In this document: piece by piece, positions 1-64,000 of the stretch
Position numbering within the stretch: the first letter of the stretch is position 1
How the letters are laid out: each line of letters starts with the position of its first letter
Virus record (IMG/VR): IMGVR_UViG_3300041964_000014
Span: 32,001-96,000 of that record
Source: a virus
Reading direction: 5' to 3' (one strand)
Length of the DNA stretch: 64,000 nucleotides
Notes under the pieces: model-generated
What the model was told of the DNA's origin: nothing
What the model saw: only the letters and a program-made list of their open reading frames with translations
The model's database searches: none
Made by a program: the position numbers and the translations under genes

Positions 1-156
1 GATTGCTTGTGCTTTGTGGGCAGTTGCTGTATCTTCGTCCATAACCCCTGCTTCTACAGCATTATCAATATTCTCAATGAGTTCTTGATACAAACCCATG
101 TAGTATTCGATAGGAGTTAGTTCTTCGGTTTGTTGTAACAGTCGATTAATAGTCAT
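1..156 (-). CDS. partial acidic/helical protein running off the window edge, head module (possible scaffold)
   Basis: ATG at 156 opens MTINRLLQQTEELTPIEYYMGLYQELIENID..., open to base 1; function is positional inference only. Confidence 0.55.
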   Translation of the reverse strand, partial: MTINRLLQQTEELTPIEYYMGLYQELIENIDNAVEAGVMDEDTATAHKAQAI

Positions 157-161
157 AGTTT

Positions 162-434
162 TTATAGTACTTTAGGTTGTTTTGGTTTCTTGGGTTTCAA
201 GACTTTTGGTGGCTTGAAACTACTTTTAATTTTCTTGGCGGCACTAATACCAGCCCCGACTGCGGCTCCGGCTAACGCTACTTTTCGTTGTGCGCCACCT
301 GAATCAGGTTTAGCAATTAATCCAACTAAAGCGCCAGTACCACCACCACTAACTGCGCCACTAACAGCAGAGCCACCTACTCCAATTAGCTTTTTACGTC
401 TAGTTTTTGGTGCAGTAAACTCACTTAGTAGCAT
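162..434 (-). CDS. small basic glycine-zipper protein, putative internal head protein
   Basis: MLLSEF|TAPKTRRKK then two Gly/Ala hydrophobic stretches and Lys/Pro tail; coupled to neighbour at 434. Confidence 0.65.
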   Translation of the reverse strand: MLLSEFTAPKTRRKKLIGVGGSAVSGAVSGGGTGALVGLIAKPDSGGAQRKVALAGAAVGAGISAAKKIKSSFKPPKVLKPKKPKQPKVL

Positions 435-1002
435 TATTTCTTGTCCTTCTTACGGCGAAGTAGTTTGTAACCTGCTGCTCCAGCTCCACCAGCAGCAGCA
501 GCTCCGGCTAAGATAGCTCCTGCTTTACCCGCTTTAGTACCTAATGCTCCTTTACCAGCATTAGCTAAACGATTTAGTGGTTCACGTAATTTACCTGCAT
601 TAGTTCCACCAGCTCCACTTGGGGTACTAAGACCTGACTTAATAGCCGCTCCAGCAGCAGCAGCAGACCCAAGCGCTCGTTTGCCTAGATTTTTAGCGGC
701 TGCAATATCTTTCTTAGCCACACCTTTAGCCCCACGAGCATTTTTAACTCTGTCAGCAAAAGACTGATCCGAATTCATAGGACGACGTTTGGCTAGCGCA
801 GCTCCGCCGTATCTAGCTCCTGCGGCTCCGGCTGCCCCTAAAGCTCCCAAAGCTCCAGCACCAACAGCCGCCATACCTTTACGTGTCATACGCTTTTCTT
901 GTCTTTAGATCCTTTCTTACGAGCGAAGTTAGCTACATTACTGTAACCCTTCACTCGTTCGAGATCGTCTAAAGAAAAAGCTGCAATTACTGTGTTTGAC
1001 AT
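434..1002 (-). CDS. basic Gly/Ala-rich putative internal head protein (one-base frameshift near 895-900)
   Basis: ATG at 1002 reads MSNTVIAAFSLDDLERVKGYSNVANF|ARKKGSKDKK; adding one A to the A-run joins it to ORF 434..889. Confidence 0.7.
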
Positions 1003-1028
1003 AAACTAATATCCTTTGTAACTAATAG

Positions 1029-2320
1029 TTATATTCTAGGCTTTTTAGGTTTTCTTGGACGTAAAGCAAGTCCAGTACCAATAGCACCAGCTCCCGCAGT
1101 CCCGGCAGCTAATTTACCACCTGTAGTACCCATCCCTTGTCTAACAGCTCCTCCAACTCCAGATAAATTAGATCTCAGTCTACCCTTCCCTTTTGCTTTA
1201 GCGGCTGTCTTAGCTCCAGCAAAACCACCTTTTATAGCTCCCGAAGTATTACCAGCACCTGTAGCTACAGTTTTTAGTAAACCATCTCTTTTAACATTAC
1301 CGACTTGTTTACCAACGCTAGAAACTGCTCTTTTAGCGGTTTTGAAAATAGAACTGCCTATTCCAAAGTTAGCTAGCTTTTCCATATCATCCAGCGTGAA
1401 AGCAGCAACTACTTGAGGTAATTCATAATTAGCCGGAGCTGCTCCTATACGTTGAGACAGTGTACGAGGCATTTGTGTACTTGCTTTCTGAGCAGCTACA
1501 TCTTCTTGCTCGGGAGTAGTTGGTTCTTGGGACTCTTCATCGCCATCTTCCTCAACGCCTAATACTTGCAGTACCCTATTCTCAAAATCGTCTAGCGCTT
1601 TCTCAAACAGTTCTTGTTGATTAATACTTTCATCATCAACAGTAGAATACTGGTAAGTACAACCCATAGTTGATCACTCAGATTATCGTATTGTGTTTTA
1701 ATCTGATCAACCATGCCATCGCCTTGCTCTAACTCCTCGAAAGACAAAGCAAAGGCAGCTTCTCCGTCGTAACTCTTAAATAATCTCAATCCCACAATAG
1801 CTGGTGTACTTGTGCATGAAATTTCTCTAATAGTGTCCGAAATAATATCGATACCGGGCGATACAGTTGATAGCAGTCTGTCCTTATACTGGTTAATTGC
1901 TTTACTCGCCTTGATAGCTACTTGATTAGCAAAAGCCCCAAACTTACCGACTAAGTGTTTGTAGCAAGGATCTTTAATATCTTCGTCTGTAATAACACGA
2001 GCCTCGATAGTACCCTCAACATCTCCAATAGTAGTGTCTTGGGTTTTCTGGTGATCAGTTAGTAGTGGTAAGCGGGCACCTCGTTGTAGTAGTTGGTTGG
2101 TGTTATTAACGATCTTTTTAACACGATCAGCAGAGAAAACGTGCTTACGTTGTTTACTGTCAATGTGTTCTCCTTCTACTAGTACTAAGCCACTTGTGTA
2201 AATAGCGCCATCACTTTCTGTAAATTCAGCGGATAGTGGAGCGCTTTCAAAGTGAACTATCTTAGGAGTACTATTATGTCTAAAATTAGCTATAGTATTT
2301 TTTCTTTTATATTTAGGCAT
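1029..2320 (-). CDS. Mu gpI-like prohead protease with acidic linker and basic C-terminal unit (one-base frameshift near 1640-1648)
   Basis: LPLLTDH...IGDV...TVSPG...EISCTSTPAIVGL pattern of Mu-type head proteases; ORFs 1592..2320 and 1029..1667 join by one base. Confidence 0.65.
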
Positions 2321-2394
2321 ACAGTTTTATATACTCATATAGTAGATACTATCTGTAGTTATACTAAAACTAAGTATACTAATGACGCATAGAC

Positions 2395-2637
2395 ATGACA
2401 AAACGTATCACTAATATAAATAAAGTTATTGGTAGTAAGCTTAAAAAAGCCAGAGACTACCGAGGTTATTCCCAGAGTCAGTTTGGTAAAGTAGTGCATT
2501 TAAATCAAACGCATATTTGCAAAATAGAAACAGGAGAGCGGGGTTTAACTATCGACAATTTAATTGCCTTTAGTAAAGTGCTTAATGTTAGCCCTCTTTA
2601 TTTCCTCAGCGATTTCGAGAAAGATAATCAATCTTGA
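2395..2637 (+). CDS. XRE/Cro-like HTH transcriptional regulator
   Basis: IGSKLKKARDYRGYSQSQFG...ICKIETGER, HTH_3 pattern. Confidence 0.85.
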   Translation: MTKRITNINKVIGSKLKKARDYRGYSQSQFGKVVHLNQTHICKIETGERGLTIDNLIAFSKVLNVSPLYFLSDFEKDNQS

Positions 2638-3863
2638 GATTTAGTACGTCTTATATCGCTTATTTTAGTTTTTAAATTAACCTTACTTTCCTTGTACAAT
2701 CTTTCAGCATTAACTAGCTTCTTTTTAGCAGCCATAAGAGCTTGTTCTTTTTTATTAGCAGGAATGTTACTATTATTTTCGGTCTTATTGTATTTATCTT
2801 TAGTCTCCTTTAGTTTTTGTCGCATTTGTCTTACGTTGCTTATTTCTTCTTTTAAAGAAGTATTGGGCTTAGTATTAACACTTACACGGGGTTTAGATTT
2901 AGGAGTATTAACGGTAATAAGTTTAGGGGGCACGTAGTCTTTGGGTATTACAAAATCTCTAACGACTTTGTTAGTCTCATCTTGCGATAGATAGTGGTAA
3001 GATCCGTGATCTGACATATACCTATCGACTAACTTACCTGGTTTCTTTTGATTATTTTTATTTATTACAACTGCTCCTGGGAATTTGAAAGGCTTGGCTT
3101 GCCAATCATTGTTATCTAATATATGTAATGAATTCTTAGCCGGAGGTAGAATACCATGACTATTAGCTCCATAAGTTATTTGTTTAATCTTGTCAGTATT
3201 AACCCCCATTTCTTTGAGAATATGCATAGCTTCGTTTGTAACATAGCCTCCAGAGCTATGCCCATGCAAAGTATGGATCTTATCTGGGTACTTATCTATA
3301 TTCGCTTTAACAGTAGCTGCTAGTTCACGAGCAGTAGGATTATAACCTTTGAGTATACCTTCTTTAGCCGCAGTGCTAGTTAAATCAAATAATTGTCTAG
3401 CACTATTGCCCGGAGCTTTATCCGGTAGCTTATTCATGCTTCGAGTATCAATAGGAATTGTGTGTCCTTTGAGCTTACTGTGTATATAACTTGACAGTTG
3501 CTTACTACTCTTGGCTTCAGCCCCATAATTCAAACCAGCTACAGCATAATTTATATTCGGACGATTAAGTTCGGCGGTAGTAAGGTTTGCTGGTATAACT
3601 TTTTTGGATAATTCTTGTGCTACTCTAGCGGACTGTTTAAGATTGACTCGATATCGCCCACGAAGTAAAGCATAACCGCCGACACTTAAGCCTAATCCTG
3701 CTGCCGCTACAACTGCTGAATTTCGTAATAAGTTATCAGGCTTTCTGTCTTTACCCCGTCGCTTGTATGCTTTAACTACCCTACCTTTGCGTATACTAGA
3801 TTTTACATTTATCTCTCTGGCAAATTTAGCGTGACTTGCGTCCGAAATAAATAGGGTTTTCAT
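2628..3863 (-). CDS. leader-tagged protein with alpha/beta-hydrolase-like domain
   Basis: MKTLFISD..AKF|AR leader, TM-like segment, nucleophile elbow LHGHSSGG, later D and DH candidates for a catalytic triad. Confidence 0.6.
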   Translation of the reverse strand: MKTLFISDASHAKFAREINVKSSIRKGRVVKAYKRRGKDRKPDNLLRNSAVVAAAGLGLSVGGYALLRGRYRVNLKQSARVAQELSKKVIPANLTTAELNRPNINYAVAGLNYGAEAKSSKQLSSYIHSKLKGHTIPIDTRSMNKLPDKAPGNSARQLFDLTSTAAKEGILKGYNPTARELAATVKANIDKYPDKIHTLHGHSSGGYVTNEAMHILKEMGVNTDKIKQITYGANSHGILPPAKNSLHILDNNDWQAKPFKFPGAVVINKNNQKKPGKLVDRYMSDHGSYHYLSQDETNKVVRDFVIPKDYVPPKLITVNTPKSKPRVSVNTKPNTSLKEEISNVRQMRQKLKETKDKYNKTENNSNIPANKKEQALMAAKKKLVNAERLYKESKVNLKTKISDIRRTKSQD

Positions 3864-4264
3864 TGTTTCTTACCTTTTTCTAGATTCCTAGATACTAAGC
3901 TATATGCCCCATATCCAAGACCTGTTAAAGTTGCACTAGCCAAAGCTCCTTTACTAGCTTTAGTTCTGAGCGTTTTTAGATATATTTGTTTGAGACGTTT
4001 ATTGCTCGGATAAATAATGTGAGCATGGGGATTACCAGCTTTAATAGCTTTAGCTAGATTTTCTTCGTTGTGATCTAATACATATTTGAATCCTTTCCGA
4101 TATCTTAAATGAGTAAGAACTGCACCTCGTGTACCTCCGGCTACAGCACTACCTGCAACTGCTGTACCAAATCCTATTCGTTTGCCACGCTTCTTCTTAT
4201 CTTTACTACCTTTCTTTCTGGCGAAATTAATGTTACCTATGTCCGAAATAAATAAGAGTCTCAT
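3860..4264 (-). CDS. basic glycine-zipper leader-family protein
   Basis: MRLLFISDIGNINF|ARKKGSKDKKKR; C-terminal GLGYGAY shared with neighbour. Confidence 0.75.
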   Translation of the reverse strand: MRLLFISDIGNINFARKKGSKDKKKRGKRIGFGTAVAGSAVAGGTRGAVLTHLRYRKGFKYVLDHNEENLAKAIKAGNPHAHIIYPSNKRLKQIYLKTLRTKASKGALASATLTGLGYGAYSLVSRNLEKGKKQ

Positions 4265-5550
4265 TTGTTGTTCCTCTTATTTCTATTAACTAACTTATAA
4301 GCCCCGTATCCTAATCCCGCTACCGCGCCACCTACTAAAGCACCTTTACCAGATGTCTTAGCTAGCTTTTTAATATAGGCTTGTTTTATCATTTTCCCAC
4401 TAGGAGCTGCTGTGTCAATAGTTCTATCTATTTCGGACAAACTATCCTTTAAATACGATTGTTTAGTAGTTAGTCGTTTAACTTCAGCAGCTACTTTGTC
4501 TTGCTTTTTTTGTTTCAAACTTATATTGTTTTTAGGATCAAACTGTTTGTTTACTTGATCTAATTCTTTTTGTACCGGATTACGAAGACTGCTAATTAAT
4601 CTCTCACGTTGTTTAGGTACAGTCGTTAATGCTTCTTTTAGTTGTTTCCTATCAGTTAGATAATTGGCTCCCGCAGTACTTAAACCCCCAATACCTGCAC
4701 CTCCAGCTATAACTCCAGCACCCTTAACTGCAACCTTACGTTTCTTTTTATCTTTACTTCCCTTTTTACGAGCGAATTCAGCTAATAGTCCGAAATAATA
4801 AGGGGATTGAAATTCGTAAGTATATTTCTGAGGAGTAATAGCCTTAGTGAGTTGTCTACCTGTACTAGTATCGATACTTACAGAAGCTCTAGCTTCACTA
4901 CCTAGATTAAATCCCCCACGCTTTCCTTGTTTGGCAATTTTATTACCACCAATTGTGGCTTGTAAATTAGTCGCAAGTTTTCTACGGTACTCTCTTTCAG
5001 CATTACGCTTGCGTTGCACTTCTTTAGCTAATGCTTCTAATTGCTTACGCTGGGGTGTTTTAATACCTAAAAAACCTACACCTTCATTTTTAGCTAATTG
5101 TACGTTTAATTCTCTACCTTGTAATACGTGTTGATTAGATCTTGCTTGCGAGGCTCTAAGCGGATTTAAATACTCATCTTGATTAGATAGTGTATTAAAT
5201 TTACTACCCTTAACTTTACCTACATCATTAGCAGATACTACTTCGGCTTTAACAGCTTTAATAGTATTACGGCGATTATTAATACGTACTCTACGAGTAC
5301 CTACTTTTACTGTGACTAATTTACCTTTAACTTTACGGGTGTGTTGTTTAACCTGAGTAATACCGCCACTAACTTTGACTGGTTTAGTGGTTTGTTTAGC
5401 TACAGTATTAGCCGCTTTAGCTACTTGCTTAATTATTTGCGGCTTTTTAGTAAGTGCTACTGTTGCCCCTAATCCAGCTACAGTAGCCGCTCCTATACCT
5501 AAGCCTATTAATTTATTACGGTTATTGTTACTCTTACTTTTTGTAGCCAT
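4261..5550 (-). CDS. basic two-unit leader-family protein (possible polyprotein)
   Basis: internal LAEF|ARKKGSKDKKKR; glycine zippers; C-terminal GLGYGAYKL. Confidence 0.7.
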   Translation of the reverse strand: MATKSKSNNNRNKLIGLGIGAATVAGLGATVALTKKPQIIKQVAKAANTVAKQTTKPVKVSGGITQVKQHTRKVKGKLVTVKVGTRRVRINNRRNTIKAVKAEVVSANDVGKVKGSKFNTLSNQDEYLNPLRASQARSNQHVLQGRELNVQLAKNEGVGFLGIKTPQRKQLEALAKEVQRKRNAEREYRRKLATNLQATIGGNKIAKQGKRGGFNLGSEARASVSIDTSTGRQLTKAITPQKYTYEFQSPYYFGLLAEFARKKGSKDKKKRKVAVKGAGVIAGGAGIGGLSTAGANYLTDRKQLKEALTTVPKQRERLISSLRNPVQKELDQVNKQFDPKNNISLKQKKQDKVAAEVKRLTTKQSYLKDSLSEIDRTIDTAAPSGKMIKQAYIKKLAKTSGKGALVGGAVAGLGYGAYKLVNRNKRNNK

Positions 5551-8500
5551 TTACTGTTATTCTCTTCTTTGGCGATAATATACCTAATGTAGCTATATTT
5601 TGTTTAAAATAAGCTGTTTCTATTTCTCTTCTCTGAGTATTTAAATCCCTCAAATAATTATCTATCTCTAAATAACGTGGGTTAGTAGGATTCAATCTTT
5701 GTTGCTCATAAATTAAAGACCCCATCTCTCTAGTTAATTCGTTTAATCTAGACTGCTTTTCTAACTGTCTAGGATTAATAGATAGTTGATCTCTAGCTTT
5801 AGGGCTATTACTTTTAAGCATACTAAGTTCAGCTTGTAAGTTATTAACATCGGCTTCTAACTTACTTAGCGTATCGAATCTACTTTTAACCCTACTAACT
5901 TGTTCTTGCGTAAAAGGTATTATTGTAGGTTGATTATTAATACGTATAGTGGGATTCTGAGTAGCACTACTAAGTAAATCAAAATCTAAGCCTATATCTT
6001 GTGTAGCACTACGTATCTTACTTAGTTCTTCAGAAGCGTTTACTAAATCTTTAATACTCTGTTCATATTCAACGGGATTAGTAGTTGCTTTATTAGCTAT
6101 CCGCTGCTGAACTACCCTAATATATTCTTCTGCTGTATCTAAATTAGTAGATAAAGTAATACGTCCTACAGATGGTTCAAAAATAGTATCAATAAAATTA
6201 AGCTCTTTAGCTTTTTGAGTAAGATAAGCATTAGCAACTTCGGGGTTACTAAGTAAGTTATCTCTAGTGCCTTTTAAAGTATCTCTATATGTTTGTCTAG
6301 TAACTTGAGTATCTAAGATATTGTTATATAGAGTATTAGCTTGATCTGTTAATCGCCTTACTGTAGACGTATTATTAACTAAGTTAGTACTATCTACAAT
6401 ACCGGGGCTTAATTCTTCTGCTACACGATATCGTTGCATAGTATCTTTGGTTTCTTCTAAAGCAGTTTTAGCCGCATTAAGAGTGTTAACCATCTTAATC
6501 TGACTAACACCTAAATCATTAATAGTTTTAGTTACAGTACTAATGTATTTGGTGTAATCACTTAGCAGTGCAGCCTGCAACTTAGTATTACCTTGAGCCG
6601 CCTGGAACCTACTCTCAAACTGCTGTCTTATTATTTCGGACTCCCCAGCTAATACTTGTGCTTTGTTTAACACATTAATATCGTTACCTAAAGCCCGACT
6701 AGCTTCGTTAAGTATCTTGCCGTTACGTCCCCGAATAGTAACACTACTATCAAACTTAGACTTAACAGTTTTAGTGGGATTTTCTAACTGCTCTAATATC
6801 TGATTAGCAGTTTCACGTTCTTGTTCTGTAGCTAAGTTAAGAGTGTCCGAAATATTAGGTGGGGCTTGTAGTTTTAAGCGATTAAAGTCCTCATGTATCA
6901 GCTCAACTAAGTCGTATACCTCGGAGGCTTGTCTAATAACGTTACCGACATCACTATTCTCTAGTCGTTGTAATACGGGACGAGATACGTTTTCTATTAC
7001 ATCGTATAGATTTATTGGTGCTACAGGCGGACGAGTTTTATTAAACATACTATTTAACAAAGCTATCGAGGCTATTGTGGCTCCACCTAATACTGATGCA
7101 GCTGCTAATTTAGCGGCAGTAAGTGGGAATGCTTTAGCTCGACCTTCAACAGGCTCTAAATAACAAGCACAATACGGATGTGGATTAGGCGGCGGTAACA
7201 TTTGTCCTGTCTGAAACAATTTAAATGGATACACTCCTTTTCCGTATCCAATATCTTGATCTGCTAAACGCAAGCATCTATCGCAAACAACTCCAGTACC
7301 ACTGTAGTTACGCTTTAATTTCCCGGACTTACGGCGAGTCTTACTATTATTCATTCGTAGATGTTCTATTGAAGCATTCCATCTAACTAACTCAATAGTG
7401 TTGTCATTAGCATAATGTGCGTAACGCCCGTAGTTATAAGCAGCAGACAGTTCTGTTAATGCTGTTCGTTTAATACTGGGTAATGCAGATCGTCTTTGGC
7501 TTATCTTCTCTAGCTCTTGTCTGGATATAGTTTTTTCTTTCTCCGGAAAGCCTAGTCGTCTAGCTTGTTCGGAGTTTAGCAAGATATCATCATTAAGCTT
7601 ATTTCTCTCTCTATTCAACTCCTTTTGTAGTTGCTCTACTTTCTGAGTATTACCAACTCTCTTATAAGCTTCGAGGCTTCTTTCTAGATTAACTATATTA
7701 TCTTTAACAGCTGTAACAAGGCGTCTTTCTATTTTCTGAGATTTAGTTTCCCGCAGTATTTTTCTAGCCTCAACCCCATAGTCAGGATACATAGAACTTA
7801 ATGCTCGGATTAAGTCCCGTTCTCTAGTATGCTTAGTACTAGCTAAATAGTTACTAATTTTACTACGAGTATTAGCAATACCATCCGTATATTGCTTAAT
7901 ATTTCGCTTAGTGCTATCGGTAATATCTTTAGTAAGCTTTTGCGCTAAGTCGTTATACCGTTTATCGAGATACTGAGCAAATTCAGTTTCGTTAGCTAAC
8001 GTGATAGGTTTCTTAAGCCGTTTGCTTACATCCCTAGTTATTTCGGACTCTTGTATTCTCCTCGCACGTATTGCACTACTCGTTTTAGATAGTGAAGATG
8101 ATGTGGGTGTTAGTGGGCGTAATAGAGTTTGTTGCCTACGTTCCGCTTGTTGTTCTGCTGCGGATACTCTTTTAGCTTGTGTTCTAGCACGTTTTTCTTG
8201 TTGCAGCTGTCTAACATCATCACGACTAAGCATATCCAACTGTTTAGGTGGAGCTACTGATTCTCCACTTGCAGCTCTAGATAATTGGTATACTAAAGCA
8301 TTTTGTTTTTGTTTTAGTTGATTTTGTTCGGCTTTAATACTATTCGCTTGTTCGGTAAGTATGTTAACTACGGTATTTCTTTGATCGGGGTTTAAGTTCG
8401 ATTGTCTTAGTCTTACTTTCGCGTACCTATCCGGATTAATAATATCCCGATTTAACTGCTCTAATCTAGAGGCATTATCTTCTTGCTTATAAATAAGAGA

Positions 8501-8890
8501 CTGTATCTGATCTCTTAAACGCTTTATAGTATTATCGTTATCTTTGGCAAAAGTAATTAGTTGTACAGCATCGCTAAAATTACGTTTAGTTATATTATCG
8601 TAAATAGGCTTTAAATCTTCACGAGCATCTGTACTACCTATATTCCAACTGCTTTCCCATAACTGTTTTATGGCACTATATAGTACTGGGCGTACTTGAT
8701 TAGGTTTTATATTGTCTATTAGTTGCTGCCAAGTAGCATCTCTATTTTTAAGTACTGTGTTAGCAAAGTACGTATTGTAGTGTTTTTGTATATGGTTAAT
8801 AAACGTATCACTAATAGGGTTTAGTGTGTCTAGTATCTTTCGTGCTTTAGATGTGGATTTACTAGCTGTTTCTAGATTAATAACTACCAT
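5534..8890 (-). CDS. very large MuF-like (SPP1 gp7-like) minor head protein with coiled-coil extensions
   Basis: RTALTELSAAYNYGR...VRWNAS...VCDRC...PPPNPHPYCAC matches the Phage_Mu_F signature. Confidence 0.75.
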   Translation of the reverse strand: MVVINLETASKSTSKARKILDTLNPISDTFINHIQKHYNTYFANTVLKNRDATWQQLIDNIKPNQVRPVLYSAIKQLWESSWNIGSTDAREDLKPIYDNITKRNFSDAVQLITFAKDNDNTIKRLRDQIQSLIYKQEDNASRLEQLNRDIINPDRYAKVRLRQSNLNPDQRNTVVNILTEQANSIKAEQNQLKQKQNALVYQLSRAASGESVAPPKQLDMLSRDDVRQLQQEKRARTQAKRVSAAEQQAERRQQTLLRPLTPTSSSLSKTSSAIRARRIQESEITRDVSKRLKKPITLANETEFAQYLDKRYNDLAQKLTKDITDSTKRNIKQYTDGIANTRSKISNYLASTKHTRERDLIRALSSMYPDYGVEARKILRETKSQKIERRLVTAVKDNIVNLERSLEAYKRVGNTQKVEQLQKELNRERNKLNDDILLNSEQARRLGFPEKEKTISRQELEKISQRRSALPSIKRTALTELSAAYNYGRYAHYANDNTIELVRWNASIEHLRMNNSKTRRKSGKLKRNYSGTGVVCDRCLRLADQDIGYGKGVYPFKLFQTGQMLPPPNPHPYCACYLEPVEGRAKAFPLTAAKLAAASVLGGATIASIALLNSMFNKTRPPVAPINLYDVIENVSRPVLQRLENSDVGNVIRQASEVYDLVELIHEDFNRLKLQAPPNISDTLNLATEQERETANQILEQLENPTKTVKSKFDSSVTIRGRNGKILNEASRALGNDINVLNKAQVLAGESEIIRQQFESRFQAAQGNTKLQAALLSDYTKYISTVTKTINDLGVSQIKMVNTLNAAKTALEETKDTMQRYRVAEELSPGIVDSTNLVNNTSTVRRLTDQANTLYNNILDTQVTRQTYRDTLKGTRDNLLSNPEVANAYLTQKAKELNFIDTIFEPSVGRITLSTNLDTAEEYIRVVQQRIANKATTNPVEYEQSIKDLVNASEELSKIRSATQDIGLDFDLLSSATQNPTIRINNQPTIIPFTQEQVSRVKSRFDTLSKLEADVNNLQAELSMLKSNSPKARDQLSINPRQLEKQSRLNELTREMGSLIYEQQRLNPTNPRYLEIDNYLRDLNTQRREIETAYFKQNIATLGILSPKKRITVNGYKK

Positions 8891-9020
8891 ATGCTATTGA
8901 GTATAGATAGTACTATTATTACAGCTTACTAACCAATATAAAATAAGATAGTTTACTAAGCATATCCATATGTACAGGTATTGTTGCTAAAATAGCAAGT
9001 AACACTATCTCGTATAAATT

Positions 9021-9371
9021 ATGGAACTTAGAGTAAACGACAAAACGTTAGAAGATATTGCTTGTGATATCCAAGAGTCTTATTACACTAAATTTGGTGT
9101 AACTATTGGACGCAATAAGATCCGCTACATTATCAAAGACTATCTGAGATACGTAGAGGAGGAAGTTGCCAAAGGTAACAAAGTAACTATTCAAGGTCAC
9201 GGTACTTACGATTCTTATGAGTACAAGGAACGTACTGGAATTGATCCTACCAAGCAAGAGCAGTTTTATATCGAAACTCACGACGTACCTACATGGCGCA
9301 GTGGGAAAACTTTTCGCCGTAAGGTAAGAGCAGCTTCACTCGAACGCCGCAATAAAGAAAATGCTGGTTGA
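9021..9371 (+). CDS. hup: HU/IHF-like DNA-binding protein
   Basis: GNKVTIQGHGTY...ERTGIDPT...VPTWRSGKTFR resembles HU beta-ribbon arms. Confidence 0.8.
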   Translation: MELRVNDKTLEDIACDIQESYYTKFGVTIGRNKIRYIIKDYLRYVEEEVAKGNKVTIQGHGTYDSYEYKERTGIDPTKQEQFYIETHDVPTWRSGKTFRRKVRAASLERRNKENAG

Positions 9372-9397
9372 TTAACTGTTATAAATATTGATTAAGA

Positions 9398-9441
9398 GTC
9401 CGAAATAATAAGGAAATTCTCACTCCCTATTTATTTCGGAC
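9398..9441. repeat. inverted pair of the genome-wide GTCCGAAA motif
   Basis: gtccgaaataataagg ... cctatttatttcggac between convergent genes. Confidence 0.9.
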
Positions 9442-9525
9442 TTTTACTATGCATATAATAAAAGCCCTTAACCTGTAGAGAGTGGTTAAAGGCATGACTG
9501 AGGTTCTTTGTCTACTTACTTGATA

Positions 9526-10404
9526 TTATAGTTCGTTAAATAAACAGCTGTAGTACGGGTCTAATTTAATAGTGTTTAAATGGTCTTGTTGATATCGCCA
9601 CTTACGCTTAAGTCCTTTTATAAAATAACTATGTGCTAATTCTTTTATAGTAATAGCACTAACTTGGTTATGAGTAGTATCAACTAAACGTATAACTTCG
9701 GGGCTTATATTATATGGGCTTAAGAATATTAGTTTAGCGGACTTATTAGGATAAGCTTGTTGTTGCAGTATTTCAAAATAACCTCGCTTACATATAGCAG
9801 TAGTAATATCGTCTACAGTAATAGGATTCTTTTTAAGCTCATAAGCTTCGATAGTTTTAGAGGTATTACGGTAGAAATCAAATCTACGCTTATCTTTGTT
9901 AAGTAGGTTTAGTATAGGGTGTTCAATATTAATATTACTATAACCACATAAACACATCCAACTATGTAGTCGTCTAGCCAAATCAGCTTCCATTTCTGGC
10001 TGTAAAGGGATAGCGTTGAGTTTTAAGTGATTTCGATTATACCAATATTGCTTTTCTTTTAATAACTCGTTAATACGATTTCCAGCTCTTTGAACATACT
10101 CCGCAGTTATTCTTGCCATAAATATTTGAAAAGGAACAGCTTTGGGTTGTTCGGATTTCTGAAGTAAAAGAAAGCACTGCTCCATACTCAAGTAGTCCAT
10201 TTTATACCTCTTGCCGTTAGAAGCAACTTTCTCCGCAACGAGGAAAGTACCAGAAGCCCCTTCTATAAAGGGTTTTAGCTTAGACCATATTTTACTGGGA
10301 TTGCTATATTCCAAGGCTGTTAATATGTCTTGTGCTGAGTAGTAGAATTGCCCGTCCTTATATATGTGACGTATTTCGTAGTTTTCAAATTGCTTGACTA
10401 ACAT
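9526..10404 (-). CDS. Bro-N domain protein with C-terminal PD-(D/E)XK-like domain
   Basis: FENYEIR...FYYSAQDILTALEYSN...KSEQPKAVPFQ (Bro-N); RFDFY...EAYELK nuclease-like motif. Confidence 0.7.
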   Translation of the reverse strand: MLVKQFENYEIRHIYKDGQFYYSAQDILTALEYSNPSKIWSKLKPFIEGASGTFLVAEKVASNGKRYKMDYLSMEQCFLLLQKSEQPKAVPFQIFMARITAEYVQRAGNRINELLKEKQYWYNRNHLKLNAIPLQPEMEADLARRLHSWMCLCGYSNINIEHPILNLLNKDKRRFDFYRNTSKTIEAYELKKNPITVDDITTAICKRGYFEILQQQAYPNKSAKLIFLSPYNISPEVIRLVDTTHNQVSAITIKELAHSYFIKGLKRKWRYQQDHLNTIKLDPYYSCLFNEL

Positions 10405-10476
10405 AGGTAATTATCTAACTTGTTAACGCTATACTGAAATAGTAACACAAGGTAAGAACAGATAGGTACAGTTAAT

Positions 10477-10844
10477 ATGGCTTCTGAAAATAGTATAACT
10501 ATCGGAGTAAGCGATGCGTTCAAAGAAAAACTACTAACCTTAGCTAAACACGAGAATAGAACACTGTCTGCGTATATTAAAAATATCTTAGAAACGCATT
10601 AAAAAAATACGAAGCTCCCGACTGGTTAGGCTTTCCTTTTGATCCTGAAGGAACATACTCTGCTCCAGTAATATCTCCAGATACTTTAGAAGAGTCCGAA
10701 ACAATAAATGCACTGAAACAAGCGCAACACATTAACAAGATTATCCAACAAGACCACCGGGCGAGTTTAGATACACTACAACAACAACTCGATACTTTGT
10801 TTGACGAGATAGCCCGCCTTAAGCAGATAGTTAGTAGTAAGTGA
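10477..10844 (+). CDS. ribbon-helix-helix (CopG/Arc-like) protein, probable one-base frameshift at ~10600
   Basis: MASENSITIGVSDAFKEKLLTLAKHENRTLSAYIKNILE to TAA 10602; another frame stays open to TGA 10844; not in the ORF track. Confidence 0.6.
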
Positions 10845-10846
10845 TC

Positions 10847-11398
10847 TTATTGTTTCGGACTCTTTGTTGATTTATTTTCTTGTTTACTAATCTGATGTTT
10901 TCTAAGCGCTTTTGCACCTAAACCGATACCTACACCTATAGCTGCTCCTACTGCAATTCTTGGGGCAGCTTTTTTAACGTGTCTAAAATAATTAGCTTTT
11001 ACTTTAACTGGTTCTTGAAAAATCTTGCGTTGATTATCGGCAAATTCTTGTTTAGCTTGTTCGGCGTAAGTACTAGCTGTCCGCTGGTCGATTCCTCCCA
11101 TCTTTAATTGATGTAACGTATCTCCATAAACCTTCATAGAGTCTTTATCGAGATCAGATAGAAAGGTTTGTCTTACTTTCTCGGCAGCTTTATTAGCATT
11201 TTCAGTGCCTTTTCTTTCTGTAAATATTCCCCTAGCTAGCTTGGGAATACCTCCTGACAAGAATGCTCCGTTTATTCCTAACCCAACAATCGCTCCAGCT
11301 CCTATAGTTTTAGCCGTTTTACGTTTACGCTTATCCTTACTACCTTTCTTTCTAGCGAATGTAGTAAGAGTATGTATGTCCGAAATAAATAGGCTCAT
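10847..11398 (-). CDS. basic glycine-zipper leader-family protein
   Basis: likely start MSLFISDIHTLTTF|ARKKGSKDKRKR at 11398. Confidence 0.75.
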   Translation of the reverse strand: MSLFISDIHTLTTFARKKGSKDKRKRKTAKTIGAGAIVGLGINGAFLSGGIPKLARGIFTERKGTENANKAAEKVRQTFLSDLDKDSMKVYGDTLHQLKMGGIDQRTASTYAEQAKQEFADNQRKIFQEPVKVKANYFRHVKKAAPRIAVGAAIGVGIGLGAKALRKHQISKQENKSTKSPKQ

Positions 11399-11425
11399 GT
11401 AATTTAAAATATATCTATTATATAT

Positions 11426-11635
11426 TTGCATACTACTATGAAACCGGATTACGTTACTAAGCTAGGTATTGTAAAACTATTAACCACTAACGGCGACTTT
11501 AAACATATAGTTAAAGTAAACGATGTATTGTATTACGATGATAAGCCTATTAATACTGATTTCTTTTATGAGGAGTTTCAACGAAACAACGAAGTGTATG
11601 TAGATAAAGACGTGTTTATAGATACGCTAAAATAG
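11426..11635 (+). CDS. small hypothetical, paralog of 11648..11881
   Basis: VKVNDVLYYDDKP...VFIDTL shared pattern. Confidence 0.55.
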   Translation: MHTTMKPDYVTKLGIVKLLTTNGDFKHIVKVNDVLYYDDKPINTDFFYEEFQRNNEVYVDKDVFIDTLK

Positions 11636-11647
11636 TAGCTAATATTA

Positions 11648-11881
11648 ATGCTAACTTATAATCCTTTAACTACGATTACTGATAGTGCACTTATCCATAC
11701 AGTACTACGTGCTAATAATGAGAAATCTAAGATTAAGTTAGTTAATGGTATTTTATTTAGAGAGAATAAACCTTTTAAGATTACTGACTACGTAACTAAC
11801 TTTAATTTATTACACGGAACTAGCATTAGTGTTGAGGTGTTTTTGGATACCCTTATACAGATTGCTAGATCTAACTCTTAG
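11648..11881 (+). CDS. small hypothetical, paralog of 11426..11635 and of the C-terminus of 14282..14785
   Basis: KLVNGILFRENKP...VEVFLDTLIQIARSN. Confidence 0.55.
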   Translation: MLTYNPLTTITDSALIHTVLRANNEKSKIKLVNGILFRENKPFKITDYVTNFNLLHGTSISVEVFLDTLIQIARSNS

Positions 11882-12669
11882 CAAATGCAATAATACACTG
11901 CTCTAATAGCATTGCTTGTTGTACAGTACTACTACTAAAACTAATCAAGTTATTAAACATACTTAAACTATTATCAGTTAATTTTTGAGCAGCTTCGGGG
12001 CTTAATTCAAACTCAAAATCATAAGGTTGTCCTATAGATTAAAACCTAGTTTACGATAAAACGATACTGCGTTAGGTAGTGCAGTTAATCGTAACTTACC
12101 ACCATATCCTTCGTTAATACTTTCTTCTATTAAATGTAGTAGTGCAGTAGTACCAGCACCAGAATACTCATTAGCATTAGTAAGCTTATTAGGGTTAGCT
12201 ACTAAGTTCTCGATATAAATAGCTTTATTTTTACTATCGTTATACACAGTAGCCATAGCCCCTACTTTGTTGTTAACACTAATACTCCTAAACTTATTAG
12301 GCTGTTTTTAATCTCGTTAGTTATATTGTCAATAATAGTACGTGTATCGTCGTAATCTACTAACTGTTGTTTAGTAGGTTTAATGTACTGTATAGTTTTA
12401 TTCCAACTAAGTAGTTCTTCTTTAGCTGCGTAATTAAACCTAGTATTATACCCACTACTTAAGTAATCGAAAGCCTTTGCTGGTTTATCTACTTTAGATA
12501 CCGTAGTTTGAGCAGTATTATGTATAACTTTTTTATTACGGCTAATTCCCCGCACACAACTACGTACAGTACGTCCTTTACGAATATAGCTATTAACACG
12601 TATTTGTTTAAGCCCCGACATCCCTACACGAAATTGTGCTGTAGTAGTTATATCACTAATAAAGAACAT
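11871..12669 (-). CDS. leader-tagged GNAT acetyltransferase (two one-base frameshifts, ~12306 and ~12040)
   Basis: MFFISDITTTAQF|R leader; YIENLVANP...YSGAGTTAL...LTALPNAVSFYRKLGF GNAT motifs A/B; frames join at short A-runs. Confidence 0.7.
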
Positions 12670-12676
12670 ACACTTA

Positions 12677-13132
12677 TTATTTCGGACGTTTTATTTCGTA
12701 TTTATTAACCATATGCTTACCCGCATTGTATTGCTTAATTTCTTTACGTCTCGATAAGTATTTGCTAACCCCTAGAGCAACTCCTAATCCGGCTCCAGCT
12801 ACAGCGGCTTTAGGAGCGATATGTTTTCCAGCTTTAACAACCAAATCTTTCATATCTTTTGGAGAGATTTGTAACTTAACATTTTGTTTTTTAGCTTGGG
12901 ACATACCTTGCGCTAATGCTAATCCGGTTAAACCTGCTGTGCCGACTACAGCTCCCGTTGCTGCACCTACCACAGTTCTCTTTATTACAGGCTCCCTCAG
13001 TGTGACATTACGTTTACCTGTCTTAGTATTAAGTTCTCCCTTAAGAAATTTATTCAACTTACTTTGTCTTTTCTTTTTATCTTTAGAACCTTTTTTACGG
13101 GCAAACTGAGCTACATCGCTGAGGTAATACAT
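12677..13132 (-). CDS. basic glycine-zipper leader-family protein
   Basis: likely start MYYLSDVAQF|ARKKGSKDKKKR at 13132. Confidence 0.75.
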   Translation of the reverse strand: MYYLSDVAQFARKKGSKDKKKRQSKLNKFLKGELNTKTGKRNVTLREPVIKRTVVGAATGAVVGTAGLTGLALAQGMSQAKKQNVKLQISPKDMKDLVVKAGKHIAPKAAVAGAGLGVALGVSKYLSRRKEIKQYNAGKHMVNKYEIKRPK

Positions 13133-13351
13133 AGAAGTTACACAAGCACTATTATTACTAATTAGTTTAACACTGCACACAGTTTAACTTAATCTAGCGT
13201 AGTAGTTGGGAAGATACATAGTTGTTACACAGTAATAAAGGGAGTCACCACAATATACGTTTATTATGCCCAGACCCTGATTTTTGTAGATTTCTGTGAT
13301 TATCACTAAATATATATTATAATAAACCTAGTACCGTGATAATGTATATAT

Positions 13352-14281
13352 ATGTTAGAACCTAGTTATAGCTTTAGTTTCGATGACGATTTAAAGTTAT
13401 CATATGCATATGAAATAACAATGTTAGACGCTAATATTTCGGGTAGTGAATTGTTAGGCGGATTATTTCCTCGAGGAAAAGTAAGCAGCTTAGTAGCTGA
13501 AGGCGGAGTAGGGAAAACTTTTGTGCTGGTAGCTAGTAGTTTGGCTGTCACTAGCAATCAACCGTTTTTACCAGATTCGGATAGTACCAACCAGCTCAAA
13601 GTATTACTAATAGATACGGAAGGCAGATTAAGGGAGTTTGTTAGACGTGTAGATATATTCAACGGTAATCGAGCTAACTACTACACTCCTAAGCATCCTC
13701 TAGAAATATGTACCTTTTCTAACGAAACAGATAGAGTAGTAATCGAAAAGACAATAGTAGCTAAAGACATTGGGTTAGTTATAGTAGATAGTTTTGCTGG
13801 TTTTAGTAATGTAGACGAAAATACTAATGCAGTATTGCCCGCACTACAATGGCTTAGTAGTTTAGCACTTAAATACAATACTGCAATTGTATTTACTCAA
13901 TTAGTTAATAAGTCCGAAAACAAAAATAACCGAATTACAACTAAAAGTGTTAGGGGATTTAGTGGTATTACACAATGGTGTGAAATGGTATGGGCATTAG
14001 ACAAACCTACTGCCGATAAAACTATGCGGAGATTGTATCAGATTAAAAATAACGTTACAGAAGAAGATCCCACTGATTATTTATTTAAGATTCAAAACAA
14101 TCAGATACTATGGCAAACAACGAATAACACTACTAAACATCAGAGGCGTTTTGAATTAATGAGTAATAATCCTAAACTGTCTAATAAGGAAATTGCTAAA
14201 CTAATTCAACAAGAAGAACCCGATATGAAATTAGGAAGTATTGAAATGTGGATAAGCCGTAATCGTAATAAGAGTAACTAG
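13352..14281 (+). CDS. RecA-fold AAA_25 (RepA-like) ATPase/helicase
   Basis: Walker A AEGGVGKT, LLIDTEG, Walker B LVIVDS, RGFSG motif. Confidence 0.8.
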   Translation: MLEPSYSFSFDDDLKLSYAYEITMLDANISGSELLGGLFPRGKVSSLVAEGGVGKTFVLVASSLAVTSNQPFLPDSDSTNQLKVLLIDTEGRLREFVRRVDIFNGNRANYYTPKHPLEICTFSNETDRVVIEKTIVAKDIGLVIVDSFAGFSNVDENTNAVLPALQWLSSLALKYNTAIVFTQLVNKSENKNNRITTKSVRGFSGITQWCEMVWALDKPTADKTMRRLYQIKNNVTEEDPTDYLFKIQNNQILWQTTNNTTKHQRRFELMSNNPKLSNKEIAKLIQQEEPDMKLGSIEMWISRNRNKSN

Positions 14282-14785
14282 ATGATCTACTTTATAACAG
14301 AAGAAGGTAATTTAGATTATATTAAAATAGGTTTTACAGATAATGAGGATGTTAGGTTACGTATTGCTACTTTACAAACAGGTAATCCACGTAAACTAAT
14401 ATTAGTAAAAGCTATTGAAGGTACGTATGAACATGAACAAGCCCTACATTTGTTATTTGCTAATGATAAGATAAGGGGTGAGTGGTTTATTTACTCAGAA
14501 GATATTAAACGGTATTTAGCCACAACTCCAGATCTACCTCCATATAGAAAACCATATCAAAAGCTTGGATTAACTGCGACTATTATGTTAATGGAGGAAC
14601 TTAATATACATACTCTGTACACATACCACTACGGACTTAAATCAGTACTTGTAGATGGCAGACCCTTAGATCCTAAATTCGATAGTATGGATTTTAGATA
14701 TAAGAGTAAAGTAGAAGTTAGCTATAGAGTATTCCATGAAGCTTGCGAGTATTGGGCAATAAAAAATACGCCAAAGACTGAGTAA
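14282..14785 (+). CDS. T5orf172/MUG113 (GIY-YIG-like) domain protein
   Basis: IYFI...IKIGFT...RIATLQTGNP...EQALH...RGEWF. Confidence 0.85.
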   Translation: MIYFITEEGNLDYIKIGFTDNEDVRLRIATLQTGNPRKLILVKAIEGTYEHEQALHLLFANDKIRGEWFIYSEDIKRYLATTPDLPPYRKPYQKLGLTATIMLMEELNIHTLYTYHYGLKSVLVDGRPLDPKFDSMDFRYKSKVEVSYRVFHEACEYWAIKNTPKTE

Positions 14786-14814
14786 CTTAAAGTTATTACT
14801 AATTATTTCGGATA

Positions 14815-14847
14815 GACCTTCTTTAGTTATACGGGAGGTTTTTTTTT
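14815..14847. terminator. probable intrinsic terminator between convergent genes
   Basis: accttct...gggaggt stem followed by a long T run. Confidence 0.5.
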
Positions 14848-16459
14848 AATTAAACAAACTCGTATAATAAGTCCCACTACTATTAATCAACCGCACATCA
14901 AACAAATCAATAGGCGATTCCACTCGATTCGCTTCCGCCTCAATAGTCGTATATTGCTTCAACGTTTGCCCATACTTCGCCAAATACAGTAGTGCATAAG
15001 CTGTCGAATCCACGGCATCATCGTGTTTAGCTTTTGGGAACATTAGTAACTCATTCTTGAATTCCCGCACCCAACTCTTGCCTTTATTCGATGGCGCAGG
15101 AAAATATATATTACCAGCCTCAAATTCAGGTGTACAAGCTATAAAGCGACTTTCTTTGTCACCTCCATAATCTTTAGGCTCCATTGGTATTAAGCCGCTC
15201 ACATGACGTTGCAAGGTATCTATAGCCGCCTGTCCATTGCTTTTCTTTTCAATTAGTATTGCCCTAATCTCTGGATACTTCAACTTAAAAGAAACAATAG
15301 CCTCAATCTGTTGTGGGAATGTTAGTTTTGCCCTAATACAATCTACCAAGTATCTCCGACTACCGACTTTGCCCCACACAGTTCCGACACAATAGTCATT
15401 CTTATTACTATTAGCTAAATCCCACGACGCTACCAATATGTCGAAATGATCTGGGAGTCCCGCATCAGAATACTCATTTATTTGTTCGGACTTGACATAC
15501 CCCCCACCTTTCGGGACTGGTTGTTGTTGGAACTGGCTAGCCCATCTCCATTCACCTTTACGTTTTTCTTTAGCTACCGTTTCCTCACTCATTAGGTTGG
15601 GGGCTAATAACTCTCCCGGTTCACGGCGGGGATCTTCAAAGCCTAGCGAAGTAGTATAAGTACGCTCCGGATCGTATTCAATTGGTAGTGCAAAGTAATC
15701 CCAACCACTATCCTGCGACAACACACGCCCAATTAAATCGTCTTCTGCCAGTCTCTGATGCACAATCAACTGTGTAAAGGTCTCAGGAGTCTCCCAACGT
15801 GACGACATAGTATCGAAGTACCAATCACTCACTTTGTCTTTAGATACCCTTGAATGAGCTTCTAGAGCTTTGTGGGGGTCATCTATGATTAGTGTGCGAC
15901 AACCTTCTCCCGTACCTTTACCTTCAATAGATGTGGCTAATCTAAAGCCTCCTTTATCGTTTTCATAGCGAGACTTTTGGTTAGTATCGTGCCGCAGTTT
16001 AAATAATCGTCCCCACCTGTTTTGAAACCATGTTGTATTAATTAATCTACGGCTAGCTACTGCATCTCGCACAACCAAACTTTCACCATAACTCGCGGTA
16101 ATAAAAGTATGTGTAGCATCTTGTATCCAGCACCATACCGGAAACGCCACACTACATATTGTGGATTTTGCATGACGTGGACTTACGGCTATGGCTAGTT
16201 TTTCAATTTGGCGAGTACGTAATGCCATTAAGTGTTCACAAATGGCATCTACGTACCAGTTCTCTTTAAACTCCCCTCGTGCTATGTGTTGCCAGCTAGC
16301 TACTAGAAAATGATATAAATTAGCTTCTGCTAGTATTGTTAATTCTTCTTCTAGTAATACCTCTAATTCCGATTCTTCGTTAGTACTGTTATTTTCTAAC
16401 TTAGCTATTTCAGCTTCAATTAGTTGTAGTTCTTTTAATAACGCATCTTTACTAGCCAT
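14846..16459 (-). CDS. terL: terminase large subunit
   Basis: SPRHAKST Walker A, LIIDDPH Walker B, QRLAEDDL, SWD...DY and HDDAVDS RNase H-like nuclease motifs. Confidence 0.95.
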   Translation of the reverse strand: MASKDALLKELQLIEAEIAKLENNSTNEESELEVLLEEELTILAEANLYHFLVASWQHIARGEFKENWYVDAICEHLMALRTRQIEKLAIAVSPRHAKSTICSVAFPVWCWIQDATHTFITASYGESLVVRDAVASRRLINTTWFQNRWGRLFKLRHDTNQKSRYENDKGGFRLATSIEGKGTGEGCRTLIIDDPHKALEAHSRVSKDKVSDWYFDTMSSRWETPETFTQLIVHQRLAEDDLIGRVLSQDSGWDYFALPIEYDPERTYTTSLGFEDPRREPGELLAPNLMSEETVAKEKRKGEWRWASQFQQQPVPKGGGYVKSEQINEYSDAGLPDHFDILVASWDLANSNKNDYCVGTVWGKVGSRRYLVDCIRAKLTFPQQIEAIVSFKLKYPEIRAILIEKKSNGQAAIDTLQRHVSGLIPMEPKDYGGDKESRFIACTPEFEAGNIYFPAPSNKGKSWVREFKNELLMFPKAKHDDAVDSTAYALLYLAKYGQTLKQYTTIEAEANRVESPIDLFDVRLINSSGTYYTSLFN

Positions 16460-16461
16460 AA

Positions 16462-17283
16462 TTAATTAGATACCTTCATTAAACTACCCAATTTATCCAA
16501 CACTTTAATAAAGATGTTAGTACTCTCAATATGTGGCACTAAATGGCTTTCAATTGTTGCCACTAATTCCTCAATCTTACGGTTAATACTACGTACTTTA
16601 TCCAAGCTATTGTATTGAACAAATACAGCCCCAATATCTCGTTCTTCTTTGTCTACATTACCTCGCAACAAAAAACAGTAGTATCCTTCCACACCCATAC
16701 GTAACATACGTTGTTTACTAGTACTACTATTTTTAGAATCTCCAAAACTATTAGGGGTTATAAATACATAGTTTGTGGGTAGTAATTCCTGAAACTCCTC
16801 GTTATCATAAGCTTTCTTTTTTACTAGTGCCAAATCTTCGGCATACAAACTAAGCGGTATTTCCCTCAAATTAAACGCTACTGTAGCTACCCCATTATCT
16901 ACTGTTTCATGTGTGATAGTTAGTTTGCTATAAGAGTATCCCCCGTAATAGTTCTGCCCGTTATGAAACTGAGCAATTAATACGCGACTAGCACAGCTTT
17001 CAGCTAGTATACGCCCCAACAGTGAATTGATATGGTGTTCTGTTTCGACAGGTAGTGCCAACGATCTTTTGGCTGCCGATAACTTTGGTTGCAATATGTT
17101 TTTACTTACCCAACCCAACACCAACAGCGAAACTAACCCTAGCGTTTGTCCCCCCACAACTATTAACTTGTCTTTGATTGGGGCATCGTCTTGTGAATTT
17201 GGTGGTACTGTTATAACAGAAGCCCCGCTTTTGTCTTGTTTAATTATATTGGTGTTGTCATTCGCTAATATCATTTGGCTCAC
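16462..17283 (-). CDS. single-TM protein with GAF-like domain (possible T4 gpT-like holin)
   Basis: one hydrophobic helix then SRVLIAQFHNG...KLTITHETVDNGV...IGAVFVQY; holin call is inference. Confidence 0.4.
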   Translation of the reverse strand: MSQMILANDNTNIIKQDKSGASVITVPPNSQDDAPIKDKLIVVGGQTLGLVSLLVLGWVSKNILQPKLSAAKRSLALPVETEHHINSLLGRILAESCASRVLIAQFHNGQNYYGGYSYSKLTITHETVDNGVATVAFNLREIPLSLYAEDLALVKKKAYDNEEFQELLPTNYVFITPNSFGDSKNSSTSKQRMLRMGVEGYYCFLLRGNVDKEERDIGAVFVQYNSLDKVRSINRKIEELVATIESHLVPHIESTNIFIKVLDKLGSLMKVSN

Positions 17284-17998
17284 TTAAATCCTGCATTTGT
17301 GATTCTATTTGACGTTTTTTCTTCATCAAGTCTTCCAACACCGATTGGCGACTTTCCACTGATTTTAATAAGTTATTAATACGTTGTTTACCTTGTTTTT
17401 TACCTGCTTTCTTATTGTTTTCGGCTTGCTCTAATTGTTGCAATTCTAATAGCTCATTGACAATCTTTTCAGCGTTTATAGGTTCTCCCATTATATTTCG
17501 GACTAGTGTATGCCCTTTACTAATTAGTCCTATAGCAGCCTCCAAGTCTTTGATTTTATGCGAACGAGCAAATGGGGATGCCTGAGTAATATCTTCTTCC
17601 CCCGTTGTATCGGATAACAATGCTTCGGTGTCTAGCCATATATCTAATTGCTCGTATATCTTATCGAGCAGTATAAGGTTTTTAGCGTCGTAACGAGCGC
17701 TTTCACTCATTAGTGAGTTGACTTTTTCTTGCCCAATACGTCGCTTGATTTTTTGCTTGTACAGCTCCCTACGTTCTACCCATTTCTCTGTACGACATTT
17801 CTCAGCTAACCGCCTTACATCTATTTCGTATTTCTTAGCTAAATCAGCTTGAGAAGGGAAATACATATTGCGGGTGCCTGTATTGCTGTCTACTGTTATG
17901 CATCCGTGTATGTATTCTGCTTCGATGCTTAACCAGTCTATCTGACGCCGTGTAGACGCTGATCCTGGTTTGTGCTGTATCTGTCGGATATCGTGCAT
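17258..17998 (-). CDS. terS: probable terminase small subunit
   Basis: IDWLSIEAEYIHG...SQADLAKKYEI...EKWVERR HTH pattern; upstream of terL. Confidence 0.65.
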   Translation of the reverse strand: MHDIRQIQHKPGSASTRRQIDWLSIEAEYIHGCITVDSNTGTRNMYFPSQADLAKKYEIDVRRLAEKCRTEKWVERRELYKQKIKRRIGQEKVNSLMSESARYDAKNLILLDKIYEQLDIWLDTEALLSDTTGEEDITQASPFARSHKIKDLEAAIGLISKGHTLVRNIMGEPINAEKIVNELLELQQLEQAENNKKAGKKQGKQRINNLLKSVESRQSVLEDLMKKKRQIESQMQDLSEPNDISE

Positions 17999-18383
17999 AA
18001 GTGTATATTGTGAAATACTGTTTATATACTGTTATTTTAGTGTAGTTTGATGTGGATTGATATAGGTACTGTTCTTGTGGAAAACGTTACCCCCAATAAC
18101 GTAGAATACCACACAGGCTAAAACGTATACACCGTATACCTTACACCAATTCAACAACACCAGTGACAAAGCAGGGGGTGAAAGGTATTCTATATACATG
18201 GCGAGGGAATGGCTCTCGTAGCGCGTCGGTCGGTTACTTCCCCTTAATGGTAGGGGTATATACAGTAACCTTAATTACCCACTATGGTGATTAATTTAGT
18301 TGCTCTTAACTCAGCTATCTGTATATCAGTTAGTTGTATTGAGTGCAATGCACTCTCTTACCCTGTTTATCGAGGTTTTTATC
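17999..18383. promoter_or_regulatory. divergent control region between the packaging module (minus) and the early module (plus)
   Basis: major strand switch; non-coding; several short imperfect palindromes. Confidence 0.5.
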
Positions 18384-19136
18384 ATGTCTGATTTTACTTT
18401 TCCCACAATTCAGATTACTTGTGTTGATACTAATCTAGTTGTCCCAGTCGAGACTAAACTGGCTAAAGGCAAGTTAGAAGACGTTTTCTACCGTATCGAG
18501 TTAGTGCGTGATTTTCCCACGTTAAGCATTGGTATATCATTAGGCACTCAATCCACCCAAACACCCGAAAAAGGCAAGCCCGGTTACAAAGTCAAGGGTA
18601 CTAAGTACGTTGACTACTCACCGCTTATCGTTTACTCTTTCGATAAGCAAATGCAACCTAGCATTGATAAGTTCGATTTACTCGACCAATCCCCATCAGT
18701 GGACGGCTCAACAGTGTATATATATACAAATGACAATAAGAAGGAAGCCCGCGACTACCCCAATCACTTAGACCTGATTAACTCACATATCCTACCTATG
18801 GCTGTGAGATTGCTGTTTAATCCGAAATACATAGGTGCCAGGTTCTCTAGTTGGCTATACGTCGGCTTAAAGCTTATCACCCTCATTACTGAGAGAATTG
18901 ACAAGACAGAGGATAACGGCTTTATTAAGACACTACAACCAATCACACAAGAAGCACTGTTTGAAGCGGTTACCAGTGCCCAGAGTGAATTACACAGTGC
19001 TAAAGCATACGTTACCGAGACTCATACAAAGATTGCTGAATCAATCCGTAGCAAGCAGAAGCAGTTACCTAATGTACCCGCTACCGTGACTGTTGAAGCT
19101 GAAGTTAAACCAGTTATATCAACAGAAACCAAGTAA
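18384..19136 (+). CDS. hypothetical protein, first gene of the plus-strand module
   Basis: ATG 18384 with GAGG RBS inside ORF 18300..19136. Confidence 0.7.
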   Translation: MSDFTFPTIQITCVDTNLVVPVETKLAKGKLEDVFYRIELVRDFPTLSIGISLGTQSTQTPEKGKPGYKVKGTKYVDYSPLIVYSFDKQMQPSIDKFDLLDQSPSVDGSTVYIYTNDNKKEARDYPNHLDLINSHILPMAVRLLFNPKYIGARFSSWLYVGLKLITLITERIDKTEDNGFIKTLQPITQEALFEAVTSAQSELHSAKAYVTETHTKIAESIRSKQKQLPNVPATVTVEAEVKPVISTETK

Positions 19137-19145
19137 CGTGTACTA

Positions 19146-19204
19146 GTCCGAAACAATAAGAGGCGAGGCGGCTCAAATGTCACTTACCCTTATTGATTTC
19201 GGAC
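19146..19204. repeat. inverted pair of the GTCCGAAA motif
   Basis: gtccgaaacaataag ... cttattgatttcggac. Confidence 0.9.
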
Positions 19205-19293
19205 AGCATCCCGTCTCTATCTTTCCTTTCACGGATAGATAGACAGGGGATAAATGCCTCTAACACACAGTACTCTAATGGTGAGTAACACAA

Positions 19294-21789
19294 ATGACTA
19301 ACTACGACGCTTTAAACAAATCTGAACTTTGGGCACTAATCAAGACTCGTCAGAACACTGCGGGTGTACATAGCAGTATCAACGATATCGTGTGGCAAAC
19401 ATCTAAGCGCGATATGGTGTATGCGCTTATCTGGGATGATAACCAACATATACACTTACCTGTGCCAGAGGTAGTTAGTGCTGAAGCTGTTAGTGATGAC
19501 TTCTCGCTATGGGATGAGATAGTTAGTGAAGCGTTAGGGGAAGAAATAGTCGATAGTACCCCCCCTACCCTTAGCGGAACTGTAGTACACGAACCAACCA
19601 ACCAAATAATTCCTAAAGCTGATGTGATAACAGAATCACATACATCAACCGAAGTATCTCCCCCAAAACTTGATGTGATAACAAGTACCACAAGTACGGT
19701 GGATACTACAGAGGTAGCTAACGTAATTACCTCCACAAAAAAATCAACCACTACAAAAGCAAGTGTTAGTTCTGCGAAAGCACTCACAAATACACCGGAT
19801 ACTGTAATAACCCGTACCACTGTTTACACATGGCAATATTTAGACCATGAGATGAGCGGACGCTGGAAACAGATCACTGAGCAAGAAAGCATTGAGCAAT
19901 ATATAGAGTTTTTGGAAGCGGTTAACGCTCATTTGCAAGCTAACAATGCTAAGACGTTCTTAGTCAGGAATTGTACTCTATCCGTAAAAATGAAACCTCG
20001 GATAGTAAAAGAGCAAGATGTAAATGGACGTACCTTAAACCGTATAGACCGTTCGGCTCAAAAGAACAATATGTACGATAACCGCAATCGTACATCTATG
20101 GCTACCACTGAAACAGCTGGTAGAAATATTGGTGAAGCTGCTGTTAAAGCGTCGGTACTGTTTCAAGCTAGTCGCTACATACCTCAAGCTATTCGGGTAA
20201 ACAATGCTTGGAATATCGACGGGATTGACACAATAAGTGTTAACGGTAAGCAAGTTTATCCGGTATCGCTTACAGCAGCTATTGACGAGAGTGAGCCTGT
20301 AAATCAAGACTTACCCACTAAGGTGTTGAAACGTCGTGAAATATCGGCAGAGAAAAAGGTTGAAGGTCGTTCTTTCTCTCATATCCGGGGAAAAATCAAC
20401 AACGGTTTATCACCATCGTTTAAGGACGGTGATAAGTTCTTCTGCTTTCAAGTAGACAGCAATAACCGAGTGTCGTTGTGGCTACTCTCTAATGATGTAA
20501 ACCATACTGTGTCAGCCAGTGATTTAGTTAAGGGTAGGAAGCTAGCCGATATCGGTTACGTAGAGGCACAACCGTATCAAGAGACTGAATTTGTCAATGT
20601 CACAATGGACATGATTAAAGGAGGGCAAGAAGCACGGGTTGAACGCTTTGACTGGATACGTAAGCAACTAAATAAACAGTGGCTTGATTCCGATGAAGCT
20701 ATTTATCAATTCCTATCCAACCTAAAAAAAGTAAATGGCGAGGCGCTTGTTATCACAAACCTACAAGTTATCGATGGTGTTGTAACTGGTAACCTGTATG
20801 GCAGCAAGCTAATTATCCGTAAGAGAAATGTTACAAAGCATCGTGTAGTATTTCACCCTGTAATCCGTTCGAGCTTTGGAATGGGGGAGCGCAACAAAAA
20901 AACTGGTAGCAAAATCATTAGAGATACTGCTGTAAGTCGTAGCGATGCTTATGACCGCATAATCGCAGCAGCTAATACTTGGCTGTTTGGGATTGGTGGC
21001 AGTGTGCTAAGTGACCTTAACGTGAGGACAGACGGGTTAACACATCGTAACCAGGTAATAGGGTTGCATAACGCTCAACGTAACGCCCGTACACGGGAAA
21101 GGTTTGATGGAACTAAGAAATCGCTTCGCAATCCGAAAGATAGAAAGTACATTGCAAAGCTGCTAACCCGGTTCACTACTAACGGGATATTCACCCGTAC
21201 AGACGGAGATTACATCGGTAAGCTAACCAAAACAGATGGCTCTCAATTAACCGAGAGCGAGATTACACGCATTACTGAAGTAGTAATGAACAACTACCCC
21301 GTAAATAAACCATTAGCCACTTTATTCACTCCCTCTCACTTTGACTCTCCTGAAGAATGGCAGAGTACATTCCTGAACTTGTTAAAAGCTTATGGGGATA
21401 TCGAGGTGGCTATCCTAGAAGATGGCAAACTACTAACATACAACACAGGTAATCAGGTTCTTGAAGGATACGCACGAGAGCTGTACTCATATCTGCAAAG
21501 TATGGGTAAGGAAGTAGACACACTCACAATGAACGGTGCTATAGAGCTATTACAGATGTCTCCCTCATCACCGTATAAGGAAATTCTGTTAAGGGTGCCT
21601 AACGTAGCACAGCTTAATGGTAGTCAATCCTTGAGATTGTTAGCAGGGCATGACAGAGCTGAGGCAATCGCTCAACGTCGCAAGGAAAGTATCTACAATC
21701 TGACGGTAGGTTTAGAGGTAGCAAAGCTAGACAAAGTAGCTGCTGATAAAGCAGCTAAACTAGCCAAGCTAACGCAACATCTCAAATAA
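19294..21789 (+). CDS. large hypothetical protein with N-terminal HeH/Rho-N-like motif and Thr/Ser-rich linker
   Basis: 831 aa ORF; LNKSELWALIK...KRDMVYAL; remainder unrecognised. Confidence 0.7.
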   Translation: MTNYDALNKSELWALIKTRQNTAGVHSSINDIVWQTSKRDMVYALIWDDNQHIHLPVPEVVSAEAVSDDFSLWDEIVSEALGEEIVDSTPPTLSGTVVHEPTNQIIPKADVITESHTSTEVSPPKLDVITSTTSTVDTTEVANVITSTKKSTTTKASVSSAKALTNTPDTVITRTTVYTWQYLDHEMSGRWKQITEQESIEQYIEFLEAVNAHLQANNAKTFLVRNCTLSVKMKPRIVKEQDVNGRTLNRIDRSAQKNNMYDNRNRTSMATTETAGRNIGEAAVKASVLFQASRYIPQAIRVNNAWNIDGIDTISVNGKQVYPVSLTAAIDESEPVNQDLPTKVLKRREISAEKKVEGRSFSHIRGKINNGLSPSFKDGDKFFCFQVDSNNRVSLWLLSNDVNHTVSASDLVKGRKLADIGYVEAQPYQETEFVNVTMDMIKGGQEARVERFDWIRKQLNKQWLDSDEAIYQFLSNLKKVNGEALVITNLQVIDGVVTGNLYGSKLIIRKRNVTKHRVVFHPVIRSSFGMGERNKKTGSKIIRDTAVSRSDAYDRIIAAANTWLFGIGGSVLSDLNVRTDGLTHRNQVIGLHNAQRNARTRERFDGTKKSLRNPKDRKYIAKLLTRFTTNGIFTRTDGDYIGKLTKTDGSQLTESEITRITEVVMNNYPVNKPLATLFTPSHFDSPEEWQSTFLNLLKAYGDIEVAILEDGKLLTYNTGNQVLEGYARELYSYLQSMGKEVDTLTMNGAIELLQMSPSSPYKEILLRVPNVAQLNGSQSLRLLAGHDRAEAIAQRRKESIYNLTVGLEVAKLDKVAADKAAKLAKLTQHLK

Positions 21790-21831
21790 ACCGCTTAGTT
21801 ATCTACTCTAAAACTGAATACCACTAATTAG

Positions 21832-21880
21832 CTTACCAGGTTAACTCTCTAACGAGGGTTAATTTGGTAGGCTTTTTTGT
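21832..21880 (+). terminator. intrinsic terminator
   Basis: cttaccaggttaactctc-taac-gagggttaatttggtagg followed by T run. Confidence 0.7.
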
Positions 21881-21929
21881 TGTGTGAGTATGTGCAACTT
21901 TTTTCTTTGTTGTTAAAGGTATTAATCGT

Positions 21930-22151
21930 ATGCAAGAACAACCACTAAATCCCGGTCATTATGTTGAGGCTTGCGAAAGAGCTTTTCTAGCATCTAAATT
22001 TCTAGAAACAATAGCAGACCATCCTGTGTTTTTATCTAACACAGAGCTAAAGAAACAATGGGATACTGTGCAAGAACTGGTAGCAGATATCTACCAGCTT
22101 GCTGGGACTCTAATGTATTACTCGGAGAATGCAGAGAATAGTCCGAAATAA
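21930..22151 (+). CDS. hypothetical protein
   Basis: ORF with RBS; stop codon lies inside a motif copy. Confidence 0.6.
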   Translation: MQEQPLNPGHYVEACERAFLASKFLETIADHPVFLSNTELKKQWDTVQELVADIYQLAGTLMYYSENAENSPK

Positions 22152-22264
22152 TGGGGTGGAGTTTTTTTTGTTGTTGTGGGGAATTGTATTATGGTTACAA
22201 TGAGAGCCGTTGTTGAAACTTTAAATGCAGTTAATTTTATAGGTACTAACTGTAGTTTTTTTTC

Positions 22265-22582
22265 ATGCTTAATCCCCCAAACAGTTTAGATCAAATCAGA
22301 CAAGCAGTAACGGGAGTATCGTTAGTAGCTGGTCGTAGTACTAATTTAGATACCCTAAAAGCGAATACCAGTATCTGTAGTTACAGTAGCTACTGCGACA
22401 ATCTTGTAGTAGGTATAAAGTTTACTTGTTTTAACCTATCTAATTTAAACCAAGTTAAACAAGTAGCTACTACTGTTATTAAGAATGTGCATCCTAACCC
22501 ACTACAAATAAAGCCTGTAGTGCTGTTAGAAACAGGGGTTAGTTTTGTTATTGGAGTAACACTAGTAAAGTTGCAGCGATAA
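22265..22582 (+). CDS. hypothetical protein
   Basis: ORF in co-oriented array. Confidence 0.5.
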   Translation: MLNPPNSLDQIRQAVTGVSLVAGRSTNLDTLKANTSICSYSSYCDNLVVGIKFTCFNLSNLNQVKQVATTVIKNVHPNPLQIKPVVLLETGVSFVIGVTLVKLQR

Positions 22583-22584
22583 GT

Positions 22585-23007
22585 ATGCCTAAACAACCAT
22601 CTCGTTTATGGGCTATTGCTGAAGGTACTTACCAACAGCATCAGATCAATGAAGCGCTACTGAAAAATAAATCCCGCCGTGAAGAACAGAAAAGGTTCGC
22701 TGAAAATACACGACGATTTTCTTTGGCACTTACGAAAGTGTTAGGTACACAGCTATATAAGGAGCTTATTTGTTTCGGACTCCGGTATGAGTTGCACGAC
22801 TACAACAACGGATTGCATGGTGCTGAACTACATTTCTGTGAAACATTAGTAGTAATTCTGTTCAACCATAGTTCGCTTAGTTTTGGCTTAGACGTAGGAG
22901 GTAAACGGATATTTAGTATGGAACGGGAGGAGGAATTCAAGACTAAGTTTCTAACTGAACTCGGAAGATTGATTGTGGAGTGTAAGGAGAAGTATCGGAT
23001 TAGTTAG
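22585..23007 (+). CDS. hypothetical protein
   Basis: ORF in co-oriented array. Confidence 0.6.
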   Translation: MPKQPSRLWAIAEGTYQQHQINEALLKNKSRREEQKRFAENTRRFSLALTKVLGTQLYKELICFGLRYELHDYNNGLHGAELHFCETLVVILFNHSSLSFGLDVGGKRIFSMEREEEFKTKFLTELGRLIVECKEKYRIS

Positions 23008-23061
23008 GTAATAGTCCGAAACAAATAAGAGAATTTTTTTAGTTAGTAATGGAGTAATCTC

Positions 23062-23271
23062 ATGCGCGTTAAAGTACTCAACAATCGAACGATAGTTGGA
23101 GATAATCTCCACGATCTTTTAGTCCAAGCTTATGGAGGTACTATCGAGGACTATCAATACGGAGACACTATCGATTCTAAGGAGGAGCCGTATCGCCACT
23201 GTGTACTTTTCAGAAATGGAAAGCAAGAGATGATTCAAAAAGTGAATTTAGTCAATGTAAGAGCTTTGTAG
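23062..23271 (+). CDS. hypothetical protein
   Basis: GGAG RBS, ORF. Confidence 0.6.
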   Translation: MRVKVLNNRTIVGDNLHDLLVQAYGGTIEDYQYGDTIDSKEEPYRHCVLFRNGKQEMIQKVNLVNVRAL

Positions 23272-23280
23272 GTAAATCAC

Positions 23281-23652
23281 ATGAGTAAACTCAAAGTGCT
23301 AGGAGTTGCAGTTTTAGTTGTTGGCAGTATTGTTCTGTCAGCAGCAAGTGGGATGTTTTACTACTCGAAGCGAGAGATAGTAGAAGTCAAGATCTTTGAT
23401 ACTGCTATTAAGCGTAGCGAAGAAGATGGTATAGATAAATACCTGGTATACACTAACAGCGAGGTATTTGAGAATGTTGGTGATGTGTGGATAGGGAAGT
23501 TGGATAGTTCTGATGTGCAAAATCAGCTTATCCAAGCCAAGCAAAAGATCTGCACTATCGATGTGGTAGGTTACAGGCTACATTCTCGATCTGTGTATCG
23601 CAACGTACTTAGAATTGAAGAGTGTCGAGATGTTCCAGCAATATCGGAGTAA
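23281..23652 (+). CDS. membrane-anchored/secreted phage protein (DUF1523-like)
   Basis: N-terminal hydrophobic helix; KYLVYT..EVFEN..D...GK.DSSD...VVGYR...YRNV. Confidence 0.6.
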   Translation: MSKLKVLGVAVLVVGSIVLSAASGMFYYSKREIVEVKIFDTAIKRSEEDGIDKYLVYTNSEVFENVGDVWIGKLDSSDVQNQLIQAKQKICTIDVVGYRLHSRSVYRNVLRIEECRDVPAISE

Positions 23653-23658
23653 TTAACT

Positions 23659-24108
23659 ATGTGCGATTTAGATAGAGTTTGGATAGTGTATCATTCCGAT
23701 TGCTACAGTATCTGTCCGGATACAAATACAGGAGGGGTTAGCATCTTGGGTACGTTTGCTGATGAAACAGATGCAACGGATTTCCGAAACCAGCAAGATG
23801 CTGATAACCTAGATTGTATCTTCATTCAGAGTAGTACTTGGCAGGCGAGAAAGTTGGCACAAGACAATCCGCCGGGTATTCGTAATGACCTGTACTTTGC
23901 AGTGGAAATACTCGACAGTTGTTATAAGTCCGTTGGATTCATGGATAACGATGGTAAGGTTTCTCCTATCGTTTTTTGGATACATGAAAATCAAGTGGCT
24001 CGTTTGGGCAACATAGTAATTTCGCAGAAAATGTATCCTACTTTCGTAGCTACTAAAACTTTTCGAGAATTAACTCCCGAAGAATACCAACAAACTATCT
24101 TGGAGTAA
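23659..24108 (+). CDS. hypothetical protein
   Basis: ORF with GGAG RBS. Confidence 0.6.
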   Translation: MCDLDRVWIVYHSDCYSICPDTNTGGVSILGTFADETDATDFRNQQDADNLDCIFIQSSTWQARKLAQDNPPGIRNDLYFAVEILDSCYKSVGFMDNDGKVSPIVFWIHENQVARLGNIVISQKMYPTFVATKTFRELTPEEYQQTILE

Positions 24109-24113
24109 CTATT

Positions 24114-24335
24114 ATGTCTGATTGCGACGAGATTTCTGATAAAACAAGTGCAGAGCTAGATGCGATTAGCAAAAAGCTGTTCGATGGAGACGCATCTTAT
24201 GTTACGCAAGGAGACAAGACATACAAACTGCGGCACTTTCCAGCTATCTATCCTGGCTATTCTGTATATAGCCAGGATAGTAAGGGATACCGGATAGTTT
24301 ACAAAAAGTACGGTTGTCTCACTCGCCCTTATTAG
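24114..24335 (+). CDS. hypothetical protein
   Basis: ORF with GGAG RBS. Confidence 0.55.
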   Translation: MSDCDEISDKTSAELDAISKKLFDGDASYVTQGDKTYKLRHFPAIYPGYSVYSQDSKGYRIVYKKYGCLTRPY

Positions 24336-24351
24336 TTTTAGGAGTCACACA

Positions 24352-24537
24352 ATGGATTGCCATCACATTTTTCTTGACCAAAGCGAAATGAATGTATACT
24401 ACTGGCTATTTATGATACCTGTAGTGTGTTTTATTATCTACACCTATTGCAAGTATCCTAGCAAGCAAACAGCATACCGCATGGTGCTTATGGGGTATTT
24501 ACTCGGTTGTATCGAAAGGGCGTTTCAAATCTGGTAA
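24352..24537 (+). CDS. small membrane protein, tandem paralog 1
   Basis: HIFL...MIPVV...YLLGCI.RAF..W. Confidence 0.65.
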   Translation: MDCHHIFLDQSEMNVYYWLFMIPVVCFIIYTYCKYPSKQTAYRMVLMGYLLGCIERAFQIW

Positions 24538-24592
24538 GTAGGAAATAGTTATCTCTGCCTCACTCGTCCACATTAGTTTTGGGAAATAACCA

Positions 24593-24778
24593 ATGAACTT
24601 GTACCACATATTCCTCGAATCTAATCAATTCAACTGGAATTTCGCGATTGTAATGATCCCAGTTGTCACTGCTGTATTCATAACTTACAGGGTACATCCG
24701 GGCATGAAAACTGCACTTACAACTAGCTTCTTGGCTTATCTTCTTGGGTGTATTGGACGAGCTTTTTATCTTTGGTAA
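24593..24778 (+). CDS. small membrane protein, tandem paralog 2
   Basis: same 61-aa pattern as 24352..24537. Confidence 0.65.
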   Translation: MNLYHIFLESNQFNWNFAIVMIPVVTAVFITYRVHPGMKTALTTSFLAYLLGCIGRAFYLW

Positions 24779-24989
24779 ACGTATGAAACTAAGTGAGTTT
24801 TTGACAGAAGGAAATAAGTTACTTAGAGAATTGGGGGACAGAGAAATCGCAATAGAAGTTTGCGATGGTGCAAATACGGGATACTACACAGTACCCGATT
24901 TACAACTAAGTCATGGTGTAGTTATCATCCAAGAAAACTTACGTGTATCCGAGGAAGAACTCGAAGCGCTAAGGAAGCACTTTGTCTAG
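24744..24989 (+). CDS. hypothetical protein (likely starts at MKLSEFL)
   Basis: ORF in array. Confidence 0.55.
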   Translation: MGVLDELFIFGKRMKLSEFLTEGNKLLRELGDREIAIEVCDGANTGYYTVPDLQLSHGVVIIQENLRVSEEELEALRKHFV

Positions 24990-25014
24990 TCAATTGATTT
25001 GTTAGTAGATATGT

Positions 25015-25051
25015 GTCCGAAATAATAAGTGCCCCGCTATTTATTTCGGAC
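25015..25051. repeat. inverted pair of the GTCCGAAA motif
   Basis: gtccgaaataataag-tgccccg-ctatttatttcggac. Confidence 0.9.
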
Positions 25052-25082
25052 TGCCTTTGTGATCTTTCTAGGGAGAAATTAA

Positions 25083-25352
25083 ATGGCTAATTGGACAGAT
25101 GAACTGAGCCATAACCCTGATGTAGTACTACGCATCAATACTCTTACACTGCTAATACATATTTCGGATAATGTGCCTGTAGCTGCAATAAATGAGCTAA
25201 CCGAAATTAATAAGAAAGCTGGGTTTCAATTAACATCAGAAAGACCGGGACTGTACGGGATTCATGTATCGTTTCCTTACAATATGTGTACACTTCAAGA
25301 TGCGGTAGCCAAAATGTTTGCTGGTCATGGGTGCGTAGTTACAAAGCACTAG
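25083..25352 (+). CDS. hypothetical protein
   Basis: GGGAG RBS, ORF. Confidence 0.6.
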   Translation: MANWTDELSHNPDVVLRINTLTLLIHISDNVPVAAINELTEINKKAGFQLTSERPGLYGIHVSFPYNMCTLQDAVAKMFAGHGCVVTKH

Positions 25353-25516
25353 TCCAAAATAAATAGGAGATGCCTATGGATATCTATCTCACGGAGTCTA
25401 AAGCCAAAGAGTTAAGTGCGGCATTAGATCCAAATTGTGCATTGAAGGTAGTCTAGCAAGTAAGTTACTTGCTAGTAGACACACGGGAGCGAGAATTAAC
25501 TAACTGTGAGTTAGTA

Positions 25517-25768
25517 ATGCAACCGCTGAAAAACACGCAATTAGTAGATACTAATCGTACCTACAGGGAGTTACTATTCATAGCATTGCCTCAAATAATT
25601 GATTGCGATCAAGAACACGAAAGGCAGCTTAAGTTAGTTGACCAACTCATGGAAATTGGGGAAGAAAATCTGTCGTCTGCCCAAAACGAATTACTAGGAT
25701 TGCTAGTCGGATTAATTGCTGACTACGAAGATCGCACAGTAGATTTTCCCCGCAGTAAGGAACAATAG
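25517..25768 (+). CDS. HigA-like antitoxin N-terminal domain without HTH
   Basis: YRELL...PQII..DQEHE..L..VDQLM...LS..Q.ELL.LL..LI.DYE..; ends where the HTH would begin. Confidence 0.65.
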   Translation: MQPLKNTQLVDTNRTYRELLFIALPQIIDCDQEHERQLKLVDQLMEIGEENLSSAQNELLGLLVGLIADYEDRTVDFPRSKEQ

Positions 25769-25902
25769 GCTAACTGTCTTAGCCCTTATTATTTCAGACG
25801 ACTTGCTACTGGAGTAAATGATTGTGAGGGGAGTACCTTGGGGTACTTCTCCCAGAGTTTATAACTCTACTGTTACTTGTCTTTTACTGTAAGTATTAAG
25901 CT

Positions 25903-26445
25903 ATGCAGACATACAACATCAACCCAGTCGTACAAATTATTGCTGATCAAGAAGTCTCAGTTATTTCCTTGGGAGAACAAGGAAGGGGACGTAAATATAA
26001 GCTGATTAAGTGTCCAAAGAATTTCACTAACCTAAGTGTGGTTGCACCTAAGCCGGGAATGCCAGGTAATGTGCGTTTAGTCGAAACCGAGGATAATAAG
26101 CCAGGTTTAATCATGAGAGTGTGTACACACTCCTCGTATGTTCGAGGTGCTAACGGTAATGTATCCGTACATCCCGACCACATTAAAAATGTAGAAGTGA
26201 TAACTGCTGGACAAGGCGCATTCGGTGCAGCTGGACGCACAGGTACATGGGATGACTTGCTGTTAGTGGTAACGGGGGAAACTGTCCTACGTGTGAAACC
26301 TTCTAGGGGAGATGCCTACATCTTGAGGGTTAATGAAGATTTCACGGTTCAGAGGCTAACATACGCTGAGGCGGAAGTCCTAGAGGTTGATACATTGAGT
26401 TCCAGTACAACTTCTCGTGGGGAGTTCATCCGATTGTCTGTTTAG
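25903..26445 (+). CDS. hypothetical protein
   Basis: 180 aa ORF followed by ggggct/agcccc hairpin. Confidence 0.7.
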   Translation: MQTYNINPVVQIIADQEVSVISLGEQGRGRKYKLIKCPKNFTNLSVVAPKPGMPGNVRLVETEDNKPGLIMRVCTHSSYVRGANGNVSVHPDHIKNVEVITAGQGAFGAAGRTGTWDDLLLVVTGETVLRVKPSRGDAYILRVNEDFTVQRLTYAEAEVLEVDTLSSSTTSRGEFIRLSV

Positions 26446-26492
26446 TAGTTTTAGGGGCTTGAAATACAGCCCCGATTTTCGTAACCTAACAG

Positions 26493-26855
26493 TTGGAGTA
26501 TACTATGTTTTCAGCAATCCGTAAATTGTTTGCCCCGAAGACTGTGAATAATACAGGCACGATTACTCTAAATGAGTATATCGCCAAGTTACAAAAGTTA
26601 GCAAAACAGTATGGAGATAACCCAATAACTGTTCAGCTAACGGTAAAAGAAGATGAGGATTATTCAGATACCTGGATAGTATATGGTGTACCGGATATTT
26701 GGTTGCGACATAAAACTCAGCAATTAATTATTCGACCAGGCGATGCAAGTAAATTGTCGTCTGAGCTAATGGAACCTTTATTGGAAGAGGGATTTGGTGA
26801 AGAAGATGATGATTACTACAAAGAACGATTTTACTCAGCTTACAAGAAACTGTAA
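26493..26855 (+). CDS. hypothetical protein
   Basis: ORF; likely start MFSAIRK. Confidence 0.6.
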   Translation: MEYTMFSAIRKLFAPKTVNNTGTITLNEYIAKLQKLAKQYGDNPITVQLTVKEDEDYSDTWIVYGVPDIWLRHKTQQLIIRPGDASKLSSELMEPLLEEGFGEEDDDYYKERFYSAYKKL

Positions 26856-26863
26856 GTAACACA

Positions 26864-27065
26864 ACGATAACTTGTAATTACTGCGTAGTAGTTGTGCCCC
26901 TTAGTGGTTAAGGGGCTTAGTTGTTTAGGAAAAACAGGGAGTACACTAGACTACTTAATCTTAATACCATTAAGTAGTCTAATTTTCTTATACTCTTAAC
27001 AGCATTAAATTTCACAGGGTGTCTTTGCTCTTTTAGGTGTACAACTACTTACGGTTATTTATCGT
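26864..27065. ncRNA. candidate structured RNA or nested inverted-repeat element
   Basis: outer arms 26864-26902 / 27034-27065 imperfectly complementary; inner hairpins 26896-26916 and perfect 13-bp stem 26947-26959/26969-26981. Confidence 0.4.
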
Positions 27066-27097
27066 AGGTAGTTTTCTTAGTAATTTAGTGTACTTAA

Positions 27098-27343
27098 ATG
27101 ACAAAGTTTGATCTTAGTAATAATAGTCCTAATAAAGACCCTTATATACTATGGCGAGAACTAGCTACAAGAGTCCGAAATAATAAGGACTACAACCAAG
27201 TAGTATCTGTCACGGTTATGGAAGGTTACCTTCAAATACAGTTTGAAGGGCATACCAAGCTGTATTTCTATAGAGACAAGCACAAAATTGCTTCACTATT
27301 AAGCCGCCAAGATGCCGAGTGGTGGTTAAGTCAACCGTTTTAG
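27098..27343 (+). CDS. hypothetical protein
   Basis: ORF directly upstream of the HicB-like gene. Confidence 0.55.
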   Translation: MTKFDLSNNSPNKDPYILWRELATRVRNNKDYNQVVSVTVMEGYLQIQFEGHTKLYFYRDKHKIASLLSRQDAEWWLSQPF

Positions 27344-27358
27344 ATAGTAGGAGGTTCG

Positions 27359-27550
27359 ATGTTACTTAGGTATGGGATTTACGAGGCATTAGTTATGTAT
27401 GACAAAGAATCCCACAAACTATGTGGGAGGATTACAAATATTGGGAATGATGTGGTAACTTTCCAAAGTACTACGTGGAAAGGAATACAAGAGGAATTTA
27501 AAACCTCGGTTGACGATTACGTAGAATGGTGTGTTGAATTAGCGGCTTAA
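27359..27550 (+). CDS. HicB-like antitoxin N-terminal domain without DNA-binding domain
   Basis: Y..Y...V.YD.E...LCGRI.NI..DVVTFQ..T..GI..EFK.SVDDYVEWC; AGGAGG RBS. Confidence 0.8.
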   Translation: MLLRYGIYEALVMYDKESHKLCGRITNIGNDVVTFQSTTWKGIQEEFKTSVDDYVEWCVELAA

Positions 27551-27629
27551 TACGTACCCCGATTTGAGATCGGGAAGGGTAAATTAGTGGAATCTATTTT
27601 GTTTACTTGTATATTCAGAGGAAAAACAA

Positions 27630-28376
27630 ATGACTGAGTTTAGTTTGGATTTGGCTAAAGAATTAGTAGCATCTAACGATGAGTTTCCTGTTGATTTTGA
27701 GCAAGCATATGTTTGGTTAGAGTACTCTCGTAAGGATGTTGCAAAACGAGCGTTTTTAAATGTAGGCTTTATTGAGAATGTCGATTTCAAGGTTTTCCAC
27801 ACTTCTGCGGAAAACTCCCAAGGTGGTCGTCCCACTGAGATTATTAAGTTGACAGTAGATTGTTTCAAGCAATGGGGAATGGTATGTGGCAACGATAAAG
27901 GAAAACAGATTCGTTTGTATTTCCTTGAATGCGAAAAGGTAGCCAAACAAGTAACTAATATCCCTGCCGAAATGTTGCAGTTTATGCAGACTATGCAATC
28001 AGAAATGCGATTATTAAGGGAGCGTACTGAGAAACTAGATATTGTACAAGAAGAAAAGCAGCAACTAGCGTCAGAACTCCAAGACCGTAACACACTACTC
28101 AAACTGCTGGATGAAGCGGGCTACGAACACCAGGGTTGTTACAACATTGTCAATCAAGCCGTAGTTTCCCCAAAACAACGACTATTCACAGCTTTTAAGT
28201 ACCTTGATCATATGGGATACGATACTGGGTTTGCCAATATACTTGCACGTCGAGCAGCTGCTTTCTACCGTACTAGTAAGAAAATCGAGCCGCACCGTGA
28301 TGCAGATAATAATCTGCTGTTTGAGGAAAGCTATTTAGCAGAAGTATATGAAGCACTCAAGCAAGTAGACGAATAG
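27630..28376 (+). CDS. antirepressor-type protein (AntA-like N-terminus)
   Basis: FPVDFEQAYVWLEYSRKD...ENVDF...GGRP...LTVDCFK...GKQIRLYFLECEK. Confidence 0.75.
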   Translation: MTEFSLDLAKELVASNDEFPVDFEQAYVWLEYSRKDVAKRAFLNVGFIENVDFKVFHTSAENSQGGRPTEIIKLTVDCFKQWGMVCGNDKGKQIRLYFLECEKVAKQVTNIPAEMLQFMQTMQSEMRLLRERTEKLDIVQEEKQQLASELQDRNTLLKLLDEAGYEHQGCYNIVNQAVVSPKQRLFTAFKYLDHMGYDTGFANILARRAAAFYRTSKKIEPHRDADNNLLFEESYLAEVYEALKQVDE

Positions 28377-28412
28377 TTCTCTTATTGTTTCGGACATCTT
28401 AAAGGAGTTATC

Positions 28413-28661
28413 ATGTCTCAACTAAAAAGAACCTTAGTAGTTACTAGTACTACTATCAATCTTGTGGGGACTAATGAATCTGGCGCAGTAGAAGAACTAA
28501 TTGTATTTCGAGGCAAGGATATACGCGGAGCAGCTATTAAGGGAGATAAAGCTGAGTTGTTTGTAAATCAAGAGTCGGGAAACACTTGGATAAATGTTTC
28601 TCCTTGGAAAGAGCCACTAACCAAATGGCTCTTAGACGTAGATGGTACAACTTACGAGTAA
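28413..28661 (+). CDS. hypothetical protein
   Basis: AGGAG RBS, ORF. Confidence 0.6.
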   Translation: MSQLKRTLVVTSTTINLVGTNESGAVEELIVFRGKDIRGAAIKGDKAELFVNQESGNTWINVSPWKEPLTKWLLDVDGTTYE

Positions 28662-28694
28662 TCCGCTTTTGTAATTAGTAACTAGGAGAGTATC

Positions 28695-29072
28695 ATGTTT
28701 GACGTATCGCACTTACCGTTTTTTACTCGTATGTATTGGGAAGCAGAATTCCAGTGGATAGCCGAATTTGAAGCCAAAATTATGGCAGTGAGAAAGTTAC
28801 AGGAGCGGCAACAGTTCTTTCATTACCTAGGGAAGTTGAAGTGCTTTCCCCGCAAAGTGCATGATGCTAAGTCTCGGCGACACACACTAGCGATTCCTAT
28901 TGCTAGTTTGGTACAAGCAGGTTTACTTAAACCCACTGGAAAATTACCCACGGAACATATTGTTAAAAAGCGGTACTTGACGAAAGATGGGGGCGAGAAA
29001 GTAGTCCCAATGCTCAAGGTTTCTTACGTGAAGAAACTAGTCAATAAGCAGAAGAAATCATTAGCAGCATAA
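28695..29072 (+). CDS. hypothetical basic protein
   Basis: AGGAG RBS, ORF. Confidence 0.6.
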   Translation: MFDVSHLPFFTRMYWEAEFQWIAEFEAKIMAVRKLQERQQFFHYLGKLKCFPRKVHDAKSRRHTLAIPIASLVQAGLLKPTGKLPTEHIVKKRYLTKDGGEKVVPMLKVSYVKKLVNKQKKSLAA

Positions 29073-29110
29073 TCCCTCACACACTTAGTAATTTACAAGG
29101 TCAATTAACT

Positions 29111-29383
29111 ATGCGTTTAGTTTTGAAGTTGAAGAATGCTGAAAATCTGTACTATAGTAACAGCACCCGGACAGGATTAACAAGGTCTATCAAAAAAGCT
29201 ACTAACTGCAACATTAAAAGGTTGGTAGACATCTCTCCCAGGCTGTTAGACGTGTTTGACTTACTTGTGGTAGAGCCAGGTAAAACAATGGAGTCTACTA
29301 TGCAGTTTCCCGACAAAAACACTCAGGAAATATATCAGTCCTTGATCGATGCATTTTCTAACGGGGTTCCTCACGTTGAGTAA
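29111..29383 (+). CDS. hypothetical protein
   Basis: ORF in array. Confidence 0.55.
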   Translation: MRLVLKLKNAENLYYSNSTRTGLTRSIKKATNCNIKRLVDISPRLLDVFDLLVVEPGKTMESTMQFPDKNTQEIYQSLIDAFSNGVPHVE

Positions 29384-29396
29384 ATAGTAGTATAGT

Positions 29397-29432
29397 GTCC
29401 GAAATAATAGCTTCCTCCTTGTTGTTTCGGAC
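29397..29432. repeat. inverted pair of the GTCCGAAA motif
   Basis: gtccgaaataatag ... cttgttgtttcggac. Confidence 0.85.
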
Positions 29433-29466
29433 TTCTAATGTGTAGATAATTATTTAGGAGATACAA

Positions 29467-29967
29467 ATGGTTGACCACATAATTAGCAAAGAATTAGCTA
29501 AAGCATTGGCAAGTACCTTAACACCGGGAAGTGACGTTCAAGTTGTGGCAGAAACTACTTATAAGCTTGTGGTATTGGAAGGACGGGGATTAAAAGACAA
29601 CGAAGAATTGTATGTAGTTCCGCCAGACCCTAATTCAGAAGTAGATGAAGACATTCGTAATAATTTCTCGGAAGGTATGTTTCCTCCGGGAATGCGGCTA
29701 AAATTAGCCAGACTGTTACGCCATGTTACGAGAAAACAGCTGACACTGCGACAATGCAAAGAACTATCTGAGTACCTATCTCCGACTAGTGAAAGCTTTG
29801 TACAGCAACTTCAGGGTAAGTACAGCAATTGTAGACCGTTACAAGTAAACAGCTTTACTCAGACTCAAGTAGGGCAGATAGCTCATATTATTAGTATTGC
29901 GACTAATTACGCTCTGTCGTATGAGGACGCTGCAAAAGTAGCACAGCATATTGTTGATTTGTGGTAG
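29467..29967 (+). CDS. hypothetical protein with degenerate bL12-CTD-like segment, paralog of 30397..30882
   Basis: shared ETYKLV, F.EG, LKLARLLRHVT..LTLRQCKEL.EYL. Confidence 0.6.
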   Translation: MVDHIISKELAKALASTLTPGSDVQVVAETTYKLVVLEGRGLKDNEELYVVPPDPNSEVDEDIRNNFSEGMFPPGMRLKLARLLRHVTRKQLTLRQCKELSEYLSPTSESFVQQLQGKYSNCRPLQVNSFTQTQVGQIAHIISIATNYALSYEDAAKVAQHIVDLW

Positions 29968-29974
29968 TTACAAG

Positions 29975-30097
29975 ATGAAGTGTCAACATTGCGGTAGTAG
30001 CAATCTTAGTTTCGTGCAAATAATCACTATGTACTCTAAAAAGTACAAGGATTATAGATGTAACGATTGTCGTAAGAACACAGCCTTCACAGCATAA
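29975..30097 (+). CDS. 40-aa zinc-ribbon protein
   Basis: MKCQHCGSSN...YRCNDCRK; not in the ORF track. Confidence 0.6.
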   Translation: MKCQHCGSSNLSFVQIITMYSKKYKDYRCNDCRKNTAFTA

Positions 30098-30102
30098 ACA
30101 TA

Positions 30103-30333
30103 ATGGAAACTCTCCACAGTCCTAACAGTGATGTATTTAAGTTTGCAGTATTTGATGAAGTGAGTTTCGCCATGTTAGCTAATGTGGCTAATAAATTGTA
30201 TTTGTATCGGGGGATAACCCCGAAAGTCTGGAAAGAGTTGCTAGCAGCTGAAAGCAAAGGTAGGTATTTCAATGTGCAAATTAAAGATCGGTATCAGACT
30301 ACGGAGTTAAATAGTCTGGATATTGTGAAGTAA
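30103..30333 (+). CDS. KTSC domain protein
   Basis: YLYRGITPKVWKELLAAESKGRYFNVQIKDRY. Confidence 0.85.
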   Translation: METLHSPNSDVFKFAVFDEVSFAMLANVANKLYLYRGITPKVWKELLAAESKGRYFNVQIKDRYQTTELNSLDIVK

Positions 30334-30396
30334 CTTGCTTACTACGGGAAATTTCTTCGGGGTGTCTACTATTTACTTACCTAAGGGAGTTATATC

Positions 30397-30882
30397 ATGT
30401 CTACGAATCTTACACTCGACCAAGCCAAACAATTTGCTCAAGCGTTACCCTACGATAGTAACTTAAGGGTAGTTGTCGCTAGTACTGAGACTTATAAGCT
30501 CGTTAATGCTGACGAGTATGCGCCGCAACCGGGAGAATCGTATTGGGCAACAACACCTAGTGTAATAAGTCAGATTCAGAATCGATTTCCTGAAGGTTAT
30601 TTGTCTGGCAACTCATGTATCAAATTAATTAAGTTGCTTCGGACTATTGACACCAACTTAGGACTTCGCGAAGCCAAAGATGTTGCCGACTACTTACTTC
30701 CATCCATAGAGGCGACAAAAGAAAAGTGGAAACAGCAAATCTCAGATAGCACTGCCTTACAGGACAATAAGTTTTTTGGTTGTGATGCCTCCGCTTTGGA
30801 AGACTTAATTGAAATACTCACGAATGATCAGCTTAATTCCGAGGATGTGAAAGAAATTGTGAATGTATTAATCGGTAAGTAA
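30397..30882 (+). CDS. protein with ribosomal bL12 C-terminal-domain-like segment
   Basis: IKLIKLLRTIDTNLGLREAKDVAD resembles KI.VIK.VR..TGLGLKEAK.LVE. Confidence 0.6.
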   Translation: MSTNLTLDQAKQFAQALPYDSNLRVVVASTETYKLVNADEYAPQPGESYWATTPSVISQIQNRFPEGYLSGNSCIKLIKLLRTIDTNLGLREAKDVADYLLPSIEATKEKWKQQISDSTALQDNKFFGCDASALEDLIEILTNDQLNSEDVKEIVNVLIGK

Positions 30883-30896
30883 ACGTTAAGCAAAGA

Positions 30897-30930
30897 GTCC
30901 GAAATAACAAGACACTTATTTATTTCGGAC
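30897..30930. repeat. inverted pair of the GTCCGAAA motif
   Basis: gtccgaaataacaag-aca-cttatttatttcggac. Confidence 0.9.
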
Positions 30931-30961
30931 TTCTGCATTCCTATTCCAAAAGGAGATTTCT

Positions 30962-31492
30962 ATGTTGGTGCCTAATGTTGCCAGATGTATACGCAGCTTG
31001 TTTTCTAAGCCTCCTTTGCATTTGAAGCATTCCGATTGGAGCTATGTATTTAAGTGTTCATCTGGGTACGTAATCGCGGGCATCCCTTTATCGGAAACAA
31101 CGCGAATTCCGTCGCATAGCTTACTTGTAGAACTTTACGCGGATGAGAAAGGAGACTCGTATCACTTTGGTAAGTTTGCTGACGGCTCAGTAATACAACT
31201 CAATCCGGTACATTGGTCAGAAACACCTCCACAGCTAGTTTGGCATCCCCCTGATTTTGATATTTGGGATAAGTTATCTGTAGCAGGATTAGCTCCGAGA
31301 TACCCTAAAGAGCAAATAGATAAAGCTTGTCAAGCCGAGAAAACACTTAAAGAAGCTTACTCACAGTATGAAGCCACAATGAAACAGTTGGGAGCTGAAC
31401 TAGTAGATGAACGTTGGGAAAACTTGGAATGCTATCAATTTCCTACCCATCCGTTAATAGAGTTTTATGCTGACTCCGAATTAGGAGAATAA
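30962..31492 (+). CDS. hypothetical protein
   Basis: AGGAG RBS, ORF. Confidence 0.6.
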   Translation: MLVPNVARCIRSLFSKPPLHLKHSDWSYVFKCSSGYVIAGIPLSETTRIPSHSLLVELYADEKGDSYHFGKFADGSVIQLNPVHWSETPPQLVWHPPDFDIWDKLSVAGLAPRYPKEQIDKACQAEKTLKEAYSQYEATMKQLGAELVDERWENLECYQFPTHPLIEFYADSELGE

Positions 31493-31498
31493 GTTTAT

Positions 31499-31717
31499 AT
31501 GAATATCCGTATAACTGCCAAGAAAGTACTGTGGGCTTCAGTGCATAGAACTGGGGAGTCTAAGCTTCAAGCGGGAGAGTCAGCCACAATTACCAAAGCC
31601 GTGGTAGCTCACCCGACTAATCCTCTGTATGAGGTGACTAAAGCGGATGGTAAACAATTTGTGGTGTATCGTGACGATTTAGTTGAATGTGGGGCTTTAG
31701 ATAGAATACCGGAATGA
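31499..31717 (+). CDS. hypothetical protein
   Basis: AGGAG RBS, ORF. Confidence 0.55.
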   Translation: MNIRITAKKVLWASVHRTGESKLQAGESATITKAVVAHPTNPLYEVTKADGKQFVVYRDDLVECGALDRIPE

Positions 31718-31740
31718 TGTAATAGTCCGAAACAATAAGG

Positions 31741-32061
31741 GTGTGTTTGCTACTTCCGATGTTGTTATTTAATGGTAAGGAGTTACTAATGACGGCTACC
31801 GTAATATACGTTGCGAGTTTAGTGGTATTAAAATTAGATGGTACTATTCACACTAAACCAGTTATTAGTAACCCCGCAGCTTATTCCTCCTTGTCAAGTT
31901 TTGTTGAGAGTTGTGTTACCAATATTAAAAGTGTGGCGGAGTTTAGTAATACTAAAATAGTGGGTTGTTTTGCTCATGAGGTACTCGATATTAGTACTGG
32001 TAAAGTAATGGTATTAGATGAGGTTAGTTTTATGGAGGATAATAGACCAACTATCAATTAA
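31741..32061 (+). CDS. hypothetical protein (likely start MTATV)
   Basis: ORF, RBS before internal ATG. Confidence 0.5.
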   Translation: MCLLLPMLLFNGKELLMTATVIYVASLVVLKLDGTIHTKPVISNPAAYSSLSSFVESCVTNIKSVAEFSNTKIVGCFAHEVLDISTGKVMVLDEVSFMEDNRPTIN

Positions 32062-32129
32062 GCCCCGCAGTTAGGTAGTCTTTATTGTTTCGGACACTTA
32101 GTAGTTAGCAAGTTAAAAAGGGTAAGACT

Positions 32130-32468
32130 ATGGATGAGAATTACAAACGTAAATGGCAAGAAGCTCTACGCAATGGGGGCTATCTTAAAACAGAAGGGGT
32201 ACTAAGAGATAGTACTACTGGAATGCCTTGTTTTTGTGCAGTAGGAGTATTAGCAGATATCTTTGTTCAAGAATCCGATAACTATTACTGGGATGAGGAT
32301 GACTATTTAGTGGATAAGACTACTAAGCTTAAGTATTACGATAGTTTACCAAGAGAGGTATTGAGCATGATAGGATTAGAAGCTTATGACGAGTGTGTCA
32401 TAACTGCAATAAATGATAAAGAAGATACGGATTTTGATCAAGTAGCCGATGCACTAGAAAGATATTAA
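32130..32468 (+). CDS. conserved phage hypothetical protein
   Basis: KWQEALR.G.Y.K..G.LR...FCAVGVL.D...ND...F..VAD pattern common in phages. Confidence 0.65.
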   Translation: MDENYKRKWQEALRNGGYLKTEGVLRDSTTGMPCFCAVGVLADIFVQESDNYYWDEDDYLVDKTTKLKYYDSLPREVLSMIGLEAYDECVITAINDKEDTDFDQVADALERY

Positions 32469-32505
32469 ACTGTTTAATTTACTAGCCCTACTTTGGAGAT
32501 TACAT

Positions 32506-33423
32506 ATGACCACTACTATGCCTAAATTAGGGCTGTGTTGTTTAACAGATGATAAGATAATTAGTTATCGCACAATAACTAAGACGAGGTTTGAGAGACT
32601 TAATTACAGCGAACAATATACTGCGCTATATAAGATATATAGCGACAATGTAGCTATGTTTGCTACAGCTATTAAATACTGTAGTGATAACGGTATTAAA
32701 ATGTACCGTGTAACAAGCCATCTATTTCCCTTTTACGAGAGTACCGTAGGAGCAGATATTTTAGATCACTTAACCGATAAGTTGCTAGATGTAGGTAATT
32801 TAGCGAGAGCATTAGATATAAGGGTAGTAATGCACCCAGATCAATGGGTAGTTCTTAGCTCCGATACTAAAGAAGTTGTGGAGCGTAGTATCCAGGAACT
32901 ACAACATCACGCACGAGTGTTTGATGATATGGGATTATCTCAGACACACTATAACTTGCTTAACATTCACGGGGGTAAGAGAGACAGGCTTAATAACCTG
33001 ATAAAGGTTATCAATGATTTACCTACCAACGTTAAGTCCCGACTCACATTGGAGAATGACGAAAACTGCTACAGTGTCAGAGAGTTGTATAAGGTACACG
33101 AGCTGACCAACATACCCATACTCTTTGATTTCCACCATTCAATTATTAATAACAAATTGTGCAGCTATGATCACAAGAAGATTACCGAAGAATACCAAGT
33201 TGCAGCCTCCACATGGTCTCAGCACAGTAACGTCACTACTCATATATCTAATGGCGCTGCTGATTTGTTGGATAGCAAGCATAGTGATTATATTGTTAGA
33301 TATCCAGAGTTACTACTCACAGTACCGTGGGTAGAGGTTGAGGCTCGGAAAAAAGAACTAGCATTGGTACAATTGAAACAAAGTTTAGAAAACTATTATG
33401 GACATGACCACACAAACAATTGA
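32506..33423 (+). CDS. uvsE: UV damage endonuclease
   Basis: LGLCC, YRVTSHLFP, MHPDQWVVLSS, NIHGG, LTLENDE, FDFHH, HSDY, EVEAR.KE. Confidence 0.92.
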   Translation: MTTTMPKLGLCCLTDDKIISYRTITKTRFERLNYSEQYTALYKIYSDNVAMFATAIKYCSDNGIKMYRVTSHLFPFYESTVGADILDHLTDKLLDVGNLARALDIRVVMHPDQWVVLSSDTKEVVERSIQELQHHARVFDDMGLSQTHYNLLNIHGGKRDRLNNLIKVINDLPTNVKSRLTLENDENCYSVRELYKVHELTNIPILFDFHHSIINNKLCSYDHKKITEEYQVAASTWSQHSNVTTHISNGAADLLDSKHSDYIVRYPELLLTVPWVEVEARKKELALVQLKQSLENYYGHDHTNN

Positions 33424-33634
33424 ATCCCCCGTAGGAATAATCGCCCGGACTGCTGACTTCACCTACTATTTAAAATCGTACCAAGTACCCGACAACTGGT
33501 TACTCCCAGAAAGTCTCCAGAAAAAGCTAGGGGCAAATGATTTGCATAAACAAGCTAGTGGTAAAGGAGTAGTCGGGAACACTCCGGGATTTACTGGCAA
33601 GATGTTGGACTTGAGTATAGTGCCTGTGGAATGA
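33398..33634 (+). CDS. hypothetical protein
   Basis: overlapping ORF chain. Confidence 0.5.
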   Translation: MDMTTQTIESPVGIIARTADFTYYLKSYQVPDNWLLPESLQKKLGANDLHKQASGKGVVGNTPGFTGKMLDLSIVPVE

Positions 33635-33852
33635 ACAAAACAGTATTTGGAACTCTCCAAAAACGCAAGGATAGAAATAAGTGGTATCTTCTAACTGATA
33701 GAGGTGCCACTTATTTTATTTCGGACTATGAGCCTTTGCTTGTACTTGTGACTTCAGGGGATATTGGAAAGAACTTTAAAGGACAAGTTACTGAAACTCC
33801 TACAGGGTTGTATAATGGATTCGTTAATAATTCAACCTTAGAACGAGCATGA
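33631..33852 (+). CDS. hypothetical protein
   Basis: ATGA overlap coupling. Confidence 0.55.
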   Translation: MNKTVFGTLQKRKDRNKWYLLTDRGATYFISDYEPLLVLVTSGDIGKNFKGQVTETPTGLYNGFVNNSTLERA

Positions 33853-34046
33853 AACGCAGAGTAACATTAATAGTTCATCCCCCTGGTTTACCTATGAAAA
33901 GTATAAAGAAGGTGTATGCAGGAGAGTACACTACTTGGGTTAATCCTGGAGATGCTATTCCACTGGCTAAATACAACTTTTACCAGGAGAATCCTAAACA
34001 TAAGAATTGGGTAATTACACGAGAAATCGAGGAACCAATGGAATGA
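33849..34046 (+). CDS. hypothetical protein
   Basis: ATGA overlap coupling. Confidence 0.55.
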   Translation: MKRRVTLIVHPPGLPMKSIKKVYAGEYTTWVNPGDAIPLAKYNFYQENPKHKNWVITREIEEPME

Positions 34047-34282
34047 TTGAAAATAACTTGCCAGATTCCCTACTCCTATACACGGGGGTAGGGTTTTATT
34101 TGTCAGTAATGTGCATCTACATTGCGGGAATGTACGATATCATTTGGTCGGCAGATGACCTTCTGCATAGAGAGAAAATAGTTAACACTATTTTTATAGT
34201 GTGCATATCTCCGCTATGGGTGCTGATTGCGTTGTATGTGTTTATAAAACCCCTCTTAACCGGAGACGATGATTACCAGTAA
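34007..34282 (+). CDS. small two-TM membrane protein
   Basis: two hydrophobic helices; likely start MIENNLP. Confidence 0.55.
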   Translation: MGNYTRNRGTNGMIENNLPDSLLLYTGVGFYLSVMCIYIAGMYDIIWSADDLLHREKIVNTIFIVCISPLWVLIALYVFIKPLLTGDDDYQ

Positions 34283-34448
34283 GTATCGCTCTCAGGCTGT
34301 TTTTGTGACAAACTAAGGAGTTGCTTTATGATGATGTTAGTACCTGCATCTACACACAAGGCATTGCACGAGATTTCCAGACTTTACAGAGTTAGTGTGC
34401 TGGATTTAATCAACTTTCATGGCAGCATATCTCAGGTACTAGAAGACT

Positions 34449-34799
34449 ATGGATACGAATACTGCGATTGAAATCTATCACAAAGATGTTAGCTACAGTT
34501 TAGTTGTAGCTAAACGTCCTATCACAATGATGTTCTTGTATCGGATCGTTAGGTTCGCATACAATGAATCATTATACAGCTACGTCCGAAATAATCAGAG
34601 CGATAATTCTGATTACTACATTCCTGGTTTAGGGGCATTTCAATTGCAAGCACTAGATCCGGGTACTGACATCACAGTCGTTCGATTAGGTGGTCATCCT
34701 GTTTCTCTTGCACGGTACTTAACACCTATGCTAGGATATACTCCAGAACTCTGGAGTGAGGAACAAGTGTTTGAGCAATTTTTGGCTCAAACCGCATAG
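34449..34799 (+). CDS. hypothetical protein upstream of the Ubl cassette
   Basis: ORF. Confidence 0.6.
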   Translation: MDTNTAIEIYHKDVSYSLVVAKRPITMMFLYRIVRFAYNESLYSYVRNNQSDNSDYYIPGLGAFQLQALDPGTDITVVRLGGHPVSLARYLTPMLGYTPELWSEEQVFEQFLAQTA

Positions 34800-34851
34800 A
34801 ACAAAGTTACGAGTTTCACTGTACACACTGTTTACTTAGAGGTTCTTTCTC

Positions 34852-35235
34852 ATGGCTAACACTAACTTTTTCGGTCGTTTCATCAATCGTGCAGCTGAAG
34901 TTGTTTTTGGTGCTAATGAATCTGATGTACAACAACCAACACTGTCTGTCGAATCATTGCAAGTTGAGCAAATCGAAAAAGATGACGCGGCTAAAACAGT
35001 TACTTTACGGGCACAAGTCGGACTTACTCCAATTGAACTTACAGTCCCCGTGGGTACAACTTACTTGGAAATGATTGAGCTTTCCAAAAAGCAAGTGCCG
35101 GGATTAAATGTCTCAGCTGAGTCCGTGACTATCTTAAATACGGATACTAATGTAACGGTGCCCAACAATGCAATGACAACTCCAGTACAGGAAGGTAACT
35201 ACTCCTTCGAGTCTACTAGCGGTACTGCGGGTTAG
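34852..35235 (+). CDS. ubiquitin-like (beta-grasp) protein 1
   Basis: beta-beta-alpha-beta pattern (VTLRAQVG/PIELTVPVGTT..E) ending YSFESTSGTAG-stop, like PRTRC protein C (..GTKG); adjacent to JAB/E2/E1. Confidence 0.75.
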   Translation: MANTNFFGRFINRAAEVVFGANESDVQQPTLSVESLQVEQIEKDDAAKTVTLRAQVGLTPIELTVPVGTTYLEMIELSKKQVPGLNVSAESVTILNTDTNVTVPNNAMTTPVQEGNYSFESTSGTAG

Positions 35236-35262
35236 AGATTGATTTAGTTCCGTCTACTGATT

Positions 35263-35295
35263 GAGATACAGGGGATTATACATCTCCTGTATTTC
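35263..35295 (+). terminator. hairpin after Ubl1
   Basis: gagatacagg...cctgtatttc followed by T-rich tail. Confidence 0.55.
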
Positions 35296-35346
35296 TTGTT
35301 TGTTTGTATAACGTCCACATTCAACTACAAAAGAACGAGAATCACT

Positions 35347-35712
35347 ATGGCTATCAATAACTTCTTCGGTCGCTTCGTTTCCAACTTCGCCCCTAAGTCC
35401 AACGAAGTCTCATTGCCTGTAGAGTCAGTAACTGCCGATATCGAAACAATCTCCGAGAACAAAGAAGATAAGACTGTGACTGTCTCGGTTACTTATAAAT
35501 TCACCAGCGAGACATTTACGGTGGCTGTGGGAACGACAATGAACAATTTGTTCAAGTTAATTGCTGCTAAGTTCTCTATTGGCTCACTCGATGCAGTGGC
35601 TATTCTTAATACTGAAACCAATAGTGTTGCAAAGCTAGCCGATGTGCAGGAAACCCCGATCACCGAAGATACTTCTCTGTCTATCGAAGACACCAGTGGT
35701 ACAGCTGGTTAA
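35347..35712 (+). CDS. ubiquitin-like (beta-grasp) protein 2
   Basis: paralog of Ubl1: MAINNFFGRF, VGTT, ILNTETN, ends IEDTSGTAG-stop. Confidence 0.75.
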   Translation: MAINNFFGRFVSNFAPKSNEVSLPVESVTADIETISENKEDKTVTVSVTYKFTSETFTVAVGTTMNNLFKLIAAKFSIGSLDAVAILNTETNSVAKLADVQETPITEDTSLSIEDTSGTAG

Positions 35713-35755
35713 TCTGGTAGCAATCAGATAGAGGATAAAGGCGCGTAGTTAATCC

Positions 35756-35786
35756 GGTCTGGGAGTGTAGTGCTTCCAGACCTTTT
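35756..35786 (+). terminator. hairpin plus U-tract after Ubl2
   Basis: ggtctgggag...cttccagacc tttt. Confidence 0.6.
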
Positions 35787-35808
35787 CTGTAATGTTTAGG
35801 AGACACAA

Positions 35809-36714
35809 ATGAGACTTATTAACGGAATGCGTGTTCGGCTAGCTACGGAATATCCGTATGGTAGTTATATCGCCAGAGATACTACCCCCGAAGAAGGTGG
35901 GCTAGAATTCGAGGCTTTGAATTATCTAGACCCTAATCCCGATCTACCGAAAATCCCCCAACAACTGTTTCGTAAGCTGAGTAAGTTCTTCTACGATTAC
36001 GCATCTAAATCTCTGGAGGTTCACGCACGAGTAGTATATAACCCTCGTGATAAAAGTTTCCGGGTGTTTGTCCCAACACAAACAATTGCCGGAGCTAGTG
36101 TTGACCACTTTGAATACTCCCATGCCGTAGACCTGGAGACGGGAGAATCAGTATCTCTTCCACACAAAGACTACGCTACTCTGTGGCAGTTTCATGTGCA
36201 TCCGTTTGCAATGCCGGGACCTTCTAGTATCGACGATAACGGTTTTCCAAACCAGCCAGGTACTGGAGAACTTGATCGCCCCGGTGGATATGGGATATTC
36301 AGTTGTTGGAATAAGAACAAAGACGGATATGCTATTTTCACCCTTCGCTGTAACGTAGTTGTTTCGGACGGATTTAAAACCCGTAACAAGAGACTAGACA
36401 TTGCTACTAGCGATGTAGTTGAAGGTGTTGAAGATGGTGAGCAGATACTTGTATACAATGTGCCTTACAGTGAATTAGCACATAGTGTTGTGTCTAGATA
36501 TATACCAAAGCCTCAAGCGAAAGTAAAAGGCGGCGTTAATCTACTTAACGTCCAGTATCTGCCTAAGAATTTTGTTTCCCAAGCACAAGCATCAGACTAT
36601 CTAGCGTTAGATAGCGTAATACACTCTCACTCTTTAGAGGAAGTGTTAATGGCACTTCAGATTAAGTACGACAAGGCTCAAATAGAAACAGCACTGAATA
36701 CAATGTTTGGCTGA
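35809..36714 (+). CDS. JAB/MPN+ (JAMM) metallo-isopeptidase
   Basis: upstream Glu (SLEV), VP.Q...GASV, then FHVHP....PSSIDD = HxH-x7-S-x2-D. Confidence 0.85.
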   Translation: MRLINGMRVRLATEYPYGSYIARDTTPEEGGLEFEALNYLDPNPDLPKIPQQLFRKLSKFFYDYASKSLEVHARVVYNPRDKSFRVFVPTQTIAGASVDHFEYSHAVDLETGESVSLPHKDYATLWQFHVHPFAMPGPSSIDDNGFPNQPGTGELDRPGGYGIFSCWNKNKDGYAIFTLRCNVVVSDGFKTRNKRLDIATSDVVEGVEDGEQILVYNVPYSELAHSVVSRYIPKPQAKVKGGVNLLNVQYLPKNFVSQAQASDYLALDSVIHSHSLEEVLMALQIKYDKAQIETALNTMFG

Positions 36715-36719
36715 TCAAT

Positions 36720-37493
36720 ATGGTACAAGTTACTACTCCACCTAACATACAAGCTATTGTGACTGTATCTGATTCTGATGAAGATACTGTTGCAAGAGGG
36801 ATGATTCTATTGTGTGATGAAATTGATGTGCGCCTACAAGTCCGCCGTGGTGTACTGTCGGAGGCAATATACTACGAGCGTTGCAGAAACTGCAAAACCA
36901 GGGCACAGAATAAGTGCATTGGGGGAATGAAAATAATCAAAGACCATCTGTGTCCCGAAGGTGTAACTGCAAGATCCGAAATAGCATATATCCCCAAAAG
37001 ATTACCTCAGCACATTGTGTACATTGATGGATCTCTGGAATACTATCTCTTTGTAGTTGAAGGGGAGATAACACCGGAAGGGAATCTCAGGGTATTTCCC
37101 ATGATGCTAGGTAACATAACTACATACGGCTCACTTTGTTCTGGAAATATGAGAACAAGGAGATGGAATTTCGCTGAATCATATGCAGCTATTTGGCAGC
37201 TGCTATGGACTGGCGATTACAACTATACAGAGCATTCTATTGCTCAGCTAATCGAGAACTGGTCTCCGGAATGGCAGAAAGAAAACTACAGATACGATGA
37301 TCTAGATACACTGTACAAAGACTTGTTTAGTTTAGTGGGAATACGTTCCTTAGATCAGACAGTAATAAGGCAGCCGGGTACTTACGATATATACAATGCT
37401 CGTGAGCTTTACTCAAGCAAAGTATCGGAACTGATAAAAGACGGATATGAATACTTGAACTGCCGAGTGCTAGGCAAAAGGATAGATAGCTAA
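36720..37493 (+). CDS. prokaryotic E2-like protein (Prok-E2 D / PRTRC B-like) with N-terminal Cys cluster
   Basis: PMMLGNITTYGSLCSGN matches N(V/I)xxxGx(I/L)CxG; position between JAB and E1. Confidence 0.65.
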   Translation: MVQVTTPPNIQAIVTVSDSDEDTVARGMILLCDEIDVRLQVRRGVLSEAIYYERCRNCKTRAQNKCIGGMKIIKDHLCPEGVTARSEIAYIPKRLPQHIVYIDGSLEYYLFVVEGEITPEGNLRVFPMMLGNITTYGSLCSGNMRTRRWNFAESYAAIWQLLWTGDYNYTEHSIAQLIENWSPEWQKENYRYDDLDTLYKDLFSLVGIRSLDQTVIRQPGTYDIYNARELYSSKVSELIKDGYEYLNCRVLGKRIDS

Positions 37494-38380
37494 TGCAACT
37501 CAATCAAACAACTTTGTATGTGGTAGGTTGTGGTGGAACGGGAGGTCGTTTGCTAGACTTACTAGCGGACTATTTTGCCTTTAGCCACAACTACCCTAAT
37601 CGTATAGTTCTAGTAGACGATGACAAAATCGAAGAACGCAATGCCGAAAGACAGGTGTTTGACAGATTAGACGCAGGTAGATATAAAGTAGAAGTACTTA
37701 AAGACCGATTTATTACAAAGTCCGGGTTTGGTCGTGTAGAAGCGCTTCCCGTAAAGTGGACACCTGAAACACTTCCCCATGATTTGGGGAAAATGTCGGA
37801 GGCAGGAGCTTCTATCAGTTTGTTTATCTGCATAGACAATGCAAGGGGGCGTAACGCACTGTGGTCGTATATAGTGGGATATTACGACTCAGTTAAGCGG
37901 GAGTACGAGAAAGCCGAAGTTGCATACAAAGGTAACTTTCTTATCGTAGATGGTGGGAATGGCACGTATGATGGTCAGGTAACTACTTGCTTACGGGTGC
38001 GCTACGAAAACTTTGACTGCATTTTAGGGCAAGACCCTAGAGTTCTTTTCGAGAACGTTCGTAACGCAGATCCCCGAATCACGGGTTGTGCCGCTGCCGA
38101 GGGCGATGACGTTGCCCAAACAGTGATGGCAAATATGCAAGTAGCCACACTTATGTTTAGTGAATTTGTTAGTGCAATAACCACTCACAAATTTCAACCG
38201 TTAATCAAGTTTGATTTACAGCAACGTCGAATGTTACCTGTCGGCGCAATGTGCGACTTGGGTGCTGAATACACGGCATTCATCACCGAAAAAACAGCCG
38301 CACTAGAAGCAGCCGCTAACACTCAAATAGTTGAGACTGCTGAAGCTACGACCGAAACAGTAATTGAAGTCACCGTTTAG
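37493..38380 (+). CDS. E1-like ThiF/MoeB adenylating enzyme (PRTRC ThiF-like)
   Basis: VVGCGGTGG, DDDKIEERNAERQ, GRYKV, CIDN..GR, DGGN....GQV, candidate catalytic Cys in TGCAA, Q...AN. Confidence 0.9.
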   Translation: MQLNQTTLYVVGCGGTGGRLLDLLADYFAFSHNYPNRIVLVDDDKIEERNAERQVFDRLDAGRYKVEVLKDRFITKSGFGRVEALPVKWTPETLPHDLGKMSEAGASISLFICIDNARGRNALWSYIVGYYDSVKREYEKAEVAYKGNFLIVDGGNGTYDGQVTTCLRVRYENFDCILGQDPRVLFENVRNADPRITGCAAAEGDDVAQTVMANMQVATLMFSEFVSAITTHKFQPLIKFDLQQRRMLPVGAMCDLGAEYTAFITEKTAALEAAANTQIVETAEATTETVIEVTV

Positions 38381-38997
38381 TGAGAAATACCATGAACCAA
38401 GAATTGTACACCAGACTAATCGACCAAGGAATGAATGAAGAAGCTGCTAGTGCAATAGCCGCTGACTTTAGCCAAGTGACTCGTGCAAAGAAACTACCTA
38501 AGCAAACACTATCTACTTGGTCAGACGAGTATGTTGCGGCATCGGCTAAGTTGCGTTTACAAGCTATATCTTCTTTAATCGCAGTCTTAGGATTGCAACC
38601 ATCTCCTCAAATGGTAATGGAAGTAAAAAACTTTGAACCCGAAACCATTGAAATACTACGACGACTAGGGGCTTTAATGGAGAGCAAATGGATAACAATG
38701 CGAAACACAGGAGGCAAGTTGCAAGAACTAGCAAATGAGCTAAATGGCAATAAGGGTAAAAAGCCTATAGTCCAAGCCTCCGAAGATGTTGACGAGATGT
38801 TGAACTTAGTATCTTCCGTGGTAATACCAACAAGTGAAATAGAGGAGTCCGAAATAAAAAAGGAGGAGGGTGATTTGGAGTCTGTTGATGCTTTGGCACT
38901 AGCAGAACTTGAGGATAAAACCGATACACCTGAAACCTCGGAGATGTTAGGTATGGGCGCGTTGCCGGACGATTTCGACGTGTCTAAGTTCTACTAA
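38380..38997 (+). CDS. hypothetical helical protein with acidic tail, coupled to E1
   Basis: start overlaps the E1 stop; followed by hairpin 39012-39045. Confidence 0.7.
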   Translation: MRNTMNQELYTRLIDQGMNEEAASAIAADFSQVTRAKKLPKQTLSTWSDEYVAASAKLRLQAISSLIAVLGLQPSPQMVMEVKNFEPETIEILRRLGALMESKWITMRNTGGKLQELANELNGNKGKKPIVQASEDVDEMLNLVSSVVIPTSEIEESEIKKEEGDLESVDALALAELEDKTDTPETSEMLGMGALPDDFDVSKFY

Positions 38998-39061
38998 ATT
39001 TCAGTAATAGTGTGGGGCTAATTAGTATAAGTAGTTAGCCCCCACTAATACCCTTAACTAT

Positions 39062-40516
39062 ATGGTTGATAAGTTAGTGTTAGAGCAGTATCTTTTAGAT
39101 ACTTTAAAACAAAATAAAGAACTGTTTGATTTAGTAGTAAATAAACAATACATACTATACGGAGAGTATTTAGGCACATTACTGGTTAATAAAGTAATGC
39201 AGCTAAATTATTCGTTACCTAAGCCTACCTTACTTCGTTTAGATCCTACTAATAAAACTAATGGATATTCAGAGGTAATAGAATATCCTACATACGTTAT
39301 TAGTATTACTTCTAATATAGGTTTACTGGATAGTTGTACTAATTTTAATAGTTGCTTTATTACTAGTACTGATGTTGTTATTTCAGATAGCTTTGTAGAA
39401 CTACTAAATACCAAACAATTAGAGATAGTTAATATTAATCCGCTATCGAAAGCTTTAGCAGAGTTAGTTTATCTAGCCGATAGGTACAAGGGATACTTAT
39501 ATGCTAATATTACCAAAGCTATTGCAATGGCTAAAGATATTAGCAGGTTAATGGCTTCTCCAGAATGCAGTTTAATTACTTCAAACACTAACGCTGGTAT
39601 ATTAAAAACACTAACCGATATTGAAATTAAATGGGTTACTTTAGATGTCTACAAAGACTCGTTAGTACCTTTAGTCGTGCTTCCTGAAGTATCGTTATTA
39701 CCGGATAATATTTCCAAATACTCTAAAAGCCATCTTGCCCATGATGATACTTTATCTCAATGTTATTTAGCATTAGCTAATTGCTTATACGGTAACGGTG
39801 TTAAAAAGTCTGCTAGAGAAAACAAGTTAATAGTATTAGAATATCCTGAACTATACCCGTATGTTGTAAGTAACCTTAGTTACACAGATAATCTACCTAA
39901 CAATTGGAAAGCCAAACTACCTTACTTAAACAAGCTTTTAGCAGAACACAATGTAAGGCTATTTTTTAATAAGCTTAATTTAGCAGAACAAATACAGTTA
40001 CTAGATGAGTTGCGTGGATTAATTAAACAATACGGCTTATGGGTAATTGGTTTATTAGAGCAACAATCTAAATACGATAAAAAAGAGTTAGTTAAACTAA
40101 TAGAGTTTAAAAAACTAGAAAATAGCAAATGGTTAGTTCCTCCGTTTAAGCTCCCGGAAATATTCCCATTTGGACTACATAAAACATGGAAAATAGTTGA
40201 GTTAAATACACGCCAACTACTAATACATGAAGGCGAATACCAAGGGCATTGCGTAGGAGGATACAGTGTATCTCCAGCGCATAGAATCTTCTCATTGAGG
40301 AAAGATAAGCTTCGCTATACTCTAGAGATATATTACGATACCTACAAACACAAGTGGATAACAGGACAAGAGCGAGGAAAACATAATTCCTTGCTAGAAA
40401 GTATTGAACCAATCACACAACAAGAACTACGGATTATAATTCCGTGGTTACTCTCAGTACTACCTAGGGTAACTGTTTCTCCGAGTACAACAAGCAACGA
40501 CTACATATACTTTTGA
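39062..40516 (+). CDS. protein with C-terminal PcfJ-like domain
   Basis: IVELNT..LLIHEGEYQGHCVGGY...IFSLR...YTLEI...Q.RGKHN. Confidence 0.75.
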   Translation: MVDKLVLEQYLLDTLKQNKELFDLVVNKQYILYGEYLGTLLVNKVMQLNYSLPKPTLLRLDPTNKTNGYSEVIEYPTYVISITSNIGLLDSCTNFNSCFITSTDVVISDSFVELLNTKQLEIVNINPLSKALAELVYLADRYKGYLYANITKAIAMAKDISRLMASPECSLITSNTNAGILKTLTDIEIKWVTLDVYKDSLVPLVVLPEVSLLPDNISKYSKSHLAHDDTLSQCYLALANCLYGNGVKKSARENKLIVLEYPELYPYVVSNLSYTDNLPNNWKAKLPYLNKLLAEHNVRLFFNKLNLAEQIQLLDELRGLIKQYGLWVIGLLEQQSKYDKKELVKLIEFKKLENSKWLVPPFKLPEIFPFGLHKTWKIVELNTRQLLIHEGEYQGHCVGGYSVSPAHRIFSLRKDKLRYTLEIYYDTYKHKWITGQERGKHNSLLESIEPITQQELRIIIPWLLSVLPRVTVSPSTTSNDYIYF

Positions 40517-40528
40517 GGTTCAAACAAA

Positions 40529-41011
40529 ATGGCTACTTCAACTCTTACAGCTTCAACTGAAACAATTACTCACAACATGACTGCGTATGAACTAGCTCTT
40601 GCCCCTATTATTTCGGACGAGGCTACATCTTTGTTCGTGCTATCGGCTCTTTATGGAGAGGAGGTAGAAACAATTTTTGAAGATTATCAGGGAAAAGCTA
40701 TTACTCGAACAGGAGCAATTGCTAGTCAATTCAAATTAAACACTTGGGAGATTGCCGCTAAAAGAGCAATGTATAAAGACTTTTTCTTGAAGCTGGGCTG
40801 CATTCGGGAAGAGTTAGATAGTACTACTACCCTTCGAGGAATGTTGTTAACTAAGTATAAGTCTCACACTGTCACATGGGGAATGTCTCCATCAGGTGTT
40901 GTAGCTATTCTATTAAATAGCAGTCCTGATTTTAATACACTACTAAGTCTGTTATTGGGGATTAATCTCCCACCAGGCTTTAGTCTGGGTGCATTGGATG
41001 CTATGATTTAA
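40529..41011 (+). CDS. hypothetical protein
   Basis: GAGG RBS, ORF. Confidence 0.6.
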   Translation: MATSTLTASTETITHNMTAYELALAPIISDEATSLFVLSALYGEEVETIFEDYQGKAITRTGAIASQFKLNTWEIAAKRAMYKDFFLKLGCIREELDSTTTLRGMLLTKYKSHTVTWGMSPSGVVAILLNSSPDFNTLLSLLLGINLPPGFSLGALDAMI

Positions 41012-41300
41012 ACCACATTACACCAATCCAAAGGCACATATGCACTTCGCAACACTATCTCTAACAATGGGAGACTGTCCCTCAACACTACTAGCAGAAC
41101 TTCGTCAGCTAGAGAAAGAACTAACTAATCCAAATTTATCTGATATAGTTAGATACGCGAAGGTGCGAAGACGGGATACCTTGCTAAGTCTGCAAAGACG
41201 TGGCAAGTTTTAAGTGAAGTACGATGGGGGCTGACAACCCCCTTTTCAGTTAGTACTTTATAATGGACTATAACTATGCTACAACTCATTCACCAAAACA

Positions 41301-41597
41301 ATGCAACGATACGATCAAGCAGTAGCAATCGAGACAGACGGGAGTATTAGATGTTGTAACGGTAAGACGCGTGTTTATACCGTGGAATACGAAAATGCTG
41401 GTTATATCAAGCTATTTGATGTACCCGGCATATTATTTGACAGTAATGGGAATATTGTTGTTATGAGTGCTGTAGACAGATTTTCCGTAGATAGCGGGGA
41501 AGAACTAACTGCACATTCTGTTGTGAGGTCGAACGTTAATTGGTCACCTGGCGTATCGCTTAGGTACGCTTGTTCTTTGTTAAATAAATTTAAATAA
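41301..41597 (+). CDS. hypothetical protein
   Basis: ORF. Confidence 0.55.
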   Translation: MQRYDQAVAIETDGSIRCCNGKTRVYTVEYENAGYIKLFDVPGILFDSNGNIVVMSAVDRFSVDSGEELTAHSVVRSNVNWSPGVSLRYACSLLNKFK

Positions 41598-41604
41598 TTA
41601 TATA

Positions 41605-42584
41605 ATGGCTAAGAAAATTTATCTTCGAGAAAGCTTCACGCAAGAAGCTAAAAGCCCGTATATGTATTTATGGTTTAAGCGGTAGCGGAAAAAGCTACGG
41701 AGCTTTGCAGATTGCTACATTACTAGCTCAGGGAAAACCTATTGTTGTAATCGATACAGAGAATGGGACTTCATCGATATACGCCAAAGGCGACGATGGT
41801 GTAGGTTTTGATTTTGACACTATAGTTTTGGACGGAGACTATAGTATGGATACATTAGTTGCTTGCTTTCAACAAGCAGAAGCTCATGTAGGCGCAGGGG
41901 AGTCATCATTATTGACAGCACCTCGAAGTTTTGGGCAGGTACAAATGGTGCATTAGATGAAGTAAATAAGTTAACCGGAGGTAATCAAGCTAAAACCGAG
42001 ATGCTTGGAACACCGTTACCCCTAAAATTGGTAAAGCTATTGAGACGATTTCTTCTAGTAAATCAGCTCATGTGATTTGCACATTCCGATGCAAGTCCGA
42101 AACAATACAGGAAGAGTACGTCGATTACAAGGGTAAAACTCGAACTAAAGCCACAAAAGTTGGATTGGCTCCAGTATTCAAGGATGGTATTGAGTATGAG
42201 TTTGATGTAGCTCTCGAAGCCTCTTTAGTCACTAACAAAGACGGTACAGATAGTCAAGTTATTCGTGTAAGCAAACCGCCTCGTTTCCGTGAGTTTACTA
42301 AATTAAATGCATCGATTTACGGAGATGTGGAAGGAACAACTATGTGGGATGCAGAAGCTTTTGTTAAAACACTGCTGTACCGCTTAGATCAAGGAGAAGA
42401 TCCCGAACAAAAGCGTAAAGACAAAGCTCGTGAAGCTATAGGGCAGTTACTACTTCAGTACGAGGAGTTAAAGCATGAACCATATGCTGTAGAATTGAAT
42501 CCGGAAGCCACCATTCCAGAACTACAAACATACTATTTACAACTAGCTAAAGAGGTAAAGGAACTTGAATCAGTCCCACAATAA
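41605..42584 (+). CDS. Sak4-like / AAA_24 ATPase recombinase, split by several frameshifts
   Basis: KARICIYGLSGSGKSYGAL, VIDTE, IIIDS.SKFW.G..G.L, ICTFRCK, KVGLAPVFKDGIEYEFD across ORFs 41705, 41863, 42072. Confidence 0.8.
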
Positions 42585-42703
42585 AGAACGAAAGCCTGTC
42601 ATTATCAATGGCAAACCTGTGCCATACGAAGACGTGTTTGGCGATGATATAGATACTACAACTAAATCTCAGCCTCGCCGTTAACCCAAAGTAAAAGTAA
42701 GTA

Positions 42704-42752
42704 GTCCGAAATAATAAGTAGTCATTCCTCCGTGGCTCTTATTGTTTCGGAC
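42704..42752. repeat. inverted pair of the GTCCGAAA motif
   Basis: gtccgaaataataag ... cttattgtttcggac. Confidence 0.9.
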
Positions 42753-42905
42753 TCTTTATTTGTCAGCTCCTCATTTATGCGGAACTCAGACTGTATGGGG
42801 TTATTATCAGTAAAGATAATAACTAACAAGGAGGTTTTAGTGTTTAATGGGTAGGGATTGTTCGTTTATGCGTGAGATTACTAAAAGTTAAATAAATGCA
42901 GAATT

Positions 42906-43667
42906 ATGGCTAATTTAGTTCGCTACGATCACGATGGTTTAGAGTTGGTTATCGATACGGAGACCGGAGAGAGTTTTGCCACTATTTCGGGTTATGCTCG
43001 AATGGTAGGAAAAGATAAATCAACTATCTCACGCCGATGCGATGGTGTTGCATCAGGAGTCGTAGGAACGGCTGAAATTCCCACAGAGAGGGGGTTACGA
43101 ACCGTTGCAATGATTCCGGAATCATTAATTACCGAATGGGTGGTTAAAGATAACCCCGATTTAGCTGTGCAACTTATGAGAGCAGGGGTTCGAGTATTCC
43201 TACATAAGCTGGCGGGATATACCGTTACATCTACTGTAGTAGCCCCGCAGCCGCACGATATTAGTAAGTTAGTCGAACTAGTTACGGAGGTGAATCAAAA
43301 GCTACAGCAGCAGGAAACACAACTGCTGATGATGACTGTTGATAAAGCAAAACTAGACAAGCTTCAACAAGAAAGGGAGGAATTGGAAACTGCATCTCAA
43401 GTACATCCAGGATGCGCTGACGTACTTGCTGAAGAAACCGATTGTCCATACCCAAGAGATTTGACTCTTACGGTTGCTCAGTACCTTAAGTTCAAAGAGT
43501 TAGAAGGAGAAACATTGTACCATGCAATGACAAAGAAAGCGGCACAGTATTACCGATTTGCCAAAAAGTGTTCGCCGCCTAAGAACACTAAGCAACAAAA
43601 CATCTACACCGGGAGTGCCATTCTGTATTTAGACGAAGCACTAAAATCTGTGCTAAATCTAAGCTAG
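42906..43667 (+). CDS. antirepressor-type DNA-binding protein (cyanobacterial/cyanophage type N-terminus)
   Basis: DHDGLELVIDTETGESFATISGYARM; C-terminal domain shared with 27630 and 51964. Confidence 0.65.
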   Translation: MANLVRYDHDGLELVIDTETGESFATISGYARMVGKDKSTISRRCDGVASGVVGTAEIPTERGLRTVAMIPESLITEWVVKDNPDLAVQLMRAGVRVFLHKLAGYTVTSTVVAPQPHDISKLVELVTEVNQKLQQQETQLLMMTVDKAKLDKLQQEREELETASQVHPGCADVLAEETDCPYPRDLTLTVAQYLKFKELEGETLYHAMTKKAAQYYRFAKKCSPPKNTKQQNIYTGSAILYLDEALKSVLNLS

Positions 43668-43720
43668 AATTAACTTACCTACAACGCGTTTAACTAGATA
43701 ACTATATACCGATTAATATT

Positions 43721-44137
43721 ATGGCAGTTACAATTTGTGGTTCTTTTCGTGTTACTAATATTCGCCAGAGTGATAAAGTCAATGCTGTTAACTTCAAAGC
43801 CAGCGCTCCGATTGGTCGTAAGAACACTGAAGGCAAAAAAGAATATGTGAATATTGACTGCACTCTTTGGGGTGTGCAAGGGGAGAAAGTATTTTTGCCG
43901 TATGTTAAAGAAGGTGACTACATAACTCTTACTTTAGATTGGGAGGCTCTGAGTATCTGGGAAGCTTCGGGTAAGACGGGTATCAACATCAAAGCCACAG
44001 TACTTACTATCACTTTGCTGAATCAATCGGCAGTTGCTGTCGAAGTATCTGCCAGTGCTGACGATTTAACTGAGGCTACGAACACTACAGCTCCAAATGT
44101 ATCGGCGGAAGCTACCAAAGACGGTATCCCGTTCTAA
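43721..44137 (+). CDS. ssb: single-stranded DNA-binding protein
   Basis: OB-fold pattern IDCTLWG..GE....YVKEG; acidic tail ending DGIPF. Confidence 0.8.
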   Translation: MAVTICGSFRVTNIRQSDKVNAVNFKASAPIGRKNTEGKKEYVNIDCTLWGVQGEKVFLPYVKEGDYITLTLDWEALSIWEASGKTGINIKATVLTITLLNQSAVAVEVSASADDLTEATNTTAPNVSAEATKDGIPF

Positions 44138-44200
44138 GTCTTAGTTCCACGTCTGGCTCCTAAATAGCTTACACTGGTCATTAGTTGTTCTTCTATACTA

Positions 44201-45139
44201 ATGACCAGTTTTTTAGATATTGATGACAGTTTCATACAGCAAACTGAAATTAACGGTGTTAGGTATTACGAAGTTATGGGGGATTATGGTCAACGCAAAT
44301 ATCCGAGTGTATCTACACTAGTTAATAGCTTCAAGAGTACAGAGGGACTAAAAATTTGGGCAACGAATCTCGGATACGAAACAATTACACCGGAAGAACA
44401 GGCAGCGCTATCGTCCGAAACAATAAGAGAACTTGTGGAGAGTAGAGGTAAAGTAGCCGCTAATAATATTCGAGATAGTGCTGCAAGACGAGGCACAAAA
44501 ACCCACGACTTGTGTGAGAAATATTTTAAGTACGGGACTGTATCAGATGACCCTTGTTTCCAGAGATTACTACCGTTCTTGAAAATATGTGAACCACTTA
44601 CCGTCGAAACCAAGGTGAAATGGGAGTGGAGACCCAGCCCTGATGTTGTAGTAGATTTACCTGAAAATACAGTAGTCGGTTGGTCAGGTCGATTAGACAA
44701 AGTGGGTAAAGTGGATTTAACTAAACTGTATACTGAGCATGGCGTGTTACTTGGTAATACGTCTACTCCGGCTATTATTGATTACAAGACCTGGGACAAA
44801 GCTAAATACAATAGTGGACAAACTAAAGCAGGAAGTAAATATTATCCGCTGCTAAGTTACTACCTACAGTTGTCAGCGTATTTAGCTGGCTTTAATCAGT
44901 GTAAGTACTACTCGCAATTAGTTGATGATGCTTTCTTAGTAGGTGTAACTGTAACTTGCAGAGAACCTTGGATATACCATATTAATTTAGAGAAGGTTAA
45001 TTTTTATTTTAAAGAGCTTAAGGCAATGGTGTTAGCTTACTACAAGTTAGGTACTTACTCTTGGGAAGCATTAGAAGAAAAGGTAGAACCTTACTTAGGA
45101 GAAAGAGTATATATTAATGCACCTAAATTACCGTTTTAA
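44201..45139 (+). CDS. PD-(D/E)XK exonuclease (Cas4/RecB-like)
   Basis: YPSVST, RGTKTH, SGRLD, IIDYKT, LQLSAY. Confidence 0.85.
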   Translation: MTSFLDIDDSFIQQTEINGVRYYEVMGDYGQRKYPSVSTLVNSFKSTEGLKIWATNLGYETITPEEQAALSSETIRELVESRGKVAANNIRDSAARRGTKTHDLCEKYFKYGTVSDDPCFQRLLPFLKICEPLTVETKVKWEWRPSPDVVVDLPENTVVGWSGRLDKVGKVDLTKLYTEHGVLLGNTSTPAIIDYKTWDKAKYNSGQTKAGSKYYPLLSYYLQLSAYLAGFNQCKYYSQLVDDAFLVGVTVTCREPWIYHINLEKVNFYFKELKAMVLAYYKLGTYSWEALEEKVEPYLGERVYINAPKLPF

Positions 45140-45161
45140 TAAGCGTATTGTTAAATAACAA

Positions 45162-45566
45162 ATGGACTACGAATTAACTCATTTGGCTGAGATTAAATCA
45201 GGGGATTTAATATTACTAGACTGCTTTTATCTTGCAGGATTAGTAAATGTGCTTAATATTAAACAGAATATAAGAACAAGTAGTTTTACACTACTACTAT
45301 CTTATGCAAAGTTACTGTCAGGACACGTATATACAATTATCGTATCTAAAGACCAAAGTAACGTAGTTAGATTTAATCGATCTAGATTATTAGATTTAAA
45401 GTATCTTGCTTTAAGAGAAGTACCACTTAGTGCCACTATATTTTACAAACACAAACTATGGAGTTTAACTGAGTTAACAAATAATAAAGAGTTTAATCCA
45501 CCAGATTATGTATGGTCTATTACAAAGAGTTGTGACGCACCTAATACTTTATCGTTTTTATTGTAG
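45162..45566 (+). CDS. hypothetical protein, paralog of 45578..45979
   Basis: shared C-terminus YVW...APNTLSFLL / VW...APDNLAFQL. Confidence 0.55.
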   Translation: MDYELTHLAEIKSGDLILLDCFYLAGLVNVLNIKQNIRTSSFTLLLSYAKLLSGHVYTIIVSKDQSNVVRFNRSRLLDLKYLALREVPLSATIFYKHKLWSLTELTNNKEFNPPDYVWSITKSCDAPNTLSFLL

Positions 45567-45577
45567 GTAATTTAGCT

Positions 45578-45979
45578 ATGTTTAACTTCGATAAGTATCA
45601 AATAGCCAGTGTTCTTAGTTTACAAATCAACGATAAAGTAATAGTAGATAACCTAAATAGAGACGGATTATTAGTAGTTAAAAAGATATCTATACATACT
45701 GATAATGAGCCGTATACTACAATATCTTTTGAAACTGAGTTTGGAGATATAGTTAGCGATGATTATTACACTGAAGAGTTTAAAGTATTAAAGCTACTAG
45801 ACCATAATCTAGACGTTATGTTTAGGTTCACAAAAAGAGTAGAAGATAATGCTGTAGTTTTTTACGGTGGTGAACTGTATCCAGCTTTTGAGCTAAAAAG
45901 TAGAAGGTACAAACCATTCAAAGTGTGGGTAGTAGATCACTTTCCTATTGCACCCGACAATTTAGCCTTTCAACTATAA
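45578..45979 (+). CDS. hypothetical protein, paralog of 45162..45566
   Basis: see above. Confidence 0.55.
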   Translation: MFNFDKYQIASVLSLQINDKVIVDNLNRDGLLVVKKISIHTDNEPYTTISFETEFGDIVSDDYYTEEFKVLKLLDHNLDVMFRFTKRVEDNAVVFYGGELYPAFELKSRRYKPFKVWVVDHFPIAPDNLAFQL

Positions 45980-46072
45980 ATGAAATACCAAATAGTCGAA
46001 GTACACAGTCTCCAGCTTTCGACTGTGATACCTCTAAAATAAAAAGAGGCAGTCTTCCCAAAACCACCCCTT

Positions 46073-46888
46073 ATGGATATTACACGATATTTAGGACAAC
46101 CGAAAGGATTTATAGGTTCCACGGTTGCTGTTTACGTTTGTCCTTGTTGTAACAAGGATCTAAAAGTAAATATAGCAATAAAAACAAAACCTTACAAATG
46201 CTGGAGTGGTGGTTGTACTCCAGATCAGATCCGGGCTAAGTTGAAGCTAACCGTACTTCCCAAGTCCGAAATAATAAGCCAGCCAGCTTACAACATTCAG
46301 CCAATCCACTTAAGTAGCATAGATCCCCTATTTATTTCGGACTATGTTCCTCCTATCGCGGTACGACGTAATATAATTCACGACGGCAAGGCAGCGGTAA
46401 GTACTACTTATAGGTACTCATCTACACATCAAGTACAACGTATAGATTTCCTAGACGGTAGTAAGAAAAAGTTTCTGCCGTCTTATATATTTGAAGGAAA
46501 CAGAAAATACGGGGCAGATTACAATTGCCCACTGTTTAACGAAGAATTTATTAAAGATGAGGGTAAAACAATCTATATGGTGGAGGGAGAAAAATGTGCT
46601 GTAACAATGACACAAGCATTAGGGCTGTTAGCTGTAAGTCCACCGGGATTTGGATGGAACGAAAAGTATTTAAGACCTAGACTGCAAATACTCTCTAAGA
46701 AAATATCGGGGATTGTAATTCTGCCTGACAATGATAAAGCTGGTATAACCAAAGCGGATTTATTACGAACAGTAGCTTGGACAGTCGGGATTCCCACTAA
46801 GTTAGTTAAGTTCCCAGAAGCCCAAGACAGTGAAGATATAGCTGATCTGATATATAGAAACGTTAATGTACTACCTTACTTAAAGTAA
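46073..46888 (+). CDS. DNA primase (Zn finger plus TOPRIM)
   Basis: CPCC...KCWSGGC; VEGEKCA; ILPDNDKAG; EDIAD. Confidence 0.85.
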   Translation: MDITRYLGQPKGFIGSTVAVYVCPCCNKDLKVNIAIKTKPYKCWSGGCTPDQIRAKLKLTVLPKSEIISQPAYNIQPIHLSSIDPLFISDYVPPIAVRRNIIHDGKAAVSTTYRYSSTHQVQRIDFLDGSKKKFLPSYIFEGNRKYGADYNCPLFNEEFIKDEGKTIYMVEGEKCAVTMTQALGLLAVSPPGFGWNEKYLRPRLQILSKKISGIVILPDNDKAGITKADLLRTVAWTVGIPTKLVKFPEAQDSEDIADLIYRNVNVLPYLK

Positions 46889-48582
46889 TGCTTAATAACT
46901 TGTTAATCATGCTCAGTAATGAGCCAGATTCATCACGTCGGCTGGTGCTGATGGACGACTGGCTTGTGGATAACCCAGATATAATGTCCAAGGAAGAACT
47001 CGAAGATCAGTTCTATCAGTATCTCGAAGACATTACCCGAGAAAGATTATTGCTGATCCGGGACGCCCCGAATCCATTTAAAAGTGCGTCGTTGAAAAAT
47101 GATTTAGTAAATTGGTTGAAACTATTTGTTTCGGACAAACAAGACCTTCAACGGTTAATAGAAACATACTCATCGGAGGCAAAAGAAGCCGAAACCTATA
47201 CTCTCGCTCAGTTGCGGGAGTTAGCTAAAGACCATAAAGACTTTTACTTAGTTCAAGGACTAATAAGGAAGAATATATTACTACTTATTGTTGGTGCGCC
47301 CAAGACAGGCAAGTCGCTATTTGCTACTAACCTAGCGGTACGGGTTATCCAGGGTGAGCCGTTTCTGAATAGAAATACTTATAAAAGCCGAGTATTATTT
47401 CTTCAAAACGAAGAAAACGTTATAAATACATATAAGCGTATTTATAACAATGGACTTCAGCTGCTAGAAGCACAAGAGCCAGAATTATTTAATGAATTAT
47501 TGGATAGTGAGAATCTGTTAATTGCCAAGCATCTTGACTTGGTAGTTGATAAGAAAACTATTATTAAAACTCTGGAAGAAAGTGAAGCCGATGTGCTAAT
47601 CATCGACTCACTGGCTGCGTCTATACGTAAGTCCGGACTAACCGAATATTCCCCCGAACTAGCTGGTGTACTATACGATTATCAAGAGATAGCGCATACT
47701 CGGAATGTAACTATCTTAGTACTGCATCATAGTACTAAGATGGATTCCACCGAAAGCAAAACATCAATGATACGAGGTGTTGGTGGTAGTAACGCATTAG
47801 TACGGGCTAATGACGGATTGTTTAAGCTACATCCACGTAAAGATGGTGATGTCGATTTATTTACCATTCCTCGGGATGGAAATCCCGAAGAGCTAGTAAT
47901 CCGTTATGTAGAGGAGGAGGCATCGTTCTGGAGCTTCGAGGTTAAGGCAGAGAAGACTTTGTCTCCAGAAAACATAGCACTCCAGAACTCTATTCTTCGT
48001 TTGTTGCTAGAGTCTTACTTGTTGTGGAAAGAATCAGTTACAGAAGATGATACAGAAGTTGGGGGTCTTAATTTAACTGAGCTAGTGGATATCCTTGCTG
48101 TTCCACGGATGGATATTATCAAAAGGCTCAATCATATGTATGATACAGAAGGTATTTCCCGACGTATCTCCCAACGAAAATATGTGTATCACATTCCTGC
48201 TAGTGGTGAAAGCTGGCTATTAGCTTACTTAGAGGTAGAGGAAGCTGAGAAACGGAGACAACAAGAACAGCAGGAAATAGACGCTCGGATGGCAACTGCT
48301 GTCCGAAATACTAAGACGAGGGAAGAGTTTCTTGCTTTAATACAAAACTGGACAGACGAGGAAAAGAAACGGGTTTTTAATTTAATCGACCCAGCTATTC
48401 GGCTAGAAAAAATGTTATTAGTAAACCCACCTAAGTATCCGGTTGGTACTGCTTTAACAGTAGAAGGCATCGAAGTATTCGTAGCAGAAGTCAAAATCAA
48501 GGAAGGTAAACACTTGTATAATATCCGTGATGCAGCAGGAAATGTATTAACCGAGTACTTGGAGGAACAGCTGAATACATGA
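46888..48582 (+). CDS. replicative SF4/AAA_25 helicase
   Basis: GAPKTGKS, LIIDSL, VLHHSTK, RGVGGS; coupled to primase. Confidence 0.85.
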   Translation: MLNNLLIMLSNEPDSSRRLVLMDDWLVDNPDIMSKEELEDQFYQYLEDITRERLLLIRDAPNPFKSASLKNDLVNWLKLFVSDKQDLQRLIETYSSEAKEAETYTLAQLRELAKDHKDFYLVQGLIRKNILLLIVGAPKTGKSLFATNLAVRVIQGEPFLNRNTYKSRVLFLQNEENVINTYKRIYNNGLQLLEAQEPELFNELLDSENLLIAKHLDLVVDKKTIIKTLEESEADVLIIDSLAASIRKSGLTEYSPELAGVLYDYQEIAHTRNVTILVLHHSTKMDSTESKTSMIRGVGGSNALVRANDGLFKLHPRKDGDVDLFTIPRDGNPEELVIRYVEEEASFWSFEVKAEKTLSPENIALQNSILRLLLESYLLWKESVTEDDTEVGGLNLTELVDILAVPRMDIIKRLNHMYDTEGISRRISQRKYVYHIPASGESWLLAYLEVEEAEKRRQQEQQEIDARMATAVRNTKTREEFLALIQNWTDEEKKRVFNLIDPAIRLEKMLLVNPPKYPVGTALTVEGIEVFVAEVKIKEGKHLYNIRDAAGNVLTEYLEEQLNT

Positions 48583-50656
48583 TACAACCGTGTTTACTGG
48601 CTATGCTCCAGCCAGATGTACAGCTGGACAGCCATATTATTCTGATAGACCATCCGGATTTCTTTGACGCCCTCCGAGAGTTTCACAATGCTGAGCTGTT
48701 TGGCTGTGACATCGAGACTTTTGGAGCCAAGGGGGAAATATTCGATAAAGAGAATGATGACGCTTTAGTGCCCTGGAAAGGATGTATCCGGCTGATTCAG
48801 ATTGCTCTCCCAGTATCGCGGAGAGTCATTATTGTTGACCTTGGTGGACGGGAATACAAGCCTGTGCTGTATCCTGAGCGATATCGGCAGTTTGGAATAG
48901 TACTACTCACAAAGCTAGCGTGTCCGAAAACAAAAAGGTTGGACATAATTTCAAGTTTGATGGCAAGTTTTTGGCAGTGCATCTAGGGGCTACTTTCCGG
49001 ACACTATGTGACACTATGTTGATGTCGCAAATTGTTTGGTCGGGTGTTGGAGTATCTAAAGCCAAGAAAGGAGAAAACAGAGCTGATCGTTGTAAGTTAT
49101 CTCATAGTCTCAAAGCAGTAGCTGAAAGACTAGAAATAGGGGATTTAGATAAAACAGAGCAAAAAAGTGATTGGGGAGGCACACTTACTAATGCTCAGTT
49201 AAATTATGCAGGAAATGACGCATTAATACTACTGGATATATACGCAAGATTACGGCGGTTAATTATAGAGCATCAACAACAGTACCCTATTTATAGCGAG
49301 TTTTTGTTTCTTCCAGTACTAATAGATATGGAAGTACAAGGTGTACCTGTTGATGCCGCTAGATTAGATGAGTTAATCTTGCAATATACAGAAGCTATTA
49401 ACTACCATACTGCTATTTGGTATAGCGAGTTTCCTGATTTATCTCATACTGCTACTAAGAAAGATCTTGTACCCGCACTTAATAATAAGTACAGTTTAAA
49501 TCTAGAGGCAACTGATGATAGTGCTTTAGCTCCTTTAGCAAAAGAGTATCCTGCCATTAGAGCGCTGTTAGATTACCGTACATTAAATATTAGTCTTAAG
49601 TACCTTACTAGTGTTAAGACTAATATGTTTAACGGTACAGTACGTAGTAATTATAGGCAGGTTACTGGAGGCTGGCGTACTAGTAGTAATAAGATAAATC
49701 TACAAAACCCTCCTAAACTGCATCCTCGGTTTAAGCAGTACAATTACGGTAGTGTTAAAAGTGCATTTAAACCCCCCGAGGGTTATGCGTTTTTAGTGGC
49801 AGATCTTAGTGCCGCGCATAGTCGCATTGCCACTCAAGTAACTAAATGTCAGGCATTAATTGATGGTTATAACTTAGGACAAGATAATCACATTAAAGTA
49901 TGTGCAAGAATACTGCAAGCTAGTGGAGTAGAAGTATCAGAACAAGAAGCTCTTAATTTACATAAGAGTTACAAGGCTAAAAAGAAAGATAAATTAGCAG
50001 TAACAGAATTAGAAGCTAAGGTTGCTGAATATCGTGACTACGGTAAGATAGGTTTCTACGCCTATCTAAATCAAGCTGGGGCTTATACTATGCAGCAGAC
50101 TTTTGCTGGATGGGGAATTACAGTTACTTTAGAATTCTGCGAACTACTAATTAGTATTCTTAGAGAAATATACGGAGAGATCTACGACTATGTACGTAAG
50201 GTATTAATCCCCTACGCTAATAGTCATGATATTGATTTCAGCCATTTTAAGGACATAAATGGTAAGCCATTACAAGGTACATACGGTATTACTTATGGAC
50301 TAACGGGTGGGCGTAATTATTGTTTAAAGGTAAAGAATAAACATACAGGTAGATACGAGGTTCCTTACACAGATACTATTAGCTTTACTTGGCTAAGTAG
50401 TGAAGCCAATATGTTAATGGAGGCAGCCGGATTACTGTATCTAGAGTTTCTCAATCACCCTGAATGGGAAGCTCGTATATGTAACTACGTTCACGACGAG
50501 ACAGATATAGTATGTCTGCAAGAATACGCGGAGGTTGTGGCTAGCCTGGTTGGCAATACTATTAAAGCTGTACTAAGCCGATTTATTACTATCATTCCAG
50601 TAGAAGAGGATAGTAACTATAGTGCTTTTATTGTTGAGGACTGGAGTAAGAAATAA
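48579..50656 (+). CDS. polA: family A DNA polymerase with 3'-5' exonuclease (one-base frameshift at A-run ~48932-48936)
   Basis: Exo DIET, GHNFKFD, YAGND; polymerase RTSS..INLQN, ADLS, R..GK, VHDE. Confidence 0.9.
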
Positions 50657-50958
50657 TGGAAACTAATTTAACACGCGATCAGGTATATCAAGGCTTATTA
50701 GCCTATTATTTTAAGCGTTACGAGCAATTACTATTTGAGCGTAATTTGCCAAGTTTGAGTGAAGATGTTAAAGAACAATTAGACAATCACTACAACGGAT
50801 TTATTTTCAACGTATTAATCGACCCAGAACATTCTCCCGCCGCTGTTTGGACATTTGAACTACTGGGTAAAGCCTATTTAATTATTGAGGACGCAATTCA
50901 AAATGACATCCGTACAAAGTTAAATAAGGTAGGAGGAGACAATGCTAAATTGGCTTAA
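50656..50958 (+). CDS. hypothetical protein
   Basis: coupled to polA. Confidence 0.6.
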   Translation: METNLTRDQVYQGLLAYYFKRYEQLLFERNLPSLSEDVKEQLDNHYNGFIFNVLIDPEHSPAAVWTFELLGKAYLIIEDAIQNDIRTKLNKVGGDNAKLA

Positions 50959-51304
50959 GAGGGGTATTAATGAGGATACTGTTCAAGCACAGCGGGAGTT
51001 GTCTACTTCAGATAAGCAGTGGCAATCTAACTTAACTCGTAAGGAGTTTAGCGATGCTGAGAAAGCCATTGAAATGGATAGTAATTACAAAGCTCTTACT
51101 AACCTCAATACAAGGGAGCTAAGAAATATAGCTTGTAAATCCGCTAGTGAATCTCCCCGTCCTAGTTTTAACAAAGAAGCTCTAAAGGAGACAAAAGAGC
51201 TACTTGACAATCAAACTAGCTGTACTAAGCCGCTAACAAATAAAGAGGAAATCAAAGAAAAACTAGAAGAAGAACGCAGTAAGAAACGAGGCTTATTCTG
51301 GTAA
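50942..51304 (+). CDS. hypothetical protein
   Basis: AGGAGG RBS, ORF. Confidence 0.6.
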   Translation: MLNWLKRGINEDTVQAQRELSTSDKQWQSNLTRKEFSDAEKAIEMDSNYKALTNLNTRELRNIACKSASESPRPSFNKEALKETKELLDNQTSCTKPLTNKEEIKEKLEEERSKKRGLFW

Positions 51305-51337
51305 TCAAGTAGAGAAATAAGTAATAGAGTCCGAAGT

Positions 51338-51517
51338 ATGGATCATGTGCTACCAACATACAAAGGTTTCACAGCACGTTGCAAGTTAGATTTAACTACA
51401 ATGACCTACAAAGGAATTGCTGACGGTAATCCTAGTATTCAGTTTGAAGGTGCAAGCATTGTGCAGGCAAGTATGAGATTCAGGGATGCTGTGGATGCTT
51501 ACCTGAAAAGTAAATAG
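51338..51517 (+). CDS. second HicB-like antitoxin domain (59 aa)
   Basis: MDHVLPTYKGFTARCKLD...YKG....IQFEGASIVQASMRFRDAVDAYL; not in the ORF track. Confidence 0.65.
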   Translation: MDHVLPTYKGFTARCKLDLTTMTYKGIADGNPSIQFEGASIVQASMRFRDAVDAYLKSK

Positions 51518-51640
51518 TAAATAGTAGTTTGTTTGAAATACTCCCCGTAGTATTTCGGACAGCAGCTGCCTTGTTTTAAACGGCACTTGGTATATTAATT
51601 GGATTAAATTTGTTGTACCTATATTTGGAAATTAAAAACC

Positions 51641-51847
51641 ATGACGGAGTTTAGTTTAGATTTAGCAAAACAATTGATTAATTCTGGAGAACAATTTCCA
51701 GTTAATTTTAACGATGCTTATGTATGGTTAGAATATTCCAGAAAAGACAATGCTAAAGTTAGTTTTCTTAAGTGTGGGTTTATCGAGGGTGTAGATTATC
51801 GGCTCCTGAGAGTTCAGGAGTCGGCTCCAACGGGGATAGATATTTAA
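51641..51847 (+). pseudogene. truncated paralog of antirepressor 27630..28376
   Basis: MTEFSLDLAK..FPV.F..AYVWLEYSRKD identical core; stops after 68 aa next to a 67-bp repeat. Confidence 0.7.
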
Positions 51848-51849
51848 AA

Positions 51850-52735
51850 GAAGCCATAACATCTATATCCGATTTGTTAGTAGATTAAGTCCGAAATAAT
51901 AAGAAGCGCGGGGCTTCTTATTATTTCGGACTATTGTTTTGTGTATATAAAAAGGAAATTATTATGTTACAAGTAATTGAAAAGAATAGTGTTTTAGTAG
52001 TAGACTCTCGTTTAATTGCCGAAGAATTGGGAATAGAACATCGTAGTTTTAAAGATACTATCCAGGTTAATGCTTCAGATTTAGAGGAACATTTTGGACA
52101 GTTGCGGCGTGAAACCGCACCGTCAAAAGCTAATGGTGGTGGGGGTTTTGGAGAAACGTACTATTTGCTAACAGAAGAACAAGCCACTTATTTGATGACT
52201 CTTTCTCGTAATACTGAGCAAGTCAAGAAAGCCAAGCTTAATTTAGTTAAAGCCTTTAGTGCGGCTAAACAATCCTTAATCGTAACTCCTAGCAAAGAAA
52301 TAACACAGTTATTAACTACACTAATTAATAACCAACAAAATCAGGCACAGCAATTAGCTACATTAACTGAACGTACACAACGTTTAGATACTGTAGAACA
52401 AGAGAAAGCACAATTAGCTAACCAACTTACAGAGTTTAATGTAGCTGGCTCAATACATCAAGGTTGTTACAATATTATTCGTGCCGAGATTAATCAACAA
52501 ACTATAGTACTGATTACTGCTACAGATTACTTATTAGAAAACGGTAAATCAATAACTTACTCAAAACTACTCGCTCGACGTGCTGCTAGTTTGTATCGTT
52601 GTAGTAGAAAAGCCGAACCATTTAAAAACAAACAAAATCAAATGTTATTTGAACGTAAATATCTTGATGAAGCCATAACATCTATATCCGATTTGTTAGT
52701 AGATTAAGTCCGAAATAATAAGAAGCGCGGGGCTT
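51850..52735 (+). repeat. 67-bp exact direct repeat (51850-51916 and 52669-52735), each leading into a motif inverted pair
   Basis: gaagccataacatctatatccgatttgttagtagattaagtccgaaataataagaagcgcggggctt occurs twice. Confidence 0.95.
51964..52707 (+). CDS. Rha-family phage regulatory protein
   Basis: VVDSRLIAEELGIEH...YYLLTEEQATYLMTLSRNT...KLNLVKAF. Confidence 0.85.
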   Translation: MLQVIEKNSVLVVDSRLIAEELGIEHRSFKDTIQVNASDLEEHFGQLRRETAPSKANGGGGFGETYYLLTEEQATYLMTLSRNTEQVKKAKLNLVKAFSAAKQSLIVTPSKEITQLLTTLINNQQNQAQQLATLTERTQRLDTVEQEKAQLANQLTEFNVAGSIHQGCYNIIRAEINQQTIVLITATDYLLENGKSITYSKLLARRAASLYRCSRKAEPFKNKQNQMLFERKYLDEAITSISDLLVD

Positions 52736-52775
52736 ACCTATTTATTTCGGACTATTACTTTATATCTAATAGATT

Positions 52776-53192
52776 ATGACTACAAAGAAGATAGAGCAAG
52801 AAATGTTAGCGGCTATAGCTAACAAAACATATTGGAGAAAGAGTAATACTGAGGTATACCATGACTATTACACTGGGGACATTAGAATTCGTTTATTTGG
52901 ACATATAATAGCTGTAATTACCTCTGAGACAGTACATCTTACTGATGCTGGATATCAAACAGCAACTACTAAGTCAAGATTAAATGCATTACTAGAATAT
53001 TTTAAAGAAGGTGACACAATACAAGTAATCTCTTCTGTAAGAGGGACTTGGCGAATATACAGTACCGCAGGTTCTAGCTATAGTCGAATATGGACAGGAG
53101 AACTAATATTTGATAACCCTCATAACCCGGCTAATAGCACACCGCCACCAGTACCTGTAATTACACCAAAAGATATGAGTTTTGTATTATGA
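52776..53192 (+). CDS. conserved cyanophage-type hypothetical protein
   Basis: KIEQEM..AI....W...NTEV...L.GH.IA...G.QT.TTKSRLNAL. Confidence 0.65.
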   Translation: MTTKKIEQEMLAAIANKTYWRKSNTEVYHDYYTGDIRIRLFGHIIAVITSETVHLTDAGYQTATTKSRLNALLEYFKEGDTIQVISSVRGTWRIYSTAGSSYSRIWTGELIFDNPHNPANSTPPPVPVITPKDMSFVL

Positions 53193-53419
53193 ATCTAACT
53201 TCAGAATTGTCCGTTGAAGAACTATTTCTAATCGAACAGAGTATGTTGTTATATCAGCGCAGTTCTCCTAGGGAGAAAGAATTGTACTACAGACAACTAC
53301 TCCATCAAGCCTTTATGATGCAGAAAGTAGCTAGACAACTATTCGAGGAACTAGAAGAAAGAGAACAAGCAGAGTCACAGCTTTCTGTTAACGCACTTAT
53401 AGGATTCTCCGATGGATAA
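53189..53419 (+). CDS. nblA: NblA-like phycobilisome degradation adaptor
   Basis: ELSVEELF.I......QRSS.RE...Y.RQLLHQ..M.QK..RQL fits the two-helix NblA pattern; divergent. Confidence 0.5.
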   Translation: MNLTSELSVEELFLIEQSMLLYQRSSPREKELYYRQLLHQAFMMQKVARQLFEELEEREQAESQLSVNALIGFSDG

Positions 53420-53502
53420 ACAAGATAAAGACAAAGATAAGGGTAGCGAAAAAAAAGATAAGCCCAAGGTAGTTAAAAAGCAACCAGGATCGGGACGTAA
53501 AA

Positions 53503-53757
53503 GTGGAAGATAATCTTGTTAAACAATTAGCTCGGATGGCTACTGAATATAGTTATGACTTCAAGGTTAGCTCACAGTTAGCTGCTGCCCATAACTTGGT
53601 AGCACAAGATGAACCTCGTAAAGCTTTTAGTGTTTTAAACCAACTAATAACTAACACACAGCAAGGTGAACTTAAATTTGTTTTATTTCATATTGCACAT
53701 TTGTTAAGCATAAGAATTACGCTGCAATGTATACCGTCTAAAGCTAGGGTATTTTAG
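53503..53757 (+). CDS. hypothetical protein, paralog of 54439..54687
   Basis: ELK..L..(I/V)...L.(I/V)RI shared. Confidence 0.5.
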   Translation: MEDNLVKQLARMATEYSYDFKVSSQLAAAHNLVAQDEPRKAFSVLNQLITNTQQGELKFVLFHIAHLLSIRITLQCIPSKARVF

Positions 53758-53832
53758 TAGTGTTAAATTAACCCCCTTTAAAATTACTTAGCTTAAGGGG
53801 GTATCGTTAAACATAGCTAGCGAGGTTATTTA

Positions 53833-54027
53833 ATGGAAAGTATAAGTTTGATAAAAGCTGACGATTATGTGGTCACTATTTTAGCCCCATTAGTAGATAG
53901 ATCTGAACTAGAGCTTAAACTACAACAAGTTTGCGTATCTCAAATAAGTTGTATTAAAAAAGGCAACATGATTAGTATCCAGCACACTGGGGAACAAGAC
54001 ACAATCCTGAAAGAGTTGGGATTATGA
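53833..54027 (+). CDS. hypothetical protein, paralog of 56010..56219
   Basis: GN...I.H.GE...I...LGL shared. Confidence 0.55.
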   Translation: MESISLIKADDYVVTILAPLVDRSELELKLQQVCVSQISCIKKGNMISIQHTGEQDTILKELGL

Positions 54028-54131
54028 GCGAATACGAAACTGGAATGTACTTGTTGTTTCTGTTAGGTGCTGTTTGGATTGTTTTGAACAGCCTCGAATA
54101 ACTTTGTCTCCCTATTATTTCGGACAATACC

Positions 54132-54425
54132 ATGTTGTACGTGCTAATTGAGAAAGACGATTACCGAGTAGTCAAGCTGGGTACAACAGTTAACCTCAAA
54201 CAGCGACTAAGAGATCTACAAACTGGCAATTACCGTGAGCTACAAATAGTAGCAGTATTAGATGGTGACGCAACTACAGAAGCACTACTAAAACTACAGT
54301 TTAAAGAGTATAGGTTAAATCGGGAGTGGTTTAATTTAGAAGGTGAGTTATTAGAGTTTCTAAGACCTCACTTGTTTAGTTACCGAAATCCTAAGCTAAT
54401 AAGTGTTTGCAATTGTCCGAAATAA
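54132..54425 (+). CDS. T5orf172/MUG113 domain protein
   Basis: VKLGTT..LKQRLRDLQTGN...EWF; bracketed by motif copies at 54111 and 54415. Confidence 0.8.
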   Translation: MLYVLIEKDDYRVVKLGTTVNLKQRLRDLQTGNYRELQIVAVLDGDATTEALLKLQFKEYRLNREWFNLEGELLEFLRPHLFSYRNPKLISVCNCPK

Positions 54426-54438
54426 TAAGGAGAGAAGT

Positions 54439-54687
54439 ATGTCGCTTCCAATAACTACCTACACAGTACTGTCACTAATTTATCAGTTAATAGATATGTT
54501 ACAAAACCCTGAGACAATGCCAGAAGTAGCGGCTATATTGCAACTACTAAAGGATGGGCAAGTTAAGGAAGCTTACCGGGATTTGCAACTGGTAATAGAT
54601 AAGCCAGATATTAGTCCGGAGCTAAAAGCGGAGTTATGTAATGTTAGTTCGTCACTGTTAGTGCGGATACTGAATAGCGGAATTTAG
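54439..54687 (+). CDS. hypothetical protein
   Basis: AGGAG RBS before MSLPI. Confidence 0.55.
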   Translation: MSLPITTYTVLSLIYQLIDMLQNPETMPEVAAILQLLKDGQVKEAYRDLQLVIDKPDISPELKAELCNVSSSLLVRILNSGI

Positions 54688-54714
54688 ATAGTAAATTAGC
54701 TAAGGTACAAACGA

Positions 54715-55083
54715 ATGTTGGATGTTATTTCCTATAACGGAATTTGTATTCCGTTAGTAGACAACTGTAATGTGATGTACGATAATCTTCGTAGATATTA
54801 TCAGAGAAGAAATAAACAGATTAGAGATATTTGTAAATTACCAATATATACTGATGAACAAGAAAAACTAGTACTCGATTATCAGTATGGGGAATATCTA
54901 TACAATCAGTTTTGTTGCGGATACAACCCATCATCTCCAGATACCCTAAAATATGAGCCAACGTGGTTTAACTCGCCTTGGACAACTGAAAAGTTAGAGC
55001 GATGCATAGTTACCATCGAAATACAGTTGTGGAAAGACGCGGCTATTGAGTTAAGTACAACCTTGTCTACGGAGGTAAAATAA
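54715..55083 (+). CDS. hypothetical protein
   Basis: ORF. Confidence 0.55.
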   Translation: MLDVISYNGICIPLVDNCNVMYDNLRRYYQRRNKQIRDICKLPIYTDEQEKLVLDYQYGEYLYNQFCCGYNPSSPDTLKYEPTWFNSPWTTEKLERCIVTIEIQLWKDAAIELSTTLSTEVK

Positions 55084-55804
55084 GATGCCCAGGGATTTCT
55101 TAAAATCTTCCGGAGAAAATAACAATTCAGAATATGTACATACTGCAATGACGGATATCGAGTGGCAACAAACCTTGGAAGCTAAAAGAGTGACTATCCG
55201 AGAGGATACATTTCAGGCTTTGGAAGAGGAACGCCGAAAACGATAATATTGAAATAGTTAGCTAGAGTCCGAAATAATAAGCCTCCCGACAATGTGGAGG
55301 CTTATTTTGTGTTGAGAAGAGGGAAAATCCATCCCTGACAATCAAAAATTAAAAAAACGGCACCGTCTCCCCTAATAATTGATTTATATAATTATAATTA
55401 ATAATAAATAAATATACTTTTAGTACCTGTAATAATGATTGTGTAATTATGAAGACGACTATGGTAACGTAGAACGAGTTAGAACTTGCCGAGCCGAACT
55501 AAGTATTTTAGATAATGTAATACTAAGTCTACTTAAGTTGCGTAATAAGTTACTACGTAAATAAACTAAATTTCACTAGCGTATATACCACTAAATACTA
55601 TGACCCCAAGAGATTTTTGCTACTGGTTTAATGGTTACATTGAGTTAACTAATCCCTCACAATTAGTGCTACGGAAGTTAAAGTAATTAAGCGCCATTTA
55701 AGAATGGTGTTTCATCATATAGATGCTACTTACCCGGACGATCAGCAAGCAGCACTAAATCAGCTGCACAGCGGTGATGATGATAACCCTTATATTGATG
55801 TGAG

Positions 55805-56023
55805 ATGTTAATGGCAAATAATCGTGTAGCACTAACACTTGCACAACACTTACGTATTAACGATGTTTACGTATGCCCACTAACTAACGAACATTTAATA
55901 GTCACTCAAGTAGTTGAAGATAGAACTACTAATCCTATACAGTATTTAGTGAGCTTTAAAAATAGTTCACTAACAGCTGTACATAATTACAACGATATGG
56001 TAGATATACTTGTTTATGGCTAA
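55805..56023 (+). CDS. hypothetical protein
   Basis: ORF. Confidence 0.5.
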   Translation: MLMANNRVALTLAQHLRINDVYVCPLTNEHLIVTQVVEDRTTNPIQYLVSFKNSSLTAVHNYNDMVDILVYG

Positions 56024-56219
56024 TTCTCGAATAAGCATAGTTAGTCAGCAAACCAATTTAATGGTGCTTAAAGTCGCTAACACACTTAATATTGCAGACA
56101 TCCAGACAGCACTAAACATGAGGTCGGATACTATGCGGTTTAACGTGCTTCGTAATGGTAATCTACAAATACACCACCAAGGTGAAGACGCACTTATTAA
56201 GCGTGTTCTAGGGTTATAG
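56010..56219 (+). CDS. hypothetical protein
   Basis: paralog of 53833..54027. Confidence 0.55.
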   Translation: MFMANSRISIVSQQTNLMVLKVANTLNIADIQTALNMRSDTMRFNVLRNGNLQIHHQGEDALIKRVLGL

Positions 56220-56247
56220 AATTCCCGCAATTTGTAGTAAGTAAATA

Positions 56248-56284
56248 GTCCGAAATAATAAGGGTGCATCTATTTATTTCGGAC
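56248..56284. repeat. inverted pair of the GTCCGAAA motif
   Basis: gtccgaaataataagg-gtgcat-ctatttatttcggac. Confidence 0.9.
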
Positions 56285-56324
56285 TCTTAGTTGTTGTTTT
56301 TATTATTTAAATTACAAGGTTCTT

Positions 56325-57098
56325 ATGTCTCAAATAATTAAATCCTTTAATGGTAAGAGTATTCGGGTTAGAGAAGACGACCAATACTTTTGTTTAACCG
56401 ATATGGCTCAAGCTGTAGATAAACGTGTCAACAATTGGAGCCGTTTAGAAAGTACTCGTACTTACTTATCTACGTTATCATCCGTTACTCAGATTCCCGT
56501 AACGGGCTTAGTTTCTACTATTCAAGGGGGATTTCCAGAGTTACAGGGTACTTGGGCACACAAAATGGTTGCTTTGGAGTTTGCCAGATGGTGTTCCCCA
56601 GAATTTGCTATACAATGCAATATGTGGGTCGAAGAATTAATGGCTAACGGTAAAGTAGAATTAGTCCCACAAAAACCTAAGTCATCTGCTGAAATGCTAG
56701 TACTGTATGCTGAACAGTTTTTGGAGCATGAACAACGTCTTCTGAAAATAGAAGAAGAAAATCAAAAACTACTAGCAGCCCAGGAAGAAATACATAATAT
56801 AGTAACTATTGTTGAAGACCAGGTAGAAGAGTTTGCTCAAGCAACAGAAGAACGTTTAATCGCTATTGAAGTTGAACAAGACAGACACAATACTCCCGCA
56901 GGGCATAAATACACAGTACTTGGTTATGCTCGTTTGCAGGGATTAGAGTTGTCTAATTCTTCTGCTTCAGTCAAAGGAAGAAAAGCCACCCGTCTTTGCA
57001 GAGAAAGAGGGATTGAGGTAGAGCAAATACACGATCCCCGTTACGGCTATGTGGGCTTATATCCCGAATCGCTCTTACGTGAGGTATTCGCCGATTAG
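56325..57098 (+). CDS. KilA-N domain protein
   Basis: FNG..IR.R..D.YFCLTDMA...QGTWAH..VALEFARWCSPEF. Confidence 0.9.
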   Translation: MSQIIKSFNGKSIRVREDDQYFCLTDMAQAVDKRVNNWSRLESTRTYLSTLSSVTQIPVTGLVSTIQGGFPELQGTWAHKMVALEFARWCSPEFAIQCNMWVEELMANGKVELVPQKPKSSAEMLVLYAEQFLEHEQRLLKIEEENQKLLAAQEEIHNIVTIVEDQVEEFAQATEERLIAIEVEQDRHNTPAGHKYTVLGYARLQGLELSNSSASVKGRKATRLCRERGIEVEQIHDPRYGYVGLYPESLLREVFAD

Positions 57099-57145
57099 TT
57101 TTTGTCCTCTTATTATTTCGGACTCTTAGTTGTTGTTTTTATTAG

Positions 57146-57940
57146 TTGAATTATGAGGTTAGTATGTCTGCAATTATCAAGTCTTTTAACGATGTAGATA
57201 TCCGCATTCGAGATACAGACAATTATGTGTGTCTTACAGATATGGCAAATGCTTGTGGGAAACAGTTTGGTCACTGGAAGGCTTTAAAATCTACTGAGTC
57301 ATATCTGACAGCGTTATCCTCCGCAGTCGGAAAGCCGATAGCGGAGTTAATTGTATCAAAAGTGGGAGGAGTACCTGAGCTACAAGGAACTTGGGGACAT
57401 CCTAAGATAGCTATTCGTTTTGCTCAATGGTGTAGCGATGAATTTGCTGTACAGGTGGATTTTTGGATAGAAGAATTAATGACCAAGGGAAAAGTAGAGT
57501 TAAGCAAGCCTAAGTCTGCAATAGAGCTGGTACAACAGCAGTTAGAAACGTTGACTCAAATAGTAACTATATCTGTGGAGCATGAGCGCCAACTTCTTCT
57601 ATTAAAAGAAAAGACAGAGCAACAAGATAAAGAATTAGCACTTGTAAAGCAAGAGAATGCTACACTAAATTTCAATCTAGAAACGGTAGAAATGGAAGTA
57701 GCAGCTAATACTGCTGAATTAGAGAGATTTTCTAATGGGCACGGTTACTGGTTTAGTATTGTGGGGTATTGTACTAAGCTAGGTATTAAACCTGATCTTA
57801 ATTGGGTAACCAATCAAGGACGCAGAGCTACAGCAAGATGTAAGGAGTTAAATATTCGTCCAGTAAAAATAAATGACCCTCGCTACGGCACAGTAAACAC
57901 TTATCCAGACAGTGTGCTGGAAACTCTTAATTGGGAATAG
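57146..57940 (+). CDS. KilA-N domain protein, tandem paralog
   Basis: same motifs; shared C-terminal DPRYG.V..YP domain. Confidence 0.9.
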   Translation: MNYEVSMSAIIKSFNDVDIRIRDTDNYVCLTDMANACGKQFGHWKALKSTESYLTALSSAVGKPIAELIVSKVGGVPELQGTWGHPKIAIRFAQWCSDEFAVQVDFWIEELMTKGKVELSKPKSAIELVQQQLETLTQIVTISVEHERQLLLLKEKTEQQDKELALVKQENATLNFNLETVEMEVAANTAELERFSNGHGYWFSIVGYCTKLGIKPDLNWVTNQGRRATARCKELNIRPVKINDPRYGTVNTYPDSVLETLNWE

Positions 57941-58042
57941 TACTATTTATTTCGGACTAAAATGCAGTAAAGTATCTTACTAACTGAGCTATCAAAGTAT
58001 CTATAATTTGTTACAGTAAATTATCTACAGTAAATACTAACG

Positions 58043-61000
58043 ATGGACTTATTATCACAAGAGAGTTACCTAAAGTACTATCAGTTAATCAATCCGCAGT
58101 ATATTAGCTGGGACTTTTATTCGCAGTATTTAGACAAAGAACCCCCATTTGGTGAGTTAGGGGCAATTGTATTCCTACGTACATACAGTCGATTTGTGCT
58201 TGAACTCAAGCGACGCGAGAAGTTTGCCGAGACTTGTTTACGTGTTGTGGAATACAGTTTATCGCTAGATACTGTTAGCGATACTTACGCTCTCCGGGAG
58301 GAAGCCGAGCAGTTATTTGATTGTTTATTTAGTTTACGGGGATTTGCTTCGGGACGCTCGTATTGGGTAGCCGGAACTGAGCAAACAAAACGATGTGGTT
58401 CTGCTACGTGGAATTGTTGCTTCCGTACAATGGATAGCATCTCCGCTTTTAGTGAAGTATTTTATTGGTTGCTACTAGGTGCTGGTGTTGGTTTCTCTGT
58501 AGAGAATAAGTATGTCAGCAAGCTGCCTACGTTTAATACTCAAGTAGAAATTAAACATACCCCATACATTTTTAATCAAAGTTATTACCCTAATACTCTT
58601 ATTTATCCCAATGAATCTCGGCTGGATGGCTATACTCTTACAGATACTGATCTAGTTGTTTCGGACGCAGAGTTTCTCCAACATTGGGGATTTCAGGATG
58701 AAGAACACTTTACCGTAATAGTTGGAGATAGTAAAGAAGGCTGGTGTACAGCTTTAAGAGTGTTATTGTATTTACTTACACTACCCAACACTAAGTCAAT
58801 AACATTTAACTATAATAACGTTCGCCCTAAAGGAGAACGTATTAAAGTATTTGGTGGACGTGCTAGTGGTCATCAGAATCTACAAGATGTATTGCAACGT
58901 ACTCACGACATTGTTTGCGAGAGTAAAGGTAAGCTTAATTCTCTTAACGTACTAGATGAAGTTAATACTATAGGTGTTGGAGTAGTTAGTGGCGGTGTTC
59001 GTCGTACTGCTGAAATTGCGTTAGGGGATGCGGATGATACTTATTTTATTGAAGCCAAACAAGATTTATGGACTGATGAGTCAAAGGCTAAGTATAGGAA
59101 TATTCGAGTTATGTCTAATAATTCAGTAGTTTTCTATGAAAATCCTGGACTTGAAAAGATACGTGAAATTGTACGTAGAATTCAAACCAATGGTGAACCG
59201 GGCTTTTCTATTGTAGGCAATGCTCAAAAACATGATCCTAATATAAAGGGTTTCAATCCCTGCCATGAAGCCAGTCTTGATTCTCATCAATCCTGCAATT
59301 TAGTGACCGAGAATCTAGTAGCTCATATCTTTGATGGACTACTTGACTATGCTTTATTACAAGATACTTTACGCTTGATTACTCGTGTTGCGTGTCGTCA
59401 AACTACAGCTAGTCAGTGGCATCCACAATGGGACGCAGTACAAAAACGAGACAGACTAATCGGTGTATCGATGACTGGAGTTGAGGATGCGTTTGATATT
59501 CTAAACTGGGGCGATGAACAAAAAGCTGATTTCTACAACTGGGCAGCAGATATTGTGCGGGATGAGGCAGATAAGTACAACGCTCATCTAGGTATTGAGA
59601 AATCTAAGCGGGTTACTTTGGTTAAACCTGAAGGCTGTGAAGTAATTGAGAGTTTGCGAGTCTTTAACGAAGGTATCCTTCGCATAGATGAAATAGACTC
59701 CAATATATCTAATAAAACGGGATTTTACAAAAATACTGTTTCTTTGACAACAACACACTGGAATGATAAGGTTAGTAGCTTATTTAATAATGGGTTATCT
59801 GATATTGCAGAAATTACTCTAAATAATGGTCGCAAGTTGAAGACAACAGTCGAGCATCGATTTCATGTGCAAGGAACATGGAAACGGGTTTTAGATCTAA
59901 CTATAGGGGATGTATTAGATGTAGAATTAGGTAGTTATCAAAATAAAAACAATACCCCAATGTATGTTCCTACTAATGGAACAGGACTTAAGAAGGTTTC
60001 TCTACCTACACGAATGTCAGAACCTTTAGCTTGGTTTTTAGCTGCTATTTACGCAAATGGCAGCACTTCTACAAGGGGATATGTAGATTTCTGTAGTGGA
60101 CATTTGTTAGTTTGCACTAAATTCAAACAGATCGTTAAGCAATTATTCGGGGTAAATGTAGAGTTCAAAAAAGACTCTATAAAGGATATGTATCGCACTC
60201 GTATTAATTCTGTCGATATTTGGCAATATTTGAAAGAAAATAACTGTTTAAAAAGCGATCAGTTTGATCGTGTACCGCTTGTTGTAAGAAAGTCTAGTCG
60301 TCAGAGTGTATTAGCTTTTGTGGCAGGCTATCTAGACACCGATGGCTGTTTTAAAAATAAAACTTGCGCGATTACATCCACGAAACTAGACTTTGCCCGA
60401 AATCTACAAGAAGTGTGCGAAGCCGTTGGATTATCATTCAGTGCTTACGAAACTAAACGAGAAACTACAAAAGGAGAATGTCATTATATAGATTTGCAGT
60501 TATCCCGTACTTTTAGCACTAAAGATGCAATTGATTATATTAATCAAAACTGCATCAAGGCACAGGAGCATCCAATCCTTTACTCCAGTAAATCACATAA
60601 AAATCCCTATAAAGTAAAATCTATTACTTTACTGGATAACCTTGAAATGACTTATGATATCGAAGTAGAAAATTCACACTGTTACCTAAATGGGGGAATT
60701 AAATCGCATAACACATTAAGTCAATTGCCCACAGTATCGAGTGGTATTGGTAAAGCTTATGCCCCCTATTATCTTCGCCGTATAAGATTTTCTAGTCTCG
60801 ATCCACTAGCATTAGCACTGTATCAGCAAGGTGTGCCTGTAGTACCTGAGAATGGTCAGGGAGACGATTTATTTAGCGAAAAGTGCAATACATGGGTATT
60901 TACTTTCCCAATAAAAACAAACGCTAAGATCCGTGCTATTGATGAACCTATTGAGGAGCAATTTAAGCGGTACTTGCTGGTACAAAACACATATGTGCGC

Positions 61001-61317
61001 GAAGGTTATAATGCGTCTAACACAATGACAGTAGCTCCGATGAGTGGGACAAAGCCGCTGAATTAGTGCATGAACATTGGGGTTCAATTATTGGTATTAC
61101 TTTTCTACCCCGTTTTGATCCACGAGAAGGAGGTAAAGCTGCTTATCCTAATATGCCGTATGAGCCTTGCGAAGAACACGAGTATATCGAGTACTCGAAA
61201 CAACTACCTAAGTTAACTGAAAATGATTTAATAAGGTTAGTAGCAAGCTTTGAACAACAAGCAGAAGAACAAACTTTAGACGATGCTTGTTCGACAGGTG
61301 CGTGCCCCGTCCGCTGA
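58043..61317 (+). CDS. nrdJ: class II (AdoCbl-dependent, RTPR-type) ribonucleotide reductase with intein; one-base frameshift near 61037
   Basis: RTYSR, WNC, GAGVGFS, VGDSKEGW, FGGRASG, GGVRRTAEI, NGEPG, FNPCHE, VKPEG/TLSQL, terminal CSTGACPVR. Confidence 0.92.
59636..60712 (+). mobile_element. intein with LAGLIDADG homing endonuclease (359 aa)
   Basis: KPEG|CEVIES...TYDIEV..SHCY..GGIKSHN|TLSQL; LAWFLAAIYANG and FVAGYLDTDG blocks. Confidence 0.92.
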
Positions 61318-61533
61318 GGGTAGTTAAAGATAACTAAAACAATGCAGCTTAAGTACCCTACTATTTAAGCTGCTTACTACTACTAAACTAATATGCTTAT
61401 TACTAAAGACAATTTAGAGTTAGGTAGATTAGAACAGTTATTAAACTCGCCTAATCTTAGTAGTGCAGACATTAGAAGGATTAATAGATTAATAAGGCTA
61501 ATTAAGGAAGCAGAATCTGAGTGATTATTACTT

Positions 61534-61893
61534 ATGCTATTATCCGAAGCTTTTAATACCCTTAACACTGTAGACTTCTTAGAACTAGTAAATAAGGTTA
61601 TTACTAGCAATCAATTAGCTGTCGCAGATATAGACACATTAATAGTTTATAAATTAAGAAAGCTATGGATAGAGCATAATAGTATGGATAAGTATCCTTG
61701 TTCTAGTAATGTTTATACAAATACTACTAATAACACTACTAGTACTACTAGGATATTTTACGACAGTAAGGAAGCTAGTACTTATTTACAAGATGCAATA
61801 GTTGAACTAACTAAATTGGGTTATGTATTTGTAGCTCACAAAGTAGACACTATTGGCAAGAAATTTATAGTTAGTTATACAGTTACTAAATAA
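61534..61893 (+). CDS. hypothetical protein
   Basis: ORF. Confidence 0.55.
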   Translation: MLLSEAFNTLNTVDFLELVNKVITSNQLAVADIDTLIVYKLRKLWIEHNSMDKYPCSSNVYTNTTNNTTSTTRIFYDSKEASTYLQDAIVELTKLGYVFVAHKVDTIGKKFIVSYTVTK

Positions 61894-61894
61894 T

Positions 61895-62527
61895 ATGCGA
61901 TTAACTAGTTTACGTACCCGTAAAGGTAACTCCGGTTTTACCGAGCTAATTAAAGGTAACAGAGTACCTAAAAGCGATCAACTTTGCTTTATTAACAACG
62001 GTATTCAACGAGCAGCTACACGGGCTAACTTACTTAACAAAGAATACAACTTTCTGCATAAGGAGGATGCCGAGTTAATTGGCAAGTTGGTAAACCCTGA
62101 GTTAGGTAAACTTATTGCTAGCTTATGGGCGAAGTTAGAACTAAATGAAATGGCTCCACAACTATCTTTACTTGAATCATTTGAAGCAAGACTGTCCGAA
62201 ATAAATAAGGGGTTTAAGTCAGAGCATGAGTTTGTGGTATTCCATAGTGTCCCAGCGCTGAAATTTTATATGGTGACTCTGGATATCCGCGATGTAGAAC
62301 ACTTTGCATGGTGCATCATACATCGCTTCTATGGATATGCTGAGGAAAACTTCAGTGACGAGGTACAGATCACAGGATCGTTTTATAACTTGCTGGGTGA
62401 TTACTTTTTCAATGTATGTCGTTTGATAGAAAAAGATCATTACGGTAAGGTAGAGTACTGGCAAAACCCGCTAACAAACAATCCCCTTATTATTTCGGAC
62501 GCATCTTCCAGCTCCGAGGAACTATAA
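61895..62527 (+). CDS. PduO-type cob(I)alamin adenosyltransferase-like protein (divergent)
   Basis: TRKGNSGFTELIKGNRVPKSD resembles T(R/K)xGDxGxTxL..G.RV.K; FYNLLGDYFFNVCR resembles LNRLSDYLF..AR. Confidence 0.65.
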   Translation: MRLTSLRTRKGNSGFTELIKGNRVPKSDQLCFINNGIQRAATRANLLNKEYNFLHKEDAELIGKLVNPELGKLIASLWAKLELNEMAPQLSLLESFEARLSEINKGFKSEHEFVVFHSVPALKFYMVTLDIRDVEHFAWCIIHRFYGYAEENFSDEVQITGSFYNLLGDYFFNVCRLIEKDHYGKVEYWQNPLTNNPLIISDASSSSEEL

Positions 62528-62554
62528 TATAACCAGTGAAGCGGAGGGACAACG

Positions 62555-63034
62555 ATGGACAGTTTTAGTCAGTTACTTATAATACTTGGTAAGCTAGTGG
62601 CTGAAGCTGAAGATCGAACAGCTCTACGTATACGAACTCTTTTGTCAAAACCACCATTTAATTACGTACCAGAAGGAAATATGTCAGCAAAACTTGGCGA
62701 TACACTTACCTTGCTTGAGCAGTTGGCTGAAAAGTTAGTTGCAGAAGAAGTTCAGGAAGACGAAGCAGCTAAAGCGCAGGTTCAAGATCTGCAAAAGCAG
62801 ATTGAAAAATTGTCAGCTGAGGCTGTAACTGAGCAACAAATGGCACGTCTGGATGCTTTGCGTGACCAGCTAGCAGCTATGCTACCCGCAGACTCTGTAA
62901 CTCCCCCTATTGCAGAAGTTCCGCCTGTAGATGAGCCTGTAAACCCTCCAGACGTGGATGTTCCTCCGGCTATTCCTGGTAATCCTACTGAAGAATCCCC
63001 AGTCGAAGCTCCTCCAGGGATTATCAACGAGTAA
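62555..63034 (+). CDS. coiled-coil protein with Pro/acidic tail
   Basis: ORF followed by terminator gccccaga/tctggggc-tttt at ~63060-63085. Confidence 0.6.
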   Translation: MDSFSQLLIILGKLVAEAEDRTALRIRTLLSKPPFNYVPEGNMSAKLGDTLTLLEQLAEKLVAEEVQEDEAAKAQVQDLQKQIEKLSAEAVTEQQMARLDALRDQLAAMLPADSVTPPIAEVPPVDEPVNPPDVDVPPAIPGNPTEESPVEAPPGIINE

Positions 63035-63092
63035 TCTCGGCAGCGCACACAACACATTTGCCCCAGACTAAGTTCTGGGGCTTTTAATTTAT

Positions 63093-63569
63093 ATGTTTAG
63101 GTGTACTATGCAAGAAGAACTAGGTTTGGCTATATCGGATGTTCAATCGACTATAGATCGTCAACCTTATGTAAATCAATTAACTTTACCACAACGACAA
63201 TTGATTGGACTACTAGGGTTAGTTGAAGAAGCGAATGAAGTAGCGGAGGTTTTATTTAACAACTTAGACATCTTTGCTACACAAGATGAAGGGTATAGTA
63301 CATCGGAAAGACTACAAACGCTATTAGAGTTAAGTATAACTACTGGTAAAGAGTTAGGAGTCTTTAAGAAAAGACTACTTAGTGAAAGTCTACATATTAA
63401 CGTAGTTAATCGATATACTTATCGACAGTATCAGGATAATGTACAAGAAGGGTGTTTTAATGTTTTATATTACTGGTTATTAATTACTGACACTAATTCT
63501 ATTGATTTAGTAACTCTGCTAAAAACCGGATTAAGTAAGGTTAAACGACGAGATCCTAATGTCCGCTAA
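63093..63569 (+). CDS. MazG-like NTP pyrophosphatase fold protein
   Basis: LLGLVEEANEVAE...EG.FNVLYY...KVKRR. Confidence 0.5.
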   Translation: MFRCTMQEELGLAISDVQSTIDRQPYVNQLTLPQRQLIGLLGLVEEANEVAEVLFNNLDIFATQDEGYSTSERLQTLLELSITTGKELGVFKKRLLSESLHINVVNRYTYRQYQDNVQEGCFNVLYYWLLITDTNSIDLVTLLKTGLSKVKRRDPNVR

Positions 63570-63741
63570 TATTGAATACAACTTAAAGCAGTTAATTCTA
63601 GAGTACATAAGACTTATTCAACTACCGGAATTAACTGAAGAAGAAGAAGAGTCATTGAACAGTATTTTAATACTGGCTAAAACCGACTACTTACTTCAAG
63701 CTTATATTAACGTAGCTAAAAAACATTACCCTACAAACTAG
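63559..63741 (+). CDS. hypothetical protein
   Basis: overlapping ORF. Confidence 0.5.
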   Translation: MSANIEYNLKQLILEYIRLIQLPELTEEEEESLNSILILAKTDYLLQAYINVAKKHYPTN

Positions 63742-63748
63742 ATAAACT

Positions 63749-64000
63749 ATGAACCTTATTGAACTGGAAATCAAAGCACTAGCTAATAATTTTGATATTG
63801 CTAAATTAGAGGCTTTAGAATACTATGTTTACTCGCGGGAAAAACAACTCAATCATTACTTTGCTTACGATAACCCCGATAGTTTAAATAATTTATTAGA
63901 AGCAGTAAAACAGTTTGTGGGTTTATCTACTTACGAGGAGCTACGTACTGCGTTTACTACAAAAAAAGTAAGTGTGCGTACTCGTGAAGTAACTGATATT
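63749..64000 (+). CDS. partial hypothetical protein running off the window
   Basis: ATG 63749, open to the end. Confidence 0.55.
   Translation, partial: MNLIELEIKALANNFDIAKLEALEYYVYSREKQLNHYFAYDNPDSLNNLLEAVKQFVGLSTYEELRTAFTTKKVSVRTREVTDI

What the first reader, a model, noticed from the sequence alone, without database searches (positions are those of the whole stretch)
162..13132. Family of at least 9 head-module proteins sharing a cleavable-looking leader (..FISD-x5-6-F|ARKKGSKDKKKR): a candidate capsid-targeting and cargo system
Seen: LSEF|TAPK (434), VANF|ARKKGSKDKK (1002), LANF|GIG (inside protease), HAKF|AR (3863), NINF|ARKKGSKDKKKR (4264), LAEF|ARKKGSKDKKKR (internal in 4261..5550), NFSD..LITF|AK (MuF), LTTF|ARKKGSKDKRKR (11398), TAQF|R (12669), VAQF|ARKKGSKDKKKR (13132). 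Downstream parts are Lys/Arg-rich with glycine-zipper helices but otherwise unrelated. All lie beside a prohead protease. Known: T4 internal proteins use a short N-terminal capsid-targeting sequence removed by the prohead protease. Inference: this is an analogous but sequence-unrelated address tag cleaved after Phe. It would load DNA-binding, membrane-active and enzymatic cargo into the head for ejection, and might be reusable as a protein-packaging tag.
Basis: partly seen in the sequence, partly recalled or inferred. Interest (0 to 1): 0.82.

Follow-up and report, generated by a model that had tools for sequence, protein, structure and literature searches.

The report
Shared cleavage module on cyanophage proteins
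A group of uncultured cyanobacterial viruses puts the same short sequence block (a small cap ending in Phe, then Ala-Arg-Lys-Lys-Gly-Ser-Lys-Asp-Lys-Lys-Lys-Arg and a greasy helix) at the front of, or between, a dozen otherwise unrelated basic proteins per genome, most likely as a cutting site for the virus's own capsid protease; nobody has yet shown the cut.

Summary
The window has five exact F-ARKKGSKDK copies (0 expected by chance). Including weaker sites it has 11 sites in 10 genes, and the 111-kb genome has about 17. The same module occurs in at least 169 protein clusters and beside 32 of 36 homologous proteases in IMG/VR.

I read it as a maturation site of the phage's own capsid protease, which has the herpesvirus-assemblin fold. 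Cleavage after Phe is inferred from six lines:
- An invariant F-A-L lies in a disordered linker right after the protease domain in all 16 homologs.
- There are 58 internal "polyprotein" sites.
- Seven proteins start exactly at M-ARxxGSKDK.
- Three gene fusions or fissions fall at the motif.
- A-x-F-[AGS] is depleted about 4-fold inside the mature parts.
- The P-side motif persists in Pseudanabaena phages PA-SR01 and Pam2, where such proteins are virion components.

Leaders can be 0-5 residues long, and the invariant part lies after the cut.

Part of "LFISD" coincides with a genome-wide DNA word, but the peptide is selected in its own right. A host Prp/L27-type route is unlikely, because the hosts are cyanobacteria and no Prp is present.

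Two genes here, including the protease, carry 1-nt frameshifts. The scan noted the same leader family in an overlapping window and a look-alike lipase on another genome. No proteomics exists for these phages.

The parts
1029..2320 (-). Capsid maturation (prohead) serine protease gene with an acidic helical middle part and a Gly/Lys-rich tail. In this assembly it is split into ORFs 1592-2320 and 1029-1667 by a 1-nt loss at about 1643. Candidate self-cleavage sites are EAAF|ALS (Phe codon 1751-1753) and LANF|GIG (1365-1367). The invariant His codon starts at 2053 and the Ser codon at 1861.
   Evidence: The gene shares 32% identity with the PA-SR01 Mu-I-like protein. It forms one open frame of 390-550 aa in 15 homologs. 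In alignment A2 the DH, S-P-G-I-D and E-x-S-x-T..P-A-I motifs and F-A-L are invariant. The AF2 model of the G1 ortholog matches herpesvirus assemblins (1vzv: Z 10.6, rmsd 2.9 A over 115 residues), and the top 31 rows are all herpesvirus proteases. The frameshift was placed.
434..1005 (-). Leader-bearing Gly/Ala-rich basic protein: start 1002, ...AAFSLDDLERVKGYSNVANF|ARKKGSKDKK.... It is split by a 1-nt loss in an A-run at about 894-897 into a 38-aa leader ORF (886-1005) and body ORF 434-889.
   Evidence: The G1, G3 and G4 orthologs are single 196-200-aa ORFs reading ...ANF|ARKKGSKDKKKRMSKGG....
162..434 (-). 90-aa basic Gly-rich protein with a short cap, MLLSEF|TAPKTRRKK. It is a weak member with no ARKKG core.
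   Evidence: The G1 ortholog starts MLLSEATF|ATS....
2628..3863 (-). 411-aa member: MKTLFISDASHAKF|AREINVKSSIRKGR..., then a hydrophobic helix and an alpha/beta-hydrolase-like domain (GHSSGG).
   Evidence: Lipase_3 scores E 6e-4 and 20.2 bits, below the 22-bit cut-off. The G1 ortholog is 71% identical and encodes LFISD with other codons, TCA GAT.
3860..4264 (-). 134-aa member: MRLLFISDIGNINF|ARKKGSKDKKKR..., with a Gly-rich helix and a C-terminal helix shared with 4261-5550.
   Evidence: The G1 ortholog is 63% identical.
4261..5550 (-). 429-aa two-unit protein with an internal site, ...YYFGLLAEF|ARKKGSKDKKKRK... (Phe codon 4774-4776). Each unit starts with a basic stretch followed by a Gly-zipper helix.
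5534..8890 (-). 1118-aa MuF-like minor head protein with a leader-type site at residue 114, RNFSDAVQLITF|AKDNDN (Phe codon 8549-8551).
   Evidence: The site is conserved in the G1 (45% identity) and G2 orthologs: KRFNEQLNLATF|A and AKFTTNNELAEF|A. Pfam Phage_Mu_F hits only the G2 ortholog, at E 3e-15. It gives no hit in this protein.
10847..11398 (-). 183-aa member: MSLFISDIHTLTTF|ARKKGSKDKRKRK..., with two Gly-zipper helices.
12262..12669 (-). 135-aa member with the leader but a different basic segment: MFFISDITTTAQF|RVGMSGLKQIRVNSYIRKGR.... FISD is encoded here by TTT ATT AGT GAT, without the genome-wide DNA word.
12677..13132 (-). 151-aa member: MYYLSDVAQF|ARKKGSKDKKKRQSKLNKFLKGELN..., with two Gly-zipper helices.
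   Evidence: It is orthologous to the second, internal unit of the 305-aa G1 protein G1+16285.

Best explanation
The shared block is a maturation module read by the phage's own assemblin-fold prohead serine protease (window 1029-2320). I split it into three elements.

1. A short, variable cap. It is often M-x-[FYL]-[IL]-S-D-h-x(2-5) and always ends h-[A/S/I/V]-x-F.
2. The scissile bond F|A.
3. A retained, nearly invariant basic N-terminus, A-R-x-x-G-[SA]-K-D-K-x-x-R-K. It is followed about 16 residues after the cut by a Gly/Ala-rich hydrophobic helix.

The module sits at N-termini as a propeptide. It also sits between units of about 130 aa, as a polyprotein linker. In addition it occurs twice in the protease polypeptide itself and once in the MuF-like protein.

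The products are very basic small proteins. They are most likely internal head or ejection proteins released inside the procapsid.

Shown here: the module, its distribution, its peptide-level selection, the protease fold, and the comparative signatures. Inferred: the cut itself, which protease makes it, and packaging. Speculative: that the basic 13-mer binds DNA or the acidic scaffold and acts as the real loading element, and that the Gly-zipper helices act on the host membrane at entry.
For: 1. Autoprocessing position. F187-A188-L189 is invariant in 16 protease homologs that are only 32-98% identical. It lies directly after the protease domain, in a segment AF2 models as disordered (pLDDT below 50 for residues 179-198). 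A second conserved site, AAFTLDEMEKLAEF|G, precedes the basic Gly-rich tail.

2. Distribution. A leader profile finds 169 proteins at E<=1e-3 among 1.84 billion representatives. In the best 150 there are 180 sites: 122 N-terminal and 58 internal, with 32 proteins carrying more than one site. P1 is F in 93%, P1' is A in 86% and P3 is A in 53%.

3. Leaderless starts. Seven proteins start exactly at M|ARxxGSKDK, which is the predicted mature end.

4. Fusion and fission. In three G0/G1 ortholog pairs a stand-alone gene with an N-terminal leader in one phage is the internal second unit of a longer protein in the other.

5. Avoidance. [AISV]-x-F-[AGS] occurs 7 times in 21,171 residues of mature bodies, against about 25 expected (z -3.8). 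The same context with L, I, V or Y is enriched 1.3-1.6 fold.

6. Co-occurrence. Core sites lie within 10 kb of 32 of 36 IMG/VR loci that encode a homologous protease. The other four loci, and PA-SR01/Pam2, keep the P-side A-[NE]-F|[AGSN] but have other prime sides.

7. Virion presence in a cultured relative. Pam2 gp15 and gp17 lie next to its protease and start MSLKAEF|A and ..LLKKAEF|AQ. Both were detected in virions by mass spectrometry (PMC9382816 Table S2).

8. Protease identity. The domain has the assemblin fold, Z 10.6, with invariant His and Ser motifs.

9. Peptide-level selection. Synonymous codon variation, including AGY/TCN serine switches, is seen in both the core and the FISD/YLSD part.
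Against: - There is no proteomic or biochemical datum for any member. Cleavage, P1 = Phe specificity and packaging are all inferred.
- The strongest conservation lies on the prime side, which is unusual for a mere cleavage site. It means the block has a second, unknown function.
- From my own knowledge, characterised prohead or assemblin proteases cut after Glu (T4, giant phages) or Ala (herpesviruses), not Phe.
- A second, ClpP-like protease gene lies in the same region in G0 and G1. It cannot be excluded for these two genomes.
- Several window members lack the basic core (162-434, 2628-3863, 12262-12669 and the MuF-like protein).
- A basic stretch followed by a hydrophobic helix is also what a membrane anchor looks like.
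- In this assembly the protease gene is frameshifted.
- The shuffle control for motif avoidance ignores local composition.
Confidence: 0.55

Rival explanations
1. The N-terminal leader (M..FISD..F) is itself the capsid-targeting address, as in the T4 internal proteins. It is removed after delivery, and the rest is passive cargo.
For: - The leader is shared by otherwise unrelated proteins.
- The [FYL][IL]SD part is kept by peptide-level selection, also in lineages that lack the GTCCGAAA DNA word.
- Most leaders are 10-16 residues long, similar to the T4 capsid-targeting sequence (PMC3012670).
Against: - Seven proteins have no leader beyond Met, and 31 have only 3-7 residues.
- G2-type leaders lack FISD.
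- The invariant residues are all downstream of Phe.
- Internal sites are preceded by a whole protein unit, so they are not at a free N-terminus.
Confidence: 0.2
2. The block is not cleaved. It is a positively charged juxtamembrane segment plus a signal-anchor helix. It inserts these proteins into the membrane of the infected cell, for example for lysis, exclusion or an assembly site. The conserved upstream Phe belongs to that fold.
For: - 147 of 180 units have a hydrophobic 17-mer starting about 16 residues after the motif.
- The bodies are very basic and Gly/Ala-rich.
- No member of this genome has been shown in virions.
Against: This reading does not explain:
- the invariant F-A-L after the protease domain;
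- the starts at exactly M|A;
- the fusion/fission equivalence;
- the F-specific avoidance of A-x-F-[AGS].

Also, the positional counterparts in Pam2 are virion proteins.
Confidence: 0.15
3. The motif mimics the N-terminal extension of ribosomal protein L27 and is cut by a Prp-type cysteine protease. This would follow the capsid and scaffold proteins of Staphylococcus phage 80alpha.
For: The likeness is striking. The L27 motif is MLxx(D/N)LQ(F/L)F'A(S/H)KK (PMC9405229). Here we have MYYLSDVAQF'ARKKG, with D at P5, F at P1, A at P1' and K-K-G after it.
Against: - No Peptidase_Prp gene is found in G0-G4, including the 99%-complete G1.
- Long L27 and Prp are reported for Firmicutes, Tenericutes and Fusobacteria. 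The Synechococcus control genome has no Prp.
- The group looks cyanophage. HIP1 occurs 139 times in G2 and is abundant in four other loci. The nearest isolates are Pseudanabaena and Nodularia phages.
Confidence: 0.04
4. The repeat is a DNA-level feature, either the genome-wide GTCCGAAAYAAYAAG word or a recombination cassette. The peptide is then only its footprint.
For: - LLFISD is encoded by CTCCTATTTATTTCGGAC, the reverse complement of a word present 101 times in 111 kb.
- The same word gives YYFGL at the internal site 4776, and MSEINS in the opposite orientation.
Against: - The core FARKKGSKDK is encoded with varied codons.
- FISD/YLSD is also encoded without the word: AGT GAT, TCA GAT, AGC GAT.
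- The peptide persists in about 25 loci and in G2, all of which lack the word.
Confidence: 0.03

Closest known systems
T4 internal proteins (IPI-III, Alt) with the N-terminal capsid-targeting sequence removed by prohead protease gp21 (PMC3012670; Mullaney & Black 1996, as cited in PMC10052503)
   Same: Diverse, mostly basic internal proteins share only a short N-terminal sequence. The capsid protease is thought to remove it inside the prohead.
   Different: - There is no sequence likeness.
- P1 is Phe here. In T4 it is Glu (my own knowledge).
- The conserved part here is mainly after the cut.
- Sites also occur internally, as polyprotein linkers.
- Leaders may be absent.
- Targeting has not been tested.
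Giant-phage head maturation (phiKZ, 201phi2-1, SPN3US gp245; PMC10052503, PMC5694885)
   Same: One prohead protease cuts many head and ejection proteins, and itself, at a short consensus. It removes N-terminal propeptides.
   Different: - The motif there is A-x-E with propeptides of 20-254 residues.
- The phages here are about 110-130 kb with a lambda-E-type capsid protein.
- The giant-phage cleavages are proven by mass spectrometry. These are not.
Prp / ribosomal protein L27 N-terminal extension, used by Staphylococcus phage 80alpha capsid and scaffold proteins (PMC9405229, PMC5744158)
   Same: A short N-terminal cap ends in Phe, is cut before Ala, and is followed by a basic K-K-G. The same motif is shared by several phage head proteins.
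   Different: - The protease there is a host cysteine protease, absent here.
- The hosts here are cyanobacteria.
- 80alpha has two substrates. There are 13-17 sites per genome here, including internal ones.
Pseudanabaena phages PA-SR01 and Pam2 (head module with a Mu-I-like protease)
   Same: - They have a homologous protease (32% identity) and a homologous capsid protein (31%).
- Gly-rich proteins downstream carry N-terminal and internal (R)K(S/A)A(N/E)F| motifs.
- Pam2 gp15 and gp17 are virion proteins.
   Different: - They have no ARKKGSKDKKKR block and no FISD.
- The motif was not noted in the passages of those papers that I searched (PMC10286775, PMC9382816).

Membership tests
Assemblin-fold (HK97 gp4 / Mu gpI type) prohead serine protease | Herpesvirus-assemblin / prohead-protease fold | tested here: met
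   In the AF2 model of the G1 ortholog, residues 31-183 have pLDDT 73-94. The best match is VZV protease 1vzv (Z 10.6, rmsd 2.9 A over 115 residues). The top 31 rows are all herpesvirus proteases. Foldseek probability reaches 0.98, though E is only about 0.01.
Assemblin-fold (HK97 gp4 / Mu gpI type) prohead serine protease | Conserved catalytic His and Ser | tested here: met
   D85-H86 and S150-P-G-I-D are invariant in 16 homologs. In the window these are His 90 and Ser 154 of ORF 1592-2320. Their catalytic role is inferred from position and was not assayed.
Assemblin-fold (HK97 gp4 / Mu gpI type) prohead serine protease | Match to the curated family models (Pfam Mu-like_Pro PF10123; PHROG head maturation protease) | tested here: inconclusive
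   PF10123 gives no hit at E<=1 in G0-G2, and Pfam gives no hit for the ORF. PHROG 976 'head maturation protease' scores E 5.6e-5. The PA-SR01 homolog was assigned to PF10123 by HHpred in PMC10286775.
Assemblin-fold (HK97 gp4 / Mu gpI type) prohead serine protease | Gene lies in the head module between the MuF/portal side and the scaffold/capsid genes, with a C-terminal scaffold-like extension | tested here: met
   The gene order is MuF-like, members, protease, members, acidic 320-aa protein, 284-aa protein, then the capsid protein (phrog_29). Residues 198-254 are modelled as a long helix, and the tail is basic and Gly-rich.
T4-type capsid-targeting sequence (CTS) | Short N-terminal sequence shared by otherwise unrelated internal proteins | tested here: met
   
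T4-type capsid-targeting sequence (CTS) | The shared N-terminal peptide is necessary and sufficient for loading into the prohead | not testable with these tools
   This needs reporter fusions. Leaderless members (7) and very short caps (31 of 3-7 residues) argue against necessity.
T4-type capsid-targeting sequence (CTS) | Removed by the prohead protease at its consensus site | not testable with these tools
   There is only comparative support. The complex-prediction job gave no answer and is listed under Tried and rejected.
Prp / long-L27 type leader (as in phage 80alpha) | Motif MLxx(D/N)LQ(F/L)F'A(S/H)KK | tested here: inconclusive
   The likeness is partial: D at P5 in the shortest leaders, F'A, then R-K-K-G. 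The motif was taken from PMC9405229 and compared by eye with alignment A1.
Prp / long-L27 type leader (as in phage 80alpha) | A Prp (PF04327) protease is available in the phage or host | tested here: not met
   There is no PF04327 match in G0-G4. The cyanobacterial control genome (Synechococcus elongatus) does not match, while Bacillus, Lactococcus and Thermotoga do. The true host genome was not available.
MuF / SPP1 gp7 minor head protein (window 5534-8890) | Pfam Phage_Mu_F domain | tested here: inconclusive
   There is no hit in the G0 or G1 protein. The alignable 1109-aa G2 counterpart hits at E 3e-15.

The most novel reading that the evidence does not exclude
The retained N-terminal 13-mer (A-R-x-x-G-S/A-K-D-K-x-x-R-K), exposed only after the capsid protease removes its cap, would be a portable loading and DNA-tethering tag. 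With it this cyanophage group would fill its heads with a dozen modular, polyprotein-encoded membrane-active proteins. This would be a cargo system built on a different logic from T4's removable address. It could be reused to package foreign proteins.
Probability: 0.25. Interest if true: 0.75.

Novelty: new variant of a known kind. Interest (0 to 1): 0.6.

Why it matters
Internal head and ejection proteins are the least understood parts of tailed phages, and almost nothing is known about them for freshwater cyanophages.

If the reading holds, it gives three things:
- a readable sequence rule (h-A-x-F|A-R-x-x-G-S-K-D-K-x-x-R-K) that marks 13-17 such proteins or units per genome in a whole group of uncultured phages;
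- a predicted specificity for an uncharacterised branch of assemblin-fold proteases;
- a candidate tag for loading proteins into capsids.

It can be tested directly in the cultured relatives Pam2 and PA-SR01, whose virion mass-spectrometry data already exist.

Tried and rejected
- Complex prediction. Protease domain (A2, residues 28-200) with the leader alignment (A1) scored 0.02 against a mark of 0.32. The verdict was 'no answer', so it counts neither for nor against.
I used the search for related loci instead.
- Host search, core pattern. The degenerate F-ARKKGSKDK DNA pattern has no match in 185,579 species genomes, so no prophage relatives were found.
- Host search, iterated word. The 17-mer AGTCCGAAATAATAAGG gives only 39 scattered single hits in unrelated taxa, which is chance level. 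The word is therefore not a visible host signature, and the host of this genome stays unidentified.
- Family searches. Pfam and PHROGs found nothing for most members. Among ten long leader-bearing representatives no enzymatic domain was found. One, P0074, is a eukaryotic JmjC protein and a false positive caused by Lys-rich repeats.
- Short-motif enrichment. [AT][NQES]F and F[AG][RK] are only mildly enriched in the module compared with the rest of the proteome, so they are uninformative on their own.
- Literature. The string KKGSKDK occurs in one unrelated paper.
- ClpP-like second protease (genome 24919-25422, + strand). I rejected it as the general processing enzyme because it is found only in the G0/G1 lineage.
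- tRNA scan of the window found none.

Full report
**What the window is.**
The window is bases 32001-96000 of a 111,188-bp IMG/VR virus record, estimated 76% complete. The finding lies in the late, minus-strand region. I laid the whole genome in the script box and fetched the 32 kb upstream as L001 and L002.

The surrounding genes are as follows:
- The large terminase is at window 14846-16459.
- A lambda-E-type major capsid protein lies just outside the window, at genome 29129-30286 (phrog_29, E 6e-18).
- The nearest cultured relatives for the capsid protein are the Pseudanabaena cyanophages PA-SR01 and Pam2, at 31% identity.
- Among 50,697 isolated phages, only those two have a homolog of the protease.
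- The best hits for the DNA polymerase are Nodularia cyanophages.
- A relative carrying the same motif (G2) has 139 copies of HIP1 (GCGATCGC), the cyanobacterial hallmark. Four further related loci are also HIP1-rich.

The host of this particular genome was not identified.

**The observation.**
All ten listed sites exist. The DNA pattern for F-A-R-K-K-G-S-K-D-K occurs five times in the window, with no match in any of 100 shuffles. A sixth copy lies outside the window.

A profile built from the leaders finds 14 strong sites in the genome. Seven lie outside the window, including a second, internal site in the 312-aa protein at genome 14431-15369. There is also one weak site on the plus strand. 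With the weaker window sites the total is about 17.

Bodies are strongly basic (net +12 to +63) and Gly/Ala-rich, with Gly-zipper-like hydrophobic segments. Apart from a few local similarities they are unrelated.

Two corrections matter:
- The 38-aa ORF ending ...VANF|ARKKGSKDKKSV* (886-1005) and ORF 434-889 are one gene, broken by the loss of one A in an A-run at about 894-897. The orthologs in three relatives are single ORFs of 196-200 aa reading ...ANF|ARKKGSKDKKKRMSKGG....
- The 'protease' ORF 1592-2320 and the overlapping ORF 1029-1667 are also one gene. All 15 database homologs are 335-550 aa (all but one 390 aa or more) with no stop, and the frames switch at about 1643.

The genome shows at least five such frame breaks relative to its 99%-complete relative. 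An assembly error is therefore more likely than biology.

**DNA word or peptide?**
In six genes 'LFISD' is encoded by ...CTATTTATTTCGGAC.... This is the reverse complement of a word, GTCCGAAAYAAYAAG, whose 8-mer core occurs 101 times in 111 kb against about 2.7 expected. The same word in another frame gives YYFGL at the internal site 4776. In the opposite orientation it gives MSEINS at genome 15691.

This could have meant that part of the 'leader' is only a DNA footprint. It is not:
- MFFISD (12669) and the MYYLSD leaders encode the same peptide with other codons.
- The serine switches between the AGY and TCN codon families.
- The G1 ortholog of the hydrolase-like gene uses TCA GAT where this genome uses TCG GAC.
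- About 25 related loci with no copy of the word still have M-x-[FILY]-L-S-D-...-F|A-R.

The simplest reading is that the genome-wide word is placed wherever a peptide allows it, and the leaders allow it. The core F-ARKKGSKDKKKR is encoded with freely varying synonymous codons.

**How wide the family is.**
The exact DNA pattern finds four other IMG/VR contigs. One is 127 kb and 99% complete (G1), with 13 sites. One is 83 kb (G2), with at least 6 sites.

A profile of 23 leader regions (A1) was run against 1.84 billion representative proteins and found 169 proteins at E<=1e-3. The best 150 gave the following:

| Feature | Result |
|---|---|
| Sites | 180 (122 within the first 30 residues, 58 internal) |
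| Proteins with more than one site | 32 |
| P4 | L/I/T/V |
| P3 | A 53% |
| P2 | E/N/T |
| P1 | F 93% |
| P1' | A 86% |
| P2' | R 100% |
| P5' | G 100% |
| P6' | S/A |
| P8' | D 99% |
| P12' | R 98% |

Further properties:
- Units between sites have a median length of 132 aa.
- 147 of 180 units have a hydrophobic 17-mer starting about 16 residues after the Phe.
- Leader length is 1 (Met only) in 7 proteins, 3-7 in 31, and 10-16 in 70.
- G2-type leaders lack FISD altogether (MSKLARF|ARPKGAKDKKKRK).

**Which protease?**
The gene at 1029-2320 has invariant D-H, S-P-G-I-D and E-x-S-x-T..P-A-I motifs across 16 homologs. An AF2 model of the intact G1 ortholog has a confident domain at residues 31-183. 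It matches herpesvirus assemblins: VZV protease at Z 10.6, with the top 31 rows all herpesvirus proteases. This is the fold of tailed-phage prohead proteases.

Pfam's Mu-like_Pro model does not hit it. PHROG 976 does, weakly. The PA-SR01 homolog was assigned to that Pfam family by HHpred (PMC10286775).

Directly after the domain, F-A-L is invariant (xAxF|AL(S/T)F(D/E)ELE), in a stretch modelled as disordered. A second conserved site, AAFTLDEMEKLAEF|G, precedes the basic Gly-rich tail. Self-release at such a position is what prohead proteases commonly do; SPN3US gp245 removes its own C-terminal propeptide (PMC10052503).

Of 36 IMG/VR loci with a homologous protease, 32 have core sites within 10 kb. 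The other four, and PA-SR01/Pam2, keep the P-side A-[NE]-F|[AGSN] with different prime sides. The P side therefore tracks the protease family, and the basic 13-mer is a lineage-specific addition.

A ClpP-like gene on the opposite strand (genome 24919-25422) is confined to the G0/G1 lineage. No Prp gene is present in any of five genomes.

**Comparative signs of cleavage.**
- Seven proteins begin M|A-R-x-x-G-S-K-D-K, exactly at the predicted mature end. In at least one case a stop codon lies three codons upstream.
- Three G0/G1 ortholog pairs differ by fusion or fission exactly at the module. Unit 2 of the 312-aa protein at genome 14431-15369 is the stand-alone G1 gene at 37263. The stand-alone gene at genome 15419-15691 is unit 2 of G1 39538. 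Window 12677-13132 is unit 2 of G1 16285. Fused and split forms are equivalent only if the junction is cut.
- Inside 173 mature bodies (21,171 residues), [AISV]-x-F-[AGS] occurs 7 times against about 25 expected (z -3.8). The same context with L, I, V or Y is enriched 1.3-1.6 fold. F-[AGS] alone is not depleted.
- The MuF-like protein keeps a leader-type site at about residue 114 in three genomes that are otherwise 25-45% identical.
- In Pam2, the proteins next to the protease that carry the A-E-F|A motif (gp15, gp17) were found in virions by mass spectrometry (PMC9382816 Table S2).

**Interpretation.**
I conclude that the block is a maturation module: a small cap, cleavage F|A by the phage's assemblin-fold protease, and a retained basic N-terminus followed by a Gly-zipper helix. 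It is used both as a propeptide and as a polyprotein linker. The products are probably internal head or ejection proteins.

The cut, the enzyme and the packaging are inferred, not shown. The element most likely to carry a loading or DNA-binding function, however, is the invariant 13-mer that stays on the protein, not the removable cap.

The resemblance to the L27/Prp motif, MLxx(D/N)LQ(F/L)F'A(S/H)KK (PMC9405229), is striking. But Prp is absent from the phages and from the cyanobacterial control genome. I treat the resemblance as convergent or coincidental.

**Novelty.**
Processing of many head proteins by one prohead protease at a short consensus is known for T4, phiKZ-like phages, SPN3US and P1. 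What is new here:
- the specificity, with Phe at P1;
- the invariant prime-side block;
- the polyprotein use;
- the number of substrates;
- the phage group.

I found no description of it in the literature searched. The scan itself had noted the same leader family in an overlapping window, and a look-alike tagged lipase on another genome.

Noticed in passing
whole genome; in the window e.g. 3840, 4241, 4788, 11378: The word GTCCGAAA(Y)AA(Y)AAG occurs 101 times in 111 kb (52 on +, 49 on -), about 38-fold over expectation, and 85 times in relative G1. Relative G2 instead has 139 HIP1 sites. The word overlaps the LFISD codons of six leader genes. It is not enriched in any of 185,579 species genomes (39 scattered single hits).
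   Followed up: partly
window ~894-897, ~1643, ~41893-42000, ~61021-61036; genome ~111152: There are apparent 1-nt frame breaks relative to the 99%-complete relative G1. Two fall in essential head genes. They are most likely assembly or sequencing errors.
   Followed up: partly
L002:4919-5422 (+), genome 24919-25422, outside the window: A 167-aa ClpP-like 'head maturation protease' (PHROG 94, E 3e-14) lies on the strand opposite to the structural genes, between two leader genes. It is conserved in G1 (47%) but absent from G2 and the other related loci.
   Followed up: partly
window 2628-3863, 12262-12669; G1 20995 (L016:995-...): A second basic motif, V-K-S-S-[IV]-R-K-G-[KR]-[IV]-V-K-[AG]-Y, follows F|A in the hydrolase-like member. 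It also occurs in 12262-12669 (VNSYIRKGRTVR) and at the start of a 533-aa G1 protein. It is unexplained.
   Followed up: no
window 12032-12256 (-): A 74-aa GNAT acetyltransferase C-terminal fragment (below Pfam cut-offs) starts 5 nt after the stop of leader gene 12262-12669, in another frame. It may be a leader-tagged acetyltransferase broken by another frameshift.
   Followed up: no
L002:10317-11171 (-), genome 30317-31171: The 284-aa protein between the acidic scaffold-like gene and the capsid gene starts MLNRQRYNADPQIVAF|ADMQEAP. This is conserved in G1 (..PQIIAF|ADMQEAP), and its Pam2 counterpart gp19 is a virion protein. It may be a further substrate.
   Followed up: no
L001:8573-8767 (+): A 64-aa plus-strand ORF starts MYYLSDINTIEF|KASKG. 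It has the leader but not the basic core, and it lies outside the structural block.
   Followed up: no
L055 (IMGVR_UViG_3300032431_000003) 11941-14490: A distant relative has at least six tandem small paralogs starting MAYTLLDAAYEMYYPEAEF|G.. right after its protease. This is the same two-part cap without the ARKKG block.
   Followed up: no

Follow-up and report, generated by a model that had tools for sequence, protein, structure and literature searches.

The window, a stretch of 64,000 nt from a phage genome of 111,188 bp, encodes an IHF/HU-family protein in its head module, a T7-like primase and a replicative helicase, an exonuclease, a 1007-aa RNR and proteins of the Rha, KilA-N and AntA types. 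Copies of one octamer, GTCCGAAA, are scattered throughout. Comparisons were made with a relative (an IMG/VR contig of 127 kb, GC 33%, with 50% protein identity to this phage) and with variants of 93-99% identity. Two conserved loci recur in the discussion as candidate readers of the word:

9021..9371, +, IHF/HU-family gene, conserved in both phages; candidate reader as an architectural protein
46073..48582, +, T7-like primase (4-Cys zinc ribbon and Toprim) and AAA_25 replicative helicase, in both phages; candidate readers in priming

Abundance and definition of the word

An earlier note, made from the letters alone, had described about 60 copies, roughly one per kb and nearly even between strands, with 1-2 expected by chance. 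The exact count in the window is 60 (31 on the plus and 29 on the minus strand), against 1.16 +/- 1.07 per dinucleotide shuffle of the window (maximum 5). All coordinates given earlier were correct, those on the minus strand marking the start of a 15-mer. In the whole genome GTCCGAAA ranks first among 8-mers with 101 copies (52 plus, 49 minus), a density of about 1 per kb. The genome-wide logo reads [not G]-GTCCGAAA-Y-A-A-W-A-A-G-G, with a relaxed, G-free and A/T-rich tail 3' of the core. The core is an exact 8-mer: its 24 single-mismatch variants occur 0-6 times each in the whole genome, which is background, a cloud of decayed copies is absent and C-to-T neighbours show no depletion.

Under codon shuffling, on which the earlier note had staked the signature, the enrichment persists: 70 copies lie within ORFs, against 7.1 expected from synonymous-codon shuffling (maximum 12) and 2.2 from codon-order shuffling (maximum 8). 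The relative, a comparison also proposed earlier, keeps GTCCGAAA as its commonest 8-mer, with 85 copies, 56 of them within ORFs against 3.6 and 1.5 in the respective shuffles, and the word dominates a 93-99% identity variant of this relative as well. Since ORFs stay open at the copies and the word is also dominant in the separately assembled relative and in its variant, the adapter or assembly artefact that the earlier note had considered is ruled out. The genome-wide signature is confirmed as real.

Copies within and between genes

With genes called crudely as the longest ORFs, about 64 of the 101 copies fall inside genes, in five of the six frames, 35 sense and 29 antisense to transcription. 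Sense copies encode VRN, xSEI or xPK-stop and antisense copies xISD or YYFG. About 37 copies lie in or border intergenic DNA, which makes up about 10% of the genome, and copy density there is 4-7 times that within genes. The RNR gene holds one copy only (58659), and the 831-aa gene, as noted earlier, holds none (0 within 19294-21789). The single cores of the window are as follows:

1835..1842, +, antisense in gene 1592-2320 (..IISD); position common to relative
3840..3847, +, antisense; N-terminal leader MKTLFISD of gene 2628-3863
4241..4248, +, antisense; leader MRLLFISD of gene 3860-4264; position common to relative
4431..4438, -, sense, gene 4261-5550
4788..4795, +, antisense, gene 4261-5550
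6634..6641, -, sense, 1118-aa gene (ESEII); position common to relative
6845..6852, +, antisense, 1118-aa gene (NISD); orthologue TSQ, gap-free
8041..8048, -, sense, 1118-aa gene; ESEIT vs orthologue ESQRN
10694..10701, +, short ORF or spacer
10853..10860, -, its TAA is the stop codon of gene 10847-11431
11378..11385, +, antisense; leader MSLFISD of gene 10847-11431
12680..12687, -, stop codon (..RPK-stop) of gene 12677-13180
13912..13919, +, sense, RecA-like AAA_25 gene 13352-14281
17496..17503, -, sense, gene 17258-17998; VRNIMGEP in both phages
22141..22148, +, stop codon of ORF 21930-22151
22773..22780, -, antisense, ORF 22585-23007
23014..23021, +, intergenic
27173..27180, +, sense, ORF 27098-27343
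28388..28395, -, intergenic, 3' of AntA-like gene
31725..31732, +, intergenic
32088..32095, -, intergenic
33719..33726, -, antisense, ORF 33631-33852
34584..34591, +, sense, ORF 34449-34799; VRNNQ vs orthologue VRRNP
36362..36369, -, antisense, gene 35809-36714; VVVSD vs VVVND
38847..38854, +, sense, ORF 38380-38997
40611..40618, -, antisense, ORF 40529-41011; position common to relative
42095..42102, +, sense, ORF 42072-42584; KSETIQ in both phages
44413..44420, +, sense, exonuclease gene
47129..47136, -, antisense, replicative helicase gene; LFVSD vs IFVND
48301..48308, +, sense, helicase gene; VRNTKT vs VKNTKT
48922..48929, +, start of PolA-family ORF
51553..51560, -, short doubtful ORF or spacer
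54118..54125, -, intergenic
54415..54422, +, tail continues into AAGGAG and ATG (stop codons and ribosome-binding-site context)
55267..55274, +, intergenic
57116..57123, -, intergenic, 23 nt 5' of second KilA-N gene
57950..57957, -, intergenic
58659..58666, -, antisense, 1007-aa RNR gene; LVVSD vs LILND
62194..62201, +, sense, Cob_adeno_trans-like gene
62493..62500, -, antisense, same Cob_adeno_trans-like gene

Origin and maintenance of the copies

When the genic copies of this phage are aligned with their orthologues, 30 prove to arise by substitution, 7 are shared and 2 fall at gaps. Most copy positions differ between the orthologous genes of the two phages, and the substitutions that create copies are often synonymous or conservative. 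Because both phages encode VRNIMGEP at 17496..17503, the difference between GTCCGAAAT and GTAAGAAAT is purely synonymous; the same holds for AAGTCCGAAAC and AAGAGTGAAAC at 42095..42102, where both encode KSETIQ. Residues at copies are slightly less conserved than others (identity 0.49 vs 0.555). Among the 93-99% variants 18 of 19 sites are retained, and the core differs at 2 of 152 positions against 216 of 3429 in the flanks of +/-100 nt (Fisher p=0.008). Taken together, these comparisons demonstrate an enriched word with an invariant core, made by substitution, turning over in position and held by purifying selection.

The earlier note had also offered a recombination hotspot. Of 12 mosaic boundaries between close variants, 2 coincide with a motif (1 when counted as within 10 nt), an association that is not significant overall (p about 0.2) and gives that role no support; two boundaries lie exactly at a core, with the variable DNA 5' of it in both.

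Inverted pairs and hairpins

Close pairs of copies are found mostly at borders between variable genes. All 22 have the same polarity and fold as stable hairpins just 3' of stop codons, with calculated energies of -17 to -33 kcal/mol (z -3.5 to -9). The hairpins lie 8-46 nt 3' of the stop codon and are followed by T-rich sequence; in a consensus terminator scan most have no canonical U-tract, and an Rfam search of the hairpins gave no match. The pairs of the window, including a convergent pair within the primase gene, are:

9398..9441, +9398/-9434, inverted pair, 44-nt hairpin, -22.1 kcal/mol, z -6.0; 27 nt 3' of the IHF/HU-like gene stop, between convergent genes
19146..19204, +19146/-19197, inverted pair, 10 nt 3' of ORF 18300-19136 stop, 5' of 831-aa gene
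25015..25051, +25015/-25044, inverted pair, 37-nt intergenic hairpin, -17.3 kcal/mol, z -3.9
29397..29432, +29397/-29425, inverted pair, intergenic hairpin, 14 nt past stop codon
30897..30930, +30897/-30923, inverted pair, intergenic hairpin, 15 nt past stop codon
42704..42752, +42704/-42745, inverted pair, intergenic hairpin, -32.6 kcal/mol, z -9.1
46264..46342, convergent pair, 71 nt apart, within primase gene (sense KSEII, antisense LFISD)
51889..51931, +51889/-51924, inverted pair, perfect 20-bp-stem hairpin, -31.3 kcal/mol, directly 5' of Rha-domain gene; sole pair within 41-60 kb flagged by the terminator scan
52708..52752, +52708/-52745, inverted pair, begins 1 nt past Rha gene stop
56248..56284, +56248/-56277, inverted pair, 41 nt 5' of KilA-N gene

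The relative carries an inverted pair at the equivalent spot 3' of its IHF/HU-like orthologue. Inverted pairs probably double as transcript-end or terminator elements that border accessory gene cassettes.

Spacing and strand polarity

Same-strand gaps of at most 500 bp number 1, 2, 1 and 0, where 10.5, 9.4, 5.2 and 7.8 are expected, while opposite-strand copies fit or exceed a circular-shift null, being independent of each other or weakly drawn together. On each strand the copies have a mean spacing of 2.2-3.3 kb with a CV of 0.59-0.61, whereas random placement gives 0.97 and hard-core exclusion 0.79-0.85. Units are also evenly spaced (CV 0.68-0.71, p<0.001). With positions fixed and strand labels swapped under a null that forbids close direct repeats only, per-strand CV is lower for the real labels (p=0.003 and 0.016) and their largest gap is shorter (p=0.006 and 0.04). 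Since same-strand copies repel each other, opposite-strand copies do not and each strand is evenly covered, one orientation cannot stand in for the other. The strand-specific regularity of the spacing is demonstrated, as are the position and polarity of the hairpins, and this points to a polar signal that is required in both directions. The earlier argument that equal strands speak against a Chi/KOPS-like polar signal fails on this point, because only same-strand copies repel and strand labels are non-random. As a separate matter, selection against deletion-prone direct repeats could yield part of the same-strand repulsion.

Taxonomic range and candidate readers

None of the bacterial genomes searched is enriched for GTCCGAAA, the screen for the bare 8-mer covering a minority of taxa and no cyanobacteria. 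As far as searched, the word is the mark of a phage clade and not of a bacterium, in line with its earlier description as a signature in a phage. Searches of both phages found no recognisable RecB-family nuclease, UvrD/RecB-type helicase or RecD-like protein, and a Chi-like reader would therefore have to be supplied by the host. DNA methyltransferases of three main families are likewise absent from both. The phage does encode RecA-like AAA_25 proteins, an exonuclease and RuvC, together with at least nine DNA-binding proteins of the Rha/KilA-N/AntA type, the Rha/KilA-N genes often standing just downstream of pairs. In the IHF/HU-family protein, IHF models slightly outscore HU, with IHF scores far below curated cut-offs. 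The primase shares 51% identity between the two phages.

Possible functions of the word

Our preferred reading, advanced tentatively, is that GTCCGAAA and its tail form a selected, DNA-level polar signal, Chi-like, for a strand-tracking enzyme. Such a signal would act collectively, by its density per strand rather than at fixed positions. The enzyme, most plausibly a host helicase-nuclease of the RecBCD/AddAB type, would load at DNA ends or breaks, travel in either direction and, on reading the word on one strand only, switch from degradation to protection or recombination; on either side of each stretch of genome, a copy in the right orientation would then have to lie within a few kb. Where no copy is near, a genome or allele would be resected and lost, or converted from a copy-bearing partner, and such loss or conversion would both select for and drive new copies that arise by point mutation. 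In intergenic DNA, both orientations are packed as one inverted pair, a stable hairpin after a stop codon. We infer the translocating helicase-nuclease, and with it all events after recognition. Lambdoid phages that rely on host RecBCD have Chi as their top octamer, one every 1.2-1.9 kb (PMC12315714; PMC3784561), a precedent for the rank of GTCCGAAA in its phage. In phages known to be rich in Chi, the sites are strongly biased to one orientation and cluster near one end, and the phages lack recombination genes of their own (PMC12315714). Unlike them, the phage studied here has no orientation bias or end clustering and does have recombination genes. The familiar Chi sequences are not A/T-rich, unlike GTCCGAAA. 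A Chi-like role alone does not predict that all 22 close pairs share one polarity.

The strand pattern also bears on a rather unlikely alternative, in which GTCCGAAA is the preferred start or loading site on the lagging-strand template for the phage T7-like primase-helicase. Forks, including those started by recombination, would run both ways, so that each strand would need a site every 2-3 kb, and an inverted pair would, as a single-strand hairpin, signal initiation on either strand. Primase and AAA_25 helicase are the only conserved phage-encoded machine that is both strand-tracking and equipped with a sequence-reading module, the regular per-strand mean spacing of 2.2-3.3 kb matches Okazaki-fragment sizes, and a reader encoded by the phage would account for retention of the word while clade GC shifted from 38% to 33%. 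T7 primase recognises the triplet GTC, with which GTCCGAAA starts, although this is a lead only. The T7 primer is templated 5' of GTC, where the motif carries little information. Known primases read 3-5 nt, and we know of no precedent for an invariant 8-mer with a tail; priming also leaves the enrichment at variable-gene junctions unexplained. An architectural or regulatory protein that organises, compacts or marks the genome, either the IHF/HU-family protein or one of the Rha/KilA-N/AntA type, is in our judgement an unlikely reader. IHF-type sites do join an invariant core to a relaxed A/T-rich flank, as the motif does, the IHF/HU-family gene is kept in both phages with a motif hairpin 3' of it in both, units are evenly spaced with intergenic DNA denser in sites, and the Rha/KilA-N family is expanded beside the pairs. 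To an orientation-blind reader, however, a neighbour on either strand would be redundant, whereas only same-strand copies repel. Attributing the strand pattern to selection against deletion-prone direct repeats meets the difficulty that shuffles which avoid repeats cover each strand less well than the real labels do. Moreover, phages without such a motif commonly have HU/IHF and Rha/KilA-N genes, and the low IHF scores count against this reader too.

The earlier likening to USS/DUS holds in density, strand balance, genic origin by substitution and inverted pairs 3' of genes. Biased uptake spreads such words in Haemophilus and Neisseria, and a functionless molecular drive, with biased DNA exchange among co-infecting phages spreading copies through initiation, repair or conversion that favours the word, would account for all these features, for the turnover of positions and for the location of copies at slightly less conserved residues. 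We consider it improbable, however, because drive alone does not predict regular per-strand spacing, we know of no DNA uptake step in phages and the word is absent as a signal from every bacterium searched. HIP1/VSP-type repair drive is disfavoured because C-to-T neighbours are not depleted and DNA methyltransferases of three main families are absent. That only the intergenic hairpins are functional, as terminator, RNA-processing or stability elements with genic singles as by-products, would suit their stability, their uniform polarity, their place after stop codons before T-rich sequence and the one flagged terminator. It is very improbable given some 64 of 101 copies that are genic, substitution-made, about 10-fold over codon shuffles, split between sense and antisense and under purifying selection, and given hairpins mostly without a canonical U-tract or any Rfam match. 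Relics of a MITE/REP-like miniature mobile element, for all that the word is short, dispersed and palindrome-forming, are scarcely credible, and so is an artefact: genic copies align gap-free to motif-less orthologous sequence, decayed copies are absent, copies in essential genes are in frame and the word is found in independent assemblies. The gap-free orthologue alignments effectively refute both.

Of the earlier interpretation, the DNA-level, genome-wide, USS/DUS-like phage signal stands, whereas the inference on polarity is not supported and the hotspot role gains no support. The strand-specific repulsion and even coverage of GTCCGAAA are a new finding of this analysis. Two distantly related phages of about 110-127 kb are saturated by one word, even inside essential genes.

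Abundance and shape of the word

The octamer GTCCGAAA occurs exactly 60 times in the window (31 copies on the plus strand and 29 on the minus strand), against 1.16 ± 1.07 copies in dinucleotide-preserving shuffles. The earlier note, which had counted some 60 copies where one or two would arise by chance, was accurate in this respect: every motif coordinate it quoted is correct and the 831-aa gene (window 19294-21789) holds zero copies, as it had stated. Across the whole phage genome (G000, 111,188 bp, GC 0.379, a linear record that CheckV estimates to be 76% complete and of which the window covers bases 32001-96000) the word is found 101 times, 52 on the plus and 49 on the minus strand, in keeping with the proposed density of roughly one copy per kb shared evenly between strands, and is the commonest 8-mer of the genome. 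Aligned copies give the consensus (A/T/C, never G)-GTCCGAAA-Y-A-A-W-A-A-G-G. All 24 single-mismatch variants of the core are rare in G000, with 0-6 occurrences apiece, so the motif has no halo of decaying copies. The A/T-rich tail is weaker than the core yet real, positions +8 to +12 being G-free in 61 of 64 genic copies.

Genes of G000 were called simply as longest ORFs, a crude set of 203 ORFs (90% coding) in which about 64 copies are wholly genic and 37 are intergenic or lie across a gene end. The genic copies use five of the six frames, 35 in sense and 29 in antisense. Sense copies read VRN.., xSEI.. or xPK-stop, where the TAA of the motif is the stop codon of the gene, and antisense copies read ..ISD, YYFG or LLFR. 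The enrichment persists under codon shuffling, the control under which the earlier note had allowed that it might disappear: 70 cores lie within ORFs of G000, against 7.1 (maximum 12) when synonymous codons are permuted and 2.2 (maximum 8) when codon order is permuted, while the related phage G001 has 56 against 3.6 and 1.5, respectively. Density reaches 2.9 and 3.5 copies per kb in intergenic DNA versus 0.43-0.73 per kb in ORFs, and is about equal in core and lineage-specific ORFs. Literature matches to the motif string were primers only, and Rfam returned no match.

Phages carrying the word

The relative G001 (IMG/VR contig 3300018984_000002; 127,110 bp, 99% complete, GC 0.334) was picked up by an exact 15-mer scan of IMG/VR through repeated matches on this one contig. 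It contains 85 cores (38 plus, 47 minus), the reversed control word giving 1 and 3, and GTCCGAAA is its top 8-mer as well. The two phages share 75 reciprocal-best protein pairs and a nucleotide identity of 65-75%, in blocks; the same word thus dominates a relative whose proteins have a median identity of 50%, which answers the earlier suggestion to look for it in related genomes. Two further contigs belong to this lineage, an identical fragment of G001 (G002) and a 27.5-kb variant of 93-99% identity (G003), and the motif comparison rests on two independent lineages plus this close variant. A blastn search of a phage collection gave no near relative of G000, with a best TerL match 38% identical, and IMG/VR searches with the helicase and TerL returned the G001 lineage only. 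A large protein collection contains TerL relatives on contigs as long as 130 kb, with identities of 84%, 69%, 51% and about 40-44%.

The hairpin formed by paired copies was found within IMG/VR in G001 only. Scanning metagenomes for this pattern gave 46 hairpins, mostly lone, and the contigs with three or four copies carried other, longer palindromic repeats or a different variant. One very A/T-rich metagenome contig (Ga0247831_1095431, 1313 bp, GC 0.25) has four GTGTCCGAAAT(A/T)AGG within 1.3 kb and may be a further carrier of a related word, on a very short contig. Two others (L096 and L112, GC 0.49) have inverted pairs of an unrelated palindromic repeat of REP type, TAGGCTTCAGTCCGGTCCGAAATAACCTAGCTAGGT (about 36 nt), which includes the 8-mer by chance.

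In bacteria and archaea, no genome among 185,579 species genomes has more than one match to the hairpin pattern (22 fixed bases), and the 12 single matches are scattered. In five whole bacterial genomes the core is no more frequent than the reversed control, at about 0.02 per kb, and none of 401 sampled Bacteroidota genomes is enriched in GTCCGAAAYAAWA (at most 8 copies versus 45 in the phage). Host hints are weak: a Kyano_Gp96 (Kyanoviridae-type) domain, a UvdE whose nearest taxa are mixed, and no tRNA. The sequencing runs listed are three DNA runs with small phage shares, from biocrust and soil, and no RNA run. The genome carries accessory repair and nucleotide genes, namely UvdE (E 3e-59), NUDIX, thymidylate synthase, DHFR, RuvC, SLOG (cpYpsA) with DUF4326, and an OB-domain RNA ligase. 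Possession of a UV-repair gene is in keeping with life in a light-exposed setting, for instance a soil crust.

Accessory repair and nucleotide genes
window 32506-33423
sequence L134, 2540-7202
sequence L134, 8178-9038
sequence L134, 11977-12954

Origin and persistence of the copies

Every genic copy was mapped onto alignments of orthologous proteins between G000 and G001. Copies of G000 stand opposite gap-free sequence lacking the motif in 30 cases, are shared in 7 and face gaps in 2; for G001 the figures are 14 substituted, 8 shared and 10 at gaps, six of the latter in a 2519-aa gene without real counterpart. Both genomes together give 44 substituted, 15 shared and 12 at gaps. Since most copies face gap-free orthologous sequence that lacks the motif, they arise by point substitution and not by insertion, with turnover of their positions. 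Synonymous differences are frequent: both phages have VRNIMGEP, encoded as GTCCGAAAT versus GTAAGAAAT, and the common KSETIQ has a serine codon TCC versus AGT. Conservative changes are also seen, ..VND becoming ..VSD three times, and core-encoded residues show slightly lower conservation than other residues of these proteins (0.49 versus 0.555 identity).

At short evolutionary distance the core is protected. Of 19 motif sites compared between G003 and G001, 18 are retained, and differences affect 2 of 152 core positions against 216 of 3429 in the flanks of ±100 nt (Fisher p=0.008), while the tail changes at about the background rate. The same comparison (L138/L139 against L058-L060) reveals replaced or inserted blocks of 0.6-1.2 kb at columns 3211-4149, 6758-7995 and 13802-14435. 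Two block edges abut a core exactly, with the variable DNA 5' of GTCCGAAA both times; overall, 1 of 12 mosaic boundaries falls within 10 nt of a motif, an association that is not significant (p ~0.2).

Shared motif positions mostly encode conserved peptides or a common N-terminal leader. This leader defines a family of head-module proteins starting M-x-x-L-F-I-S-D-x(4-5)-F-A-R-K/R, often with a basic KDKKKR segment after it, and looks like a shared capsid-targeting or cleavable leader. In nearly all members LFISD is the translation of the reverse-complemented motif, so that constraints on protein and DNA coincide there.

Members of the leader family
window 3840-3863
window 4241-4264
window 11378-11431
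genome (L132/L133) 14431-15369
genome (L132/L133) 24651-24854
G001 22593-24199
G001 33180-33521
G001 37263-37691
G001 39538-40242

Strand-specific spacing

The main new result is that, by their spacing statistics, the two strands are not interchangeable. Neighbouring copies alternate in strand at 73 of 100 steps in G000 (50.4 ± 5.0 by chance) and at 57 of 84 in G001 (42 ± 4.5 by chance), and the excess persists when pairs are collapsed (p=0.001 and 0.03). The spacing distribution, which the earlier note had proposed to inspect, turned out to be regular on each strand: the coefficient of variation (CV) is 0.59-0.61 in all four strand sets versus 0.97 for random placement. A hard minimum distance alone yields a per-strand CV of 0.79-0.85, above the observed values (p=0.001-0.03). 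Same-strand gaps of 500 bp or less number 1, 2, 1 and 0 in the four sets, where 10.5, 9.4, 5.2 and 7.8 are expected. Copies on opposite strands show no repulsion against a circular-shift null, even with hairpins removed; those within 300 bp of each other number 12 versus 7.5 in G000 and 4 versus 5.2 in G001.

In a label test, positions were held fixed and strand labels swapped, while same-strand gaps below the observed minimum were forbidden. Swapping raised the per-strand CV to 0.70 and 0.72, versus 0.59 and 0.61 observed (p=0.003 and 0.016), and the largest gap to 8.3 and 11.4 kb, versus 5.9 and 8.4 kb observed (p=0.006 and 0.04). Taken together, the spacing tests indicate that a second copy close by is superfluous if it has the same orientation and not if it has the opposite one, and that every region keeps each orientation within reach. 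Such a pattern is predicted for a polar signal needed in both directions; a plain double-strand site read regardless of orientation does not predict it. Avoidance of deletion-prone direct repeats may contribute at short range but does not explain the coverage.

The earlier note had taken the word as orientation-independent and hence argued against a polar signal. The equal numbers on the two strands stand, but the orientations are not equivalent, their spacing being strand-specific. Its case against a promoter is upheld by the absence of orientation bias relative to genes, and that against a KOPS-like guide, to which a packaging-motor guide may be added, by the absence of strand skew. Nick sites on both strands are unlikely, since opposite-strand copies 26-70 bp apart are frequent and would lead to double-strand breaks.

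Inverted pairs and hairpins

Pairs within about 100 bp number 13 in G000 and 9 in G001, and all consist of a plus copy followed by a minus copy, with the core outward and the tail toward the loop; neither genome has a close pair of opposite polarity or on the same strand. This single polarity puts the G+C-rich GTCC/GGAC at the stem base, adjoining a T-rich trailer. Nearly all pairs are located between co-oriented genes, 8-46 nt past the upstream stop and ahead of the next start, and form stable stems, with folding energies between -17 and -33 kcal/mol (z between -3.5 and -9) and T-rich sequence after them. Intrinsic terminators have a G+C-rich stem with a U-tract behind it; when pairs only are considered, one of the five in the 41-60 kb region matches a canonical terminator consensus. 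In both phages a pair stands after the IHF/HU-like gene.

Where the same core genes adjoin in both phages, the junctions have almost no copies (1 of 25 in G000, 0 of 25 in G001), whereas junctions beside lineage-specific ORFs or synteny breaks do so at 13/69, 17/93 and 1/9 in G000 and at 6/66, 13/90 and 7/11 in G001, despite similar mean gap sizes across junction classes. At the borders of accessory cassettes, the intergenic pairs probably serve in addition as transcript-end hairpins.

Gene content and candidate readers

The replication genes are T7-like and comprise a primase (conserved 4-Cys zinc ribbon and Toprim) and an AAA_25 helicase (window 46073-48582), a family-A polymerase and an exonuclease. 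Also encoded are two more RecA/RadB-like AAA_25 proteins, a T5orf172 (GIY-YIG-like) nuclease, RuvC, UvdE, ThyA, DHFR, NUDIX and RNA ligase. Both phages encode an IHF/HU-family protein (window 9021-9371) that IHF models match slightly better, at scores far below the cut-offs. Neither has a match to the DNA methyltransferase families PF01555, PF00145 and PF02086, nor a recognisable RecB-type nuclease, UvrD/RecB-type helicase or RecD-like protein. DNA-binding paralogues of antirepressor type are numerous, with at least 5-6 Rha-domain, 2 KilA-N and 2 AntA/Ant-like proteins; several of their genes lie directly 3' of a motif hairpin, and only one or two have an orthologue in the relative.

Rha/KilA-N/Ant-type genes
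genome (L132) 1250-2011
genome (L132) 4532-5233
genome (L132) 7088-7804
window 9526-10404
window 27630-28376
window 51934-52707
window 56325-57098
window 57146-57940
sequence L134, 641-1384

Three other loci deserve mention. A lineage-specific two-gene cassette at window 13352-14785, on the opposite strand within the structural/terminase block, encodes a RecA/RadB-like AAA_25 protein followed immediately by the T5orf172 (GIY-YIG-like) nuclease and looks like an inserted selfish or homing-type unit. Orthologues in the relative (29-58% identity) exist for the ORFs at window 34852-38997, which contain motif copies at 36362 and 38847. The 3-kb ribonucleotide reductase (RNR) gene (window 58043-61066), which has one motif copy only, encodes 1007 aa versus 418 aa for its orthologue at G001 108701-109957, a difference consistent with the intein mentioned in the earlier note or with a fusion.

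Comparison with known systems

Uptake sequences of Haemophilus and Neisseria (USS/DUS) have a short exact core and a relaxed A/T-rich flank, recur about once per kb equally on both strands with even spacing, reach genes by point mutation in tolerated frames and form hairpins as inverted pairs after genes. They belong to competent bacteria and act at the uptake receptor. The phage word matches them in its exact core, A/T-rich flank, density, strand equality and even spacing, and also in its genic and intergenic copies, origin by point substitution, turnover and inverted hairpin pairs after genes. It differs in its phage-clade carrier, in having no uptake step, in strands that are not interchangeable and in the lack of excess in the bacteria searched. 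Without a competent carrier or an uptake step, the motif cannot be a member of the USS/DUS class; the resemblance to Neisseria DUS and Pasteurellaceae USS drawn by the earlier note holds for the distribution pattern and fails for strand interchangeability and a bacterial carrier.

Several phage and host repeats invite comparison as well. HIP1 is a palindrome of the cyanobacterial host linked to methyltransferases. Like HIP1, the phage word is a hyper-abundant octamer present about once per kb in genes and spacers alike and kept by selection or drive; unlike HIP1, it is asymmetric, and no methyltransferase of the three families was found in either phage. HIP1 itself is present as a single copy in G000 and absent from G001, and the deamination neighbours GTCTGAAA and GTCCAAAA are not depleted. 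In T4-type phages, promoter-stem-loop cassettes have hairpins at their borders. These cassettes and REP/BIME elements share with the present pairs the intergenic hairpins at gene borders, and the enrichment of the present pairs beside variable genes recalls the borders of the T4-type cassettes. Both kinds of element are confined to spacers, whereas most copies here are single half-sites substituted into coding sequence. Stoperators amount to about 25-35 copies in short intergenic spaces, oriented with transcription. Those of Cluster A mycobacteriophages are an asymmetric short site, present many times per genome and read by a phage-encoded protein (PMC9283540, PMC6550527). The present word shares with them its asymmetry, short length and repetition throughout a phage genome, but has about 100 copies, two thirds of them genic, with no transcription bias and with intergenic singles in both orientations.

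Chi sites are exact, asymmetric words of 5-8 nt, recognised by the RecBCD/AddAB enzyme of the host and over-represented or skewed in the host genome. Chi is the top octamer of lambdoid phages that depend on it, at one copy per 1.2-1.9 kb (PMC12315714; PMC3784561). In these Chi-enriched phages, such as LLS and MD8, 87-100% of sites point the same way and gather near one end; the phages have no recombination genes of their own and use the Chi of their host (PMC12315714, PMC3784561). Counts of sites sharing one orientation are 20 of 23 and 32 of 32 (PMC12315714). Our motif resembles theirs in kind, as an exact asymmetric octamer, the commonest of its phage, recurring about once per 1-2 kb and accumulated by mutation; function is set there by direction and density, not position, and is proposed to be so here. 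Orientation, distribution and gene content differ: copies are balanced (52:49 in G000, 38 plus and 47 minus in G001) and interleaved without terminal clustering, and this phage has RecA/RadB-like AAA_25, exonuclease and RuvC genes.

Possible functions

The observations require a signal at the DNA level whose reading is polar, which depends on density and not on position and which selection maintains; it would be either private to the clade or linked to a shared host. Among established models a Chi-like signal fits best. An asymmetric octamer would be read on one strand by a translocating helicase-nuclease; with ends or breaks arising anywhere in the genome, both orientations would be needed everywhere, and DNA without a nearby copy would be resected and replaced from a partner, creating a drive for the motif. 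Each step after recognition is conjectural. Because two features of known Chi-rich phages are missing (the one-orientation bias and the absence of phage recombination genes), neither phage encodes a recognisable reader of RecB, UvrD or RecD type and recombination boundaries are not significantly associated with the motif, we hold this model only tentatively. A signal for lagging-strand priming by the phage primase-helicase has in its favour a conserved phage-encoded candidate that both tracks a strand and reads sequence, and the right spacing; no precedent is known for so long a word, and we consider this rather unlikely. If the strand pattern stemmed from repeat avoidance, the word might be an architectural site for the IHF-like or Rha/KilA-N proteins, which seems unlikely. 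Pure molecular drive appears more doubtful still and a function of the hairpins only, given that about 64 of the 101 copies are genic, very improbable. A mobile element or artefact is barely credible, and a MITE/REP-like element is contradicted by the gap-free alignment of copies to orthologous codons without motif.

Whether Chi-like or priming, the word might also be a clade-private mark of 'self', read by a strand-tracking machine that is phage-encoded or retargeted by the phage. An oriented copy every 2-3 kb per strand would then ensure that phage DNA is spared or replicated while motif-free DNA of the host or of competitors is not. We regard this proposal as an outside chance; if true, it would constitute a virus-encoded, sequence-based system of self/non-self discrimination spreading itself via recombination.

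Significance

Genome-wide iterated words, among them Chi, USS/DUS, KOPS and HIP1, are the classic trace of a DNA-reading machine, and nearly every known case is cellular. Here a phage lineage carries one at a density above that of most known iterated words, within essential genes at some amino-acid cost and with regular spacing on each strand. The system lends itself to direct testing, as it offers about 100 identical sites, two natural genomes and one close variant, and the strand-wise spacing test may be applied to other iterated words to tell polar from non-polar signals. Within the class of genome-wide iterated recognition words, there is a real chance that both reader and purpose are new. 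If the reader is an end-processing enzyme of the host, the motif would expose the Chi of that host together with a both-orientation strategy unlike that of Chi-rich lambdoid phages; if it is encoded by the phage, the word would represent a new kind of viral self-mark or priming code.

Follow-up and report, generated by a model that had tools for sequence, protein, structure and literature searches.

A putative phage-encoded ubiquitin-like conjugation cassette forming a divergent branch of PRTRC

Known ubiquitin-like cassettes and their relation to the phage locus

The closest known kind of the phage cassette described here is PRTRC, a set of bacterial genes covered by the NCBIfam models TIGR03734-TIGR03742 and equivalent to what Iyer, Burroughs and Aravind classified in 2006 as operon type 6d (PMC1779556). 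The two sets share a location on mobile DNA and the same four components, each as a separate gene: a small ubiquitin-like protein (Ubl) whose last residue is Gly, standalone E1 and E2 enzymes of the ThiF and Prok-E2_D types, the E2 with a conserved Cys, and a JAB protease with extra sequence N-terminal to its catalytic core. The function of PRTRC is itself untested, and we know of no biochemical conjugation by any PRTRC/6d member, nor could one be found in the searchable literature.

Three other operon types of the Iyer classification have proved to be anti-phage: Bil (type 6e; bioRxiv 10.1101/2023.09.04.556158), CBASS Cap2/Cap3 (type 6b; PMC10097602) and 6A-MBL, whose NCBIfam model is named 'anti-phage 6A-MBL system'. 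Bil (BilABCD) resembles the phage cassette in its set of Ubl, E1, E2 and JAB deubiquitinase acting together, but it is encoded by bacteria, targets phage tail proteins (bioRxiv 10.1101/2023.09.04.556158) and has an E2 of a different family, that of the phage cassette being Prok-E2_D-like. Type II CBASS offers a similar likeness, with E1 adenylation and an E2 Cys relay in Cap2 (an E1-E2 fusion) and reversal by Cap3 (a JAB). In the phage cassette, in contrast, E1 and E2 each have a gene of their own, a dedicated Ubl rather than the C-terminus of a cyclase serves as modifier, and there is no CD-NTase or effector.

The earlier note on this DNA, made from the letters alone, had listed PRTRC, Bil and CBASS Cap2/Cap3 as systems with this set of components, and by profile matches PRTRC is the nearest named family: PRTRC_ThiF (4.2e-11) and PRTRC_B (E=0.035) are the best NCBIfam matches of E1 and E2, and PRTRC_A matches relatives of the JAB. 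Nevertheless, the cassette fails all PRTRC cut-offs by a wide margin (42.6 vs 144.75 bits for E1, 13.4 vs 131.45 for E2) and has no ParB and no match to PRTRC C, D, E or F. Its Ubls are tandem paralogs with an N-terminal extension of about 45 residues and an SGTAG end instead of ...KG, its E2 carries a Cys4 insert and lacks the downstream His of type-6d E2s, a residue that the clade does not conserve, the genes run JAB-E2-E1 (E2-JAB-E1 or Ubl-E1-x-E2 elsewhere), and a clade-specific orphan gene lies 3' of E1. It is a divergent, so far phage-only branch of PRTRC.

Carriage by phages of PRTRC-type genes as such is not new, since prophage annotations already include them (bioRxiv 10.64898/2026.10.01.756045; PMC13366799), and related cassettes were found in 14 other viral contigs and in the cultured Salmonella phage Arash. 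The same note had placed such sets mainly on bacterial chromosomes and mobile elements; the phage carriage stands, but it has more precedent than the note implied. The cassettes of Arash and the other viruses share with ours a ThiF E1, a JAB and a Prok-E2_D-type E2, together with the Cys199 column of E1 and the PN-x7-C-x-G loop of E2, and a small protein ending in Gly adjoins them (...KKG, ...VKG, ...GTKG). However, their E1s are only 22-29% identical to ours, their Ubl families show no detectable sequence relation to the Ubls of our cassette, and they have neither tandem Ubls, Cys4 insert nor orphan homolog, in gene orders that differ.

Organization and conservation of the cassette

The window analysed is a stretch of 64,000 nucleotides (positions 32,001 to 96,000) from a single 111,188-bp IMG/VR virus contig (IMGVR_UViG_3300041964_000014), which derives from a large uncultured phage and has a CheckV completeness of about 76%. 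Positions 34852-38997 of the window contain two paralogous small proteins, a JAMM/JAB protease, an E2-like protein, a ThiF-type E1 and a coupled orphan, and a check of the open reading frames recovered all of them at the coordinates of the earlier note. The features of the region are as follows:

34449..34799, + strand: 116-aa gene just 5' of the Ubl pair, with a positional homolog in a related phage contig
34852-35235, + strand: Ubl1, 127 aa; disordered N-terminal region of about 45 residues, predicted beta-grasp at 44-127, ends TSGTAG
35263..35295, + strand: terminator-like hairpin 3' of Ubl1; 14-bp stem, then a T-rich tail (consensus scan)
35347-35712, + strand: Ubl2, 121 aa from ATG; paralog of Ubl1, with the same N-terminal motif and TSGTAG end
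35756..35782, + strand: terminator-like hairpin 3' of Ubl2; 12-bp stem, then TTTTCT (consensus scan)
35809-36714, + strand: JAB/JAMM metalloprotease, 301 aa; extra N- and C-terminal regions
36720-37493, + strand: E2-like protein, 257 aa; beta-rich N-terminal region, Cys4 cluster, active-site-like loop
37493-38380, + strand: standalone ThiF-family E1, 295 aa; Pfam ThiF 9.5e-16
38380-38997, + strand: orphan, 205 aa (201 aa from the ATG at 38392); coupled to E1 via TAGTG
39012..39045, + strand: GC-rich inverted repeat 3' of the orphan, GTGGGGCTAA...TTAGCCCCCAC, without a T-run; read from the junction sequence

The enzyme genes are packed as closely as had been claimed, with a gap of 5 nt between JAB and the E2-like gene and stop-start overlaps between E2 and E1 (TAATG) and between E1 and the orphan (TAGTG), so that the orphan is translationally coupled to E1. 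The terminator consensus scan returned 11 sites in the region against 4.8 expected. It did not call the inverted repeat 3' of the orphan, which is a possible operon end. The 116-aa gene 5' of the Ubl pair, without a match in Pfam, PHROG or NCBIfam, is possibly associated with the cassette.

That the cassette lies among the early genes of a phage was also correct: the record contains TerL, DNA polymerase, primase/helicase, exonuclease and RNR, and the cassette sits in the early/replication block. The phage's own GTCCGAAA signature has the same density inside the cassette as genome-wide. As the note had remarked of the neighbourhood for ParB and sulfur-transfer genes, no ParB_N, MoaE, ThiG or rhodanese was found in the 111-kb record, about 76% complete, and neither was PRTRC_C or a tyrosine integrase.

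The whole gene set recurs, in the same order and genomic position, in a related 127-kb phage contig (L001), where E2 and Ubl are duplicated. Identities are 58% for JAB, 55% for E1, 32-40% for Ubl and 25-29% for E2, the last two being fast-evolving. The homolog of the 116-aa gene (4504-4848, 38% identical) keeps its place there, with common motifs and a LAQxA C-terminus. The orphan, too, has its homolog directly 3' of E1 (29% identical across the whole alignment, 36% within the best BLASTP segment); it has a conserved N-terminal part and an acidic C-terminal tail, but falls into no family of Pfam, PHROGs, NCBIfam or PADLOC, and the ESM Atlas gave nothing usable. The close clade has only four known members, two of which are covered by this comparison, and no close relative was detected in about 185,000 prokaryote species genomes. 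Moreover, of 1178 ORFs from 21 retrieved loci only 5 fit a JAMM regular expression and all five adjoin an E1 gene, so the cassette is not a chance assembly.

The component proteins

Ubl1 and Ubl2 are, as proposed, tandem paralogs (42% identity) in which TSGTAG is followed by the stop, and the SGTAG end is invariant in the five sequences aligned. A conserved NFFxRF peptide lies within the disordered N-terminus of Ubl1 and recurs in Ubl2. For Ubl2 an alternative TTG start at 35296 is less likely than the ATG at 35347, because the hairpin at 35263-35295 precedes the TTG and the N-termini align from the ATG. An AF2 model of Ubl1 from a 5-sequence alignment, of moderate confidence (mean pLDDT 59, core 63-79), has the order b-b-a-b-b-b, and in VIA-align its best 50 structural matches are all ubiquitin-like domains (Z 7.2-9.6, with about 70 residues superposed at an rmsd of about 2 A), among them 8tyz_B, the Ubl of a bacterial E1-E2-Ubl complex (Z 7.5), a further likeness to Bil. 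A beta-grasp fold for residues 44-127 is therefore supported at the level of this model, in which the C-terminal Gly is exposed.

The E1 carries a GxGGxG loop, D42/D44, N50/R53/Q54, K65, D153 and Cys199 (in ITGCAA), and neither the nucleotide-binding residues nor Cys199 vary in any of 18 E1s, which cover every cassette type. In a predicted complex with Ubl1 (ipSAE 0.82, best control 0.01), Ubl residues 120-127 contact the GxGGxG loop (12, 14-17) and segments 154-157 and 185-189 of E1. The partner pLDDT is 84-85, and contact agreement between runs is at least 94%. Among solved complexes 58 of 80 attain this ipSAE mark and among mismatched pairs 2 of 110, although passing it may partly reflect likeness to known structures, because E1-Ubl complexes have already been solved. 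According to this model, which is a prediction only, the Ubl tail docks in the adenylation pocket.

The JAB motif reads E70...H129-x-H131-x7-S139-x2-D142. Among the 58 relatives found, these five residues are invariant across 52 sequences, 14 of which match Pfam Prok-JAB and 6 PRTRC_A, and the family profile matches MPN/AMSH structures at the position of the motif. These sequence criteria place the protein among the Prok-JAB / PRTRC_A type of JAMM proteases.

The E2 assignment is the weakest part of the cassette, since it depends on sub-threshold matches, one reciprocal profile test and a conserved loop. Apart from PRTRC_B, the protein matches Pfam Prok-E2_D at E=3.7e-4 (20.7 bits, cut-off 25). 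Its loop N132-x7-C140-x-G, within NITTYGSLCSG, does not vary within the clade, and Prok-E2_D proteins that pass the Pfam model have a conserved PN-x7-C-x-G at the aligned position; a cluster C55-x2-C58-x7-C66-x11-C78 lies upstream. In the reciprocal test, an HMM of diverse E2s ranked the protein first among 306 ORFs (E=0.0012), and hhalign gave a local E of 2.7e-4, while an HMM built from type-B viral E2s only did not find it. Its ESM Atlas neighbours (score 0.95) are mostly viral, and 26 of the 30 nearest clusters belong to a set in which 19-30% of members carry Prok-E2_D. No fold model was obtained (mean pLDDT 39.6, best structural Z 3.3). Nearly all related cassettes examined have an E2-like gene alongside E1 and JAB.

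Overall, the component assignments of the earlier note held up: the JAMM protease, the E1 with its candidate catalytic Cys, the beta-grasp Ubls with a Gly already exposed, and a Ubl tail that enters the adenylation site, the last two in models. Only the E2 claim stands in part, with the loop and the reciprocal test behind it and every curated-model match sub-threshold. The roles that the note had floated, namely tagging of host or phage proteins, interference with a Ubl defence of the host, separate signals from the two Ubls, and a substrate or adaptor function of the orphan, are possibilities only, with no result against any of them and none that favours one.

Proposed pathway and competing interpretations

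The reading that we consider probable is a working, phage-owned Ubl conjugation module belonging to a divergent branch of the PRTRC / Iyer type-6d family. The gene set, its motifs, conservation and synteny are observed directly and the Ubl fold in a predicted model; a thioester relay, targets and a biological role are inferred by analogy with E1, E2 and JAMM enzymes, Bil and CBASS Cap2/Cap3. Abundant modifier with its C-terminal Gly pre-exposed would come from the two Ubl genes, both of which have a 3' hairpin. E1 would bind the beta-grasp domain and thread the SGTAG tail into the ATP site, where Gly127 would be adenylated; the Ubl would then pass to a thioester on Cys199 of E1, to Cys140 of the E2-like protein and on to target-protein lysines. 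Neither an E3 nor a target or substrate could be identified, and in the absence of a recognisable E3 specificity is likely to come from the E2, which evolves fast and carries the Cys4 insert; the coupled orphan may be an adaptor. The JAB would strip the modifier again, giving a reversible mark or recycling the Ubl. The location in the early/replication block makes action inside the infected cell, for the benefit of the phage, most likely, on host proteins or on rival genetic elements.

The same biochemistry could serve another purpose, and we regard it as a minor but real possibility that the cassette is an exclusion or defence module, tagging structural proteins of competing phages or satellites as Bil does, or triggering abortive responses, and so keeping the infected cell or lysogen safe for the resident phage. 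Besides the anti-phage role of the three operon types named above, this is favoured by related cassettes in prophage-like contigs of gut Firmicutes, by the rapid evolution and duplication of E2 and Ubl, expected of an arms race, and by PRTRC protein B being a recurrent mutational hotspot in a Phocaeicola prophage (a preprint). However, the PADLOC Bil models match no cassette protein and the only defence matches are partial, 'E1-E2' models aligning with the first ~85 residues of E1 (best 1.2e-8), its Rossmann nucleotide-binding region only. Furthermore, the cassette occupies a collinear early/replication block common to two distantly related large phages, not a variable island, no integrase was found in the 111-kb record, and Arash is described as without lysogeny genes (PMC10585845).

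Attachment of Ubls by an E1 alone is also known, from archaeal SAMP/UbaA and Thermus TtuB/TtuC. A system of this style, reversed by the JAB and with the product of 36720 as a Zn-binding accessory or target, seems unlikely here, although the E2 matches to curated models are sub-threshold and without a fold model, and E2-free conjugation is established for SAMPs (PMC4443979). Against it are the clade-invariant Cys in a loop that aligns with that of Prok-E2_D, the company of E1 and JAB in nearly all related cassettes, and the ESM Atlas neighbours.

Very little speaks for ThiS/MoaD-type carriers or MccB-type substrates in thiocarboxylate or other small-molecule chemistry without protein tagging: MccB is the sole PDB sequence match of E1 (E=1e-4, confined to the Rossmann region), MoaD is among the structural matches of Ubl1 and the NCBIfam ThiF and MoeB models score weakly, but PRTRC_ThiF scores best, the record yielded no MoaE, ThiG or rhodanese, E1 is tightly coupled to genes for a JAB and for an E2-like protein whose Cys is conserved, and the 45-residue Ubl extension with its conserved peptide is unlike sulfur carriers. 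Equally improbable is partition or maintenance of the element as an episome, assumed for plasmid-borne PRTRC, favoured by its name ('ParB-related, ThiF-related cassette') and usual genomic company and echoed in the 'partitioning cassette' of Burkholderia phage AB2 (PMC13366799), since that role is itself an untested assumption, no ParB_N domain was found in the record (about 24% of the genome is missing), no cassette protein matches PRTRC D, E or F, and related cassettes occur in the lytic phage Arash.

Taken as a phage-owned conjugation module, the cassette suggests that phages are able to run their own protein-tagging pathway.

Cassette layout and the Ubl proteins

The earlier note had claimed a phage-borne ubiquitin-like (Ubl) conjugation cassette. 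That identification is supported: every ORF is present as described, and the anatomy is real. The cassette and the genes closest to it are arranged as follows:

32506-33423: UvdE-type UV damage endonuclease (Pfam, 3e-59)
34449-34799, + strand: upstream gene, a 116-aa ORF
34852-35235, + strand: Ubl1, followed by a strong terminator-like hairpin at 35263-35295
35347-35712, + strand: Ubl2, followed by a strong terminator-like hairpin at 35756-35782
35809-36714, + strand: JAB
36720-37493, + strand: E2-like protein
37493-38380, + strand: E1
38380-38997, + strand: orphan gene
39062-40516: 484-aa protein just 3' of the orphan, weakly similar to PcfJ (E=1e-4, sub-threshold)

The four later genes are densely packed, with 5 nt between JAB and E2, an E2/E1 overlap at TAATG and an E1/orphan overlap at TAGTG. 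We infer that this layout fits an abundant modifier followed by less abundant enzymes produced by read-through, the orphan being translationally coupled to them. No recognisable family was found for the orphan or the upstream gene in Pfam or PHROG (nor in NCBIfam or PADLOC for the orphan), and both are kept at the same positions in L001, a related 127-kb viral contig with a syntenic cassette. An ESM Atlas lead for the orphan was discarded, its score of 0.83 being at chance level, and hhalign comparison of the orphan with the extra proteins of the type-B cassettes gave nothing.

Neither Ubl matches a family in Pfam, PHROG, NCBIfam or PADLOC. We aligned five Ubls: the window pair, the L001 pair and the relative P0065. 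All carry an NFFxRF/KF peptide at the N-terminus, followed by a linker that is variable and probably disordered, and SGTAG is invariant at the C-terminus. In the AF2 model, residues 1-43 are disordered and precede a b-b-a-b-b-b core (core pLDDT 63-79). An exhaustive VIA-align search with this model gave ubiquitin-like beta-grasp domains as all 50 of the 50 matches listed (Z 7.2-9.6; rmsd typically near 2 A across some 70 residues), including ubiquitin, ISG15, FAT10, MoaD and 8tyz_B, which is the Ubl in a bacterial E1-E2-Ubl complex. Because the domain is small, a Z near 8 is not decisive alone, and the call rests on the uniformity of the listed matches. A fold other than beta-grasp would have refuted the earlier claim; by the AF2 model and VIA-align, this refutation does not arise. 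Foldseek found no match to the Ubl model in the PDB at E<=0.001, with MoaD, a ubiquitin variant, Ufm1 and SUMO prominent among the well-superposed weak matches, and a search of BFVD gave nothing useful. The PRTRC_C sequence model has no match in the genome, and profile comparison revealed no relation between this Ubl family and the small proteins ending in KKG of other cassettes.

The two Ubls of L001 are 74% identical to each other, versus 42% for the window pair, so duplication or gene conversion has gone on inside individual lineages. Large-database searches yielded only one extra Ubl relative. P0065 (119 aa, on a 958-bp contig) ends in SGTAGI, one residue past the Gly that ends the other four Ubls. 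The extra residue could be an artefact of the contig end; if real, C-terminal trimming would be needed, and the JAB would be a maturase in that relative.

The Ubl N-termini (MANTNFFGRF... and MAINNFFGRFVSNFAPK...) bear only a loose likeness to a leader, M(x)(L/Y)(F/Y)(I/L)SD(I/V)...(N)FARKKGSKDKKKR, that is shared by at least nine ORFs of the head module:

434-13132, - strand: ORFs with the shared N-terminal leader, for example
2628-3863
3860-4264
10847-11398
12677-13132
Genome positions 14431, 24651 and 26536, outside the window: further leader sites

A regular expression loosely grouped the NFFxRF peptide with this leader (LFISDI...NFARKKGSKDKKKR), but the motifs differ, and for this reason we claim no link between them.

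The enzymes

The E1 passes the Pfam ThiF model (9.5e-16, 58.1 bits against a cut-off of 28.1) and carries no C-terminal rhodanese domain according to Pfam. Its best NCBIfam model is PRTRC_ThiF (TIGR03736), at 4.2e-11 and 42.6 bits, far under the cut-off of 144.75. In an alignment of 18 E1s covering all cassette types found, residues G12/G14/G15, D42/D44, N50/R53/Q54, K65 and Cys199 are invariant in 18/18, and D153 and N156 nearly so. Cys199 lies 46 residues past the Mg-binding Asp, roughly the position of the crossover-loop Cys of ThiF and MoeB. Given this invariance and position, the TGCAA cysteine, already put forward as a candidate from the sequence, remains the best catalytic candidate.

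We predicted the complex of E1 (residues 1-262) with Ubl1 (residues 44-127). The model reached an ipSAE of 0.82 versus 0.01 for the best control. Of 80 solved complexes 58 attain this mark, as do 2 of 110 mismatched pairs. The partners have a pLDDT of 84-85, and agreement between runs is at least 94% of contacts. Ubl residues 120-127 are placed against the GxGGxG loop of the E1 (12, 14-17) and against residues 154-157 and 185-189, so that the predicted arrangement is the canonical one, with the tail in the adenylation pocket. Since E1-Ubl complexes have already been solved, this result may owe something to likeness. Binding of the Ubl by the E1 is thus supported by the model, not shown.

The window JAB alone has no Pfam match, and neither Prok-JAB nor PRTRC_A recognises it. 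An exhaustive HMMER search retrieved 58 relatives. In an alignment of 52 sequences none of the JAMM residues E70, H129, H131, S139 and D142 varies, and D143, E154 and R195 are likewise invariant; 14 of the 52 match Prok-JAB and six match PRTRC_A. The family profile matches MPN/AMSH structures exactly at the motif, and about 60 residues lie N-terminal to the catalytic Glu.

The E2-like protein is the weak link, and the E2 step is the least secure of the mechanism. Prok-E2 families were reportedly defined by Burroughs et al. in 2011. The window protein matches Prok-E2_D at E=3.7e-4 and 20.7 bits, under the cut-off of 25, and PRTRC_B at E=0.035 and 13.4 bits (cut-off 131.45); neither of the two L001 paralogs matches Prok-E2_D. 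Its feature neighbours in the ESM Atlas (score 0.95) are mostly viral, 26 of its 30 nearest clusters there fall in a set with Prok-E2_D on 19-30% of members, and the Atlas's own model aligns with a 'PRTRC system protein B' cluster at TM 0.47/0.59. The AF2 model, built on a three-sequence alignment, has a mean pLDDT of 39.6, and a structure search with it was uninformative (best Z 3.3). Sequence and profile searches of the PDB gave chance matches only, and large-database searches found no relatives besides the window protein itself.

Profile searches gave further, partial support. A broad HMM trained on 11 diverse E2s that come from other cassettes and searched against 306 ORFs ranked the window E2 first (E=0.0012), L001 E2a second (0.018) and E2b fourth, and a local hhalign comparison of the window E2 family with these 11 gave E=2.7e-4 at a probability of 41.5%. 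Against type-B viral E2s alone hhalign was not significant (E=0.26), and an HMM made from type-B E2s only did not recover the window protein. Within the window clade, Cys140 in GS(L/F)CxG, N132 and G142 are invariant. The E2s of other cassettes have a core LY..P.PN-x7-C-x-G, which reads GN-x7-C140-x-G in the window protein, and N132, C140 and G142 align to the PN-x7-C-x-G loop of Pfam-positive E2s. This core echoes the HPN...Cys loop of classical E2s. Specific to the clade is a C-x2-C-x7-C-x10/11-C cluster before the beta-meander, which probably binds Zn. Downstream of the Cys, where the alignment is uncertain, type-B E2s have YTH/YSH and the window clade an invariant DYN(Y/F); a nearby downstream His is present in the window protein and absent from the L001 paralogs.

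Relatives and known systems

Only three close relatives of the E1 were found among 5.8 billion proteins (55-66% identity), one of them in L001. That contig is collinear with the window through UvdE, the upstream gene, two Ubls (ending in SSGTAG), JAB, two E2 paralogs, E1 and orphan, and collinearity continues past the orphan into RNR and other common genes. Identity between the two is 58% for JAB, 55% for E1, 32-40% for the Ubls, 36% for the orphan and 25-29% for E2. At 5868-7386, L001 has four unrelated genes between the Ubl pair and JAB, including a DUF7736 protein, so the Ubl genes can be parted from the enzyme genes with both sets retained. The insert also contains a 238-aa protein homologous to window 27630-28376 at 46% identity. 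UvdE, which lies two to three kb before the cassette, is kept at 56% identity. The 484-aa PcfJ-like protein has no homolog in the 20.7-kb stretch of L001, and for this reason it probably lies outside the cassette.

At the nucleotide level the cassette has no match among 50,697 deposited phages; among viral contigs a single-sequence scan found nothing and an alignment-based scan found L001; a metagenome scan produced only distant E1s. In about 185,000 prokaryote species no E1 was nearer than 23-31% identity for the most part, with two short partial matches at 35-42%. These distant E1s belong to cassettes with the order E2-JAB-E1 in Pleurocapsales cyanobacteria, Chloroflexota and Clostridia. On 13 viral contigs we found the order [~340 aa]-[small protein ending in KKG]-E1-[~275 aa]-E2, in which the E2 scores above the Prok-E2_D cut-off and is also recognised by PRTRC_B. 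Searching the deposited phages with the E1 returned only two weak matches, one of them Salmonella phage Arash. Examples of the other layouts are the following:

L006, 285-3786, and L013, 8276-12052: viral/prophage cassettes of the comparison loci L002-L015
L040 (Anaerorhabdus furcosa), 4624-8091: the same type of cassette
L017, 1000-3076, and L021, 9054-10976: a third layout, JAB-E1-[93 aa ending in GKKG or GVKG]
L022 (Arash, OQ632216.1 172824-180819), reverse, locus positions 107-307, 1519-2274, 2261-3499 and 3499-4539: a PRTRC-like set

The L002-L015 and L040 cassettes comprise a ~340-aa protein, a 112-135-aa protein ending in (Q/H)(H/F)KKG, a short E1 of ~221 aa, a ~275-aa protein and a ~205-aa Prok-E2_D/PRTRC_B protein. 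No JAB is evident in these loci; the ~275-aa protein has no JAMM motif, and neither it nor the ~340-aa protein belongs to a known family. In the third layout the JABs are of the same family as the window JAB and match PRTRC_A, and HMMs detected no E2-like gene in either stretch.

Arash, which is cultured and lytic, encodes an E2-like protein (gp248c, with a PNQYGDGNMCVG loop), a Prok-JAB protein (gp247c, 1.4e-7) and a ThiF E1 (gp246c, 7.8e-15), together with an unannotated 66-aa ORF ending in RRTGTKG that overlaps the annotated gp251c in a different frame. The Arash paper does not mention ThiF or ubiquitin; its LC-MS analysis of particle preparations identified 116 proteins, which include gp246 and gp248 as well as RNR and helicase (PMC10585845). 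We do not take the resulting 'structural protein' labels as proof that E1 and E2 are packaged in virions; as they come from LC-MS, they are evidence of expression only. Arash is a ready, cultivable experimental model for genetics.

The closest known kind of system is Iyer operon type 6d, which is the PRTRC system of NCBIfam. As described by Iyer, Burroughs and Aravind (2006; PMC1779556), type 6d operons encode a JAB extended by a further N-terminal domain, E1 and E2 as standalone proteins, a small Ubl ending in Gly and an alpha-helical protein; the E2 carries a conserved Cys and, downstream of it, a His. The window cassette is similar in its intact-JAMM JAB with N-terminal extra sequence, its beta-grasp Ubl ending in Gly and its E2 Cys loop. 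It nevertheless falls below every curated cut-off, and among seven cassette-region proteins, with the orphan and the PcfJ-like protein included (the 116-aa upstream gene was not scanned), no NCBIfam match to PRTRC D, E or F was found at E<=0.1. It works like PRTRC, as far as conjugation can be inferred, but fails formal membership. The alpha-helical protein of type 6d might have its analogue in the orphan, though no homology was detected.

Bil (type 6e) and CBASS Cap2/Cap3 (type 6b) are related in mechanism but do not belong to the same family. The window Ubls, JAB, E2 and orphan have no PADLOC match, to Bil or to any other model, and the PADLOC 'E1-E2' (Cap2-type) models match only the first ~85 residues of the window E1. 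In type II CBASS, E1 and E2 are fused, whereas here they are separate ORFs, and the neighbours that were scanned include no cyclase or effector family.

Phage setting and proposed role

The IMG/VR virus record (111,188 bp, about 76% complete by CheckV), of which the window covers bases 32001-96000, comes from a tailed phage. Its large terminase matches deposited phages at no more than 38% identity, and the lineage is therefore uncultured and poorly related to them. The - strand carries the structural genes, as far as about 18 kb; replication and accessory genes, with the cassette among them, form a + strand block from about 18.3 kb on, and the exonuclease, primase, helicase, DNA polymerase and ribonucleotide reductase genes are all on the + strand.

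14846-16459, - strand: large terminase (TerL)
58043-61066, + strand: ribonucleotide reductase (RNR), one 1007-aa ORF; residues 540-764 weakly match a terminase-type PHROG

The L001 homolog of RNR is in two ORFs (14143-15399 and 16802-17863) about 1.4 kb apart, which suggests insertion of an intein or homing element in one or both phages. The 8-mer GTCCGAAA occurs 60 times over the whole window, on both strands, versus 1.16 expected from shuffles, often as closely spaced inverted pairs in intergenic positions. Three copies (34584, 36362 and 38847) lie in the cassette, so that the module is resident and not recently imported.

The most likely mechanism, which we hold with good though incomplete confidence, is that a ready-made Ubl would be passed in a thioester relay from E1 (C199) to E2 (C140) and on to protein targets, and that the JAB would reverse the attachment. 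A function favouring the phage in the infected cell is preferred, the role remaining open. Bacterial Ubl conjugation has recently been shown to be a host antiviral weapon in Bil (bioRxiv 10.1101/2023.09.04.556158) and in CBASS Cap2/Cap3 (PMC10097602), and the window cassette might likewise serve exclusion or defence; we regard this as the less likely role. A sulfur-carrier role, as in the ThiS/MoaD-ThiF/MoeB pathway, is unlikely, since the record has no match to the partners MoaE, ThiG or rhodanese. Partition is also unlikely: PRTRC has ParB, whereas the virus record (111 kb, about 76% complete) has no ParB_N match at E<=0.01. PRTRC genes annotated in a Phocaeicola vulgatus prophage (bioRxiv 10.64898/2026.10.01.756045) and in Burkholderia phage AB2/BgVeeders33 (PMC13366799) were treated as a presumed partitioning cassette or merely named.

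Carriage by phages is thus not new as such. What is new here is a phage-restricted, ParB-less and highly divergent branch of PRTRC/6d, whose Ubls are tandem and N-extended, whose E2 bears a Cys4 cluster and whose orphan is private to it. We found no literature on PRTRC function or on a phage-encoded E1/E2/Ubl pathway, which is weak evidence as subscription journals were mostly outside the search; in the searchable literature PRTRC/6d has no experimentally assigned function. The full Ubl-E1-E2-JAB set occupies one syntenic early-block position in two distantly related large phages, and such a complete conjugation apparatus, conserved among the early genes of large phages, has drawn little notice and lends itself to direct testing. 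It is a tractable test case, with small proteins and predicted catalytic residues (E1 C199, E2 C140, JAB HxH, Ubl G127). The conservation of E1 and JAB versus the fast divergence of the duplicated E2 and Ubl points to the seat of specificity and of any arms race.

With pro-phage Ubl conjugation the usual picture would be reversed, and the virus may do the tagging. More tentatively, and as a possibility only, a lineage of large phages may run a complete, reversible Ubl pathway early in infection and mark proteins of the host or of rival elements with it. The fast-evolving Zn-finger E2, duplicated in one lineage alongside the duplicated Ubl, would be the specificity factor without an E3, and NFFxRF the delivered signal, for example for docking or degradation. 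If so, the PRTRC/6d family would have its first function, and the pathway would be a bacterial-virus counterpart of the ubiquitin machinery encoded by eukaryotic viruses.
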